Assembly: GCA_035221665.1 (NCBI GenBank)
Contig: JAVHYY010000408.1
Span: 124,001 to 188,000, forward strand
Source of the DNA: Okamejei kenojei
Lineage: Eukaryota
Direction: 5' to 3'
Length of the DNA stretch: 64,000 nucleotides
Shown here: one piece after another, positions 1 through 64,000 of the stretch
Numbering within the stretch: position 1 is the first letter of the stretch
How the letters are laid out: every line of letters starts with the position of its first letter
Program-made: the position numbers and the translations under genes
The notes under the pieces: generated by a model
What the model was told of the DNA's origin: nothing
The model's input: only the letters and a program-made list of their open reading frames with translations
Database searches by the model: none

Positions 1-3000
1 GGTATTCTTTAAAATTCTCACTAACATGAATGAGACACTGGACAACAAGCTCTCCAAAATGGAGGTAAATCTCTCCAAGAAAATAGATGCTGCGCGTGAT
101 GAATCAAAGGGACAGTTTGACTTTTTGAAGCAGCAGCTGTTGGATCTGGATCAGATGACAACTCAGGAATTTGCGAAAATGGAGCATGATTATAATAAGA
201 CATTTGATGAACTGACTGAAGGGGTTGATAAGTCGATAGGAGCTATGAAGGTTGAAATACGTGAGATGTCTCGGGAAATATCGACCCTGAAAGAAGAACA
301 AGGGGTTAATCGGGAGCAATTGAATACATTGGCAGTAAAATTTCAAGATCTGGATGCTAGATCAAGGAGACAGAACTTGAGGATTGTACGAGTAAAGGAG
401 GGACAAGAGCTAGGAATTTTAATGACCGAACTTGTTACTAAAATACTCAAAGATGTCTTTAAGTTGATGGAAAACCTGAGGATTGATGTGGCACATCGGT
501 TAGGTCGCTTCAGAAGAGAAACAAATGCTTCCCCAAGACAGATTTTTGTGACATGTTTGGACATTTCAAGTCTGGATAAACCACATGGGGGGGGGGGGGG
601 GGGGGGGGCTCACATTTGATGGAGAGACTGTCAAATTCTTCAGGGACTACCCACGCGAAAATATTGGAGAAAAGGAATAAGTTTAAAAGGGCATGCAGCA
701 TTCTGAAAGGTAAATCAGACGTGAAATAAGGAGTTGTATTTAAAGCGAGGATGAAGACAATTACAACTCCATTCAACGCGCCTTCACGGATCCGGATTCG
801 GCGTTTAATTACGCACAAGAAATGGTAAAGAAAATAGAAACAAGTGTTGACGATTAAACTTTTATTGTGAAGCTGTGCTGTAATTAAGATGGTGGAACTG
901 CTCTAGACATTAACCAGACAAGCTTCTCTGTCAGGAATGTGCATTCAATGAACATGCCCTGGTTTCAACTTGAACAGATAAGGTGAAGAGAAATAATTGA
1001 AAGTAGAACATTTTTAAGTAACGCGATCAGATTTGAATGAAAATCAAAGGAAATTATGGACTTAAGAAATGTAATAATTAATACAGTATATATGTAACGT
1101 AAATAATTAACTAACTATATAAACTTAATATTACTAATTAATGGTTATGCTATTATATTAATTTTATACTAATATGATTAACCAACGTATTAACCTAATG
1201 TATTGAGGGGATAAGGGGCATATAGAGATGATTATTATTAACAGATATATAAGGTTAATATGGTTGAAAAGAAATAAAATATAGTTTAGGATGTACACTA
1301 ACACACTACAATTAATGAAAAGGAGTATAAGAATATCATAACATCATAAACCTGTGGGAGGAAAGAGGCGTTAATGATTCGGAAAAGTTCCAGATGTTTG
1401 GGCTGGAAGATGGCTGTATTTAAGATAAGAAATGTAACCCTTGAAACAGGCTGGTAATTAAGGTACAGATGAATACTGTATATTCGGACAGGGACAGGGC
1501 ATGTGTTCTCATGTTTCATAATTCCACGACTCGGGGATACCGAGCAAGTACAATAGAAGGTTTAACATTGGGGTAGAAAATATAATATTTTAAAGAGTAA
1601 TGATGACTTTTTTTCCTTTAGATATATTAAGACATATTAAGACATATTGAGATGAAATGGCAAGTAGTTATAAATGCCATTGTATTTAGGGAGGCAGTAC
1701 CCAATGTATAATTCCATCTACGGAGGTCAATCAATAGATGGTCTCTTGTATTTAGGGTATCACCTTTTTGATACCTTAACCTCATGTTTTTTTTTGCTGT
1801 ATTTACTTTTATGCGGCTTATTTCAAAATCTTTCTTTTTTTTCTCACTTTTTTTCGGAGGTTCAATATACAGAGGAGAGGTAAAATGAGGTCAGAAGTGT
1901 GGGATGATACAAATATTCCCAAAGGTCTGAGGTACCTAACTACACCACATGAAGCAAAATCACTAAAACCTATTTATAATGCAGGATAATAAGGAAACAT
2001 AGAATGGAGGAGTCACATTTTGTAGTTGGAATATTAGGGGTGCGAATGATCCAATTAAAAGGGGCAAGATTATGGCCCAGTTAAAATCTTTAAAGGTGGA
2101 TATTGCTTTTCTGCACGAGACGCATACGAAACTACAAACACAGATGAGACTAAGGGCAAACTGGATAGGCCAAACGTATCACTCGTCATTTACTGCTAAA
2201 GCTAGAGGAACGGCTATTATTATTCGGAAAGGTATACCGTTTATATTAAAGACTACAATATCTGATAAAGAAGGAAGATACACGATAGTGGCTTTGTTCC
2301 ACTTCACTGAAGACCAAATTTTGATAATCCCCAATTTTTAAAGAAAATATGGATAAAATAGATGAGTTTAATTTTCAAAATGTAAGGGGGGGGGCTGTGT
2401 TCTATTATATAGATAAATCAATTTAAATTAATTCGAATGGATAGTCAATTGAAACGAGTATCAACCGAATTTTTATGGACACAAAATTAATAATGTAAAT
2501 AGAGCATTATTCTGATCATTTTTACTTAAAACTTGAGGGAAGCCAGGTCCTTTTCACACAAATGTTAATGATATTAGAATAAATTTAATGGTTTTGAATA
2601 AAAGTGAAATTATCCAACAATGGTAAACAGACCCCAGAAAGCGAATACATCTATTAAAATTGTCCATTTAAAAAAATTGAACGGAAAAAAATAAGTATTT
2701 AGTATTCAAGTTACCAGAAGATATAAAATCATTAATTTAAAATCGCTAAAAAGAAATTTTCAGTCCCTTTGTTAAATACATTGAACGCCCTGATTACATT
2801 TTGGAAAACGCTCCGACTATCATTAATTGGCAGAATAAATGCTATAAAAATGATAGCGCTACCACAAATAATATATTTATTTCAATCCATACGAATATAT
2901 ATACCAAAATATATATTTTTTAAACTAGACTCTAATATTACTAATTTCATATGGGACTACAAAGCACATAGAACTAAAATAAATAAGTTGTGTAAACCTA

Positions 3001-4466
3001 AAGAAGTAGGGGGACTTGCACTGCCTATTTTTTAATATTATTATTGGGCAGTGCATATTAAGAATATTATTTATTGGTTGGATTGTCCTTCTCAACAGAT
3101 GGAAAGGATAAGAATGGAGAAAGAGAATTGTTTTCCTTACGATTTAGGAACTATCCTCTTCTCCCCGACAGAGATGAATAATATAGTATATAAGAATAAT
3201 TCAATCATACACAATATAATTCGAATTTGGAAACAAATAAAATTAACTTTAAAATTAACAAACTTATCATCATTAACACCAATAGTGAATAATCTGGTAT
3301 TTAAACCATCTTTTATGGATAAAAAATATAGACAATGGAAAAGATTGGGAATTAAAAAGTTGGGTGACATGTATGAAATAGGAAATTTATTATAATTTCA
3401 ACAATTAAAATCAAAATTTAATCTGAATAATAACCAATACTTTAAATATTTACAGATATGTGACTTTATAAAATAATATATACCAAGACTACAGAATATA
3501 ACGATAGATCCACTGGAAGAAGCAATGAATATTAAGACGGACTCACAAACATTTATATCATATCTATATAACAGTATTCTTAATAGAGATTTGCCATCAA
3601 CAGAGGCAATTAGAGAAGACTGTGAAACGTTTTCATGATAAAAAATTCTAAAGAAACATGAGAGAGGTATTTGATATATATATCATGTTCGATTAATACT
3701 AGACATAATTTAATTCAATTTAAAATATTACACAGATTATATTATTCAAAAGTTAGGTTGAGTAAATTTTATTCAAATATTTCTCCCATCTGTGATAAAT
3801 GACTTTATCAAAATGCCAATTTCACACATTCTTTCGTTTCTTGCACAAACTTCAAAGATTTTGGTGTGATATATTTGATATATTCACTAGTTTATTTAAG
3901 ATAAAAATGGAACGTAGCATGGAAATGATTAGCTTTGGAGTAATAGGAGATGGAAACAAATTAAATATATCCCAAATCTCATTTTTTTAATTATGGTTTA
4001 TTAACAGCGAGAAAACTCATACTCAACTTCTGGAAATAGGCTACAATACCAACACTCAAAATGTGGATTTGTAATATGTTGGAAACGGCCCACTCGGAAG
4101 AAATCAGACTCCTACTAATAGAAAAAAAGACCAAATCTTAACGAGTTGTTCTCCATTTATTGACCTTGTCGAGTCATATGGTGCAATAGCATCGTAAAAT
4201 ACATATTTCTGGGTTTGATTGAAAAATGATTAAGAATATTAAAAAAAAAACATCAACTTGTGGCGTGGGAGAATCTCCTTTCTGCTTCACTTTCTCGCAT
4301 TTCTTTCTTTGCACCACACTCACTCGTCTATTCTTTACTCTTCACTACTTTTTTTTTCCAAAAAAAAGGAAGGTATACAAAGAATGTTTCAATAATTCTG
4401 GGAACCTGTAAAAAGTTATCATTAAAATGTAATGTACTTACTTCTAATTAAACTTTTTTTTTTAAA
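1..4466 (+). mobile_element. L1-clade LINE, degenerate (ORF1 part, long spacer, ORF2 with most of RT missing, 3' UTR)
   Basis: ORF1 coiled coil plus DLDARSRRQNLRIV (26-619). APE endonuclease SWNIRG..DIAFLHETH (1979-2290). L1 C-terminal LSLIGRINAIKM..GGLALP. 3' TSD aaacatgatttcccc at 4467-4481. Confidence 0.9.
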
Positions 4467-5050
4467 AAACATGATTTCCCCTTCGTACATCCATGTGGAC
4501 TCGGACCGATCCTGTTACTGCTATCCAAATATGCCGCATATATATTTCATATATTTATAATTGATTCCAAAATCTTCCCCACCACGGATTCGGGCTAACT
4601 GATGTATAATTCCCTGTTTTCACTCTCCCGCCTTTCTTCAAAAGGGGGATAACTTTAGCTATCCTCCAATCCACAGAAACTGATCCTGAATCTATAGAAC
4701 ATTGGAAAATGATCACCAATGCGTCCACGATTTCTAGGTCCATTTCCGTAAGTACCCTGAATGCAGATCATCAGGCTCTGGGGATTTATCAGCCATCAGT
4801 CCCATACTCTACCCAACACCATTTCCTGCCTACTGTGAATTTCCTTCAGTTCCTCCGTCACCCTAGTTCCTCTGGCCACTATAACAACTGGGAGATTGTT
4901 TGTTTCTTCCTTAGTTAAGACGGATCCAAGTACCTGTTAAACTCGTCTGCCATTTCCTTGTTCCCCATAATAAAATCACCTGTTTCAGTCTTCAAGGGTC
5001 CAACTTTGGTCTAAACCATGTTTTTCCTCTTCACATACCTAAATAAGCTC
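4467..5050 (-). mobile_element. CR1 LINE RT fragment (host of the L1 insertion)
   Basis: DWRIAKVIPLLKKGGRVKTGNY motif. Continues the CR1 seen at 43466-43689 in the paralogous unit. Confidence 0.85.
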
Positions 5051-5482
5051 TACCGATGTCCGATGCTTCCCGCTTTCTTCTGCCACTTGGGGCGATAAAC
5101 AGAATCAGCGGAGTCGGAATGGCAGAGACTCCCGGTCAGACATATCAGTGAAATGCAAGATTCAACGTGAGTGATATCAGCAAGATGCATGTTGTTGAAA
5201 AACGGGCAATATATGTTCTTCATTGTGGGGAAGACCATACTGCGACCATTGAAGGCATGTTCAGTTTCATCCTAACTGTAGAAAAACCGGGGAAAATTAC
5301 ATGATATTGAAGTGTTGGAAAAGGAAATTTCGACTTCGTATACATGGTTACGTGGGATACTGCCAGATCTTTTCTGGAATCGGTGCTTTTCTGAGATTGA
5401 GACCAATGCTTTCCTGTCCATCACAGTGGGTCTCTTCTGCATCGCGCTGTGCACGAGTCTCTTCGATGTCACGCAGCTCCGC

Positions 5483-6445
5483 TGTTGCTCCCCCTCTCCC
5501 ATGTCGCAACAAGGACAGAGACCCCTACTCTTTACCTTTCACCCTGTCAGCCATCGCATACAACAGAAAATCCACCGACATTTTGCACACCCGCAAAGGG
5601 ATCCCACCACTAGCCACATCTTTCCATCTCCATCCCTTTCTGCATTCCGCAAAGACAGGTCCTTCCACATGTCCCTGGTTAATTCATCCCATCCTCACTA
5701 AATCACCGCCATCCAAGCGACTATTGCCTGCAACTGCAGAAGATGCAACACCTGTCCCCATACCGCCTTCCTCGACACAGTCCAAGGATTCCGTCATTCT
5801 TTTCAGGTGAGGCAGAGGTACACTAGGACCTCCTTGAACCTAGTCTACCATACCACTTTTCCAGTTGTGGTTTTCTATATATCGGCGAGATTAAGCACAC
5901 GCCTGGCGTTCATTTCGCTGAACACGTATGCTCAGTCCGCCAAGGCACCCGCGATTTACCAATTGCTGAACACATTAACTCCCCCTCCCAGTCCCACAGT
6001 GACCTTTTCATCGTGTGCCTCCTCCACTATCAGGTTGAGGCCTAACGGAAATTGTAGGACCAAAACTTCATATTTCGCTTGAGCAGCTTACACCACAGCG
6101 GTATGAATATTGATTTGGCTAACTGCAAGCATCCGTTCATTTCCCCCTCTCTACATTCCTCCTCAACCCAGTTCACCGACTAGTGTTTCTGTCCTCCTGA
6201 TTAATTGTTACTGATGGTATGCCATCTTCTCAGCTTCTCCTCAGCTAACAATGTATATTTCCATGATTTTCATCCCCTATGATCTGTATTTTTATACCTT
6301 ACCTTCCCATATTTCCATGTCTCCCTCTCGCCCGACTCACAGTCTGAAGAAGAGTCTCGACAAGAAACGTCACACATCATTTCTCTCCAGATATGCTGCA
6401 TGATCCGCTGAATGATTCCACCGTTTTGTGTCTGGTTTCAGTGTA
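5483..6445 (+). mobile_element. Penelope-like retroelement 3' part (linker plus GIY-YIG endonuclease and tail)
   Basis: TFHPVSHRIQ..HF..QRDPTTSHIFPSP.LSAFRKD, Cys-rich linker and YIGE..R..EH. Tail contains CTGAAGA..GAAACGTC. Confidence 0.85.
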
Positions 6446-6730
6446 AACCCCAAATCTGTTTTGTTTCATTTTAAAGCAGGAAAGGGAGTAGAAAATTCAG
6501 CTTGTTGCACAGTAATGTCACCTCATCTTCTTATTCGGCAACGTATCTCCCAAGCACCGGCACCGCCGCTATTGCATAAATCGGGACCGTCCGGTGTTTG
6601 TGTCCTAACTTGTTGCAATGGCAAAATAGAATAGAATGCAATACATTCACAAAGGGGTTGTTCCAGGTAATATTTAAATATGAAGTGAAGCGCAGTATAA
6701 TCGAACAAAACATTAAATTAACTAAATTAC

Positions 6731-7609
6731 TGTAGATGAATCACCATTAGTTGATGTGATCCATGTCTGGTTTTACCGTTGTACACCTGATCCGAATTCC
6801 AGTTAAGGTCTTCCACTATGTTATCTTGTGTGCCAATTCGGCGGTTCTTTAGATTCATCTTACTGCTTGAACCTGCAACAGTTCCGTGCGTTCGCTCTAT
6901 GCTAATGCTAATAAAGAACACACACGAAGCTGAAATTCACCTGTGATGTCCCCGTGAAGTCCCCTGTGGAAACGACTTTTGCGAAACCAGTGTTGATCGA
7001 ACCACCACCTGCCGTGCTGTCACCAGCAAAGAGTACAGCAGAGGACCGTCGCGTACGCCTGCGAGACGGGTTTGTAAGCCCAACCCCAAGTACAAAGACA
7101 CTCATCACAGACTTTAATTCATTGATGTCTTCTTCGTTTCCTTGGTATCTTGCTCATTTCGTATACTCCGTTGCTTAGTTGACACTTACACCCATATATT
7201 GTGATGTTTGTAATTGTAGTTTTATATACTTTTATTTAGTTGCGAGTTGATGCTTAAGAATAAGGATGTAAATCAATCACCATTAGTTGGTGTGATCCAT
7301 CTCTGTTTTTATTGTTGTGCTTGATCTGTATTCCAGTTCAGGTCTTCCACCATGTCATCTAGTGTGCCAGTTCGTCGGTTCTTTAGATTCATCTTGGAGC
7401 TTGAACAGATGCACATAATCGCTCTGCATTCTTATGCTAATAAATAACTTATATACGAAGCTGAACGACTCAGTGTTTATACAGTGTTTAGAGTCTGAAG
7501 AAGGGTTTCGGCCGAAATGTTGCCTATCTCCTTCGCTCCATGGATGCTGCAGCACCCGCTGAGTTTCTCCAGCATTTTGTGTACGCCAGTGTTGATATAT
7601 ATTCGTAGA
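6731..7609 (+). mobile_element. Internally deleted LTR retrotransposon with two LTRs, carrying a nested 94-bp Penelope-tail insertion
   Basis: Direct repeats start at 6731 and 7267 (TGTA..). TSD ATTAC at 6726-6730 and 7610-7614. Purine tract before the 3' LTR. Confidence 0.75.
7493..7586 (+). mobile_element. ~95-bp Penelope-tail mini-insertion (also 49517-49611)
   Basis: gtctgaagaagggtttcggccgaaatgttgcc...cagcattttgtgtac. Flanked by a cagtgtttata duplication (49506-49516 / 49612-49622). Absent at paralogous site ~22800. Confidence 0.8.
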
Positions 7610-7656
7610 ATTACACTCTTTGGAAAACAGATCCGTAATGCAGTTAATGCCACATA

Positions 7657-9258
7657 CAGTGGCTTGCAAAAGTTTTCATACCCCTTGAGCTTTTCCACAT
7701 TTTGTCACGTTACAACCACAAACGTAAATGTATTTTATTGGGATTTTATGTGATAGACCAACACAAAGTGGCACATCATTGTGAAGTGGAAGGAAAATGA
7801 TACATAGTTTCCAAATTCTATTACAAATAAAAAACTGAAAAGTGTAGCGTGCAAAAGTATTCAGCCCCCGAGTCAATACTTTATAGAACCACCTTTCGCT
7901 GCAATTACAGCTGCAAGTCTTTTGGGATATGTCTCTACCAGCTTTGCAGATCTAGAGACTGAAAGTTTTGCCCATTCTTCTTTGCAAAATAGCTCAAGCT
8001 CAGTCAGATTGGATGGAGAGCATCTGTGAACAGCAAATTTCAAGTCTTGCTAGAGATTCTCAATTGGATTTAGGTCTGGACTTTGACTGGGCCATTCTAA
8101 CACATGAATATGCTTTGATGTAACCCATTCCATGTAGCTCTGGCTGTATGTCTAGGGTCGTTGTCCTGCTGGAAGGTGAACCTCCGCCCCAGTCTTAAGT
8201 TTTTTGCAGACTCTAACAGGTTTTCTTCCACGATTGCCCTGTATTTGGCTTCATCCATCTTCCCATCAACTCTGACCAGCTTCCCTGTCCCTGCTGAAGA
8301 AAAACATCCCGACAGCATGATGCTGCCACCACCATGTTTCACAGTGGGGATGGTGTGTTCACTGTGATGTGCAGTGTTAGTTTTCCGTCACACATAGCGT
8401 TTTGCATTTAGGCCAAAGACTTCAATTTTGGTTTCATCAGACCAGAGCACCTTCCTCCACATGTTTGCTGTGTCCCCCACATGGCTTGTGGCTAACTGCA
8501 AACGGGACTTCTTATGGCTTTGTTCAACAATGGCTTTCCTCTTGCCATTCTTCCACAAAAGAGTGCATGACTAATAGTTGTCCTGTGGACAGATTCTCCC
8601 ACCTGAGCTGTGGATCTCTGCTGCTCCTCCAGAGTTACCATGGGCCTCTTGGCTGCTTCTCTGATCAATGCTCTCCTTGCCCGGCCTGTCAGGTTACGTG
8701 GACGGCCATGTCTTGGTAGGTTTGCAATTGTGCCATACTCATTCCATTTTCAGATGTTGGATTGAACAGTGCTCCGTGAAATGTTCAAAGCTTGGGATTT
8801 TTTTTTATAACCTAACCTGCTTCAAACTTCCCCACAACTTTATCCCTGACCTGTCTGGTGTGTTCCTTGGGCTTCATGATGCTGCTTGTTCACTAATTTT
8901 CTCTAACAAACCTCTGAGGCCTTCACAGAACAACTGTATTTATACTGAGATTAAATTACGCACAAGTGGACTCTATTTACTAAATAGGTGACTTCTGATG
9001 GCAATTGGTTGCACTGGATTTTATTTAGGGGTTTCAGAGTAAAGGGGGCTGAATATGCTTTTGCACGCCACACTTTTCAGTTTTTTATTTGTAATAAAAA
9101 TTGAAAACCATGTATCCTTTTCCTTCCACTTCACAATTATGCGCCAATTTGTGCTGGTCTATCACATAAAATCCAAATAAAATACACTTACGTTTGTGGT
9201 TGTAACGTGACAAAATGTGGAAAATTTCAAGGGGTATGAAAACTTTTGCAAGCCACTA
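7657..9258 (-). mobile_element. Tc1/mariner DNA transposon, full length, transposase disrupted
   Basis: ~210-bp TIRs starting cagtggcttgcaaaag, TA flanks at 7655-56 and 9259-60, KHGGGSIML..FQQDNDP motifs. Empty site cacaTAcgatg at 22861. Confidence 0.95.
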
Positions 9259-9813
9259 TAAGATGAATAATACAGCAGACAACTCCCAACTGGACAGAAT
9301 CACAGCATTTAACATAGTTTTTAATGTAATAGGTTTACAACTGCCCTGCACCATAAAATGGAAATTAATATCCACGCAATGCTACTTAATGTACCTGAGG
9401 AACAAAGTACACGTTTGCACATCACCTTTTTACTGTAATAGTGCAGAATGATAATTAACGTATTATATTATATTTATTATAACAAACGATTCTAAAACAA
9501 TGGGTGTGAATACTTAATGATACATAACCGCAAGTGTTAAGCTTAAGGTGGCGGGTGAAACCGCACAGTGATATTCACGTCATCTTAATTCATTTGCCAA
9601 AAGCCTAAACCGTCATCATGCCGAAGAGGACAACAGCGGAATGTCACTGAGTATCAGCAACATCGCATACAGACGGGGTACGTAATTGCAGTGGATGACT
9701 CAGAGGCTCAAATGACGAAAATCCCATGAAGTTAAAATGTAGGAGTCACAGCTATGAATATACACAAATTTAGATAAACGAATTTGGACCCGTTCAATAG
9801 AGGTGAAACTTAC

Positions 9814-9883
9814 GTGGAACTCCAATGATTGCGAGAAAGGGATAGCAAATGGCAAACACAAGCCCACTTACTGGTCCGTGCAT
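9814..9883 (-). CDS. GPCR gene G0 coding exon 1 (MHGPVSGLVFAICYPFLAIIGVP +1 nt); exon 2 predicted left of the window
   Basis: ATG at 9883, 70 nt, donor GTAAGT at 9813-9808. Same context as the other exon 1 copies. Confidence 0.82.
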
Positions 9884-10559
9884 TGTCTTCAATGGGCGAC
9901 CTGTATTCACCAAACATCCAGCATGTCGCACTTATATTTTCCGCGAGAATCCCAGGAGAGTCAATTTATCGTCATGTTATCCACAGTTCGAACGATCACG
10001 AGTGCTGCCATTCAGATGCATGTCATTGTTGTTTTTAACACTCCACAATAACGGAATACATGCCCCAAATGGACACAATTAACATAAATTGGGTAATCAA
10101 TACATTATGCACGTTTCCATGACTAAATAATATCTAGATGTTTCTTCCCTGCTCTGTTTATTGTCCGATGTTACTTTACCTCTAACGTTCGAGCATATCA
10201 CATCCAATGAGTTCCAACGAAATGAAATTAAAAAAACTCGGCCAGCAAGAAAGCGTCACTTCAGCAACATTCAATTTTGCTAAACGCGCACTGTGATATT
10301 AATGCGACCAAGCAAGATTAATACAGCCATGTTCTTTCTGGTGTGTAAATGTAGTTGGAACACTCAAAGTATAATGCTCAGCTTCTGCCTCATCAATGCT
10401 GATTTTATTATGGACCTTTCCCTTTGATGGTCGCTCTGCTTGTAATACCATCTATGTTTATCTTTACAAAATACGGTTACAGAAACGCCTTAATAAATCT
10501 GATTCAACAATTGCCTCGCTTGATTATAGCGTAGCCGACCTTTCTTTAAAGTTTAATTT

Positions 10560-11190
10560 CCATCAATCCCACCTGCCAGTGTTTGGCCCATATATTTCTA
10601 AAACGTTCCTATACATGCACCTCTCCAGATGAGTTTTAATTATTTTACAATTCCTACCTCAACCACCTCATCTGGCAGCTCGTCTCGTACACCCACAATA
10701 CATTATGTATAATGATTGTGTCACTGATAATTTGTTCCTTTTTACATTAAGCTTATCTTTTCTGGTTCTTGTTTCCCCCTGTCTAATTCTCTCACAATAG
10801 TAGCTACCTTTGCAAGAGCACCTCTCTTTTTCATGCGCAGCAAGGAAGCATGCCATAGGCTACCCAAATATCTCCCTATATTTCAGTCCCTCGGGTCTGG
10901 GCAACATTTAATTATGCGATGCTCACCAACAGTAGGGTGGACATACCGGAACCAAATACTACAAATGCGCCCTTACCAACGCCTTGTACAATGGTGACAT
11001 GACATACTCATTGCCCTGACTGATGAAGGAGAATGTACCGAAATCCTTCCATACTAAACTGTCTACCGGTGGTAACAAATTCAGGGAAATATGCGCCCAC
11101 GCTGCCAGATACCTCAGCGCTACAACATTCCGTAGAGTTCCGCCAATTTCACTGCGACGTATGATGATGTAATGCTCCATCTACATTCAA
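10560..11190 (-). mobile_element. Old CR1 3' fragment (paralogs ~24200-25490, ~38425-38975, ~51000-51660)
   Basis: LYKALVRAHL-type motif and CR1 3'-end sequence. Boundaries approximate. Confidence 0.7.
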
Positions 11191-11714
11191 TCATCCATGT
11201 GGGCCTTCCTGAAGAGTAATACTAAATTTCTATTATAATTTTGCATCCATTCTCACTGTTTAAAACCATTGACCTTTTCACCTATTCCCTTTCTCATTAA
11301 CAATTGATGCAATTACGCCACTTGGTCGATTAAACGAAATGTATTGCTGGAACAAGGTCAGAGCTTCGCCTGGAAATATCCACACTTGTCTGGCTTTGTA
11401 TGTTAAAGACACATTAGTTACGCATATCTTTACTGAAGGCAAATCAGAACACCATGCGCAGAGAACTGAGCACGACACGCAGTCCACGGAGCACGGAAAT
11501 GAGGCGCAGAGTAGAATGCGGGCAGCACGGACCATGGAACGCAGAAAGCGGATTAAAAAGCACTGGGCGTAAACCACATAGCATGGCCTGTGTCGAGCTA
11601 CCAGTCAAATGGAGAAGTGATGTCCCTCTGTTTAATAAAAGCATGGCGAATAAAACAAACATGGACGTCGGTGAGGATGATGCCCGTGGTGGTGGAGAAG
11701 ATATCGGATATTAT

Positions 11715-11998
11715 TCTTCTGGATATAAGGTTTAGGGCGAAGGGCAAAAGGTGGAATAGGAACTTGAGGGGTAAATCTTTCACACAAAGGCTTGTGGGTG
11801 TATGGAACAAGCTACCAGAGGAGGTGGTTGAGGGTGGGACAAGCCAAAAGTTAAACAGGTGCACGGATATAACAGGTTTGTTGGGAAATGGATCAAACGC
11901 GTGCTTGTGGGACTAGTATAGCTGGGATGTGTTAGCCTGTGTAGGCAGGTTGGGCCGAAGGGCCTTTTACCACGCTGTATCACTCTATGACTATGATT
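11715..11998 (+). mobile_element. CR1 3' end / CR1-tailed SINE (paralogs ~26015-26285, ~39170-39508, ~52190-52478)
   Basis: FTQRLVGVWNKLPEEVVE motif, gggccgaagggcc stem and (ctatga)n tail. Confidence 0.75.
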
Positions 11999-12294
11999 CT
12001 ACGGATAGAATCTACTCGCAAAGAGAAAAGGGTGGATTTTATTAGGGTATATCTTACAAATGGTTCATTGCTTGAGAAAATGCGGTGATGCATGGTAGAC
12101 TAAAATAACTGCAAATGCTGGGTAACTTGCGTTGAATGCAAAGCATTGGGGTAACTCAACGGTTCGTGTGGAGGGCATAGACACACGACATTGTCCCAAT
12201 CGGCGCCGCTTCCCGTCTGTTAGCATGTTTCGCACTTTCCATTTCTGGGATCACGAATCGACTCGAGTTTGAACGGGGTGTTGGGAGGGGGAGT

Positions 12295-12800
12295 GTGTGG
12301 CATAGGCGGGAGGCGGTAGGCCCCAAGGCGGTGGCAGGATCCAAGGTGGCGTCCAGTTACCGCGTGGATTTGATGGCTACATACATAGCTTTAATTACCG
12401 TAGAGCTGTGCTGGGCTGTCAGCTGCAGACATCAGGTCACCACCAATTTGAAATCCAAAATACGTTTTGGAATGTCGGGGTCACCAATATAGAGGCGCAA
12501 ACGTCGTGAATAAATGGATTCTTTATTCAGGCATTGTAAGTTGATAATACATGGACGTTTAACACTCTAGCATAATAATCGTAGTTGTTGAGGGGCTGTT
12601 GCCTCGTGGGCTCGGTTGTGCTCCTGCTGCGGTGGCAGAATACTCTCATGAAGGGAGAAGACGCAGAAAAGCAAGACAGTAAGGGACGGAAGGGCAGGAC
12701 TTATATACTAGGGCACACCCCCAATATATCTTGTGACACCTTCGCAGGATTGCCGAAGGTTCGCATAGCAGGAGTGGCCCAACCACTAGGTGCCGCTACA
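12295..12800 (-). mobile_element. LTR retrotransposon 5' remnant: 313-bp LTR (12800-12488), tRNA-Trp-type PBS, leader
   Basis: LTR begins TGTAGCGGC and contains TATATAAG and AATAAA. It is followed by TGGTGACCCCGAC (12486-12474), complementary to the tRNA-Trp 3' end. Absent at paralogous site ~27573. Confidence 0.8.
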
Positions 12801-13074
12801 ATATGGTGTTTTGAAATATTGCTTATTTGGGCACAACAAACCTGCAACGGGAATATGATGTACTGCATTCGGGAAATAATAACAGCCTTGCGCAACTTTC
12901 CAACATGTTAAATCCAAGCGAAAAATACTGGGGAAACATGATATGCACAGGGTATAACATACAGAAGGTAACTTTTCAGACGACATGGAGATGATCTGGG
13001 AGGTGCAGAGTAAAATAGGCAGGAGTGTTACTCAATTTAGAGGGATAGTTTCACCGCGGTACTCAGGGATGATA

Positions 13075-13900
13075 CACATAGAGATATTCAGAAAAGAAAT
13101 AGACTTTTTGGCCTAAGTTGTCCGTGCCGCCCAACATGTCACATGCACAGTAGCCCCACTCCCCGCGTTTGTCCCATATCGGACTCAGAGGACAGGTTTG
13201 TCCGACTCAGTGGGCAGGTTTAAGGTGAAAGGGGAAAGATTTAATGGGATTCTGAGGAGTAACACAAATGATGGCGCGTGTATGTAAGAAGCTGTCAGAG
13301 GAGGTAGTTGAGGTTGGGGATATCCCAAAGTTTAAGAAATAGTTAGACAGGTACATGGATTCGGCAGGATTGGTGAGAGATGAACCAATGGCAAGCCCGT
13401 GGCACTAGTGTAGCTGGAACATGTGTTCGGTGTTTGCCGAAGGCCGTTTCCGCGCTGACTGTATCTGTCTAAATGTTTTTTAAACGTGGCGTTAGAATAC
13501 CGGGCTCAAATACTTCCTCCGGGATCGTGTTCCAGACACCCACCACTAACTGTGTAAAAATGTTGCCCATCATGTTCCTACTGAACCTTTCCTGCTCACC
13601 TTAAACTCATTTCCTCCAGGTCTCGATTCCCATGATCTGCGCAACTGACTGTGGGGGAGGGGTGTGTGGGGTTGCATGGAACGCTCGTGATTCTGTACAC
13701 GTTTGAAGATAGGTCCTCGTTCTCGTGCGCTCCAAGAAATACTGTTCTAGCCTGCTCAACGTCTCACATTAGCTAAGGCCCTCGAATCCTGCCAACATCC
13801 ACGTTAGTATTCTCTGCACTCTTTCCAGCTTGACAAGATATTTCCTAAAACATGGTGGCCAAAACTGATCATTATAATTTTCAATGTGACCTCACCAACG
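13075..13900. mobile_element. Cluster of CR1 3'-end fragments in opposite orientations (paralog ~27850-28660)
   Basis: FTQ..GVWNKMPEEV and LVRSHLKY..QFW motifs on the minus strand, with a plus-strand tail at ~13215-13460. Confidence 0.65.
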
Positions 13901-13949
13901 AGGGTACGTCTGGCGAAACACTATGGTGAAGGCACCAGAATAAGAAAGG

Positions 13950-15820
13950 AGAAATTCTCGAACTTAATTACATGGTAGACGATCCATAGACAACCGCAGA
14001 TAGAGGATCAGGTATGTAGACATCTTAAAGAAGAATGTGAGCTCCACAGATTTTACCTAGTGGGTATCCTTAACTTCATCAATATTAACTGTTACATGCT
14101 CAGGGCAATAGGATTAGATGTGGCAAAAATTGTTAGGTGATTCCAAGAGGCTTTGCTTCAATATAATACGGATAGTCTGACTCGAGAAGGCACTGTATTA
14201 AACCTTGCATTGGGATGATAACCAGTTCAGGTGACTGGTGTAATCTGGAAGCGCTTATAGAAGCAGCGATCTGAAGTCCATAACTTATAACATCCTGTTT
14301 TGGATATTTTGGAATATACTTAATTGGGTTAGGGATCTTCAGAATCTCATCATGCAGAGGTGAAGGCCAGTAGTTTTGGAGCAGTTGTTATATGATTGGT
14401 CCACAGATCATATCTGGGATTCGTTGAAATACCAGCTGATCAAAGTGTAGGATCAGCATGTTACATTAAGGCGAGGGGATAAGGACGGCAAAGGAACCGT
14501 GGATGACCAAGTAATGTGGGAACCTGTATAGGAAGATAATGGAAGCATGTGTAAGGTTTAAGACTGTGGCATTATGAGGGTATTGTGTGTAATATAAAGG
14601 GATGAGGAAGAATTCAAGAAGGCGATTAGATGGGCCTGGGCGTTGGTGGGCGGGGGGGGGGGGGGCGGTGGGGGACGGTGGAGGGTGTTGGTGGATGGGG
14701 AGAAGGTATGAACGCTCTGGATAGGGAAGGGAATCGATGCATGGAAGCGAACGATACAGGTGAGGTACTAAAACAAGTATTTACATTTGTAGAAATTAGA
14801 GGGTAGCGAGGTCAGCGTGGAGAATACATGTAAGCTCGGTCTGTTATAAATGTTAAAGAGGTGGTGCTGAGGCGCTAGAACACCAACACGGTGGATAAGC
14901 CCACCGTACCTGATGGGATCTATCCCAGGTTATTGAAAGAGGAAATAGAGGAATTGCCGATTCCTAGTCGAGGATCTATGTTGCTACTGTAACCACAGGC
15001 GTGGTCCCATGGGACTTGAGAGTGGTCACTGTTGTTCCTTTGTTTCAGAAGGGAGGTAGAGACAATCAAGGGAACTACATACTAATGAGCCTCACCTCAG
15101 TGCCAGGCAACCTATTTTAGAGAATTCTTCGAGGTAAGACGGACACCGATTTGCAAGAAAATGAGCTAATCATGGCTAGCTTGCACGTAGTTCTACGTGG
15201 TAGGTTGTGCCTTATTAACTTGATTCAGTTATTTGAGATGACGAAGAAAATCGATGAATGTGGGGCGCTGGATGTGATCTACATGGATTTTAGTAAGGCT
15301 TTTGATAAGGTCACTTACGACAGATTGATCCAAAAGATTACGATGTAAAGGATTCATAATGGATTGTTCGTGTGTAATCGGAACTAAATAATTAACTGTC
15401 GACAAGGGATGTGGTGGGACATAGATATTCCGGCTCATTATGCAGTTGTATAACACTTTGATTAGGCCACATATAGACTATAGCGTGCAGTCCTCGTCGC
15501 CAGATCACAGGAAAGTTGCTTGTATTTTCAGATGGTTCACGGTAGCTTTACCATGATGCTGCCTGGGTTAGTGGGTTGGACGGCCTTTGATTGTTTTCGC
15601 AGGTTTAGATAGAGGAAATAGCTAATGTGAGAGAGGGACATTTCATTGAGATGTCCGGGACAAGTTTTTGCACAGACTGCCTGCAACGAATTGCCAGGGT
15701 TTATAATGGAGAAGGCAGAAACGTGGCGTGAATGAGGCTTTTAAATGGACACATTCCTGTGATGCACTGTTCTGTGTTCTGTGGTCTGTGTTATATGTTC
15801 TACGTTCTATGTTCTATATA
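13950..15820 (+). mobile_element. Degenerate CR1 ORF2 with 3' (ttcta)n tail (paralog ~28715-30600)
   Basis: PDGIYPRLLKE, VVPLF.KG, DVIYMDFSKAFDKV motifs. Ends in ttctgtg/ttctatg repeats. Confidence 0.8.
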
Positions 15821-17294
15821 ATTTAAAGGTCATTTTAGATTTAGGATGGGCTTCCACGACAACATATGGCCAGCTGGAGTAAGATGAATGTTGTAAACCA
15901 GACAAAGGGTAATACCACTGAGTAAGCGTTCTTTATTACACCCATTATCAGACACATGGGAAGATGTTTATTCAAATCGTCAAGACGGAACTGAAAGTTG
16001 TACGTTACTCTGAGTGATCACAAATAAATGTTGACACCTGAATAACTATTTACAAATAAAAAAAACCGCATGTAATGATTGTGTCGCGAGAATATAAAAA
16101 GGATGTGGGCGCTTTGAATCATTAAACACTGTGTAGATTGGTTACATTACTTACTAACCAATGTATTGCTTTATCAATGTAAGCTCCGACTACTACTACA
16201 CGATTTATATTATCGCAATGAGACGTGCTGTTAGTTGATGTAATTGATATGCTGCTGTGTTTTGTATATGTTACTCAATAAATACTGTTGTACTAGATAC
16301 GTGAGTATGTGTGATTTGCTCAACACACTGTGAGTTCTACCAGAGTGTTTCGCACTATATACTGGCATCGCCTCTAGAAAATCGGCGTGTGCGAAACTCA
16401 TCGTTGTTCTGCGCCATTGAACAGCGAGCATGCCTTTCGGCTGGAAGAGAGGAATCCTAGGTGAGCTTCAGTGCGGACATTTTATAAAGCCCACCTAGGG
16501 AGAGCTTGAATACCCACATCCCCGTTCAACTGTGTCTCACTCTATAACGTCTACAGTGTCTCTATAGTTGTCTTCCCTTTTCTTGCGCAACTGCACGGTT
16601 CATTCAAACCTCAAGGGGGAGAAGACCATTTTAGCATCATTTTTTAGGTGTTGCTAGACTGGTTTCCTGGAACGAAAATGAAAACGTAACCCCTATAACT
16701 GATGGACATTCAGAATTTATCGCTACACGGCTCTTCTCTAACAGTTTAATTTTGCGCTTTGTTATCATTGCAATTACACCTAAAAATAATTCTTGAGCTG
16801 AGGCACCTGAGCGGCCAAGTGTATTATTAACGGACTCTCGGCAAACCCCTCTCGCTTTTTTCACGTTTTATTCAGCATACATCATTCAATACTCCAAAGA
16901 TAACACATAATGCCCTCTAGTTGTTTCCCCGTTACTTGCAATGTGGCGCACACTGATCTATTGGCAAGACTCATGCATTTTTGCAAAAACAGATATCCCA
17001 TCCTTCACTCTATTACGACAGACGGCAATGTCTGACGAGAAATATTGTGTGTTCCATGGTGACAAAAGCCGCTAGGTCTATGACTGACCCGCCGTGGCAC
17101 TCCTGCATTTCGTGACTATCTCTCTTTTTATAACTACAAATTTTGCATTAATGCTGGAGAAACTGGATGGAGCGGAGCTTTGGATGTGGTGCCCGCGATT
17201 CTAGCTGGGATGCTGGCAATTGGAAGATCATATTTTTACAACAAATAATGGAAAGTTGAAACCGGGACAAAAATATACATTCTGTCAGAATAAT

Positions 17295-18211
17295 TTATTT
17301 TAATCCACTGAGGCAGTTTTCAAACACCACCAGAGGATATTTCACCGCCTTCTTCAACTCCTGTCTGAATTTAGCCTGGGTCACTGCGTAAATAAAGGAA
17401 TTCGTGCAGAAGCTGAGGGTCGAGAGCATGTTACTGCTTTCTTGGAGAATGTAACGCGGGTTTCTGAAACTTAAACCGGAGAAATAAGGACCGCCTTTAA
17501 TCCGAATGAACAAAAAATTAACGACATGCGTAAACCACAAACACAGAAAACTGGCGGAGATGCTGAAAAGCAAAATTATGGATTTTCTCCGGTTCTCCAT
17601 TTCTGCATCTTTCCCCTCCTCGCGCTCCTTGTTACCGCGAAGTGCATTGCGGATTCTGTTGGACACCAATACGTGTCTGATAGTCAGAACATTGAACAAA
17701 AATATCAGAAGGAAAGGAAGAGAAGGTGTTAAAATGTGATCCAGCCAATCGTAGGCTTTCCAGGCAGGTTCAGTGTAGAAGCTTAACTTATAGTCACAAA
17801 ACCAGGGCACTCCGTCCACTGTATACAATGGTTGGTATACAAAGTAGTAAGGGGCGTTCTTTACACCGCTCAGGGCACAGACAACAGCTATTACCACAGC
17901 CGCGGTTTTCTTCGTGCAGTAACTATCTTTTAGCTGCCGGCAGCAAATGGCTGCGAATCGATCGAAGGTGAATGCAACAGTCAGCCACACCGATGAATCC
18001 GTGCTTGTATAAATCATCACCGTGCTCAAACTACAGGCGGGAGTGGTGGAGAAGAAACTGTTAATAAAGTAGATCCCAGTTATTCGATTCAGTATCACGG
18101 CGGAGACGATTACCAGCAGATCCGTCACCGCCATGGCCACGAGGTAATACGTAACACATTTGGAGAGTCCACACCTCGCTCGCGATAGGATCACAACGGC
18201 CGCTATGCTCG
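17295..18211 (-). CDS. GPR139/GPR142-like class A GPCR, gene G1, coding exon 2 (end of TM1 to stop)
   Basis: Open frame with TM segments and family motifs ILSRARCGLSKCVTYYLVAMAVTDLL, SVWLTVAFTFDRFAAIC, LPFLLI, RRKSIILLFSISASF..W, NML..CTNSFIY. Acceptor ttgtttctcttaacAG at 18213-18212, phase 1. With exon 1 gives 328 aa. Confidence 0.93.
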
Positions 18212-18784
18212 CTGTTAAGAGAAACAACGGTAAGGGTAAAGGAGTAACGATAATGGAATGTTTGATGTAGTTTAAAAGAGAGTGGTTGACCACAAATCGC
18301 TCTAAAACAGCTTGGAGGAGAGTGTTTAACGACCGATTCCAGGGATTGCGGGCCCGAGAGGCAGGCATTGCCTCACTGGAGTTTAGGAGAATGAGAAATG
18401 ATCTTACAAAGAACACCAGCATTCAAACAATACTGTAAAGGGGAGGGGGGTATGTTGTTGATGACATCCAGAATCAACATTCAAGTCATTTGATACGTCA
18501 TCACATTTGAACCGTGAGCTGGCGAAATGTCATCCCACAAATGGCGATGAACGTCTGCAGCAGAAAGCAGTGGAACCCATGTCATTGCACATTTTCCGGA
18601 GGAGGTGGTTGTTTTTTATCAATAGTGAAATAATACCAAAATGCATGATTCCCCCATGCAACCGGTGAACCATAGAGCAGCTGACGGGCCGCTTAATTTA
18701 TCTTTGCTCCTATTTGATTCGTTTCTATGTCGCTGGGAGATTGCAGAAGACGTGGTTTGGTTCCATTGTTGAATTCAGCACTCC

Positions 18785-20330
18785 ATGTGAATTCACAACT
18801 CTCTCTGTGAAAAGATTTTTCCTCATCTCCGTTCTAAATAGCTTTCCCCTTATTCTTAAACGGTGGTCCCTGGTTCCCCGACATCGGCAACATATTTCGA
18901 GCCTCTAGTGTGTCCAAACATTGAAAATTATATGTTTCAAAAAGATCCCCTCTCATCCTTCTAAATTCCAGAGTATTCAAGCCCAGCCACTACATTCTAT
19001 CTACAGATAATGGTCCCGCCTTCCCGGAAATTCACCTCGTGAGCCTATTCCCCCAATAGCAAGCATGTCCTTCAAATTTTGGAAACAAAACTGCATACAA
19101 TACTCCAGGTGTGGTCTCACTAGGGCCCTGCACAAATGCAGAAGGACCTGTTTGCTACTATACTCAACTCCTCTTTTTATGAAGACCAACATGCCATTTG
19201 CTTTCTTCACTGCCTGCTGTACCTGTATGCTTACTTTCAGTGACTGTTGAACTAGGACCCGCAGATCTCGTTGTACATCCCCTTTTCCCAACCTGACACA
19301 GTTGAGATAATAATCCGTTCAGATAAAAATCTTGTTTTTCCAACCTCACTTAACCTCACATGTATCCACATTAAACTGTATCTGCCATGCATCTGCCCAC
19401 TCGCCCAACCTGTCAAAGGCACCCTGCATCCTCATAGCATAATTCTCACAAATCATTGACATATAATGCGGTCCCAGCACAGAGTCTTGCGGTACCCCAC
19501 TAATCACTGCATACCATTCTGAAAAGGACCCGTTAAACCCTACAGTTTCTTACCTCTCTGCCAACCAATTTTCAATCCATGTCAGAACCCTACACCCAGT
19601 AACATGAGCTCTAATTTTGCTCAATAAACTCCTATGTGGGACCTTATCAAATGCTTTCTGAAAGTCCAGGTGCACTACCACCACTGGCTCTCCCATGTCC
19701 AATTTCCTACTTAAATTTCCAAAAAATTCCTGAAGATTAATCAAATAGGATTTCCTCTTCGTACGTCCATGTTGACTCGGACCGATCCTGTTACTGCTAT
19801 CCAAATATGTCGCTTACATATATATTTCATCTTTTATAATTGATTCCAACATCTTCCCCACCACGGATTCGGGCTAACTGATCTAGAATTCCCTGTTTTC
19901 ACTCTCCCGTCTTTCTTAGAAAGTGGGATGACATTAGCTACCCTCCAATCCACAGGAACTGATCCTGAATCTATAGAACATTGGAACATGATCACCAATC
20001 CGTCCACGATTTCTAGGGCCATTTCCGTAAGTACCCTGGAATGCAGACCTTCAGGCTCTGGGGATTTATCAGCCATCAGTCCCATACTCTACCGAAAACT
20101 ATTTCCTGCCAAATATGAATTTCATTCAGTTTCTCCGTCTCCCTAGTTCATCTGGCCACTATTATAACAGGGAGGTTGTTTGTGTCTTCCTTAGTTCAGA
20201 CGGATCCAAGTATATGTTATACTCGTCTGCCATTTCCTGGTTCCCCATAATAAAATCATCTGTTTCAGCCTTCAAGGGTCCAACTTTGGTCTAAACCATG
20301 TTTTTCCTCTACACATACGTAAATAAGCTG
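18785..20330 (-). mobile_element. CR1 RT fragment in the G1 intron (paralogs ~33590-35950, ~42010-43689, ~60940-63310)
   Basis: LDFQKAFDKVPH, GVPQDSVLGP, FADDTKLGG (35402 copy) and RALVRPHLEYC motifs. Confidence 0.88.
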
Positions 20331-20762
20331 TACCTATGTCCGATGCTTCCCGCTTTCTTCTGCTCACTTGGGGCGATCAACAGAATCAGCAGAGTTGGAA
20401 TGGGAGAGACTCCCGGTCAGGCCTATCAGTGAAATGCAAGATTAAACGTGAGTGATAACAGTAAGTTGCAAGATGTTGAAAAACGGGCAATATATTTTCT
20501 TCAATGTGGGGAAGTCCATACTGCGACCATTGAAGCATGTTCAGTTTCAACCTAACTGTAGAAAAACAGGAGAAAATTGCATGATATTGAAGTTTTTGGA
20601 AAAGGAATTTCGACTTTGCATACTTGGTTACGTGGGATACGTCCAGTTTTTTTCTGGAATCGGTGCTTTTCTGAGATTGAGACCAATGCTTTCCTGTCCA
20701 TCACAATGGGTCTCTTCTGTATCGTGCTGTGCACGAGTCTCTTCGATGTCAAGCAGCCCCGC

Positions 20763-21753
20763 TCTAGCTCCCCTTTTCCCATGTCGCAGCAGGGACAGAG
20801 ACCCCCTACTCGTTACCTTTCACCCCGTCAGCCATCGCATACAACACATAATCCTCCGACATTTTGCCAACCTGCAAAGGGATCCCACCACTAGCCACTT
20901 ATTTCCATCTCCACACTTTCTGCATTCGTCAAAGACGGGTCCTTCCACATCTCCCTGGTTACTTCATCCCATTCTCGCCAAATCACCGCCATCCAAGGGA
21001 CTTTTGCCTGCAACTGCAGAATATGCAACCCCTGTCCCAATACCACCGTCGTCGACACCGTCCAAGGATCCCGACGTTCTTTTCAGATGAGGCAGAGGTA
21101 CACTTGGACCTCCTTGAACCTCATGTACCGTACCACCTTTCCAATTGTGGATTCCAATATATCGGCGAGATTAAGCACACGCTTGGCGTTCATTTCGCTG
21201 AACACGTCTGCTCAGTCCGCCAAGGCACACGCGATCTACTAGTTGCTGAACACCTTAACTCCCCCTCCCAGTCCCACAGTGACCTTTCTATCGTCTGCCT
21301 CCTCCACTGTCAGGTTGAGGACCAACGGGAATTGTAGGCCCAACACCTCATATTTCGCTTGTGCAGCTTACACCCCAGTGGTATGAATATTGATTTGGCT
21401 AACTACAAGTATCAGTTGCTTCCCCACTCTCTCCATTCCTCCCCATCCCAGTTCTCCGACTTGTGTTTCTGTGCTCCTGATTAATTGTTACTGATGGTAT
21501 GCCTCCTTCTCAACTTCGCCTCAGCTAACAATGTACATATCCATGATTATCATCCCCTATGATCTGTATTTGTATACCTTACCTTTCCATATCTCCATGT
21601 CTCCCTCTCCCCCGACTCACAGTCTGAAGAAAAGTCTCGAATAGAAACGTCACCCATCATTTCTCTCCAGATATGTTGCATGATCCGCTGAATGTTTCCA
21701 GCGTTTTCTGTCTAGTTTCAGTGTAAACCAGCATCTGTAGATCCTTCCTGCAC
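20763..21753 (+). mobile_element. Penelope-like retroelement 3' part (paralog of 5483-6445)
   Basis: NCGFQYIGEIKHTLGVHFAEHVCSVR..LLVAEHLNSPSQSH, a GIY-YIG domain, followed by the same tail. Confidence 0.85.
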
Positions 21754-22034
21754 AATTGCAATCTGTTTTGTTTCATTTTAAAGCAGGAAAGGGAGTAGAA
21801 AATTCAGCATCTCACAGAAATGTCACCTCATCTTCTTATTCGACAACGTATCTCCCAAACACGGGCACCGCCGCTGTTGCAATAAACGGACGGTGCGGTG
21901 TTTATGTCCGAACTTGTTGCAATGGCAAAATAGAATAGAATGCAATAAATTCAGAAAGGGGTTGTTCCAGGTCATATTTACATATGAAGTGAAGTGCAGT
22001 GTAATCGAACAAAACATTAAATTAACTAAATTAC

Positions 22035-22819
22035 TGTAGATGAATCACCATTAGTTGATGTGATCCATGTCTGGTTCTACCGGTGTACACCTGATCCGAA
22101 TTCCAGTTCAGGTCTTCCACTATGTTATCTTGTGTGCCAATTCGGCGGTTATTTAGATTCATCTTACGGCTTGAACCTGCAACAGTTCCGTGCGTTCGCT
22201 CTACATGTTTATGCTAATAATGAACATACACGAAGCTGAAATTCACCTGTGATGTCAACCGTGAACTCCCCTACGGAAAAGACTGTTCCGAAACCAGTGT
22301 TGATTGAGCCACCACCTGCCGTGCTGTCAGCTGCAAAGAGTAGGGCAGTGGCCCGTCCCGTGCGCCTGCGAGACGGGTTTGTAAGCCCAATCCAAGTACA
22401 AAGACTGTGTTTGGACACTCATCACATACTTTAATTGATTGAGGTCTTCTTCGTTTCCTTTGTATCTTGCTCATTTCGTACCCTCCATTGCTTAGCTGAC
22501 GCTTACATCCTTATATTGTGATGTTTGAAATTGTAGTTTTATATACTTGTATTTAGTTGCGAGTTGATGCTTAAGAATGAGGATGTAAATCAATCACCAT
22601 TAGTTGATGTGATCCATGTCTGTCTTTATTGTTGTACATCTGATCTGTAATCCAGTTCAAGTCTTCCACCATGTCATCTAGTGTGCCAGTTCGTAGGTTC
22701 TTTTGATTCATCTTGGAACTTGAACCGACAACAGTTAGATATAATCGCTCTACATGCTTATGCTAATAACTAACTTATATACGAAGCTGAACGACTCAGT
22801 GTTTAAACATATTCGTACA
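22035..22819 (+). mobile_element. Internally deleted LTR retrotransposon (785 bp); 3' LTR 22584-22819; partial copy at 49075-49634
   Basis: TG...TACA ends, 5-bp TSD ATTAC (22030-22034, 22820-22824), PPT-like aagaatgagga, and a pol C-terminus-like RRVCKPNPKYKD remnant. Confidence 0.8.
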
Positions 22820-23447
22820 ATTACACTCTTTGAAAAACAGATCCGTAATGCAGTTAATGACACATACGATGAATAATACAGCAGAAAACTCCCAACTGGA
22901 CAGAACCACAGCATTGAACATAGTTTTTAATTTAATATGTTTACAACTGCCCTGCACCATAAAATGGAAATTAATATCCACGCAATGCCACTTAATGTAC
23001 CGGAGGAACAATGTACACGTTCGCACCTCACCTTTTTACTGTAATAGTGCAGAATGATAATTAATGCATTATAGTTTATTTATTATAACAAACGATTTTA
23101 AAACAGTGGGTGTGAATATTTTATGACAGATAATCGCTCGTGTTAAGCTTAAGGTGGAGGGTGAAGCCACACACTGATATTCACGTCATCTTAATTCATA
23201 TGCCAAAAGCCTAAACCGTCATCAATGAGCATTCACATGCAAACAGCAGAATGTCACTGAGTATCAGCAGCATCGCATACAGATGAGCAAACACGGGAGA
23301 TTTGCAGACGGGATACGTGATTTCAGTGGATGAGTCAGAGTCTCAGATGACGAAAATCCTATTAAGTGAAAAGTAGGAGTCACAGTTATGGATATACACA
23401 AATTTAGGTAAACGGATTTGGACCCGTTCAATAGAGGTGAAACTTAC

Positions 23448-23517
23448 GTGGAACTCCAATGATTGCGAGAAAGGGGTAATAAATGGCAAACACAAGCCCA
23501 CTTGCCGGTCCGTGCAT
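23448..23517 (-). CDS. GPCR gene G1 coding exon 1 (MHGPASGLVFAIYYPFLAIIGVP +1 nt)
   Basis: ATG at 23517, 70 nt, donor GTAAGT at 23447-23442. Phase matches the exon 2 acceptor. Supplies the missing TM1 half (YY..L..IG.P, as in GPR139 exon 1). Intron 18212-23447. Confidence 0.88.
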
Positions 23518-23564
23518 TGTCTTCAATGGGCGACCTGTATTCCCCAAACATCCAGCATGTCGCA

Positions 23565-23592
23565 CTTATATTTTTTGCGAGAATCCCAGGAG
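23565..23592 (-). promoter_or_regulatory. Candidate core promoter of G1: TATAAG plus an O/E(EBF)-like TCCCAGGAG; equivalents at 9931-9958 and 50373-50400
   Basis: TATAAG about 50 nt upstream of the ATG in all five copies. TCCCAGGAG lies about 14 nt further upstream. Motif match only. Confidence 0.35.
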
Positions 23593-24223
23593 AGTCAATG
23601 TATCTTAATGTTATCCACAGTTCGAACGATCACGAGTGCTGCCATTCAGATTCATGGCATTGTTGTTTTTAACACTCCACTGTAACGGAATACATGCCCG
23701 AAATTGAAACAAATAACACACATTGGATAATCAACAGATTATGAACGTTTCCCCGACAAAATAATATCTAGATGTTTGTTCCCAGCTCTGTTTATTGTCC
23801 GATGTTACTTTACCTCCAACGTTCGAGCACATCACATCCAATGAGTTCCAACGAAATCAAAGTTAAAATAAAACTCGGCCACCAAGAAAGCGTCACATCA
23901 GGAACATTCAATTTTCCTAAACGCACACTGTGATATTAATGCGACCAAGCGAGATTAATCCAGCCAATGTTCTTTCTGGTGAGTAAATATAGTTGGAGCA
24001 TTCAAAGTATACCGCTCAGCTTCTGCCTCATCATTGCTGATTTTATTATGGACCTCTCCCTTTGACGGTCGCTCTGCTTGTGATAACATCTTTGTTAATC
24101 TTTACCAAATACCGTTTCAGATTCGCCTTAATAAATCGGATTCAACAAGTGACTTGCTTGATTAAGGCGTAGCCGACCTTTCTTTAAAGTTGAATGTCCA
24201 TCAATCCCACCAGCCAGTGTTTG

Positions 24224-24847
24224 TAAGGATTTGAGTACAAGAGCAGGGAGGTTCTACTGCAGTTGTACAGGGTCTTGGTGAGGCCACACCTGGAGTATTG
24301 CGTACAGTTTTGGTCTCCTAATCTGAGGAAAGACATTCTTGCCATAGAGGGACTACAGAGATTGTTCACCAGACTGTTTCCTGGAATGGCACGACTTCCA
24401 TATGAAGAAAGATTGGATAGACTTGGCTTGTATTCGCTGGAATTTAGAAGTTTGAGGGGTGATCTCATAGAGACTTACAAAATTCTTAAGGGGTTGCACA
24501 GGCTAGATGCAGGAAGATTGTTACCGATGTTGGGGAAGTCCAAGACAAGGGGTCACAGTTTAAGGATAAGGGGGAAGTCTTTTAGGACCGAGATGAGAAA
24601 ATCGTTTTTCACACAGAGAGTGGTGAATCTGTGGAATTATCTGCCACAGAAGGTAGTTGAGGCCAGTTCGTTGGCCATATTTAACAGGGAGTTGGATGTG
24701 GCCCTTGTGGCTGAAGGGATCATGGGGTATGGAGAGAAGGCAGGTACAGGATACTGTGTTGGATGATCAGCCATGATCATATTGAATGGCGGATTAGGCT
24801 CGAAGGGCCGAATGGCCTGCTCCTGCACCTAATTTCTATGTTTCTAT
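24224..24847 (+). mobile_element. Young 5'-truncated CR1 insertion
   Basis: Open YRVLVRPHLEYCVQFWSP.. ORF, (tttctatg)n tail, TSD gtgtttg (24217-24223 / 24848-24854). Empty sites at ~10579, ~38442, ~51018. Confidence 0.92.
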
Positions 24848-27048
24848 GTGTTTGGCCCATATATTTCTAAAACTGTCCTTTTCATGCACCTCTCCAGATG
24901 TGTTTTAATTATTTTTACAGTTCCTGCCTCAACCACCCCATCTGGCAGCTCGTCTCGTACACCCACAATACATTGTGTATAATGATTGTGTCCGTGATAA
25001 TTCGTTCCTTTTTACATTAAGCTTATCTTTTGTGGTTCTTGTTTCCCCCAATCTGGATACAAGACTGCGCGTTCACCCTGTCTAATTCTCTCACAATAGT
25101 AGCTACCTTTGCAAGATCACCTTTCTTTATTCATGCGCTCCAAGGAAGCATGTCCTACGCTACCCAAATATCTTCCTATATTTCAGTCCCTCGGGTCTGG
25201 GCAACATTTAATTATTCAATGTTCACCAACAGTAGGGTGGACATACCGGAACCAAATGCTCCAAATGCGGCCTTACCAACGCCTTGTACAATGGTGACAT
25301 GACATACTCATTGCCCTGACTGATGAAGGCGAATGTACCGAAAGCCTTCCTTACTAAACGGTCTACTGGTGGTAACAATTTCAGGGGAATATGCGCCTAC
25401 GCTGCCAGATACCTAAGCGCTACAACATTCCGTAGAGTTCCGCCAATGTCACTGCGACGTATGATGATGTAATGCTCCTTCTACATTCAATCATCCATGT
25501 GGGCCGTCCTGAAGAGTAATACTAAATTTCTATTTTAATTTTCCATCCATTGTCACTGATTAAAACCATTGGCCTTTTCACATATTCCATTTCTCATTAA
25601 CAATTGATGCAATTACGCCACTTGGTCGATTAAACGAAATGTGTTGTTGGAACAAGGTCAGAGCTTCGGCTGGAACTGTCCACACTTGTCTGGCTTTGTA
25701 TGTTAAAGACACATTAGGCACGCATATCTTTACTGAAGGCAAATCAGAACACCGTGCACAGAGAACTGAGCACAACACGCAGTCCACGGAGCACGGAAAT
25801 GAGGCGCAGAGTAGAACGCGGGCAGCACGGACCATGGAACGCAGAGAACGGATCACAAAGCACTGGGCGTAAACCACACAGCATGGCCTTTGTCGAGCTA
25901 CCAGTCAAATGGAGAAGTGATGTCCCTCTGTTTAATAAAAGCATGGCGAATAGAACAAACATGCACGTCGGTGAGGATGATGCCCGTGGAGGTGGAGAAG
26001 TTATCGGATAAGATTCTTCTGGATATAAGGTTTAGGGCGAAGGGCAAAAGGTGGAATAGGAACTTGAGGGGTAACTATTTCACACAAAGGCTGGTGGGTG
26101 TCTGGAACACGCTCCCAGAGGAGGTGGTTGAGGGTGGGACAAGCCAAACGTTTAAGAAACAGTTAAACAGGTGCACGGATATAACAGGTTTGTTGGGAAA
26201 TGGACCAATCGCGGGCTGGGATGTGTTAGCCTGTGTAGGCAGGTTGGGCCGAAGGGCCTGTTTCCACGCTGTATCACTCTATGGATAGAATCTACTCGCA
26301 TAGAGAAAAGGGTGGATTTTATTAGGGTATATCTTACAAATGGTTCATGGCTTGTAAAAATGCGGTGATGCATGGTAGACTAAAAGAACTGCAAATGCAT
26401 GGTAACTTGCGTTGAATGCAAAGTATTGGGGTAACTCAGCGGTTCATGTGGATGGTATAGACAAACGACATTGTCCCAATCTGCCCGTCAGTTAGCATGG
26501 TTCGCATTTTCTATTTCTGGAATCACAAATCGACTCGAGTTTGAAGGGGGTGTTGGGAGGGGGAGTGTGTCGGGAGGGGGAGTGCGTGAAGGAGGATGTG
26601 TATGTGCGGGATGTGGTGTGTTTGGCGGAGGAGGTGTGTGTGGAGGGTTTAGTGGGGTTGTTGCGGTAGGGGAGGGGATGTATGTGGGAGGGGGAGTGTA
26701 GATCAGTGCAGATTAGTGACTCATGCTATGAGTTATGCATCTGTAGTTACGCCCACTACCTTGTTAGAGTCGCGGTCTGCTGCATTCCGTTAATCTTAGA
26801 GTTAACTCTTAAGTGAGAAGTTGAAACAATAAAACCGATGTAACCTAACATGTTGTAAGGCTACTGTTATTATAAGGACTACAAATCGACAGGGAGGGGT
26901 GTGGCTGGTAGGGGAGAGTGTGGGGGAATGTGGGGGATGGAGGTATGGACATGTGTGGGCGGCGGGGGGGGGGGGGGTTGAGGGGGCGGGGGGCGTGGGG
27001 GAACACAGCGGAACACAGCCCACACTCCGCTTCTTCAGCTTTATTCTC

Positions 27049-27168
27049 GGCGGCTTCTAGACGGGGGTGTTCTAGACGGGCGGCTTCCAGACGGGAGGCT
27101 TCTGGACGGGCGGCTTGTGGACGGGCGGCTTGTGGACGGGCAGCTTCTGGACGGGCGGCTTCTGGACG
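27049..27168. repeat. 15-bp minisatellite (gcggcttctggacgg) x ~8
   Basis: Direct reading. It follows a G-rich tract at 26890-27000. Confidence 0.9.
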
Positions 27169-30100
27169 TGCTGGCGGACTCAGCCCCCCTTCCGAGATTT
27201 TATTCTCCAGCGGGAGCCGGGAGGGGCGTTTCCTTCACTGTGACTGACAGGCGAGAATACCAATCTATGATCTAATGAATTTAAACCTTCATAAATTGTG
27301 TAATCTTCCTCCGATCTGAACCAATCTTGGTGGCTTGGAGCAGAGGAGAACGGTGAGTAAAGTGGCGAAAGAATCCTAGCGATGTACTTTACCATATTTG
27401 CTCAGATTTAAAAAAAAACGCAGAGCGGAAATGGTGGAGATGAGAGTTTTAGTAATAGTGTAGATAATCGAAATCAAGTTAGTAAGTTGATGAGCTTCAT
27501 GTAAGACAAGCAGGCAGGAATGAAAATAAACAGGCAGCAATTATTTCCAGAAGTGATCTTGTGTAATATGTAATATGGTGTTAGGAAATATTGCTTATTT
27601 GGGCACAACAAACCTGCAACGGGAATATGATGTACTGCATTCGGGATATAATAACAACCTTGTGCAACTTTCTAACATGTTAAATCCAAGCGCAAAATAC
27701 TGGGGAAACATGATATGCACAGAGGTTAACATAACGAAGGTCACTTTTCAGACGACATGGAGATGGTCGGGGAGGTGCAGAGTAAACGAGGCAGGAGTGT
27801 TAGTCAATTTAGAGGCATAGTTTCACCACGATACTCAGGGATCATACACATAGAGATATGCGGCGTAGAAATAAACTTTTTGGCCTAAATTGACCGTGCC
27901 GCCCAACATGTCACATACACAGCAGCCCAATCCCCGCATTTGTCCAATCTCCCTCCGACCTGTCCGATTCAGAGCACAGGTTTAAAGTGAAGGGGAAAAA
28001 AATTTAATTCTGAGGATTAACACAAATGATGGCGCGTGTATGTAAGCAGCTGTCAGAGGAGGTAGTTGAGGTTGTGGATATCCCAAAGTTTAAGAATTAG
28101 TTAGACAGGTACATGGATTCGGCAGGTTTGGAGAGAGATGAACCAAATGCAAGCCCGTGGCACTAGTGTAGCTGGAACATGTTGGCCGGTGTGTGCCGAA
28201 GGCTGTTTCCGCGCTGACACTATCTGTCTAAATGTTTTTAAACGTGGCGATAGAATACCGGCCTCAAATACTTCCTCCGGCATCTTGTTCCAGACACCCA
28301 ACGCTAACTGTGTAAAAATGTTGCCCATCATCATCCTACTGAACCTTTCCCACTCACCTTAAACCCATTTCCTCTAGGTCTCGATTCCCATGATCTGCGT
28401 AACAAACTGTGGGGGAGGGGTGAGTGGTGTTCCATGAAACTCTCGTGATGCTGTACACCTCTGGAAGATAGGACCTCGTCCTCCTGCGCTCCAAGAAATA
28501 AGGTTGTAGCCTACTCAACTTCTCACATTAGCTAAGGCACTCCAATCCTGCCAACATCCACGTTAGTATTATCTGCACTCTTTCCACCTTGACAAAATAT
28601 TTTCCTAAAAGATGGACACCAAAACTGATCATTGTATTTTAAATGTGACCTCACCAACGAGGGTACGTCTGACAAAACATTATGGTGAAGGGACCAGAAT
28701 AATAAAGAAGCAATCACTCGAACGGAATTACATGATAGACGCTCTCATAGCCAGTCGCAGATAGAGGATCAGGATGCAGACAGTTTGAAGAAGAATGAGA
28801 GCTCCACAGATTATATGTAGTGGGTATCTTAACTTCATCAATATCAACTGTGACTTGCTCAGGGCAAGAGGATTAGACGTGGCAGAATGTGTTAGTTGTT
28901 TCCAAGAGGCTTTGCTTCAATTAAATACGGATAGTCTGACTCGAGAAGGCACTGCATAAAACGTTGCATTGGGAAGAGAGCCCGGTCAGGTGACTAGTGG
29001 AATCTGGAAGAGCATTTGGAGACAGCGATCTGAAGTCCATAGGTCTGAAAATTCTTTTGAATAATGACAAGTTTGGTTATTTGGGAAGATGCGTAATTGG
29101 GTCAAGGAACGTCAGAATCTCATCATGCAGAGGTGAAGGCAAGTAGTTTTGGAGCAATTGTTATTTGTTAGGTCCACAGATCATATCTGGGATTCGTTGA
29201 AAGCCCAGCTGTTTAAAGTGTAGGATCAGCATGTGACATTAAGGCGAGGGGATAAGGACGGCAAAGGAACCGTGGATGACCAAGTAATTTGGAAACGTGC
29301 ACACGAAGAAAATTGAAGCGACTGTGAGGTTTAAGAATGTGGCATTGGTGTGCGGGGGCATCGGTGTGTGTGTGTGTGTGGGGGGGGGGGGGGGTGGTAT
29401 TAAACGTCATTGGCAAATCAGTTCAAGAACTTTCTCAAGGCTCTTGATATGCATGTTATAAATAAAAGGGTGACCATGGAGAAGGTATGAACGCTCTGGA
29501 AACGGAAGGGAATCGATGCATGGAAGCGAACGATGCAGGTGAGGTACTAAAACAAGTCTTTACATCTGTATACTTTAGAGGGTGGCGAGGTCAGTGTGGA
29601 GAATTCATGTAAGCTCGGTCAGTTATAAATCTAGAAAGAGGTGGTGCTGAGGCACTAGAACACCAACAAGGTGGATAAGCTCACCGTACCTGATGGGATC
29701 TATCCCAGGTTATTGAAAGAGGAAATAAAGGAATTGCCGATTCCTTGACGAGGATATATGTTGTTACTGTAACCGCAGGCGTGGTTCCATGGGACTTGAG
29801 GGTGGTCACTGTTGTTCCTTTGTTTAAGAAGGGAAGTACAGACATTCTATGGAACGACATACTAATGAGCCTCACCTCAGTGCTAGGGAAACTATTTTAG
29901 AGAATTCTTCGAGGTAAGGCCTACACCGATTTGGAAGAACATGAGCTAATCATGGCTAGCTTGCACTTAGTTCTACGTGGCAGGTTATGCTTTATTAACT
30001 TGATTCAGTTATTTGAGGTAACGAAGAAGTTCGATGAATGTAGGCCGGTGGAGGAGATCTACATGGATTTTAGTAAGGCTATAGCGTGCAGATCTCGTCG

Positions 30101-31524
30101 CCAGATCACAGGAAAGGTGAACGGTATGTGCACGGTAGCTTTACCATGATGCTGCCTGGGTTAGTAGGTTGGATGGCCTTTGATTGTTTTCGCAGGTCAG
30201 TGGTTGAGAGGAATCTTGATATAAGTATATACAATTAAGCGAGGCATTGACGAAACGGACAATAAGGACCAATTCGCGGTGGAAATGTCCAACACTAGAG
30301 GGAATAGCTAAATGTGAGAGAAGGACATTTCATTGAGATGTAGGGGACAAATTTTTGCACAGGCAATTTTTGTAAGTGCCTGCAACGAATTGCCAGGGTT
30401 TGCAATGGAGAATGCAGGAAAGATCGTGGCGTTAAAGACGCTTTTAGATGGACACATCAAAGCGGAGTGAATAGAGCGATGCGGATCGCGTAAAGACAGA
30501 ATAGATCAGTTTAACTGGGTTTCACGTTCGGATCAAATATTTTAGGCCATTACTCTGATGCACTTTTCTGAGTCCTATGTTCTATGTTCTATGTTCTATA
30601 TAATTTAAATGTCATTTTAGATTTAGGACGGGCTTACACGACAACATATGGCCAACTGGAATACGATCATCGTGGATTGTTGTAAACCAGACAAAGAGAA
30701 ATACTACGGAGTAAGCGTTCTTTATAACACCCATTATCAGACACATGGGAAGATGTTTTTCCAAGTCGTCAAGACGGAACAGAAAGTTGTACGTTACTCT
30801 GAGTGATCACAAATAAATGTTGACACCTGAATAACTATTTACAAATATTTAAAAATCCGCATGTAATGATTGTGTCGCGAGAATATAAAATGATGTGGGC
30901 GCTTTGAATCATTAAACACTGTGTAGATTGGTTACATTACTGACTAACCAATGTAATGCTTTATCAATGTAAGCTCCGACTACTACGACACCATTGATAT
31001 TATCGCAACCCGACATGTTCTGTTAGTTGCAGTAATGGATATGCTGCTGTGTGTTGTATATGTTACTCAATAAATACTGTTGTACCAGATCCGCGAGTCT
31101 GTGTAACTTGCTCAACACGCTGTGAGTTCTCCCAGAGTGTTTCCCACTATTTGCTGGCATCGCCTCTAGAAATTCGGCGTGTGCGAAACTCATCGTTGTT
31201 CTGCGCCAGTGAACAGCGAGCATGCGCTTCGGCTGGAAGACAGGAATCCTAGGTGAGTTTTAGTGCGGACATTTTAAAAAGCACAGCCACAGCATGAATA
31301 GTTGACGCGATGGTCAGACGCGGAGCAGCAGCCTGAGAAGCGATAGAGGGTACTGGCTTGAAGATGGGAATCCTCCGTGAGTTTCAATGCGGATACCTTA
31401 AAAAGCCCACCAAGAATCGGCCTTGAACGACGGTGGGCAGTGGAGCAACAGTCGGAGCAGTGAGAGAGTGTGTTGGATGGAGCATCTAAATTAGTTGCTT
31501 GTACAGCAAATACAATTAAGGGTA

Positions 31525-31566
31525 GTTGTAGTGCAGCGGCCTACAGAGAGGCCGCTCCACTACAGC
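31525..31566. other. GC-rich inverted repeat with a 16-18 bp stem and 6-nt loop (second copy 58720-58761)
   Basis: gttgtagtg(c/g)agcggcct-acag(a/g)g-aggccgctccact(a/g)cagc. Confidence 0.8.
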
Positions 31567-32487
31567 CTGTATATTTCTCTCTCTCTAGGATCCGCTAGGA
31601 TCCGCTGGGCTGAAGGGCCAGATACTGTGTTTCATTCCTCTATGACTCCATCAGGCCAATGTTAAATTGGCCGAACTCTGCCCACATACCCGTTCAACTG
31701 CGTCTCCGTCTATAACGTCTACAGTGTATCTACAGTTGTCGTCCCTTTTCATGCGCAACTGCACGCTTCAAACCTCAAGGGGAGAAGACCATTTTGTAAT
31801 CACGTTTTAGGTTTTACTAGACTGGTGTCCCGGAACGAAAATGAAAGACGTAACCTCTATAACTGATGGACATTCAGAATTTATGGCTACAGGGATGCGG
31901 AGAGAACAAAATATTTCCGGCTATTCTTTGACAGTCTAATTTTGCGCTTTGTTATTATTGCAATAAAACCTAAAAATAATCCTTGAGCTCAGGTCACCTA
32001 GCGGCCAAATGTTTTATTAACGCACTCTCGGCAAACCCCTGTCGATTTTGTTCACGTTTTTTTCCAGCATACATCATTCAATACTCCAAAGATAACACAT
32101 AATGCCCTATAGTTATTTCCCCGTTGCTTGCAAAGTGGCGCACACTGATCTATTGGCAAGACCCATGCATTTTTGCTGAAACAGATATCCGACCTTTCAC
32201 TCTATTACGAACATACGGCAATGTCTGACGAGGAATGTTGAGTGTTCCATGGTGACTAAAGCCTCCAGGTCTATGACTGACTCGTCGTGGCACTCCTGCA
32301 TTTCGTGTCTATCTCTCTCTTTATAACTACAAATGATGCATTAATGCTGGAGAAACTGGATGGAGCGGAGCTTTGGATGCGGTGCCCGCGATTCTAGCTA
32401 GAATGTTGACAATTGGGAGATCACACTTTTACAACAAATAACGGAAAGTTGAAACCGGGTCATAAATATACATTCTGTCGGAATAAT

Positions 32488-33379
32488 TTATTTTAATCGA
32501 CTGAGGTAGTTTTTAAACACCACCAGAGGATATTTCACCGCCTCTTTCAACTCTTGTCTGAATTAAGCCTGGGTCACTGCGTAAATAAAGGAATTCGTGC
32601 AGAAGCTGAGGGTCGAGAGCATTTTAGCGCTTTCTTGGAGAATGCAACGAGGATTTCTGAAACCGGAAAAATAAGAACCGCCTTTAATCCGAACGAACAC
32701 AAAATTAACGACATACGTAACCCAGAAGACCAGAAAACTGGCGGAGATGCTTAAAAGTAAAATGACAGATTTTCTCCTGTTCTCATTTTCTGCATCTTTC
32801 CCATCCTCAAGTTCCTTGTTACTACGAAGTGCATTGCGGATTTTGTTGGCCACAAATATGTGTCTGATAGTCAGAACATCGAACAAACATATCAGAAGGA
32901 AAGGAACAGAAGGTATTAAAAGGCGATCCAGCCAATCGTAGTCTTTCCAGACAGGTTCAGTGTAGAAGCTTAACTTAAAGTCACAAAACCGGGGCACTCC
33001 GTCCACTGTATACAATGGTTGGCATGTAAAGTAGTAAGGGGCGTTCTTTACACCTCTCAGGACACAGGCAGCAGCTATTCCACAGCCGCGGTTTTCTTCG
33101 AGCAGTAACTATCTTTTAGCTGCCGGCAGCAAATGGCTGCGAATCGATCGAAGGTGAATGCAACCGTCAGCCATACCGACGAATCCCTGCTTGTATAAAT
33201 CATCGCCGTGCTGAATCTACACCCAAGAGTGATGGAGAAGAAACTGTTAATAAAGTAGATCCCGGTGATTCGATTCAGTATCACGGCGGAGACAATTACC
33301 AGCAGATCAGTCACCGCCATGGCCACTAGATAATACGTAACACATTTGGAGAGTCCACACCTCGCTCACGATAGGATCA
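32488..33379 (-). pseudogene. GPR139-like pseudogene G2, exon 2
   Basis: 18-nt deletion at the exon start, CGA>TGA at 33368-33366, 1-nt frameshift near 33078 (AAVE*), 6-nt ECL3 deletion, and a private TAA at 32565-32563. Confidence 0.92.
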
Positions 33380-34190
33380 CTGTTAAGAGATACAACGATA
33401 AGGGTAGAGTAACGATAAAGGAATGTTTGATGTAGTATAACAGTGAGTAGTTGACCAAAAACTGCTCTAAAACGACGTGGAGGAGTAAAACCCATGTCTG
33501 CAGCAGAAAGCAGTGGAACCCAAGTCATTGCCAAGACTTGCCAACCCAAGACAATAGACAACAGACAATAGGCAATAGAGAATGGATGCAAGAGTAGACC
33601 AATCGGCCCTTCGAGGAAGCACCGACATGCACAGTGATCATTGCTGAACATCCACAATCAGTACCCCATTCCCGCCTTCTCCTCATATCCCCTACTCCGT
33701 TATCTTTAAGATCTCTATCTAACCTTTTCTTGAAAGCATCCAGTGAATTGGCATCCATTGCCTTCTCAGGCTGAGAATTCCACAGATTCACAACCCTCTG
33801 TGTGAAAAGCTTTTTCCTCATCTTTGTTCACAATGGCTTACTCATTAATCTTAAACTGTGGCTCCTGGTTTTGGACTCCCGCGTCATCGGGAACTTGTTT
33901 CGTGCCTCTAGTGTGTCCAAACATTGAAAATTATATGTTTCAATAAGATACCCTCTTATCCTTCTAAATTGCAGAGCATTGAAGCCCAGCCGCTACATTC
34001 TATCAACAGATAACAGTCCCGCCTTCCCGGTAATTCACCTTGTGAACCTACGCTGCACTACCTCAAAGCAAGAATGATTTTGCTCAAATTTTGAAACCAA
34101 AACTGCATACAATACTGCAGGTGTGGCCTCAGGGGGCCCTGCACAACTGCAAAGTACCTCTTTGCTCCTATAGTCAACTCCTCTTTTTAT

Positions 34191-35169
34191 TTATTTATTT
34201 TTTTGTTTTAATATTTTATTTATTGGAGGGAAATACATCAATGTACTTCACATATACCTTGTTACAATCATTGTACCCCATAATTTTATGGCTTTTAAAG
34301 AAAAATAATAGAAAGAAAGAGAGTGAAATAGGTGAAAAGAATGGTGATAGCGAAAGAGCGTGCCAAAAGGGAGAAGAAACCCTTCGTCAAAGAATTAGAG
34401 AAAGGGGGTTAAGAGATAGACCCTAAAAAAAAGGAAAAGGAAAACAAAAATAAAAAAAATCCAGTTACCCTGTTATATATATCACGCAAAAGGAATCCAC
34501 CAACTACATAGTTTTTCATCCCCCCCTACCAAGGCCCGAGGTAATCCTGCACCCTATCTTTGTAGCAATTCTATAAATGCAGACCACGTCTGAAAGAAGC
34601 GTTCTGATTTTCCTTCCAGGCGGAGTCTCATATCTACCAGATGTAGTGTTTCAAACATAGTTGAAATCCACATATTTAATGTTGGTATAGGAGGAGCATT
34701 TTTCCAGAATTTTAAGATTAGAGTTTTCCTATTATTAAGCCGTAATCAAATACATTCTTTTGATACGTATTTAATTCTGGACTACCTTCTGTCATTCCGA
34801 AAATAATCCATTCTGGCTTTGGTGTCATTTTTATTTTAAACACTTTTGTGAAAATTTCAAAGATTTCAATACAAAACCTTTGAATTTTTTGGTAACAAAA
34901 GATGAATGAGTGCGCTATTGTAGTTTCTTGAATGTGGCATTTATCACAAATCGGTGAAACGTTAGGGAAACATTTATTTAATTTAGTTTTTTGAGTAGTA
35001 TAATCTATGTATAATTTAAATTGTATTAAAGGTGTCTTACTTAACTGAGCATTTGTGCACATTTGGATAAGTATTCTTCCACCTTTCATTAGAAATGTTT
35101 ATGCTTAGTTCGTTTTCCAACTCACCTCTAATACCTGCCGTTGTTGGTATTACTGCATTTAGTATACGT
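34191..35169 (-). mobile_element. 5'-truncated L1-clade insertion in CR1 (second copy ~61584-62550)
   Basis: LIQFK..SPICDKC..HSF zinc-knuckle region, A-rich tail, 12-bp TSD tcctctttttat (34179-34190 / 35170-35181). Empty site at ~19169. Confidence 0.88.
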
Positions 35170-36065
35170 TCCTCTTTTTATGAATACCAACATGCCATTT
35201 GCTTTCTTCACTGACTGCTGTACCCGTGTGCTTACTTTCAGAGACTGATAAACAAGGACCCGTAGATCTCGTTGTACCACCCATCGCAACCTGCCACTGT
35301 TTAGATAATAAGCTGTTCAGATATTAATCTTGTTTCACCAACAAAGTGGATAACCTTCACATTTATCTATCACATTAAACTGCATCCTGCCATGCATCTG
35401 CCTACTCACCCAACCTGCCCAAGTCACGCTGCATCCTCATAGCATCATTCTCACAGTTCACACTACCACCCAGCTTTGTGTCATCTGCAAAAGTGCTAAT
35501 ATTACTTTTAATCCCTTCATCTAAATAATTGACGTATATTGTAAATATCTGCGGTCCCAGCACCGAGTCTTGCGGTACCCCACTAATCACTGCCTGCCAT
35601 TTGGGGTACTAAAAGAGACACGTTAAACCCTACTGCTTGTTACCTCTCTGCCAACCAATTTCCTAGCCATGTCAGTACCCTACCCCCAATAACATGTGCT
35701 CTAATTTTGCCCACTAAACTCCTATGTGGGACCTTGGCAAATGTTTTCTAAAAGTCCAGGTGCACTACATCCACTGGCTCTCCGTTGTCCATGTTCATAG
35801 TTACATCTTCAAAACATTCCGGAAGATTAATCAAGCATGATTTCCCGTCGTACATCCATGTTGACTCGGACCGATCCCTGTTACTGCTATCCAAATATGC
35901 CCGCTATTTCATATTTCATAACTGATTCCAGCATCTTCCACACCACGGAATCTACAGGCTCAAATGACAAAAATCCCAAACAGTTAAAACTTAGGAGTCG
36001 CAGTTATGTATACACACAAATTTAGTTAAACGATATTTGTCCCGTTCAATAGAGGTGAAACTTAC

Positions 36066-36133
36066 GGGGAACTCCAATGATTGCGATAAAGGGGTAGTAA
36101 ATGGCAAACACAAGCCCACTTGCTGGTCCGTGC
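36066..36133 (-). pseudogene. Pseudogene G2 exon 1, start codon deleted
   Basis: HGPASGLVFAIYYPFIAIIGVP with intact GTAAGT donor. A ~19-nt deletion (gtgc|ctatttt) removes the ATG. Confidence 0.85.
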
Positions 36134-36319
36134 CTATTTTGCCCAAACATCCAGCATGGCGCACTTATATTTTCCGCGAGAATCCCAGGTGAGTCAATTT
36201 ATCTTCATGTTGTGCACAGTTCGAACGACTACGAATAACGCCATTCAGATTCATGGCATTGTTGTTTTTCAACACTGACTGTAACGGAATACATGTCCCA
36301 AATGGGAACAAATAACATA

Positions 36320-37936
36320 CAGTGGCTTGCAAAAGATTTTATACCCCTTGAACCTTTCCACATTTTGTCACATTACAACCACAAACGTAAATTTATTTTA
36401 TTGGGATTTTATGTGATAGACCAACACAACGTGGCGCATAATTGTGAAGTGGAAGGAAAATGATACGTGGTTTTCAAATTGTTTTACAAATTAAAAACTG
36501 AAAAGTGTGGCGTGCAAAAGTAGTCAGACTCCTTTATTCTGATTCCCCTAAATAAACTTCAGTGCAGCCAATTGCCTTCAGAAGTCACCCAATTAGTAAA
36601 TTGAGTCCACTTGTGTATAATCTAATCTCAGTATAAATACAGCCGTTCTGTGAAGGCCTCAGAGGTTTGTTACAGAACATAAGTGAAAAAAACAGCATAA
36701 TGAAGCCTAAGGAACACACCGGACAGGTCAGGGATACATTTGTAGAGATGTTTAAAGCAGGGTTAGGTTATAAAAAAATATCCCAAGCTTTGAACATCTC
36801 ACGGAGCACTGTTCAATCCATCATGCTAAAATGGAAAGAGTATGGCACAACTGCAAACCTACCAAGGCATGGCCCTCCACCTAAACTGACAGGCCGGGCA
36901 AGGAGAGCATTGATCAGAGAAGCAGCCAAGAGGCCCATGGTAACTCTGGAGAAGCTGCAGAGATCCACAGCTCAGGTGGGAGAATCTGTCCACAGAACAA
37001 CTATTAGTCGTGCCCTCCACAAATCGGGCCTTTATGGAAGAATGGCAAGAAGAAAGCCATTGTTGAAACAAAGCCAGAAGAAGTCCCGTTTGCAGTTTGC
37101 CACAAGCCATGTGGGGGACACAGCAAACATGTGGAGAAAGGTGCTCTGGTCTGATGAGACCAAAATTGATGTTTCTGGTCTAAATGCAAAACGCTATGTG
37201 TGGTGGAAAACTAACACTGCACATCACCCTGAACACACCATCCCCATTGTGAAACATGGTGGTGGGAGCATCATGCTGTGGGGATGCCTTTCTTTAGCAG
37301 GGACAGGGAAGCTGGTCAGAGTTGATTGGAAGATGTATGGAGCCAAATACGGGGCAATCTTGGAAGAAAACCTGTTAGAGTCTGCAAAAGACTTGAGACT
37401 GGGGCGGAGGTTCACCTTCCAGCAGGACAACGACTCTAAACATACAGCCAGAGCTACAATGGAATGGTTTAGATCAAAGCATATTCATGCGTTAGAAGTG
37501 CCCAGTCAAAGTCCAGACCTAAATCCAATTGAGAATCTCTGGCAAGACTTGAAAATTGCTTTTCACAGACGCTCTCCATCCAATCTGACTGAGCTTGAGC
37601 TATTTTGCAAAGAAGAATGGGCAAACATTTCAGTCTCTAGATGTGGAAAGCTGGTAGAGACATACCCCAAAAGACTTGCAGCTGTATTGCAGCGAAAGGT
37701 GGTTCTACAAAGTATTGACTCAGGGGGGCTGAATACTTTTGCACGCCACACTTTTCAGTTTTTTATTTGTAATAAAATTTGGAAACCATGTATCATTTTC
37801 CTTCCACTTCACAATTATGCACCACTTTGTGTCGGTCTATCACATAAAATCCCGATAAAATACATTTACGTTTGTGGTTGTAATGTGACAATATGTGGAA
37901 AGGTTCAAGGGGTATGAATACTTCTGCAAGCCACTG
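36320..37936 (+). mobile_element. Tc1/mariner DNA transposon, full length (1617 bp), IR/DR-type long TIRs
   Basis: TA flanks at 36318-19 and 37937-38. TIRs of ~210 bp have outer and inner ..tgcaaaagtattca.. repeats. Empty site at ~63678. Confidence 0.96.
36700..37917 (+). CDS. Tc1 DD34E transposase, open except for a 1-nt C-terminal frameshift causing read-through
   Basis: MKPKEHT.. paired-like [26 protein letters not shown] (34 residues between D and E). gctgtattgcag versus gctgtaattgcag in the other copy. Confidence 0.9.
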   Translation: MKPKEHTGQVRDTFVEMFKAGLGYKKISQALNISRSTVQSIMLKWKEYGTTANLPRHGPPPKLTGRARRALIREAAKRPMVTLEKLQRSTAQVGESVHRTTISRALHKSGLYGRMARRKPLLKQSQKKSRLQFATSHVGDTANMWRKVLWSDETKIDVSGLNAKRYVWWKTNTAHHPEHTIPIVKHGGGSIMLWGCLSLAGTGKLVRVDWKMYGAKYGAILEENLLESAKDLRLGRRFTFQQDNDSKHTARATMEWFRSKHIHALEVPSQSPDLNPIENLWQDLKIAFHRRSPSNLTELELFCKEEWANISVSRCGKLVETYPKRLAAVLQRKVVLQSIDSGGLNTFARHTFQFFICNKIWKPCIIFLPLHNYAPLCVGLSHKIPIKYIYVCGCNVTICGKVQGV

Positions 37937-39375
37937 TACTTTGGATAATCAATACATTCTGAACGTTTCCCTGACAAAATAACGTTTCTAGATGTTTCTT
38001 CCCTGCTCTCTTTATCTTCCGATGTTACCTTCCCTCCAACGTTCGAGCATATCACATCCAAACTCGGCCAGCAAGAAAGCGTCACTTCAGTAACATTCAA
38101 TTTCCCTAAACGCACACGGTAACATTAATGTGACCAAGCGAGATTGATCCAGCTGTGTTCATTCTGGTGAGTAAATATAGTTGGAGCATTCAAAGTTTAA
38201 CGCCCAGCTTCTGGCTCATCATTGCTGATTTTATTATGGACGTTTCCCTTTGATGGTCGCTATGCTTGTTATACCATCTTTGTTTATCTTTACCAAATAG
38301 CGTTTCAGAATCGCCTTAATAAATCGGATTCAACGGGTGACTTACTTGATTAAAGCGTAGACGACCTTCCTTTAAAGTATAATGTTCCCCCTCCATCAAC
38401 CCCACCTGCTAAAGTTGAATGTCCATCAATCCCACCAGCCAGTGTTTGGCCCATGTATTTCTCAAAATGTCCTATTCATGCACCTCTCCAGAAGTGTTTT
38501 AATTATTTTTACAGTTCCTGCCTCTACCACCTCATCTGTGGCAGCTCGGCTAAGTGGCACTCAACAATACGTTTTTGTGTTGAAAGGAATGTGTCCCTGA
38601 TAAGTGCGTTCCTTTGTACATTATCTTAGGCCTTTGGTTCTTGTTTCCGCTCCCCAATCTGGATACAAGCTCTGTGCAATATCTCCCTGTGCGAAGTCTC
38701 TCACATTAGTTCATTACATTATCAAGAGCACCTCTCTTTTTCCATGCGCTCCAAGGAAGAAAAAGTCTTAGTCTAACCCAAGGTATCTCCCTATATTGCA
38801 GTCCCCTCCGGTCAGGCAACATGTAATTATTCAATGCTCACCAACATAATTGCTGCAGTGAGGTGGACATACCGGAACCAAATACTCCAAATGCTGCCTT
38901 ACCAACGCCCTGTACAAAGGTGACATGACATACGTATTGCCCTGACTGATGAAGGCCATTGTACCGAAAGCCTTCATTGCTCACCATGGAACGCATAGAT
39001 TGGCTCACAGAGCACTGGGCGTAAACCACATAGCATGGCCTTTGTCGAGCTACCAGTCAAATGGAGAAGTGATGTCCTTCCGTTTAATAAAAGCATGGCG
39101 AATAGAACAAAAATGCACGTCGGTGAGGATGACGCCCGTGGTGGTGGAGAAGTTATTGGATAAGATTCTTCGGCATATAAGGTTTAAGATGAAGGGCAGA
39201 AGGTGGAATAGGAACTGGAAGGGTAACTCTCTCACACAAAGGCTGGTGGTTGTCTGCAACAAGCTACCAGAGGAGGCGGTTGAGGGTGGGATAAGCCAAA
39301 CGTTTAAGAAACAGTTAAACAGGTACACGGATATAACAGGTTTGTTGGGAAATGGGCCAAACGCAGACAAGTGGG

Positions 39376-39437
39376 ACTAGTGTAGCAGGTGTTACTAGTG
39401 TAGCAGGTGTAACTAGTGTAGCAGGTGTAACTAGTGT
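39376..39437. repeat. 18-bp tandem repeat (actagtgtagcaggtgta) x3.4
   Basis: Direct reading. Paralogous CR1 tails have one unit. Confidence 0.9.
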
Positions 39438-40657
39438 TAGCCTGTGTGGGCAGGTTGGGCCGAAGGGCCTGTTTCCAAGCTGTATCACTCTATGACTCTA
39501 TGACTATGGATAGAATCTACTCGCATTGAGAAAAGGGTGGATTTTATTGGGGGTATATCATACAAACGGTTCATTGTTTGAAAAACTGCGATGATGCATG
39601 GTAGACTCAAATAACTGTACCAGATCCGTGAGTATGTGTGACTTGCTCAACACACGGTGAGTTCTACCAGAGTGGTTCGCTCTATAAACTGGCATCGCCT
39701 CTAGAAAATCGGCGTGTGCGAAACTCATCGTTGTTCTGCGCCATTGAACAGCGAGCATTGCTCTTCGTCTGGGAAGAGAGGAATCCTAGGTGAGTTTCAG
39801 TGCGGACATTTTAAAAAGCCAGGCCAGGGACAGCTTGAATAGTTGGCCGAACTCTACCCACATCCCCGTTCAAACTGTGTCTCCCCCTCTATAACGTCTA
39901 AAGTGTCTCCACAGTTGTCTTCCCTTTTCTTGCGCAACTGCACGGTTCATTCAAACCACAAAAGTGAGAAGACCATTTTGTAATCATTTTTTAGGTGTTG
40001 TAAGACTGGTTTCCTGGAACGAAAAAGAAAAACGTAACCTCTATAACTGATGGACGTTCAGAATTTATCGCTACAAGGATGATGAGAGAACAAAATATTT
40101 CCGGCTCTTCTCGAACAGTCTAATTTTGCGCTTTGTTATCATTGCAATTAAACCTAAAATAAATTCTAGAGCTGAGGCACCTGAGCGGCCAACTGTATTA
40201 TTAACGGTCTCTCGGCAAACGACCTCGATTTTTTCACGTTTTTTTCAGCATACATCATTCAATAAAACATAATGGCCTACAGTTCTTTCTCCGTTACATG
40301 CAAAGTGGCGCACACTGATCTTTTGGCAAGACCCATGCATTTTTGCTGAAACAGATATCCGACCTTTCACTCTATTATGAACATACGGCAATGTCCGACG
40401 AGACATATTGTGTGTTCGATGGTGACTAATGCCGTCAGGTCTATGACTGACCCGTCGTGGCACTCCTGCATTTCGTGACTATCTCTCTCTTTATATCTTC
40501 AAATGATGCACTAATGCTGGAGAAACAGGATGGAGCGGAGCTTTGGATGTGGTGCCCGCGATTCTAGCTTGGTTGTTGGCAATTGCAAGATCATATTTTT
40601 ACAACAAATAACGGAATGTTGAAACCGGGGCGGAAATATACATTCTCTCGGAATAAT

Positions 40658-41576
40658 TTATTTTAATCGACTGAGGCAGTTTTCAAACACCACCAGCGGA
40701 TATTTCACCGCCTTCTTCAACTCCTGTCTGAATTTAGCCTGGGGCTCACTGCGTAAATAAAGGAATTCGTGCAGAAGCTGAGGTTCGAGAGCATGTTACC
40801 GCTTTCTTGGAGAATGTAACGTGGATTTCTGAAACTTGAACCGGAGAAATAGGAACCGCCTTTAATCCGAATGAACATAAAATTAACGACATACGTAACC
40901 CACAAGAACAGAAAACTTGCGGAGATGCTGAAAAGCAAAATTATGGATTTTCTCCGGTTCTCAATTTCTGCATCTTTCCCATCCTCGCGCTCCTTGTTAC
41001 CACGAAGTGCATTGCGGATTTTGTTGGACACAAATACGTGTCTGATAGTCAGAACATTGAATAAAAATATCAGAAGGAAAGGAAGAGAAGGTGTTAAAAT
41101 GTAATCCAGCCAATCGTAGGCTTTCCAGACAGGTTCAGTGAAGAAGCTTAACTTATAGTCACAAAACCAGGCCACTCCGTCCACTGTATACAATGGTTGG
41201 TATACAAAGTAGTAAGGGGCGTTCTTTACACCGCTCAGGGCACAGACAGAAGCTATTACCACAGCCGCGGTTTTCTTTGTGCAGTAACTATCTTTTAGCT
41301 GCCGACAGCAAATGGCTGCGAATCGATCGAAGGTGAATGCAACCGTCAGCCACACCGATGAGTCCCTGCTTGTATAAATCATCACCGTGCTGAAACTACA
41401 GGCGGCGGTGGTGGAGAAGAAACTGTTAATAAAGTAGATTCCGGTGATTCGATTCAGTATCACGGCGGAGACGATTACCAGCAGATCCGTCACCGCCATG
41501 GCCACTAGGTAATAAGTAACACATTTGGAGAGTCCACACCTCCCTCGCGATAGGATCACAACGGCCGCTATGTTCG
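40658..41576 (-). CDS. GPR139-like GPCR, gene G3, coding exon 2; 2-nt insertion near 40744 shifts the frame after TM7 (new stop at 40717)
   Basis: About 92% aa identity to G1 by manual comparison. Acceptor ttaacAG at 41578-41577. gcctggGGCtcac versus gcctgggtcac in G1. Ancestral TAA at 40660-40658. Confidence 0.88.
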
Positions 41577-42850
41577 CTGTTAAGACAAACAACGATAAGG
41601 GTAAAGGAGTAACATTATAGGACTGTTTGAAGGTGGGGGGGGGGGGGGGGGGGGGGGGGGTGCGGGATGCGGAATGATTTTGATGACATCCAGAATCAAG
41701 ATTCAAGTCATTTGATACGTCAACACATTTGAACCGTGACCTGGAGAAATGTCATCCCACAAATGTCGATCAACGTCTGCAGCAGAAGGCAATGGAGCCG
41801 GTGTCATTGCACATATTCCGGAGGAGGTTGGTGTTTTTTCAAAATGGTGAAATAATACCAAAATTAATGATCACTCATGCTACCGGTGAACCATAGAGCG
41901 GCTGACGGGCCGCTTAGTTTATCCTTGCTCCTATTTGATTTATTTCTATGTCGCTGGGAGATTGTAGAATACGTGGTTTGGTTCCATTGTTGAAATGAGC
42001 ACTCCATGTGAATTCCCAACTCCCTATGTGTGAAACATTTTGTCCTCTTCACCGTTCTAAATGGCTTTCTCCTTATCCATCAACTGTGGCTCCTGGTTTT
42101 GGACTCTCTTAACAGTCGGAAACATGTTTCGTGCCTCTAGTGTGTCCAAACATTGAAAATTATATGTTTCAATAAGATCCCCTCCCAGCCTTCTAAATCC
42201 CAGAGTATTTAAGCCTAGCCACTATATTCCATCAACAGATGATAGCCCCGCCTTCCCGCTAATTCACGTCGTGAACCTACTCCCTCAATAGCAACAATGT
42301 TCATCCTCAAATTTTGAAAACAAAACTGCATACAATACTCCAGGTGTGGTCTCACTAGGGCCCTGCACAACTGCAGAAGGACCTGTTTGCTCCTATACTC
42401 AACTACTCTTTTTACGAAGACCAACATGCCATTTGCTTTCTTCATTGCCTGCTGTACCTGCATGCTTACTTTCAGTGACTGTTGAACAAGGACCCGCAGA
42501 TCTCGTTGCACATACCCTTTTCCCAACCTGACACCATTGAGATAATAACCCGTTCAGATAATAATCTTGTTTTGCCAACAAAGGGGATAACCTCATATTT
42601 ATCCACATTAAATTGCATCTGCCATGCATCTGCCCACTCATCCAAACTGTCAAATTCACCGTGCATCCTCATGGCATTATTCTCATAGTTTACACTGTCA
42701 CCCACCTTTGTGTCATCTGCAAATTTGCTAATGCTACTTTTAATCCCTTCATCAAAATCATTAACGTATATTGTAAATATCTGCGGGTCGGCACCGAGTA
42801 TTGCGGTACTCCACTAATCACTGCGTGCCATATTGAAAGGGACCCATTAA

Positions 42851-43465
42851 CATAGAAACATAGAAACGTAGAAATTAGGTGCAGGAGTAGGCCATTCGGC
42901 CCTTCGAGCCTGCACCGCCATTCAATATAATCATGGCTGATCATCCAACTCAGTATCCCGTACCTGCCTTCTCTCCATACCCTCTGATCCCCATAGCCAC
43001 AAGGGCCACATCTAACTGCCTCTTAAATATAGCCAATGAACTGGCCTCAACTACCCTCTGTGGTAGAGAGTTACAGAGACTCACCACTCTCTGTGTGAAA
43101 AAAGTATTTCTCACCTCGGTCTTAAAGGATTTCCTCCTTATCCTTAAGCTGTGACCCCTTGTCCTGGACTTCCCCAACATCGGGAACATTCTTCCTGCAT
43201 CTAGCCTGTCCAACCCCTTAAGAATTTTGAAAGTTTCTATAAGATCCCCTCTCAATCTCCTAAATTCTAGAGAGTATAAACCGAGTATATCCAGTCTTTC
43301 TTCATATGGAAGTCGTGCTATTCCAGATATCAGTCTGGTGAACAATCTCTGTAGTCCCTCTATGGCAAGAATGTCTTTCCTCAGATTTGGAGACCAAAAC
43401 TGTACGCAATACTCCAGGTGTGGTCTCACCAAGACCCTGTACAACTGAAGAAGAACCTCCCTGCT
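42851..43465 (-). mobile_element. Young 5'-truncated CR1 nested in an older CR1
   Basis: Same subfamily as 24224-24847. (catagaaa)n tail. Short ttaa(a)c duplication compared with the empty site gacccgttaaaccctac at ~19527. Confidence 0.9.
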
Positions 43466-43689
43466 GTTAAACCCTACTGTTTGTTACCTCTCTTGAAACC
43501 AATTTTCTATCCATGTCAGTATCCTACCCCAATACCATGTGCTCTAATTCTGCCGACTAAACTCCTATGTGCGACCTTATCAAATGCTTTCAGTAAGTCC
43601 TGGTACACTACATCCACTGGCTCTCCCATGTCCATTTTCCTAGATAATCTTCAAAAAAATCTGGAAGATTAATCAAACATGATTTCCCC

Positions 43690-46600
43690 GACTTCCGGTG
43701 GCACTATGAAGTGGTGAAGGTGCAGTATTGCGTTCAGCTCCTGCTAAAATCGTGTAACAACTGTTTCTAAATTTGGGACCGATTTGAAAACATCCACCGG
43801 TGGCTACTTGGTGTCGTGGGCGTGATATCATCAGACAGTGTGGAGAAAATGTGAGTTTTAATAGGACCTTTAGATGAAAAAGGTAAAATATCAACAGGGA
43901 CCGAGAAAATATCAAGAAATCGACTATCAGACTCCTGCTGGAAGAAGATTTGGCAACCCTCCAAACAGCAACTGAAAGCTCAGACGAAGAATTTGATTCT
44001 CAACAAGCAGTATCTGAAATGGCTACAAAAGTAGAGACATAAGGGACGGAAACGGGGAAAGAAATGAAGCAGTGGGAACAAACGGTAAGAGCTAATCTTA
44101 CTAAAGATCTTACCATAGATCTCACTAAGGTATTCTCCAAAATACTCACTAACATGAATAAGACACTAGAGAACAAGCTCTCCAAAATGGAGATCAATCT
44201 CTCCAAGAAAATAGATGCTGCGCGTGATTAATCACAGGAACAGTTTGACTTTTTGAAGCAACTGCTGTTGGATCTGGAATCAAAGGAAAACTCAGGAATT
44301 TGCGATAAAGGAACATGATTATAATAAGAAATTTGATGAACTGACTGAAGGAGTTGATAAGTGGATAGAAAATATGAAGGTTGCAATAAGTGAGATGCCT
44401 CGGGAAATATCGACCCTGAAAGAAGAACAAGGGGTTAATCTGGAGCAATTGAATAAATTGACAGTTACATTTCAAGATTTGGAAGCTAGATCAAGGAGAC
44501 CGAACTTGAGGATTGTAGGAGTAAAGGAGGGACAAGAGCTAGGAACTTTAATGACCGAACTTGTTACTAAAATACTCAAAGATGTCTTTAAGTTGAAGGA
44601 AAACCCGAGGATTGATGTGGCACATCCGGTAGTTTGCTTCAGAAGATAAACAAATGCTTCCACAAGACAGATTTTTGTGATTTTTTTGGAAATTTCAAGT
44701 CTGGATAAACCACGTGAAGGAGGCTCGCGTTAGATGGAGAGACTGTCAAATTCTACAGGGACAACCCACGCGAAAATATTGGAGAAAAGGAATGTTTAAA
44801 AGAGCATGCAGCATTCTGCAAGGTAAATCAGAGGTGAAATAAGGAGTTGTGTTTCCAGCGAATGTGAAGATCAATTACAACTCCATTCAACGCGCCTTCA
44901 CGGACCCGGATTCGGCATTTAATTACGCACAATAAGTTGTAGAGAAAATAGAAAAAAGAGAAGTAAAGGTTGATGATCAAACTTTTATAGTGAAACTGTG
45001 CTGTAATTAAGATGGTGGAACTGCTCTAGTCATTAACCAGACAGGCCTATCTGTCAGGAGTGTGTATTCAATGAATATGCCCTGGTTTCAACCTTGAATA
45101 GATAAGGGGGAAAAATAATTGAAAGTAGAACATTTTTAAGTAACGCGATCAGATTTGAAAGAAAATCAAAGGAAATTTAAAGGGCTTAAGAAATGTTTCA
45201 ATGAATACAGTATATATGTAACGTAAAGAATAAACTAACGATATAAACTTAATATTATTAATTAATGTTTATGCTATTATATTAATGTAATACTAATATG
45301 ATTAACCAAGGTATTAACCTAAGGTATTTAGCGGATAAGGGGCATATAGAGATTATTATTATTAACAGATATATAAGGTTAATATGGTTGAAAAGAGATG
45401 AAATATAATTTAGGATGTAAACTAGCACACTACAATTTAATGAAAATGGGAATAAGAATATTATAACATCATAAACCTGTGGGAGGAAAGAGGCGTTAAT
45501 GATTTGGAAAAGATCCAGAGGTTTGGGCTGGAAGATAGTTGTATTTAAGATAAGAAATTTAACCCTTGAAACGGGCTGGTAATTGAGGTACAGATGAATA
45601 CTGTATATTCGGACAGGGACAGGGCATGTGTTCTCATGTTTTATAATTCCACGACTCGGGGATACTGAGCAAGTAACATAGAAGGTTGAAAATTGGGGTA
45701 GAAAAGAGAATATTTTAAACAGTAAAGATGACTTTTTTTTCCCTTTAGCTATATTAAGATGTATTAAGACATTTTTAGATGAAATGGCATGTAGTTATAA
45801 ATGCCATTGTATATAGGTGGCTGAACCCAATGTATAGTTCCATCTACGGATGTCAATCATTTTTTAGCCATCGTAGATGGCCTCTTGTATTTAGGGTATC
45901 ACCTTTTTGAAACCTTAAACTCACGTTTTTTTTGTTGTATTTACTTTTATGCGGCGTATTTAACAATCTTTCTTTTTTCCTCACTATTTTTCAACACACT
46001 TTTCTCTTTTTCTTATGGATGTTCAATATACGGGGGAGAGGTAAAATGACGTCAGAGTGTGGGATGATACCCATATACCCAAATGTCTGAGGTACCTAAC
46101 TGAGGTACCACATGAAGCAAAATCACTAAAACCTATTTATAATGCAGGATAATAAGGAAACAAAGAATGGAGGAGTCACATTTTGTAGTTGGAATATTAG
46201 GGGTGCGAATGATCCAATTAAAAGGGGCAAGATTATGGCCCAGTTAAAATCTTTAAAGGTGGATATTACTTTTCTGCAAGAAACGCATACGAAACTACAA
46301 ACACAGATGAGACTAAGGGCAAACTGGATAGGCCAAACGTATCACTCGTCATTTACTGCCAAAGCTATAGGAACGGCTATTATTATTCTGAAAGGTATAC
46401 CGTTTATATTAAAGAATACAATATTTGATAAAGAAGGAAGATACACGATAGTGGCGGGAGACATTTATTCCACTCCACTGACTGATAAATATTTATGCAC
46501 CAAATTTTGATAATCCCCAATTTTTCAAGAAAATTGTGGATAAAATCAATGAGTATAATTTTCAAAATGTAATCCTAGGGGGGGACACTGTTAGTGTTAT

Positions 46601-49074
46601 AAATTTATACTTGGATAAATCAATAACATTAATTCCAAGCCTAGTGAATTCTTAAACACTTATATAAAAAACACTAACATAACAGATGCATGGAGAATAG
46701 ATAATCCAACTGGAAGGGAATATTCGTTTTACTCATCAGTACACAAAACTTAGTCAAGAACTGATTATTTTTTGTGTACACAAAATTAATACCATATACG
46801 ATTAATTGTAAATACCACAATAGTATTATTTCTGATCACTCCCCGCTGACTTTTACTTGAAAACTTTTGGAAATGCCAGGTATAAAATCCTTTTGGAGAT
46901 TTAACACACAAATAGCTAATGACTATTTGTGTGTTAAATCTCCAAAAGTTTACGAGTATTTAAATCAACAAATGATTTTTTTTAAACAAACGGGACACCA
47001 GGTATTTCACCATCTCTTTTAAGGCATTCATTCGTGGAGTTATAATTTCATATCAAAGTTTCCGAAATAAACAAACAGGACAGAACAATGGACGTTAGAA
47101 AAGGATATTAAATTATTAGAATTAGGAAACGCAAAAGACCCAACCATATATAAACATAATAAGATAACATTATTGAAATTTAAACTTAATCGAATATTAT
47201 CGACAAGAGTAATAAGATTATATCAGATCACAAAACAAGTACAGTTTGAATTTGGGGATAAACCACATAAACTTCTAGCACGACAATTGGAGAAGCAAGA
47301 AAAGGAAAAAAAAACAATTAGTACAATTAAATCAGAGAACGGGAAACTATTAACTCTACCTAAGTGCATTAACAAAATGTTTGCACAATGTTATCAACAT
47401 TTATATACATCTAAAACTAGCATTGAAGTCTATAAAATTATAATTTTTTTAGATAAGTGTAACTTGACAAAATTGGATATCTTAGAACAAGAGGAATTAG
47501 GAGCTCAGATTACAAGTGAAGAAATAAGAGAAACAATAAAATAACTGAAAAATGGGAAGACACAAGGGCCTGATGGTTAATAGAAAGTATTTCAGGAGTT
47601 AATGGTCCCACGATTGCTTAAATTATACAGTTATGCGTTTAACGAAAATAAATTACCAGAAACTTTAGCAGAACCTACAAATACGTTTATACCAAAAAAA
47701 GATAAAGATCTAGAAGATCCGGGCTCGTATAGAGCTATATCACTTTTAAATACAGATCAAAAAGTTTTAGCAAAGATTTTAGCAAGAAGATTCAGCAAAT
47801 ATATTGATAAATTGATAAACCAGGACCAAATGCGGTTGATACCCAAAAGACAACCATTTAACAATTTGAGACGACTTTTTAATATAACGTATTCACATCA
47901 AGGGGAAAAGGAAGACAAATCATTTATATCTTTGGATGCAGAGAAAGGATTTGATCAGGTAGGGTGGCAGTATTTGTACATAGTACTCCAACAATTTAAT
48001 ATGGGAGATCATTTTATTAGATGGGTAAAATTATTATATGATAAACCAACGGCAAAAATATTAACTAATAATATGTTGTCTCCAAAATTCCAATTATCAC
48101 GGGGCAATAGGCAGGGATGTGTTTTAGCACCCCTGCAATTTGCCCTTATGATAGAGCATCTGGCTGAAAGGATAAGAACACATCCGAATATTCAGGGATA
48201 TAATACAAAGGGTTCTAATAAGAAAAGTTCATTATATGCGGATTATATACTTTTATATATTAGAAATTCACAACCGGGTATCCCGAATTTATTAAGAGGA
48301 ATTTGGCTCCTATTCTGGATAAAGAATAAATTGGGATAAAAGTGAAATTATGTAATTACAGCCCCATAAAGCGAACCATCTATTAAAATGTCCATTTAAA
48401 ATTGCAACGGCAATATTTAAGTATTTAGGTGTTCAAATTTCCAGAAGGTATAAATCATTATTTAACGCTAATTTTAGTCCTTTGTTAAATAAATTGAACG
48501 CTCTGATTACATTGTGGAAACGCTCCGACTATCATTAATTGGCAGAATAAATGCTATAAAAGTGATAGTGCTACCACAAATAATATATTTATTTCAATCC
48601 ATACCAATATATATACCAACATATATATTTTTTAAACTAGACTATAATATAACTAATTTTATATGGGACTACAAAGCACATAGAATTAAAATAAATCATT
48701 TGTGTAAACCTAAAGATGTAGCGGGACTTGCACTGCCTCATTTTTTATATTATTATTATTGGGCAGTGCATATTTAGAATATTATTTTTTGGTTGGATTG
48801 TCCTTCTCAATAGATGGAATGGATAAGAATGGGGGAAGAGGATTGATTTATTTACGATTTAGGAGCGATCCTCTTCTCCCCGATAAAATGAAATAATATA
48901 TTATGTAAGAAGAATTCAATCATACACATTATAATTCGAATTTGGAAACACATAAAATTAACTTTAAAATTAAGAAACTTATCATCATTAACACCAATAG
49001 TGAATAATCAGGTATTTAATCCATCTTTTATGGATAAAACATATAGACAATGGGAAAGATTGGGAATTAAAAAG
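43690..49074 (+). mobile_element. L1-clade LINE, 5'-intact, 3' end deleted; duplicate of the 1-4466 insertion
   Basis: Starts gacttccggt right after TSD aaacatgatttcccc (43675-43689). ORF1 remnants ~43870-44970. ORF2 from 46142 with APE and RT motifs YRAISLLNTD, SLDAEKGFD, RGNRQGC, YADY. Many stops. Confidence 0.92.
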
Positions 49075-50255
49075 AGGACCGTCCCGTACGCCTGCGAGAC
49101 GGGTTCGTAAGCCCAACCCCAAGTAGAAAGACACTCATCACAGACGTTAATTGATTGAGGTCTTCTTCGTTTCCTTTGCATCTTGCTCATTTCGTATCCC
49201 CTATTGCTTAGCTGACGCTTACGTCCTTGTATTGTGATGTTTGTAATTGTAGTTTTATATACTTGTATTTAGTTGCGAGTTGATGCTTAAGAATGAGGAT
49301 GTAAATCAATCATCATTAGTTGGTGTGATCCATGTCTGTTTTTATTGTTGTACACCTGATCTGTAATCCACTTCAGGTCTTCAACCATGTCATCCAGTGT
49401 GCCAGTTCGTCGGTTCTTTAGATTCATCTTGGAGCTTGAACAGATGCATATAATCGCTGTACATGCTTATGCTAAAAAATAACTTATATACGAAGCTGAA
49501 CGACTCAGTGTTTATAGTCTGAAGCAGGGTTTCTGCCCGAAATGTTGCCTATCTCCTTCGCTCCATGGATGCTGCTGCACCCGCTGAGTTTCCCCAGCAT
49601 TTTGTGTACCACAGTGTTTATATATATTCGTACAATTACACTCTTTGGAAAACAGATCCGTAATGCAGTTAATGCCAAATACGATGAATAATACAGCAGA
49701 AAACTCCCAACTGGACAGACTCACAGCATTTAACAGTTTTTAATTTAAAAAGCTTACAACTGCCCTGCACCTTAAAATGGAAATTAATATCCACGCAATG
49801 CTACTTAATGTACCCGAGGAACAAAGTACACGTTTGCACCTCACCTTTTGACTGTAACAGTGCAGAATGATAATTAATGTTATATTATATTTATTATAAC
49901 CATCGATTCTAAAACAATGGGTGTGAATAATTAATGACACATAACCGCTCGTGTTAAGCTTAAGGTGGAGGGTGAAACCGCACACTGATATTCACGTCAT
50001 CTTATTTCATTTGCCGAAAGCCTAAACCGTCATCATGCCGAAGAAGGCAACAGCAGAATGTCACTGAGTATCAGCAGCATCGCATACTGATCAGCAAACA
50101 CTGGAGGTTTGCAGTCGGGATACGTAATTGCGGTGGATGACTCAGAGCCTCAGATGACGAAAATCCCATGAAGTTAAAATGTAGGAGTCACAGTTATGAA
50201 AATACACAAATATAGATAAACGAATTTGGACCCGTTCAATATAGGTGAAACTTAC

Positions 50256-50325
50256 GTGGAACTCCAATGATTGCGATAAAGGTGTAGAACATGGCAACCA
50301 CAAGCCCACTTACTGGTGCGTGCAT
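50256..50325 (-). CDS. GPCR gene G3 coding exon 1 (MHAPVSGLVVAMFYTFIAIIGVP +1 nt)
   Basis: ATG at 50325, 70 nt, donor GTAAGT at 50255-50250. Intron 41577-50255 contains CR1 and L1. Confidence 0.85.
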
Positions 50326-53300
50326 TGTCTTCAATGGGCGACCTGTATTGCCCAAACATCCAGCATGTCGCACTTATATTTTCCGCGAGTATCCCAGGAG
50401 AGTCAATTTATCTTCATGTTATCCACAGTTCGAACGATCGCGAGTGCTACCATTCAGATGCATGGCTTTGTTGTTTTTAACACTCCACTGTAACGGATAC
50501 ATGCCCCAAATGGAAACAAATAACATAAATTGGGTAATCAACACATTATGAACGTTTCCCCGACAAAATATTATCTAGAAGTTTCTTCCCTGCTCTGTTT
50601 ATTGTCCGATGTTACTTTACCCCCAACCTTCGAGCATATCACATCCAATGAGTTCCAACGAAATGAAGTTAAAAAAACTCGGCCAGCAAGAAAGGGTCAC
50701 CAGCAACATTCAATTTTCCTAAACACACACTGTGATATTAATGCGACCAAGCGAGATTAATCAATCCGTGTTATTTTTGGTGAGTAAATATAGTTGGGGC
50801 ATTCAAATTATAACGCTCAGCTTCTGCCTCATCATTGCTGATTTTATTATGGGCCTTTCCCTTTGATGCTCGCTATACTTGTGATACCATCTTTGTTTAT
50901 CTTTACCAAATACCGTTTCAGAATCGCCTTAATAAATCGGATTCAACAAGTGACTCGCTTGATTATAGCGTATCCGACCTTTCTATAAAGTTTAATGTCC
51001 ATCAATCCCACATGCCAGTGTTTGTTCCATCTATTTCTAAAACCTTCCTATCCATGCACCTCTACAGATGAGTTTTAATTATTTTACAGTTCCTACCTCA
51101 ACCACCTCATCTGGCAGCTCGTCTCGTACACCCACAATACATTGTGTATAATGATTGTGCCCCTGATAATTCGTTCCGTTTTACTTTAAGCTTCTCTTTT
51201 CTGGTTCTTGTTTCCCCCCAATCTGGATACAAGACACTGCGCATTCACCCTGTCTAATTTTCCCACAATAGTAGCTACCTTTGCAAGAGCACCTCTCTTT
51301 TTCATGCGCTCCACGGAAGAATGTGCTAGGCTACCCAAATATCTCCCTATATTTCAGTCCCACGGGTGTGAGCAACATTTAATTATTCAATGCTCACCAA
51401 CAGTACGGTGGACATACCGGAGCCAAATACTCCAAATGCGGCCTTATCAAAGCCTTGTACAATCGTGACATGACATACTAATTGCCCTGACTGATGAAGG
51501 CGAATGTACCGAAAGCCTTCCTTACTAAACTGTCTACTGGTGGTAACAATTTCAGGGAAATATACACATACGCTGCCAGATACCTCAGCGCTACAACATT
51601 GCGTAGAGTTCCGCCAATGTCACTGCGACGTATGATGATGTAATGCTCCATCTACATTCAATCATCCATGTGGGCCTTCCTGAAGAGTAATACTAAATTT
51701 CTATTTAAATTTTGCATCCATTGTCACTGTTTAAAACCATTGGCCTTTTCACTTATTCCCTTTCTCATTAACAATTGATGCAATTAGGCCACTTGGTCGA
51801 TTAAACGAAATGTGTTGTTGGAACAAGGTAAGAGCTTCGGCTGGAACTGTCCACACTTGTCTGGCTTTGAATGCTAAAGAAACATTAGTCACGCACATCT
51901 TTACTGAAGGCAATGTAGAACACCGTGCACAGAGAACTGAGCACAACACGCAGTCCATGGAGCACGGAAATGAGGCGCAGAGTAGAACGCGGGCAGCACG
52001 GACCATGGAACGCAGAGAACGGATCACAAAGCACTGGGCGTAAACCACATAGCATGGCCTTTGTCGAGCTACCAGTAAAATGGAGAAGTAATGTCCCTCT
52101 GTTTAATAAAAGCATGGCAAATGGAACAAAAATGCACGTCGGTGAGGATGATGCCCGTGGTGGTGGAGAAGTTATCGGATAAGATTCTTCAGGATATAAG
52201 GTTTAGGGCGAAGGGCAAAAGGTGGAATAGGACCTTGAGGGGTAACTCTTTCACACAAAGGCTGGTGAGTGTATGGAACAAGCTACCAGAGGAGGTGGTT
52301 GAGGGTGGGACAAGCCAAACGTTTAAGCCAAAAGTTAAACAGGTGCACGGATATAACAGGTTTGTTGGGAAATGGACCAAACGCGGGAAGTGGGACTCGT
52401 GTAGCTGGGATGTGTTAGCCTGCGTAGGCAGGTTAGGCCGAAGGGCCTGTTTCCACGCTGTGACTCTATGACTCTATGGATACAATCTACTCGCATAGAA
52501 AAAAGGGTGGATTTAATTACGTTGTCACGTGAGTGACTACGTGAAGTCCCCGTCCAGCACGCATGCGCGACATTAGCGTTCATGCAGTGCACCCGCGACG
52601 AACGGGAGTTCAAGGCGCTCCCGCTACAAATTGAAATGTCGGGCCGACAGGTACGTTTTACCGTGGCCGTGTGTATTTTATCTGTGGTCTGCTTTATGTT
52701 CCAGGAGAATGGGCAAGACCAGAGGGATGAAATCTGCAGCTCGCCCCCGTTCGGCTTCCTTTGGGGAACGGGCGTTGGAGGGGGGGCAAGAGGCGGCAGG
52801 AATAACTACCGAGCCGAGCCCAGCACCGCTAGTGCAGCCTGAGCAGCGGGCTGGAGGTACCTGCAGCCAGAACCGGGCGGTAGTATCCGACGATTCGGAT
52901 GAAGATGCCACACCGCTCGAGAGCGGCACAGGCAGCCGCCTAAGCCGAATGGAACGGCTTATGGAGCAATTGCTCCAGCGAGATCTGCTGAGAGAGCAGC
53001 AGCAGACTCGCCAAGGGAGCCCAGGCACTCCCGCAGTGCCCTTTACGGCACTGGCCATTGCTTCACCTTCTTTTGAAGGCAGCATTGGCGACCAGGTCTG
53101 GGCTGGTCAAGAAGAGGGGTTGTTGGCTGAAGATGTCCGGAGTACGCAGAGTGTACAGGATGAGGAAGCGTTGCTGGGTGTGGTCAACCGCTACGTGGTC
53201 ATTCCACGAGCGGGTCGGCCTTTAGAGCCGAAACCTGCGGCCAGCATTGACCACCTGTCCTCAAAACCCCTACAAGAATAGGTGGTCAATGAGGCTATTG

Positions 53301-53844
53301 AACAATATACAGCCCCAGAAAATTGTACATTGTTGAATGTACCAGCTGTAAACAGCCAAATTTGGGGACATTTGGGGCAGAACATCAGGAACCTGGAGTT
53401 GAAGCTCCAGAAAATCCTTAAACTCCTGACTGCAGGAATAACATCATATTCTCGTTCCATTGATGGTGTGGACATCTCCACAAATCAGCAAGACACATTA
53501 ACTCTGCTGTGCACCACTCAATATGAGATAAACAATTTACGGAAGGAAATCATCAAACCTGCCCTCAACCCTAAATTTGCGGGACTTTGCAAAACAACGG
53601 GTTCAGAACCTCCAATTCTGCTCTTTTGAAAGGACCTTCCGAAAAAGGTGAAAGACCTAGAGGAAGAATCCAAGACCTTTGGTCTCGTGAGGGCAGGTTT
53701 GGGACCGAGCAGACCTAACAAACCCAGACGGCAGTACCCCACGGCGTCCACCAGTCGTTGACCACCATATGCGACTGGTGAAAGCTCGGGGTCCGCAACC
53801 ATTCCCCATAAGCCATTTTTAGGCCAGGGCCCAGAGCGGACCCC

Positions 53845-55851
53845 ATGGAAAATGCGCCATCCCCAACAACATCAACATCAACATCAACATCAACAGCATC
53901 CCTCTACAGCCCAGCAGAGACCTCATTATCCAGCGAAGAGGCAGAAGAAGCACCAGTAACCATGGAGGTAGGTGGGTCTGGTTCCTCTCAGCATATGAGC
54001 AGTAGGGGCTCTATACTAACAGGGGGAAGATTGCACTTGTTTTTGGATGCATGGGAATCCATCACTAATGACAGGTATATACTCAGCAGCATTCATGGCT
54101 ATAAAATGGACTTTGTTCATGAAAACATTCCGCCAGTTCAGCATATACCCCAAAGGGTATTCACCCTCTCAGTCAAAGAGAAACAAGAGGGTCAAGCTGA
54201 ACTGATGAGGCTACTAGCAAAAGGTATCATTGAAAGAACAATACATGACCCTTTGGAATTTGTGTCTAATATTTTCACATAAACTAAAAAAGATGGTTGA
54301 TGGCGCATCATCATTGACTTAACTACTTTAAACAAGTCTGTTAAGTATATACATTTCAAGATGGAAACTTTTGAAACAGCCAGACTATTGATTTCTAGAG
54401 GTTACTTTCTAGCAAGCATTGATTTAAAAGATGCCTACTACTCAGTACCCATACACAAGGAGCATCGTAAATGCTTAAAGTTTATCTGGATGAAACAGTT
54501 ATGGCAATTTAAAGCCTTACCAAATGGGCTAACCACCGCTCCAAGGTTGTTCACTAAAATCTTAAAACCCGCTTTGGCATTATTGAGGAAACAAAAGCAT
54601 ATAGCCATGGCATACTTAGCCGATATTTTAATAGTAGGGAAAACCTTGGAAACAGCTATTTTGGCAGTAGCAGCCACCAAACGTTTGTTTGAAACTTTGG
54701 GGTTTGTCATACATCCAGATAAATCCAATTTTACACCGTCCACTACCATGGACTATCTTGGATTTACGATTGATACTGTTCGCATGATTGTAACTCTGTC
54801 GAAGGGGAAAGCATCAGATTTGGCACTATCATGCAATGAACTAATGGATAAACATCAGTCAACCATACGGCAGGTAGCTAGAGTTATTGGTAAAATGGTA
54901 GCAGCTTTTCCAGCTGTACAATTTGGGCCTTTGCACTTCAACATTTGCAAAGAGCAAATGTGCACGCACTAAAACAAAACTCAGGTCACTTTGACCGAGT
55001 TATGAATTTAACTGCTGAATCCATTCCAGAGTTACAATGGTGGACAAGGAACGTTAGGTTCAGTTCCAGTCCCATAATAATCACGAACCCAGTATTAACC
55101 ATTCAAACGGACGCCAGTGCTTTGGGCTGGGGAGCGACTAACATGCAATCCACCTCAGGGGGCAGATGGACTAATTCTGAATCATCTTGCCTACAGACAC
55201 GGGGTATCAACTATTTGAAATGTTGGGTGCGTTTTATGGTTTAAAAGCATATTCATCTCATACGCATCATTCAACATGTCCGGTTGCAATTAGATTTATA
55301 CCACGGTGGTGGCTTATATCAACCACATGGGTGGTGTAAAGTCGATATCGTGTGACAATCTGGTCAACCTAATCTGGCGATGGTGTGTCGAAAGACATAT
55401 TTGATTATCAGCAACTTACCTACCAGGTAAGCAAAATAGAGTGGCAGACACCAGGTCACGAAAATTTAATGATAACATCGAATGGATGTTAAATCCCAAA
55501 GTATTTGCTGAAATTACAAAGCAATATGGCACACCAGATATCGATCTATTTGCATCTAGGCTGAATCACCAGGTAACCAAACGTATGCCGCTTGGGAACC
55601 AGACGTTGAGGCAGCAGCAGTTGATGCATTCACGCTGCATTGGGGAAAAAATGTTATTTTATGCTTTTCCCTTCTGCCTCATCAGTCGGGTATTACGCAA
55701 GATTCAATTGGATTCCGCTTCAGGAATCTTGATAATACCCGACTGGCCTACACAGCCATGGTTCCCAGTGGCCCTCGACATGGCTGTCGAAAACACCGTT
55801 GGAATTCATCAGCAGTCCAGAATTATTAACCCACCCAGTGTCAGGCATTAG
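53845..55851 (+). pseudogene. DIRS pol (RT-RNase H-MTase-like), with stops and frameshifts
   Basis: GGRLHLFLDAWESIT, YLAD (from YLDD), TDAS, DLFAS, PDWPTQPWFP. Confidence 0.9.
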
Positions 55852-55883
55852 TCACCCGTGCATGACAGAGGTCAATCTCTGGC

Positions 55884-56850
55884 TTGCAGATTCTAAAAAG
55901 ACCTCTACTTGTCCTAGGACTGTCTGAGGACGCCATCAACATCATGACCGCATCCCACTGGGAGTCCACCAGGAGAGAATACCTGACCAACATTAGAAAA
56001 TGGAACGGTATTGCTCCAAAACAGGAACTACCTACACTACAGCTACAGCCACCAGTGTTGTGGAGTTTCTGGTTGGATTACATCGGGAAGGACTCAGCTA
56101 CAGCGCCATAAATACAGCCAGGAGTGCGTTGTCAGCCTATTTGGTTCCAGCAGCAGGACCACTGGCTTTGGGGTCCCATCCACTAGTGGTCAAAATCATG
56201 AGGGCATTTTTAACACTAATTCCCCCAGACCAAGGTACACTCAGATCTGGGATGTCAGCATTGTGCAGACATACCTTAGGGGATGGCCACCACCCAGATC
56301 ACTCACGCTGGAACAACTTACTCAGAAATCAGTCATGCTCATGGCACTAGTGTCAGCTCAAAGGGTACAGTCCCTCCACCTTCTGAGGCTGGACAGCATG
56401 ACAGAGTCATTGGACTGTATCACATTCCATAGTCAGGGACTGGTCAAACCAGGTACTAGACCAGGTACCACGCCTCCAGTCATGGAGTTCCGGGCATATT
56501 CATCTGACCTACGGCTGTGTGCCAAGAACCATCTCGCCAATTACATAGACACAACATACAACTTAAGAGGGAGAGAAAAAGCCTTATGGATAACCCACAA
56601 GAAGCCTCATGGTCAGGTGACGAGCCAAACCATTTCAAGGTTGGTTAAAGCAGGTGCTTAAGTCCGCGGGAGTCAATACTAATGTTTGCAAATCTCACTC
56701 ACCAGGGCTGCATCTACGTCGACGGCTAGGCGAATGGACGTGCCTATGGACCATATTCTGGCCAGAGCAGGATGGTCCTCGGAAAGAACTTTCCAAAGGT
56801 TTTTATAATAAGCCGCTGGCGGAACTGCTACATTTGCAGACATAATTTTA
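55884..56850 (+). pseudogene. DIRS tyrosine recombinase, frameshifted
   Basis: LSYSAINTARSALS, HPLV, PRY..WDV, LMALVSAQRVQSL, SHS and AGWSS motifs across frames. Confidence 0.88.
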
Positions 56851-57037
56851 GTGTCTGCAGATAATATTTAATTTAAGCCCGGGGGAGCTCTCTGTTTTTT
56901 TGTTGTCATTAATAAATCTTTTTTGTTCACAAACGGGTTATTGTTGATTGTGATAACATACTTCCTCCCTCTAAGGTCTTCAGACAGTGAGTGAAGCATG
57001 AGCTGGTACATGGTTCGGAATCACAGAGCTTTGAAGT

Positions 57038-57149
57038 CTTCACGTAGTCACTCACGAGACTCCGAAATAAAATAGTGAGATTAAATGAGAACTTACCAGT
57101 TCGAAGTTTGATCTGTATTTTATGAGGAGTTACGATGAGGGATTATGTG
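57038..57149. repeat. DIRS internal complementary region (ICR)
   Basis: 57038-57060 is the reverse complement of the left end (52524-52546). 57069-57149 is the reverse complement of the right extension (57299-57379). Right ITR 57268-57305 mirrors ~52537-52574. Confidence 0.92.
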
Positions 57150-59685
57150 CCCTCCGCTCCCACCCTCTATTATACAGATCAACTGGTAATTAAGTTCTTA
57201 TTTTTTCTTTACTATATTTATTTCAATTGTTGTGTTTTTTCTGTGATGCCACACCGCTGCTTTGAAGAATGTCGCGCATGCGTGCTGGACGGGGTCTTCA
57301 CGTAATCCCTTATCGTAATTCCTCATAAAATACAGATCAAACTTCGAACTGGTAAGTTCTCATTTAATCTCACTATTTTATTCGTGTATATCTTACAAAT
57401 GGTTCATTGTTTGAGAAAATGCGATGATGCATGGTAGACTAAAAAAACTGCAAATGCAGGGTAACTTGCGTTGAATGCAAATTATTGGGGTAACTCAGCG
57501 GCTCATGTGGAGGGCATAGACACACGACATTGTCCCAATCGGCGCCGTTTCCCGTCTGTTAGCATGGTTCGCTCTTTCTATTTTTTGGGATCACGAATCG
57601 ACGAGTTTGAAGGGGGTGTTGGGAGGGGGGAGGGGGTCAGGGATGGGGAGTGTGCGAGGAAGGATGTGTGTGTGGGGGACGGGGTGTGTTTGGCGGAGGG
57701 GGGTGTGTGTGGAGGGGTTTGTGGGGTTGTTTGGGGTAGGGGAGGGTGTGTATGTCGGAGGGGGGGGGAGTGTAGATCAGTGTAGATTAGTGTAGTTACT
57801 AGTGTAGCGTTCTTTATAACACCCATTTGTGGTTGGTATCAGACACGGGGTGTGGGGGATGGGAAGATGTTTTTTTTATACAAGGGCGGCTCGGACGGGC
57901 GGCTCAAGACGGGCGGCTTAACAGAAAGTTGTACGTTACTCTGAGTGATCACAAATAAATGTTGACACCTGAGATAACTATTTAGATTTATAAAATACAA
58001 ATATAAAAAAAACCGCATGTAATGATTTGTGTCGCGAGAACATAAAACGATGTGGGCGCTTTGAAAGATCATTAAACAGACAAAGGGCAATGTGTAGATT
58101 GGTTAAAGTCATTACTTACACAAATAAAACCGATGTAATGCGCGAGAACATAAAACTTATCAATATAAGCTCCGACTACTATTACACCATTTATATTATC
58201 GCAATCCGACATGTGCTGTTAGTTTCTGTAATGGATATGCTGCTGTGTGTTGTATATGTTACTCAATAAATACTGTTGTATCAGATCCGTGAGTATGTGT
58301 GACTTGCTCAACACACTGTTAGTTCTCCCAGAGTGCTCCTTACTATATACTAGCGTCGCCTCTAGAAATTCGGCGTGTGCGAAACTCATTGTTGTTCTCC
58401 GCCAGTGAACAGCGAGCATGCGCTTCATCTGGAAGAAAGGAATCCATGGTGAGTTTCAGTGCGGACATTTTAGAAAGCACAGCCACAGCATGAATAGTTG
58501 ACGCGATGGTCAGACGCCGGGCAGCAGCCTGAGAAGCGATATAGGGTACTGGCTTGAAGATGGGAATCCTCTGTGAGTTTCAATGCGGGTACTTTAAAAA
58601 GCCCACCAAGAATCGGCCTTGAACGAAGGTTGGCGAGGAGCAACAGTCGGAGCAGTGAGAGAGTGTGTTGGATGGAGCATCTAAATTAGTTGCTTGTACA
58701 GCAAATACAATTAACGGTAGTTGTAGTGGAGCGGCCTACAGGGAGGCCGCTCCACTGCAGCCTGTCTATTTATCTCTCTCTAGGATCCGCTAGGATCCGC
58801 TGGGCTGAAGGGCCAGATACTGTGTTTCGTTCCTCTATGACTCCATCAGGCCAATGTTAAATTGGCCGAACTCTGCCCACATACCCGTTCAACTGTTTCT
58901 CCCTCTATAACGTCTACAGTGTCTCTACAGTTGCTTCACTTTTCTTGCGCAACTGCACGGTTCATTCAAACCTCGAGAGGGAGAAGACCATTTTGTAATC
59001 ACTTTTTAGGTTTTGCTAGACTGGTTTCCCGGAACGAAAATGAAAAACGTAACATCTATAACTGATCGACATTCAGAATTTATCGCTGCAAGGATGCTGA
59101 GAGAAGAAAATATTTCCGGCTATTCTTTAACAGTCTAGTTTTGCGCTTTGTTATTATTGCAATTAAACCTAAAAATAATCCTTGAGCTCAGGTCACCTGA
59201 TCGGCCAAATGTTTTATTAGCGCACTCTCACAAACCCATGTCGATTTTGTTCACGTTTTTTCCAGCATACATCATTCAATACTCCAAAGATAACACATAA
59301 TGCCCTATAGTTCTTTCCCCGTTACTTGCAAAGTGGCGCACACTGATCTATTGGCAGGACCCATGCAGTTTTGCTGAAATAAATATCCCACCTTTCACTC
59401 TATTACGAACATACGGCAATGTCTGACGAGGAATGTTGAGTGTTCCATGGAGACTAAAGCCGCCAGGTCTATGACTGCCCCGTCGTGGTAGTCCTGTATT
59501 TCGTGTCAATCTCTCTCTTTATAACTACAAATGATGCATTAATGCTGGAGAAACTGGATGGAGCGGAGCTTTGGATGTGGTGCCCGCGATTCTAGCTAGA
59601 ATGTTGGCAATTGGGAGATTACCTTTCTACAACAAATAACGGAAAGTTGAAACCGTGGCATAAATATACATTCTGTCGGAATAAT

Positions 59686-60574
59686 TTATTTTAATCGACT
59701 GAGGCCGTTTTCAAACACCACCAGATGATATATCACCGCCTCCAACTCTAGTCTGAATTTAGCCTGGGTCACTGCGTAAATAAAGGAATTCGTGCAGAAG
59801 CTGAGGGTCCAGGGCATTTTAGCGCTTTCTTTGAGAATGTAACGTGGATTTCTGAAACCGGAAAAGTAAGAACCGCCTTTAATCCGAACGAACACAAAAT
59901 TAACGACATACGTAACCCAGAAGACCAGAAAACTGGCGGAGATGCTTAAAAGTAAAATGACAGATTTTCTCCTGTTCTCATTTTCTGCATCTTTCCCATC
60001 CTCAAGTTCCTTGTTACTACGAAGTGCATTGCGGATTTTGTTGGCCACAAATATGTGTCTGATAGTCAGAACATTGAACAAACATATCAGAAGGAAAGGA
60101 ACAGAAGGTATTAAAAGGCGATCCAGCCAATCGTAGTCTTTCCAGACAGGTTCAGTGTAGAAGCTTAAACTTAAAGTCACAAATCAGGGCACTCCGTCCA
60201 CTGTATACAATGGATGGCATGTAAAGTAGTAAGGGGCGTTCTTTACACCTCTCAGGACACAGGCAGCAGCTTTTCCTCAGCCGCGGTTTTCTTCGAGCAG
60301 TAACTATCTTTTAGCTGCCGGCAGCAAATGGCTGCGAATCGATCGAAGGTGAATGCAACCGTCAGCCATACCGACGAATCCCTGCTTGTATAAATCATCG
60401 CCGTGCTGAATCTACACCCAAGAGTGGTGGAGAAGAAACTGTTAATAAAGTAGATCCCGGTGATTCGATTCAGTATCACGGCGGAGACAATTACCAGCAG
60501 ATCAGTCACCGCCACGGCCACTAGATAATACGTAACACATTTGGAGAGTCCACACCTCGCTCACGATAGGATCA
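59686..60574 (-). pseudogene. GPR139-like pseudogene G4, exon 2
   Basis: Same 18-nt deletion, TGA at 60563-60561, TM4 frameshift and ECL3 deletion as G2, plus additional indels. Confidence 0.92.
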
Positions 60575-63419
60575 CTGTTAAGAGATACAACGATAAGGGT
60601 AGGGTAACGATAAAGGAATATTTGATGTAGTATAACAGTTAGTAGTTGACCAAAAACTGTTCTAAAACGACGTGGAGGAGTAAAACCCATGTCTGCAGCA
60701 GAAAGCAGTGCAACCCAAGTCATGCACATATTCCGGAGGAGGTGGATGGTTTTTCTCAATGGTGAAGTAATAACGAAATGCATGGTCACCCATGCTCCCG
60801 ATGAAGCAGAGAGTAGATGATGGGCCGCTTAATTCACCCATGTTCCTATTTGATGTGTTTCTATGTCGCTGGGAGAATGCATAAGACGTGGTTTGGTTCC
60901 ATTGTTGAAATCAGAACTCCATGTGAATTTACCAACCCGACAATAGACAACAGACAAATAGGCAATAGAGAATGGATGCAAGAGTAGACCAATCGGCCCT
61001 TCGAGGAAGCACCGACATGCACAGTGATCATGTGAACATCCACAATCAGTACCCCATTCCCGCCTTCTCCCCATATCCCCTACTTATCCGTTATCTTTAA
61101 GATCTCTATCTAACCTTTTCCTTGAAAGCATCCAGTGAATTGGCATCCATTGCCTTCTCAGGCTGAGATTTCCACAGATTCACAACCCTCTGTGTGAAAA
61201 GGTTTTTCCGCATCTTCGTTCACAATGGCTTACCCATTAATCTTAAACTGTGGCCCCTGGTTTTGGACTCCCGCGTCATCGGGAACTTGTTTCGTGCTTC
61301 TAGTGTGTCCAAACATTGAAAATTATATGTTTCAATAAGATACCCTCTTATCCTTTCTAAATTGCAGAGCATTGAAGCCCAGCCGCTACATTCTATCAAC
61401 AGATAACAGTCCCGCCTTCCCGGTAATTCACCGTGTGAACCTACGCTGCACTACCTCAAAGCAAGAATGTCTTTTGCTCAAATTTTGAAACCAAAACTGC
61501 ATACAAAACTGCAGGTGTGGGTCTCAGGGGGCCATGCACAACTGCAAAGTACCTCTTTGCTCCTATAGTCAACTCCTCTTTTTATTTATTTATTTTTTTG
61601 TTTTAAATATTTTATTTATTAGAGGGAAATACATCAATGTACTTCACATATACCTTGTTACAATTCATTGTACCCCATAAATTTTATGGCTTTTAAAGAA
61701 AAATAATGAAAGAAAGAGAGTGAAATAGGTGAAAAGAATGGTGATAGCGAAAGAGCGTGCCAAAAGGGAGAAGAAACCCTTCGTCAAAGAATTAGAGAAA
61801 GGGGGTTAAGTGATAGACCCTTAAAAAAAAGGAAAAGGAAAACAAAAATAAAAAAAATCCCGTTACCCTGTTTTATATATCACGCAAAAGGAATCCACCA
61901 ACTCCATAGTTTTTCATCCCCCCCTAACCAAGGCCCGAGGTACTCCTGCACCTATCTTTGTAGCAATTCTATAAATGCAGACCACGTCTGAAAGTGGCGT
62001 TCTGATTTTCCTTCCAGGCGGAGTCTCATATCTACCAGATGTAGTGTTTTCAAACATAGTTGAAATCCACATATTTAATGTTGGTATAGGGCATTTTTCC
62101 AGAATTTTAAGATTAGATTTTTCCTATTATTAAGCCGTAATCAAATACATTCTTTTGATACGCATTTAATTCTGGACTAACCTTCTGTCATTCCGAAAAT
62201 AATCCATTCTGGCTTTGGTGTCATTTTTATTTTAAACACACTTTTGTGAAAATTTCAAAGATTTCAATCCAAAACCTTTGAATTTTTGTACAAAAGATGA
62301 ATGAGTGCGCTATTGTAGCTTCTTGACTGTGGCATTTATCACAAATCGGCGAAAGCGTTAGGGAAACATTTATTTAATTTTAGTTTTTGAGTAGTATACT
62401 CTATGTATAATCTTATTAAAGTGTGTCTTATCAAAAAGAGGTAATTGCGTGCACTTTTGATAAGTATTCATTCCCACCTTTCATAGAAATGTATATGCCT
62501 TAGTTCGTTTTCCCACTTAACTCCTCTAATGTATCTAAGGGTGTATTACAAAGTCCTCTATTTTATGAATACCAACATGCCATTGCTTTCTCACTGCCCT
62601 GCTGTACCTGCATGCTCCTTACGTTTACAGAGACTGATAAACCAGACCCCCGTAGATCTCGTTGTACCACGCCATCGCAACCTGACTACTTGTTTAAGAT
62701 AATAATCTGTTCAGATATTAATCTTGTTCACCCAAAGGTGATAACCTCACATTTATCCACATTAAACTGCATCTCCATGCATCTGTAACTCACCAACCTG
62801 TCCCAAGTTCACGCTCTGCAATCCTCATAGCCATCAATTCACACAGTGTGCTCTTCAAATTTGCTAATGCACTTTAATCCCTTCATCTAAATAATTGACG
62901 TATATTGTTAAAATATCTGCGGTCCCAGCACCGAGTCTTGCGTTACCCCACTAATCACTGCCTGCCATACTAAAAAGAGACACGTTAAACCTACTACTGC
63001 TTGTTACCTCTCTGCCAACCCAATTTCCTAGCCATGTCAGTACCCTACCCCCATTCCATGTGCTCTAATTTTGCCCACTAACTCCTATGTGGGACCTTGG
63101 CAAATGTTTTCTAAAAGTCCAGGTGCACTACATCCACAGGCTCTCCGTTGTCCATGTTCATAGTTACATCTTCAAAACATTCCGGAAGATTAATCAAGCA
63201 TGATTTCCCTTCGTACTTCCATGTTGACTCGGACCGATCGTCCTGTTACTGCTATCCAAATAGCCGCTATTCATATTTTCATAACGGATTCCATCATCGT
63301 CCACAACCACGGATCTACAGGCTCAAATGACCAAAATCCCAAACAGTTAAAACTTAGGAGTCGCAGTTATGTATACACACAAACGATTTTGTGTCCCGTT
63401 CAATAGAGGTGAAACTTAC

Positions 63420-63484
63420 GGAACTCCAATGATTGCGATAAAGGGTAGTAAATGGCAAACACAAGACCCACTGCTGGTCCGTGC
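63420..63484 (-). pseudogene. Pseudogene G4 exon 1 (degenerate, ATG deleted)
   Basis: ..PFIAIIGVP followed by the donor at 63419-63414. Same ATG-removing deletion as G2, plus indels. Confidence 0.8.
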
Positions 63485-64000
63485 CAGTTTTCCCCAAACA
63501 TCCATCATGGCGCACTTATATTTTTCCGCGATGATCCCTGGTGATGTCACAAATTTATCTTCATGTTGTGCACAGTTCGAAAACGAAAAGACTACGATTA
63601 ACGCCATTCGATTCATGGATTGTTGTTTTTACAACATGACTGTAACGAATACAGTCCCAAATGGGAACAAAAATAACATACATTGGATAATCAATACTTC
63701 TGATGTTTCCCTGACCAAAATAACGTTTCTAGATGTTCTTCCCTGCTCTCTGTATAGTCCGCTGTACCTTCAATCCAACGTTCGAGCATATCACATCCAT
63801 CTCGTGCAGCACGAAAGCGTATTCAGTAACATTTCTATTTCCCTAAACGCACACGGTAAACATGCATGTGACCCAAGCGAGGATTGATCCAGCTGTGGTT
63901 CATTCTGGTGTGTAATCTATAGTTGGTGCTATCAAAGTTTATACGCCCAGATTGGCTCATCATTGCCTGATTTTATTATGGACGTTTCCCTTTGATGGTC

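Follow-up and report, generated by a model that had tools for sequence, protein, structure and literature searches.

Tandemly arrayed two-exon class A receptors of sharks and rays: a large GPR139-like family and candidate odorant-receptor repertoire

Introduction

GPR139 has been described as a brain-expressed receptor related to the FMRFamide/MIP receptors (PMC12208981), and the Trp/Phe pocket of GPR139 and GPR142 comprises F3.33, H5.42 (5x43), W6.48, R6.51 and N7.39 (7x38) (PMC5430874). Tandem expansion in the same broad receptor group has been reported for Lymnaea, with about 450 FMRFamide-receptor-like GPCRs (PMC11589774). This invertebrate expansion is independent of the one described here; invertebrate relatives fall outside the chordate clade in our tree, among whose sequences the Lymnaea genes were not identified.

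The vertebrate OR and TAAR repertoires, like the family described here, number hundreds to a thousand genes in clusters, of which about a third are broken, and have short N-termini, variable ligand pockets and homeodomain (HD), O/E and TATA promoter words; in the mouse, OR promoters are characterized by HD and O/E sites (PMC12547500). Only about 10-50 olfactory receptors are known in the catshark, where the olfactory neurons form an almost continuous layer, all are of the TRPC2/Go microvillous type and are credited by the authors mainly to V2Rs, and labelling for the V2R co-receptor is seen in 5.94 cells/mm (PMC10116579). We infer a gap between this layer of neurons and the few known receptors and co-receptor-positive cells. 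The 50 genes reported as most specific to catshark brain and nose include no GPCR, and V2Rs are likewise missing from them (PMC11979771).

A receptor array in Okamejei kenojei

The window, that is, the whole stretch of 64,000 nucleotides analyzed here, belongs to a 189-kb contig (C495) that is a receptor array along its full length, with 11 exon-2 copies, 6 of them intact. The original prediction of five co-oriented gene copies agrees with the five exon-1 donors found on the minus strand at 9814, 23448, 36066, 50256 and 63420; the window also contains four exon-2 copies (17295-18211, 32488-33379, about 40660-41576 and 59686-60574). The one copy predicted to be intact indeed encodes a receptor of 328 amino acids, with exon 1 at 23448..23517 and exon 2, running from mid-TM1 to the stop codon, at 17295..18211 (both minus strand), and its 5,236-bp GT..AG intron has the phase-1 position in TM1 that had been proposed. 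The core promoter of this gene (23565..23593, minus strand) combines an EBF-like box at 23584-23593 with a TATA-like box at about 23565-23570. Four independent sequencing runs cover positions 17000-24200, and their contigs are DNA-like, without an exon joint.

The near-intact copy was also recognized correctly: exon 1 (50256-50325), with an EBF-like box at 50392-50401, is separated by an 8,679-bp intron from an exon 2 at 40661-41576 (all minus strand), in which a 2-bp insertion at 40744-40745, directly after the TM7 tyrosine, removes helix 8 and leaves 309 amino acids. The supposedly partial copy, by contrast, is a complete gene that extends past the edge of the window. Its exon 1 (9814..9883, minus strand; 23 codons plus 1 base) is followed by an 11.7-kb intron and by an open exon 2 directly to the left of the window (C495:121201-122109), and in its promoter 13 bp separate an EBF-like box (9950..9959, minus strand) from the TATA-like box downstream of it.

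The proteins are class A (rhodopsin-like) GPCRs (Pfam 7tm_1, 73.9 bits against a cut-off of 30.5; E 2.9e-20 for the 328-aa receptor). The AlphaFold model (pLDDT 87, pTM 0.83) matches many class A structures with a TM-score of about 0.7; the modelled fold appears nearest to peptide receptors in general, and GPR139 is not singled out, ranking 14 among the best 50 structures listed. In the ESM Atlas, all matches were either clusters of the family itself or FMRFamide-receptor-like ones. The resemblance to OR and TAAR genes noted in the original prediction holds for clustering, dead copies and the short N-terminus but does not extend to sequence kinship: exon 2 scores 26.8 bits against the OR model Pfam 7tm_4, below the cut-off of 27 and over its first third only, and the Asp3.32 of TAARs and aminergic receptors is absent from the family, in which position 3.32 is variable and mostly Ile. 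Two further differences from OR and TAAR genes are the coding intron and a promoter located immediately upstream of the ATG.

Genome-wide size of the family: about 1,400 loci

A motif characteristic of the family has 1,445 matches genome-wide, against 3 for a control motif. When calibrated on 989 kb, its 62 matches corresponded to 62 loci, 42 of which have an open exon 2, so that about a third are broken in this sample; exon 2 is also open in 13 of 22 loci picked by the motif. We estimate that about 850-980 of the 1,445 matches have an open exon 2. The proposed lineage-expanded birth-and-death family is thus real and reaches far beyond a local duplication: subfamilies at 50-65% identity are spread over many chromosomes and are common to several shark and ray genera. 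For comparison, the class C cysteine-rich domain, which includes that of V2Rs, has at least 23 matches in the same genome.

Many sharks and rays possess related genes. Among the best 120 of 1,188 sequence clusters matching at E<=0.001, which are 53-88% identical, all those with a named species are elasmobranch, and none represents a holocephalan. RefSeq and UniRef models of sharks and rays annotated as 'probable G-protein coupled receptor 139' are members of this family; because the same automatic name is given to true GPR139 and to the third paralogue described below, the family has been hidden. We found no description of it in the open-access literature, to which the search was confined, nor in the text of the zebra shark genome paper, and the terms 'GPR139' and 'receptor 139' are absent from three little skate supplementary files searched.

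Sister relationship with a third GPR139-like paralogue

The original prediction derived these genes from GPR139/GPR142, and the two share several features with the family: membership in the chordate clade of the FMRFamide/MIP-receptor-like group, an intron in TM1 and the lack of Pro7.50. They also provide the best sequence match of the family among solved structures (7VUG, E 2.7e-11). In the IQ-TREE phylogeny, however, the family falls outside the clade formed by GPR139 and GPR142; in AU tests, grouping with GPR139 and GPR142 was rejected at p 0.0136 and grouping with GPR139 alone at p 2.9e-05, with the caveat that the family has a long stem branch. True GPR139 occupies a separate locus, on C22. 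Furthermore, a Cys3.25-ECL2 pair, lacking in GPR139 and GPR142, is present in 53 of 53 family representatives.

The sister of the family is instead a third, unnamed GPR139-like paralogue of jawed vertebrates (coelacanth XP_005988539, catshark P0401 and, in this genome, C24:32.83 Mb), with support of 96/92 in one tree and only 81 in another. Like the family, this gene has two exons, 24 codons before the intron and a tiny N-terminus; both lack Pro6.50 and Pro7.50, have Thr at 6.50 and retain the Cys3.25/Cys45.50 pair (18 of 18 paralogue sequences). The phase-1 TM1 intron and the missing Pro7.50 are therefore not diagnostic for GPR139/GPR142. The absence of NPxxY, which had been taken as a pointer to GPR139, is real as far as Pro7.50 is concerned but is common to the whole chordate clade and thus not specific. 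Identity between the paralogue and the family is about 30%. Whereas the family has expanded, the paralogue gives a single match in this genome at E<1e-40 and is present roughly once per species from sharks to squamates; its pocket is invariant and keeps Arg6.51, whereas that of the family is variable and Arg6.51 is found in 0 of 75 sequences. A conserved third GPR139-like vertebrate gene, misnamed in databases, is thereby brought to light.

Variable pocket under purifying selection

Judged by pocket residues, the family does not retain the site that takes up aromatic amino acids in GPR139: apart from W6.48 (52/53), the Trp/Phe-contacting residues are found in a minority of representatives (F3.33 in 8/53, H5.42 in 7/53, N7.39 in 21/53) or, for R6.51, in none. 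The motifs CTNSFIY and NML, both cited as GPR139-like signatures, do occur in the window, but given the frequency of N7.39, NML at 7.39-7.41 does not characterize the family as a whole. Entropy across the family is highest in the pocket (2.03 bits), followed by the outer TM (1.66; pocket greater than outer, p 0.012) and inner positions (0.93). The reverse is seen in the third paralogue and GPR139, where the pocket is less variable than the outer TM (p 0.012 and 0.032, respectively), and, by mean, in GPR142.

Sequence comparison shows the family to be under purifying selection: dN/dS is 0.29 when 23 independent pairs of paralogues are compared and 0.33 for the six C495 genes that are intact. 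By site, pairwise counting, without site models, gave 0.16 for the inner TM, 0.38 (95% CI 0.29-0.49) for the pocket and 0.36 for other outer TM positions; since the pocket value is below 1 and no higher than that of the other outer TM sites, positive selection at pocket sites is not shown by this approach.

Compact promoters with homeodomain, EBF-like and TATA sites

The family promoters retain a homeodomain site, an EBF-like box and a TATA box where the surrounding sequence cannot be aligned. The sites are predicted, and the boxes were scored against what we take to be the EBF consensus. A test fixed in advance was run on 30 new promoters, 18 of them non-redundant, and the latter were enriched in EBF-like boxes with at most two mismatches (9/18; background 0.18) or at most one (4/18; 0.03), in CTAATK (7/18; 0.08) and in TATAWA (7/18; 0.12), with p 0.001-0.004 throughout. 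The promoters being related by descent, these counts measure conservation, not independent origins. The spacing from the best EBF-like box to the TATA that follows is 9-16 bp in 23 of 32 promoters, against a mean of 6.1 and a maximum of 13 in shuffles, and the top words found de novo were CTAATTG, TATAAAT and TGTTTGT. The Lhx2-Ebf composite pattern of the Greek Islands (PMC11643329) was not enriched (3.5 of 16 groups against a background of 0.8-4.6). Nor is a 26-bp satellite a general companion of these promoters: the window contains none, and an array with a 24-28-bp unit lies within 1.5 kb of 3 of 72 promoters. In the handful of other promoters inspected, all three sites recur in one of two skate V2R types, and none of the three, and hence no such cassette, was seen at -140..-55 in GPR139 or the third paralogue.

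A candidate odorant-receptor repertoire

The window lies within a tandem array of genes from a two-exon class A GPCR family with about 1,400 loci, and we think it probable, though far from certain, that this family is an odorant-receptor repertoire deployed in the olfactory sensory neurons of sharks and rays. The variable pocket and the olfactory-style promoter would both support such a role. A chemosensory repertoire outside the nose, in solitary chemosensory cells of skin, gill or mouth, in taste buds or in somatosensory neurons as MRGPR-like irritant and peptide sensors, would be compatible with all the repertoire traits; EBF also acts in many neurons, and homeodomain and EBF sites are in use by many sensory ones. 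To our knowledge, however, taste and MRGPR sets are far below a thousand genes. Catshark V2R-like genes are reported from scattered gill and mouth epithelial cells (PMC11979771), but HD, O/E and TATA form the layout described for OR promoters (PMC12547500), common also to one skate V2R promoter type, and we regard a non-nasal repertoire as rather unlikely. We also find it unlikely that the family is an immune, gut-endocrine or reproductive set which, like formyl-peptide receptors or GPR142 in islets and gut, reads microbial peptides, nutrients or gamete signals. CTAATTG homeodomain sites, the top promoter word, are not typical of lymphocyte promoters, and pocket dN/dS carries no arms-race signal; against this, EBF1 is a B-cell factor according to a title cited in PMC12547500, the wider clade includes peptide receptors (PMC12208981), to which the modelled fold seems nearest, and several catshark V2Rs are reported to have shifted to testis and rectal gland (PMC11979771).

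A neuropeptide receptor might likewise have given rise to neuromodulator or cell-identity receptors expressed sparsely in central neurons, as the brain expression and kinship of GPR139 (PMC12208981) and the Lymnaea receptors, mainly neuropeptide receptors according to their authors (PMC11589774), could suggest. This is very unlikely, however: endogenous ligands should keep the pocket conserved, as in GPR139, GPR142 and the parent gene, and the family shows the opposite, with about a third of its loci broken. Mostly neutral copy-number inflation, by segmental duplication and duplicated haplotypes in the assembly, with few copies that matter, would fit the duplication of dead copies, the 97.5-98.9% identity of C495 blocks to each other, the 97.3% identity of one C494 copy to a C495 copy and the location of the window's subfamily on small unplaced contigs. 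Yet both dN/dS estimates, the spread of subfamilies over chromosomes and genera, the coverage of the intact gene by independent DNA runs and the promoter motifs conserved amid unalignable sequence make it highly improbable and largely refute it as an account of the whole family, although a phased assembly could lower the count.

Under the olfactory reading, a duplicate of the conserved single-copy paralogue would have diverged fast and gained a compact promoter with a forkhead-like site, a homeodomain site, an EBF-like box and TATA, and its copies, dead genes included, would have multiplied by unequal crossing-over. Lhx2/Emx2-type and EBF factors might then switch the genes on sparsely in olfactory neurons. 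Individual receptors would differ in the water-borne ligand that they detect, with variable pocket residues surrounding an acidic core that is conserved (Asp3.37, Asp/Glu5.39, Asp/Glu5.42). By residue chemistry, this core would favour amines or basic peptides over the aromatic amino acids of GPR139; Asp5.42, also found in clade III TAARs, is reported to bind amines in teleost TAARs (PMC4695389). The broader proposal, to which we give slightly less than even credence, is that an orphan GPR139-like paralogue, single in other vertebrates, gave rise in sharks and rays to a main odorant-receptor family of their own, with about a thousand functional genes, and that this family reuses the homeodomain/EBF logic known from the promoters of mammalian ORs and accounts for most neurons of the shark nose. 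If so, the textbook 10-50 receptors of cartilaginous fish would be an artefact of searching only four known families, the paradox of large noses with so few receptors would be solved, and an independently evolved odorant-receptor family would be added. At about 1,400 loci, the family would rank among the largest vertebrate receptor repertoires, and about a thousand GPCRs under purifying selection call for explanation even if they are not olfactory.

Pseudogenes and a transposon in the window

The two predicted pseudogenes are dead, but not independently so: their shared lesions point to copies of one dead ancestor. The exon 2 at 32488..33379 (minus strand) carries an 18-bp deletion after the acceptor, a TGA codon, a frameshift and a 6-bp deletion, and that at 59686..60574 (minus strand) has the same lesions; the two deletions and the TGA are also common to two other copies on C495, and the 1-bp frameshift to three of the four dead C495 copies. 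The same 19-bp deletion took the start codon from both exons 1; the stretches 36066..36192 and 63420..63544 (minus strand) each cover one of these exons together with its retained EBF-like box, at 36183-36192 and 63535-63544, respectively. Since the final ~1 kb of the window is rich in indels and close to the contig end, some lesions there may be sequencing errors. A Tc1/mariner transposon (36318..37938, plus strand), with inverted repeats of about 210 bp and a TA target site, sits in the region upstream of the pseudogene with exon 1 at 36066.

Structure of the array

The window covers bases 124001-188000 of contig C495, and the original prediction of five co-oriented gene copies in it holds: tBLASTn detected four minus-strand exon-2 copies, and five exon-1 donors are present. 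One gene was correctly proposed to be intact, with a phase-1 intron in TM1; it encodes a 328-aa receptor (exon 1, 23448-23517; exon 2, 17295-18211; minus strand; GT..AG intron) whose MHGP start recurs in many database models from sharks and rays. Contigs from two other DNA runs cover the gene from exon 2 through the intron to exon 1 with few differences, so it is not an assembly invention. The copy described as partial is actually a whole intact gene, with exon 1 at 9814 (minus strand) and exon 2 some 2-3 kb beyond the window's left edge. The near-intact exon 2 at 40661-41576 (minus strand) contains a 2-bp insertion directly after the TM7 tyrosine; because a 97.5%-identical block at 56-62 kb of the same contig (C495) lacks it, the insertion appears to be recent or an error. 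The two predicted pseudogenes are both dead, but their lesions are common to two further C495 copies, which indicates duplication of an already dead gene. The array spans the entire contig (188,961 bp of a 2.76 Gb genome), with 13 exon-1 and 11 exon-2 copies, the latter comprising six intact (88-95% mutually identical), one frameshifted and four dead.

In the 328-aa receptor and in one paralogue on C495, position 1.50 (window 18209-18211) is Ser, where all 53 family representatives have Asn; the C|GT donor of this receptor's subfamily yields Pro-Pro in TM1.

Size and annotation of the family

The inference of a lineage-expanded family beyond a local duplication is borne out genome-wide. A protein search returned 2,734 candidates, with all 130 that were scored at least 51% identical. 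The exact TM3 motif gave 308 matches and a looser version (up to 3 mismatches) 1,445, versus 3 for the control; the motif matches are spread over many large contigs in megabase clusters. When 989 kb from contigs C15, C30, C5, C44 and C495 were analysed in full, 62 matches corresponded to 62 loci, of which 60 contained the motif and 42 had an open exon 2; among loci chosen by motif alone, exon 2 was open in 13 of 22. We estimate some 850-980 open copies, from a sample biased to known clusters and with possible inflation by duplicated haplotypes. For comparison, a genome search for the class C cysteine-rich domain, which includes V2Rs, produced at least 23 matches. Exon 1 has 23 codons in all 42 models of the first set and 20-25 in most of the 30 later ones; introns range from 104 to 12,121 bp (median 1.8 kb), the very short ones (135 and 104 bp) belonging to members at C15:55584539 and C15:55612248.

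Gene catalogues already list these genes, under a name that misleads. The public protein set contains 1,188 family clusters; among the best 120, all named species are sharks or rays, and nearly all entries are labelled 'probable/putative GPR139'. No description of the family was found in the open-access literature (subscription papers lay outside the search): it is not mentioned in the available portions of a GPR139 review (PMC12208981) and of PMC12294341, nor was it found by term search in the zebra shark genome paper or in portions of the little skate supplements. New here are the family's position next to a third paralogue, the finding that the GPR139 pocket has been lost, the inverted pattern of variability and the held-out promoter test.

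Relationship to GPR139 and GPR142

Chordate relatives were collected by searching 50% representatives with stingray GPR139 (10 of the 150 matches were named), and IQ-TREE was run on 52 rows picked from 100, leaving out long-branch outgroups and near-duplicates. The family is a clade (100/100), and GPR139 plus GPR142 form another (100/100), separate from it. The family instead joins coelacanth P0302 and P0352 (96/92), followed outward by a lamprey, anchovy and reedfish clade (98/95) and amphioxus genes (96/91). The predicted kinship with GPR139 and GPR142 is thus not supported, and AU tests on 30 rows reject grouping with GPR139/142 (p 0.0136) or with GPR139 (p 2.9e-05). Support for the sister pair is only 81 on 30 rows, and the long family stem (1.29) makes attraction artefacts possible. 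The lamprey, anchovy and reedfish sequences (P0293, P0340, P0376) make up the fourth GPR139-like clade in vertebrates, which is the sister group of the family plus its parent.

Sharks, sturgeon, teleosts, amphibians, turtles and squamates have roughly one copy of the sister gene per species. Of the best 120 of 145 matches, many carry no species name, and none of those that do is from a mammal or bird. The sister gene has one match in this genome, on C24, with the intron position of the family. The tree, the AU tests and this single sister gene argue that the family is an elasmobranch-amplified offshoot, on a long stem, of the third paralogue and not of GPR139. The third paralogue (C24:32834638-32838013; L147, L149-L150) is single-copy, conserved from sharks to squamates and misnamed in databases as GPR139/GPR142 or a TMEM183A isoform; its pocket is invariant at D3.29, Y3.33, Q5.42, R6.51 and D7.36 and lacks Trp6.48.

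True GPR139 resides at C22:1174282-1233290, with a single exon 1 and two exon-2 copies that are rich in frameshifts and separated by 31 kb; the part that is open shares 91% identity with stingray GPR139. The doubled exon 2 probably reflects misassembly close to the end of the chromosome.

Receptor protein and selection

The receptor is confidently modelled as a seven-helix fold with an ECL2 hairpin, and the predicted fold is about equally near many peptide receptors. All 53 representatives (<85% identity, drawn from 75 of our sequences) retain Arg3.50, Cys3.25, Cys45.50 and Asn5.58. In contrast, the Trp/Phe site of GPR139, given as F109, H187, W241, N271 and R244 (PMC5430874), is not kept: Arg6.51 is found in 0 of 75 sequences, Phe3.33 in 8 of 53 and His5.42 in 7 of 53. 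The family pocket carries Asp3.37 (48/53), Asp/Glu5.39 (40/53) and Asp/Glu5.42 (40/53). By analogy with teleost TAARs, in which Asp5.42 is described as a non-classical amine contact (PMC4695389), the ligands may be cationic.

The family has a dN/dS of 0.29 over 23 independent close pairs, with values of 0.16 in the inner TM regions, 0.38 in the pocket, 0.36 at other outer TM sites and 0.48 in the outer loops; selection is purifying, though relaxed on the outer face, and no positive selection was seen in these pairs. Within the family, the pocket, which we take to comprise 34 positions from general class A knowledge, varies more than the remaining outer TM sites; in the parent, GPR139 and GPR142 it varies less.

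A conserved promoter cassette

Although upstream sequences are barely alignable between subfamilies (50-56% for unrelated pairs), they contain three elements no more than 140 bp from the ATG: a homeodomain word, a box that is nearly palindromic and a TATA box. In 16 training groups, the -140..-55 interval, picked after inspection of the sequences, scored 12 for the EBF-like box, 9.5 for CTAATK and 9.1 for TATAWA, against maxima of 6.8, 4.0 and 2.5 in ten upstream background windows; the EBF consensus used is a presumed one. In a held-out test fixed beforehand, 40 new stretches gave 30 promoters, four doubtful ATGs being retained; losses were eight stretches without an intact exon 2, one broken start and three exon-2 copies with exon 1 outside. 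The EBF-like box was found in 19 (up to 2 mismatches) or 12 (up to 1), CTAATK in nine and TATAWA in 14. For the 18 non-redundant promoters, the counts were nine, four, seven and seven (p 0.001-0.004 versus the highest background).

De novo analysis of 35 promoters (68 before redundancy removal, with four doubtful ones dropped) recovered CTAATTG, TATAAAT and TGTTTGT. In 23 of 32 TATA promoters the best EBF-like box ends 9-16 bp before the TATA (shuffles: mean 6.1, maximum 13). A forkhead-like word, TGTTTGTT/TGTTTAC, often followed by CA(G), lies at -120 to -190 in about half of the 35 promoters and is absent from the window's subfamily. Tandem arrays of 25-29 bp less than 1.5 kb upstream (L129, L132, L135) are confined to the subfamily whose exon 1 has 25 codons.

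Small control sets were also examined. Two almost identical V2R promoters from skate share the EBF-like box, CTAATT and TATA with the family, whereas a third has only EBF-like boxes, further up; the parent and GPR139 had no element matches in the -140..-55 interval of their presumed promoters.

Possible functions

This GPCR family is very large, pairs a conserved scaffold with a variable pocket, retains a promoter cassette and is still undergoing birth and death; neutral inflation of copy number is the least probable reading of it. Mouse olfactory receptor promoters are characterised by homeodomain and O/E motifs, the latter being EBF sites (PMC12547500, PMC7804114, PMC5608512). The enhancer composite pattern of PMC11643329 is not enriched in the family promoters, and according to that source olfactory receptor promoters likewise lack it. 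On balance, we favour a putative role in odorant detection, with expression in olfactory neurons. Expression in other chemosensory cells appears unlikely, immune, gut or gonad receptors slightly more so, and brain receptors very unlikely.

In the catshark, olfactory neurons are reported to form an almost continuous layer, with 5.94 cells/mm for the V2R co-receptor v2r1, 2.76 for taar1a and 0.45 for ora2, and the authors attribute the organ mainly to V2Rs (PMC10116579). Given the continuous layer versus these sparse cells, we infer, beyond what those authors state, that many catshark olfactory neurons would lack a known receptor.

Transposable elements in the window

Two Tc1/mariner elements (36318-37938 and 7655-9260) are 91% identical and oppositely oriented; the former carries a long transposase frame that is open, and it interrupts the sequence upstream of a pseudogene. 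A retrotransposon at 52520-57375 matches RVT_1, and its downstream frames, with no Pfam match, resemble RNase H and a tyrosine recombinase, so that we take it to be of DIRS type. LINE sequences with endonuclease and RT remnants (44129-48340 and 1-2450) lie inside introns of two copies and were inherited by duplication.

What the first reader, a model, noticed from the sequence alone, without database searches (positions are those of the whole stretch)
17295..41576. Paralog differences hit canonical ligand-pocket positions
A manual comparison of G1 and G3 exon 2 gives about 22 substitutions in ~276 aa. Numbering from C3.25/R3.50, P5.50, W6.48 and Y7.53 places several at pocket-facing sites: T/R 3.36, H/Y 5.43 (R in the pseudogenes), H/Y 6.51, S/G 7.38 and T/N 7.43; N7.39 is K in the pseudogenes. 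TM2 and the DRF/ICL2 region are identical. Inference: ligand specificity may be diversifying between neighbours.
Basis: partly seen in the sequence, partly recalled or inferred. Interest (0 to 1): 0.7.

Follow-up and report, generated by a model that had tools for sequence, protein, structure and literature searches.

The report
Skate receptor array with loosened pocket
These are young side-by-side copies of an orphan cell-surface receptor gene in a cartilaginous fish whose predicted ligand pocket changes about three times faster than the rest of the protein, and a sister group with hundreds of copies shows strong positive selection on the same predicted face, so the family is likely an unrecognised repertoire for sensing varied outside molecules.

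Summary
In detail: G1 and G3 differ at 22 of 276 exon-2 residues and all five named positions are numbered correctly. As evidence the pair is weak. Only 3 of the 5 are GPR139 contact positions, and 3 of 17 is chance level (p=0.14). G3 loses helix 8 to a frameshift. K7.39 is one mutation in a dead lineage; R5.43 is the family consensus.

Ten intact close paralogs partly rescue the idea: dN/dS at the 17 contact positions is 1.17 (CI 0.78-1.77) against 0.43 elsewhere (permutation p about 0.01; 0.07 against extracellular helix sites), also without G1 and G3's sister. It is not above 1, and site models are borderline (p 0.10, 0.07, 0.015), so relaxation and weak selection cannot be separated.

The larger result lies outside the window. 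A sister clade (282 exact motif matches genome-wide) shows very strong positive selection: 2dL=610, omega about 7, 26 sites, all extracellular, 10 of 17 contacts. It repeats in a held-out sample, and the same sites are hypervariable in two sharks and a ray. The genes are not GPR139 orthologues. I have no expression or ligand data.

The parts
23448..23517 (-). G1 exon 1: ATG, 23 codons plus one base (N-terminus and first half of TM1), phase-1 GTAAGT donor
   Evidence: the same exon and junction occur in annotated shark relatives P0003 and P0004
17295..18211 (-). G1 exon 2, open, 304 codons from position 1.50 to the stop; class A 7TM; predicted protein 328 aa; Ser at 1.50
   Evidence: model pLDDT 81.8 with seven helices, ECL2 hairpin and helix 8
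18000..18002 (-). G1 codon 3.36 (Thr; Arg in G3; R/T/M/I among ten intact paralogs); aligns to GPR139 contact I112
17736..17738 (-). G1 codon 5.43 (His; Tyr in G3; Arg is family consensus, 72 of 114); next to, not on, GPR139 contact H187
17526..17528 (-). G1 codon 6.51 (His; Tyr in G3; Y/H/D/C among ten paralogs); aligns to GPR139 R244; posterior 1.0 for positive selection in the sister clade
17433..17435 (-). G1 codon 7.38 (Ser; Gly in G3); next to, not on, GPR139 contact N271
17418..17420 (-). G1 codon 7.43 (Thr; Asn in G3; N/T/S among ten paralogs; Leu in 89 of 114 family members); aligns to GPR139 contact L275
36066..36135 (-). G2 exon 1, start codon lost
32488..33379 (-). G2 exon 2, pseudogene: 18-nt loss at the exon start, stops at codons 10 and 280, 1-nt and 6-nt deletions; K7.39
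50256..50325 (-). G3 exon 1, ATG and donor intact
40658..41576 (-). G3 exon 2, open for 276 codons, then shifted; stop ends at 40717
40744..40745 (-). 2-nt insertion in G3 after Y7.53 that removes helix 8 (mutation or assembly error, not decided)
63420..63489 (-). G4 exon 1, no start codon, frame broken
59686..60574 (-). G4 exon 2, pseudogene sharing G2's main lesions and K7.39
9814..9883 (-). Exon 1 of a fifth copy (G0) whose intact exon 2 lies just outside the window (G000:C495:121198-122114)

Best explanation
The window is part of a young tandem array of two-exon orphan class A receptor genes in which the helical scaffold stays under purifying selection while predicted pocket positions, chiefly 3.36, 6.51 and 7.43, change at about the neutral rate, which likely retunes ligand preference in some copies while others die. 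Shown: array, exon structure, lesions, dN/dS values. Inferred: copies arise by unequal crossing-over of 12-25 kb units; redundancy frees the pocket of single copies, probably with weak diversifying selection on top; copies are then kept or lost (birth-and-death). Inferred from a peptide-receptor-like model (ECL2 hairpin, C3.25 and an invariant ECL2 cysteine) and a charged consensus pocket: the ligands are probably peptides or charged amino-acid-like molecules. The array is a slow, small branch of a family whose largest branch is under strong positive selection on the ligand face, the pattern expected of receptors for varied external molecules.
For: Array: 17 exon-2 and 20 exon-1 close matches on five small contigs, plus two partial exon-2 matches; ten copies have both exons open; 91-99% nucleotide identity. 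Pocket against rest: 1.18 vs 0.425, LRT p=3e-4; permutation p 0.010 all sites, 0.016 TM sites; without G1 and G3's sister 1.42, p 0.001, 0.003 and 0.022; six copies on one contig 1.0 vs 0.37, p=0.017; tree-free count 16 changes on 41.7 sites, pN/pS 0.89 vs 0.34, p=0.001. Scaffold still constrained: 69 of 88 non-pocket variant states occur in other intact family members (44.5 expected), against 19 of 48 (20.8 expected) for pseudogene-only states. No recombination signal, PHI p=0.31. Hint of selection: M8 vs M8a p=0.015; 2 of 60 null simulations reach the observed statistic. 3.36 and 7.43 are slow family-wide (ranks 180 and 185 of 290) yet have 4 and 3 states here. Sister clade.
Against: Pocket dN/dS does not exceed 1 (CI 0.78-1.77; tree-free p=0.71). 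M2a vs M1a p=0.098, M8 vs M7 p=0.072, and the statistic falls to 0.87 without G1. Against extracellular TM sites only, p=0.067 and 0.11 for the same-contig set. The wider 39-position set is not significant by permutation (p=0.13). Top-ranked sites include non-pocket 4.48, 6.46 and tail residue 296. Pocket variant states are no more family-typical than random neighbours (9 of 16, 7.1 expected). The contact set was fixed from the paper after I had seen the alignment, and four sets were tried. Across 114 family members the pocket is not fast (p=0.47), nor in 20 other young clades pooled (0.37 vs 0.31, p=0.21). Mapping rests on about 25% identity to GPR139; side-chain orientation was not measured.
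Confidence: 0.55

Rival explanations
1. Pure decay of redundant copies: ligand binding no longer matters for most copies, the pocket drifts neutrally, and selection only removes misfolding variants until the copy dies.
For: Pocket dN/dS is indistinguishable from 1. 7 of the 17 full-length close exon-2 copies are broken. G1 and one other intact copy have Ser at 1.50; G3 differs from its sister by two proline losses among 5 changes plus the frameshift. Overall dN/dS is 0.47 against 0.23 family-wide.
Against: Non-pocket sites stay at about 0.43 with family-typical substitutions. M8 vs M8a p=0.015. Repeated hits at 6.51, a site under clear positive selection in the sister clade.
Confidence: 0.25
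2. Clear positive selection on ligand specificity within this array, as in the sister clade.
For: M2a fits 3.5% of sites at omega 3.4; the six core positions give 1.8-2.1; power is only about 53% (8 of 15 simulations) for selection of that size.
Against: Selection of sister-clade strength would give 2dL 135-221 on this tree (8 of 8 simulations) against 4.5 observed. The 26 sites selected in the sister clade give only 0.66 here (p=0.16). No site has posterior above 0.95.
Confidence: 0.12
3. Chance and hindsight: a few variable sites were picked after the fact and the pocket is no different from other extracellular helix positions.
For: Pair-level enrichment is not significant. Extracellular non-pocket helix sites are also raised (0.63). 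Permutation within extracellular TM sites gives p 0.02-0.11 depending on the subset. Removing three sites removes the signal. Two near-identical pairs on different small contigs could be alleles.
Against: The excess persists and grows in paralogs not used for the original observation and in a tree-free count.
Confidence: 0.08

Closest known systems
GPR139 / GPR142 (vertebrate orphan class A receptors; L-Trp and L-Phe agonists; PDB 7VUG, 9M42)
   Same: Best sequence match among solved structures (E 4.6e-12 single sequence, 7e-17 profile). Database relatives are auto-named 'probable GPR139'. N7.39 and a non-proline 7.50 are shared.
   Different: No R6.51 (H, Y, D or C), no F7.50 (Ser), an added C3.25-ECL2 cysteine pair, 20-22% structural identity, and only rank 24 in the fold search, behind galanin, TRH, orexin and opioid receptors. 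The GPR139 review describes a highly conserved brain receptor; this family has hundreds of copies.
'Orphan 139-like' family listed in Table 1 of PMC5207463
   Same: A named orphan group beside GPR139/142 in clade 4 of the peptide receptors, members unclear, ligand unknown.
   Different: The table gives no species, sequences or copy numbers, and the paper I recall as its source was not held, so identity with this family is untested. No expansion or selection is mentioned in the passages I saw.
Birth-and-death chemoreceptor families OR, TAAR, V1R/ORA, V2R/OlfC, T2R; also FPR and MRGPR clusters (the last two recalled, no call)
   Same: Tandem and dispersed clusters, many pseudogenes, conserved intracellular half, variable pocket and loops.
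   Different: Derived from the GPR139 / MIP-sex-peptide / FMRFamide receptor branch, two exons with a phase-1 intron in TM1, not counted among the six vertebrate chemoreceptor families (PMC10869828 holds no 'GPR139'); sensory expression untested.

Membership tests
Class A (rhodopsin-like) GPCR | 7tm_1 domain above the curated cut-off and seven-helix fold | tested here: met
   PF00001 73.8 bits against cut-off 30.5; model with seven helices and helix 8; TM-score about 0.7 to peptide receptors
Class A (rhodopsin-like) GPCR | Anchor residues N1.50, D2.50, R3.50, P5.50, W6.48, Y7.53 and helix 8 | tested here: inconclusive
   D2.50, DRF, P5.50, W6.48 and Y7.53 are present in all ten intact copies; N1.50 is Ser in 2 of 10, including G1; helix 8 is lost in G3
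GPR139/GPR142 orthologue | Arg at 6.51, found only in GPR139 and GPR142 and needed for activation (PMC8807744) | tested here: not met
   H/Y/D/C in the ten paralogs; Tyr in 71 of 114 family members, Arg not among the six commonest states
GPR139/GPR142 orthologue | Phe at 7.50 | tested here: not met
   Ser in the array, Thr in the family profile
GPR139/GPR142 orthologue | Conserved low-copy gene with conserved synteny | tested here: not met
   123 scored protein matches plus 282 motif matches for one sister clade in this genome; synteny and the true GPR139 locus were not examined
'Orphan 139-like' group (PMC5207463, Table 1) | Groups with the sequences of that study | not testable with these tools
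   No sequences in the table; source paper not held
Birth-and-death sensory receptor repertoire | Many lineage-specific copies with a large pseudogene share | tested here: met
   Array: 10 of 17 full-length close copies intact. Sister clade: 29 of 35 and 21 of 40 exon-2 frames open
Birth-and-death sensory receptor repertoire | Positive selection on the ligand-binding face: this array | tested here: inconclusive
   Pocket dN/dS 1.17, CI 0.78-1.77; site tests p 0.098, 0.072, 0.015
Birth-and-death sensory receptor repertoire | Positive selection on the ligand-binding face: sister clade B | tested here: met
   2dL 610 in 38 sequences and 231 in 21 held-out sequences; all selected sites extracellular
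Birth-and-death sensory receptor repertoire | Expression in sensory or immune cells, sparse per-cell pattern | not testable with these tools
   No RNA holder listed; no usable RNA data obtained
Birth-and-death sensory receptor repertoire | Paralogs respond to different ligands | not testable with these tools
   Needs a cell assay

The most novel reading that the evidence does not exclude
Sharks, skates and rays carry an undescribed repertoire of several hundred GPR139-like receptors, recruited from the peptide-receptor branch and diversified by positive selection on pocket and extracellular loops, that serves as a further chemosensory (or immune-sensing) family. One clade alone would outnumber all canonical olfactory receptors reported for these animals (20-62 per genome, PMC10869828). 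This array is a small young branch of it, with its pocket in the first stage of retuning.
Probability: 0.4. Interest if true: 0.85.

Novelty: new variant of a known kind. Interest (0 to 1): 0.6.

Why it matters
Cartilaginous fishes have many olfactory neurons but the smallest known olfactory receptor repertoire among vertebrate groups (mean 43.8 genes; PMC10869828, passages). A family with hundreds of copies and a hypervariable predicted ligand face, hidden in databases under the automatic name 'probable GPR139', is a direct candidate for missing sensory or immune recognition capacity. It can be tested with tissue RNA data. The array in the window is a modest case by itself. Its use is as a set of near-identical natural variants at 3.36, 6.51 and 7.43 for deorphanisation.

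Tried and rejected
Pair-level enrichment: not significant, rejected as evidence.

Pseudogene residues: K7.39 is shared by four related dead copies with common lesions and occurs in 0 of 104 other intact members; R5.43 is the consensus. A pseudogene-trio control was too small to inform (tree length 0.12, CI 0.01-1.92).

Recombination as the source of the signal: PHI p=0.31 for the array, 0.54 and 0.27 for the sister clade. Alleles posing as paralogs: the result is kept with six copies on one contig.

Family-wide pocket acceleration: absent in 114 members and in 20 pooled young clades, although that pool included nine members of the selected clade.

G3 insertion: contigs of four DNA runs (each held under half of the sampled words, so probably related species or collapsed paralogs) lack the two bases; this cannot tell mutation from assembly error. 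Side-chain orientation could not be read from the model because no coordinates were returned, and the VIA comparison was not obtained. A first simulation timed out and was redone on a grid.

Earlier scan findings: none. Literature: nine searches showed no paper describing this expansion; the library lacks most subscription journals.

Rows dropped: 7 of 112 wide-family loci without an open frame plus L012; 6 of 35 and 19 of 40 sister-clade loci; G3 and broken copies were left out of the main ten-copy tests and two were added back.
Full report
WHAT IS THERE. The window is G000:C495:124001-188000 of a 2.76-Gb genome. The closest named relative of G1 is a skate protein at 88% identity, and the named hits listed are shark and ray proteins, nearly all auto-named 'probable G-protein coupled receptor 139' (120 listed of 1463 hits). 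Four exon-2 copies lie on the minus strand, each with a 70-base exon 1 some 2.7-8.7 kb upstream; a fifth exon 1 at 9814-9883 belongs to a copy just outside. The junction matches annotated shark relatives. G1 is intact (328 aa predicted) but has Ser at 1.50. G2 and G4 are pseudogenes with shared lesions. G3 has a 2-nt insertion after Y7.53 that removes helix 8; Q278 and F281 there are invariant in 112 aligned relatives. Genome searches find 17 full-length close exon-2 copies, two partial ones and 20 exon-1 copies on five small contigs; ten have both exons open.

THE OBSERVATION. G1 and G3 differ at 22 of 276 residues, with 15 further silent codons; all five position numbers are right, and TM2 and DRF/ICL2 are identical. 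I read parts 1 and 2 of 3 of PMC8807744 (supplement not read) and took its 17 transmembrane pocket positions as set A, mapped through the profile alignment. This set was fixed after I had seen the alignment. 3.36, 6.51 and 7.43 are in it; 5.43 and 7.38 are one residue off. For the pair, 3 of 17 (p=0.14) and 4 of 39 recalled generic positions (p=0.38) are chance level. The pseudogene residues carry no weight: K7.39 is one event in a dead lineage (0 of 104 other intact members), and R5.43 is the family consensus (72 of 114).

I wrote my own codon models (F3x4, naive empirical Bayes posteriors; not PAML). Ten intact copies, 304 codons: overall dN/dS 0.466; M2a vs M1a 2dL 4.65 (p=0.098); M8 vs M7 5.25 (p=0.072); M8 vs M8a 4.72 (p=0.015); no site above 0.95; top sites mix pocket (6.51, 3.36, 7.43) and non-pocket (4.48, 6.46, tail). 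Set A has dN/dS 1.18 against 0.425 (p=3e-4), not different from 1 (p=0.52; CI 0.78-1.77). Permutation p is 0.010 against all sites, 0.016 against TM sites and 0.067 against extracellular TM sites; the 39-position set gives 0.13. Without G1 and G3's sister the value is 1.42 (p 0.001, 0.003, 0.022). With six copies on one contig it is 1.0 against 0.37 (p 0.017, 0.031, 0.11). A tree-free count agrees (0.89 vs 0.34, p=0.001; not above neutral, p=0.71). In eight held-out copies the five named sites show 7 new states against 8 at the other 17 (p=0.035). Removing 3.36, 6.51 and 7.43 leaves 0.66 (p=0.15). Simulation: 2 of 60 null sets reach the observed statistic; 8 of 15 sets under the fitted model pass the threshold; sister-clade-strength selection would give 135-221 in 8 of 8. 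So in this array the pocket is released to about the neutral rate on a constrained scaffold, and strong selection is excluded.

THE WIDER FAMILY. 114 open exon-2 frames (104 from the 123 scored hits after dropping 8 loci, plus the ten) give dN/dS 0.23 and no pocket excess. The consensus pocket is charged: R3.36 (80), D5.42 (78), R5.43 (72), Y6.51 (71), E7.36 (105), N7.39 (60). Of 21 young clades, most show no excess, but one of nine members did (2.58 vs 0.59; 2dL 79). I followed it up. This clade B has 282 exact matches to a clade-specific 24-base motif, control 0, spread over most large contigs. In 38 open frames (9 plus 29 of 35 new, chosen by likeness to one member): M2a vs M1a 2dL 610, omega 7.2 at 10.6% of sites; M8 vs M7 649; M8 vs M8a 591; 26 sites above 0.95, namely 11 pocket, 11 extracellular loop, 4 extracellular helix and 0 of 148 intracellular positions; 10 of 17 set-A positions (p=7e-8) (relative branch lengths fixed). 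A tree-free count also exceeds neutral for set A (1.58, p=9e-4), and PHI is negative. Forty further loci, hand-picked across contigs from the first 100 listed, gave 21 open frames: 2dL 231, omega 6.1, 13 sites, 11 shared with the first 26 (p=2e-11). The same 26 sites are the most variable in database relatives from Heterodontus (50), Mobula (22) and Pristiophorus (16), each p about 1e-13 (protein entropy, hits chosen by likeness). The window's array belongs to a separate, well-supported branch with single stingray and shark relatives.

HOW IT LIKELY WORKS. Shown: duplication units of shared repeats, intact and dead copies side by side, a constrained scaffold and a free pocket. Predicted: a seven-helix receptor with an ECL2 beta-hairpin (model of exon 2 only, pLDDT 81.8) whose nearest folds are peptide receptors. 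Inferred: coupling is conserved because the intracellular half is the most constrained part; ligands are peptides or charged small molecules; changes such as R to T/M/I at 3.36 and Y to H/D/C at 6.51 alter pocket charge and would shift or abolish binding. In GPR139 a single change at 3.36 abolishes agonist activity and 6.51 is essential, so the positions matter in the nearest solved relative. Whether the changed copies gain new ligands or simply lose the old one is not decided. A family branch under omega of about 7 on pocket and loops in several lineages is best explained by recognition of varied external ligands (inference): chemosensation or immunity.

COMPARISON AND NOVELTY. It works like OR, TAAR or V2R clusters but descends from the GPR139 / MIP-sex-peptide / FMRFamide receptor branch (section 8 of PMC12208981; atlas neighbours). 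It fails the GPR139 membership tests (R6.51, F7.50, copy number). 'Orphan 139-like' appears as a table row in PMC5207463 (section 12 and passages); whether it is this family is untested. Passages of PMC10869828, PMC12294341 and PMC10116579 do not treat it. Nine searches (listings and abstract starts only) showed no description of the expansion or of selection on it; subscription journals and genome-paper supplements were not seen and may mention it.

VERDICT. Observation confirmed; interpretation partly supported. The local claim alone would rate about 0.35: real but modest, and built on one probably dead gene. The family-level result raises the overall score to 0.6. Expression and ligands are the open points.

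Noticed in passing
L118, L130, L131, L139, L144-L147, L149, L154-L193, L214-L253 (G000, many contigs, e.g. C43:13174709-13175609): Sister clade B of the same receptor family: 282 exact motif matches, about half to four-fifths of sampled exon-2 frames open, very strong positive selection on pocket and extracellular loops, same sites hypervariable in two sharks and a ray.
   Followed up: yes
G000:C15:55.2-57.6 Mb (L017-L030 and many of L061-L152): An older cluster holding more than half of the 123 scored family matches, 50-60% identical to G1, mostly intact and under purifying selection; 9 of 114 family members have Arg in place of W6.48.
   Followed up: partly
window 40744-40745: G3's 2-nt insertion removes helix 8; G3 also differs from its nearest sister by two proline-to-alanine changes among five. 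Mutation or assembly error not decided.
   Followed up: partly
window 18207-18209: G1 has Ser at 1.50, as do one other intact copy and one broken copy of the array; N1.50 is usually among the most conserved class A residues (recalled).
   Followed up: partly
window 36318-37938 and 7655-9260: Two Tc1/mariner elements with inverted terminal repeats, in opposite orientation, 91% alike; the first keeps a long transposase frame (HTH and DDE domains) and lies just upstream of G2 exon 1.
   Followed up: partly
window 1-3400 and 44129-49074: Two related L1-like LINE copies (RT domain) in the introns of G0 and G3, 88% alike, so the insertion predates their duplication or the unit was copied with it.
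   Followed up: no
window 52500-57300: A GC-richer insertion with an RT domain followed by frames resembling RNase H, methyltransferase and tyrosine recombinase parts; DIRS-like by recall, the later frames had no Pfam match.
   Followed up: no
L047 (C495:17495-18411), L051 (C494:2200-3190), L211, L213: Copies near contig ends carry dozens of 1-4-base indels, which looks like unpolished assembly rather than decay; some 'pseudogenes' on these contigs may be errors.
   Followed up: no
L005/L009 and L008/L010: Two pairs on different small contigs are 98-99% identical and may be alleles rather than paralogs.
   Followed up: yes
window codon 124 of G1 exon 2 (17840 region): Second-ranked variable site (V/A/T) at the TM4-ECL2 junction may correspond to GPR139 W166, a ligand contact; the alignment there is ambiguous.
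   Followed up: partly
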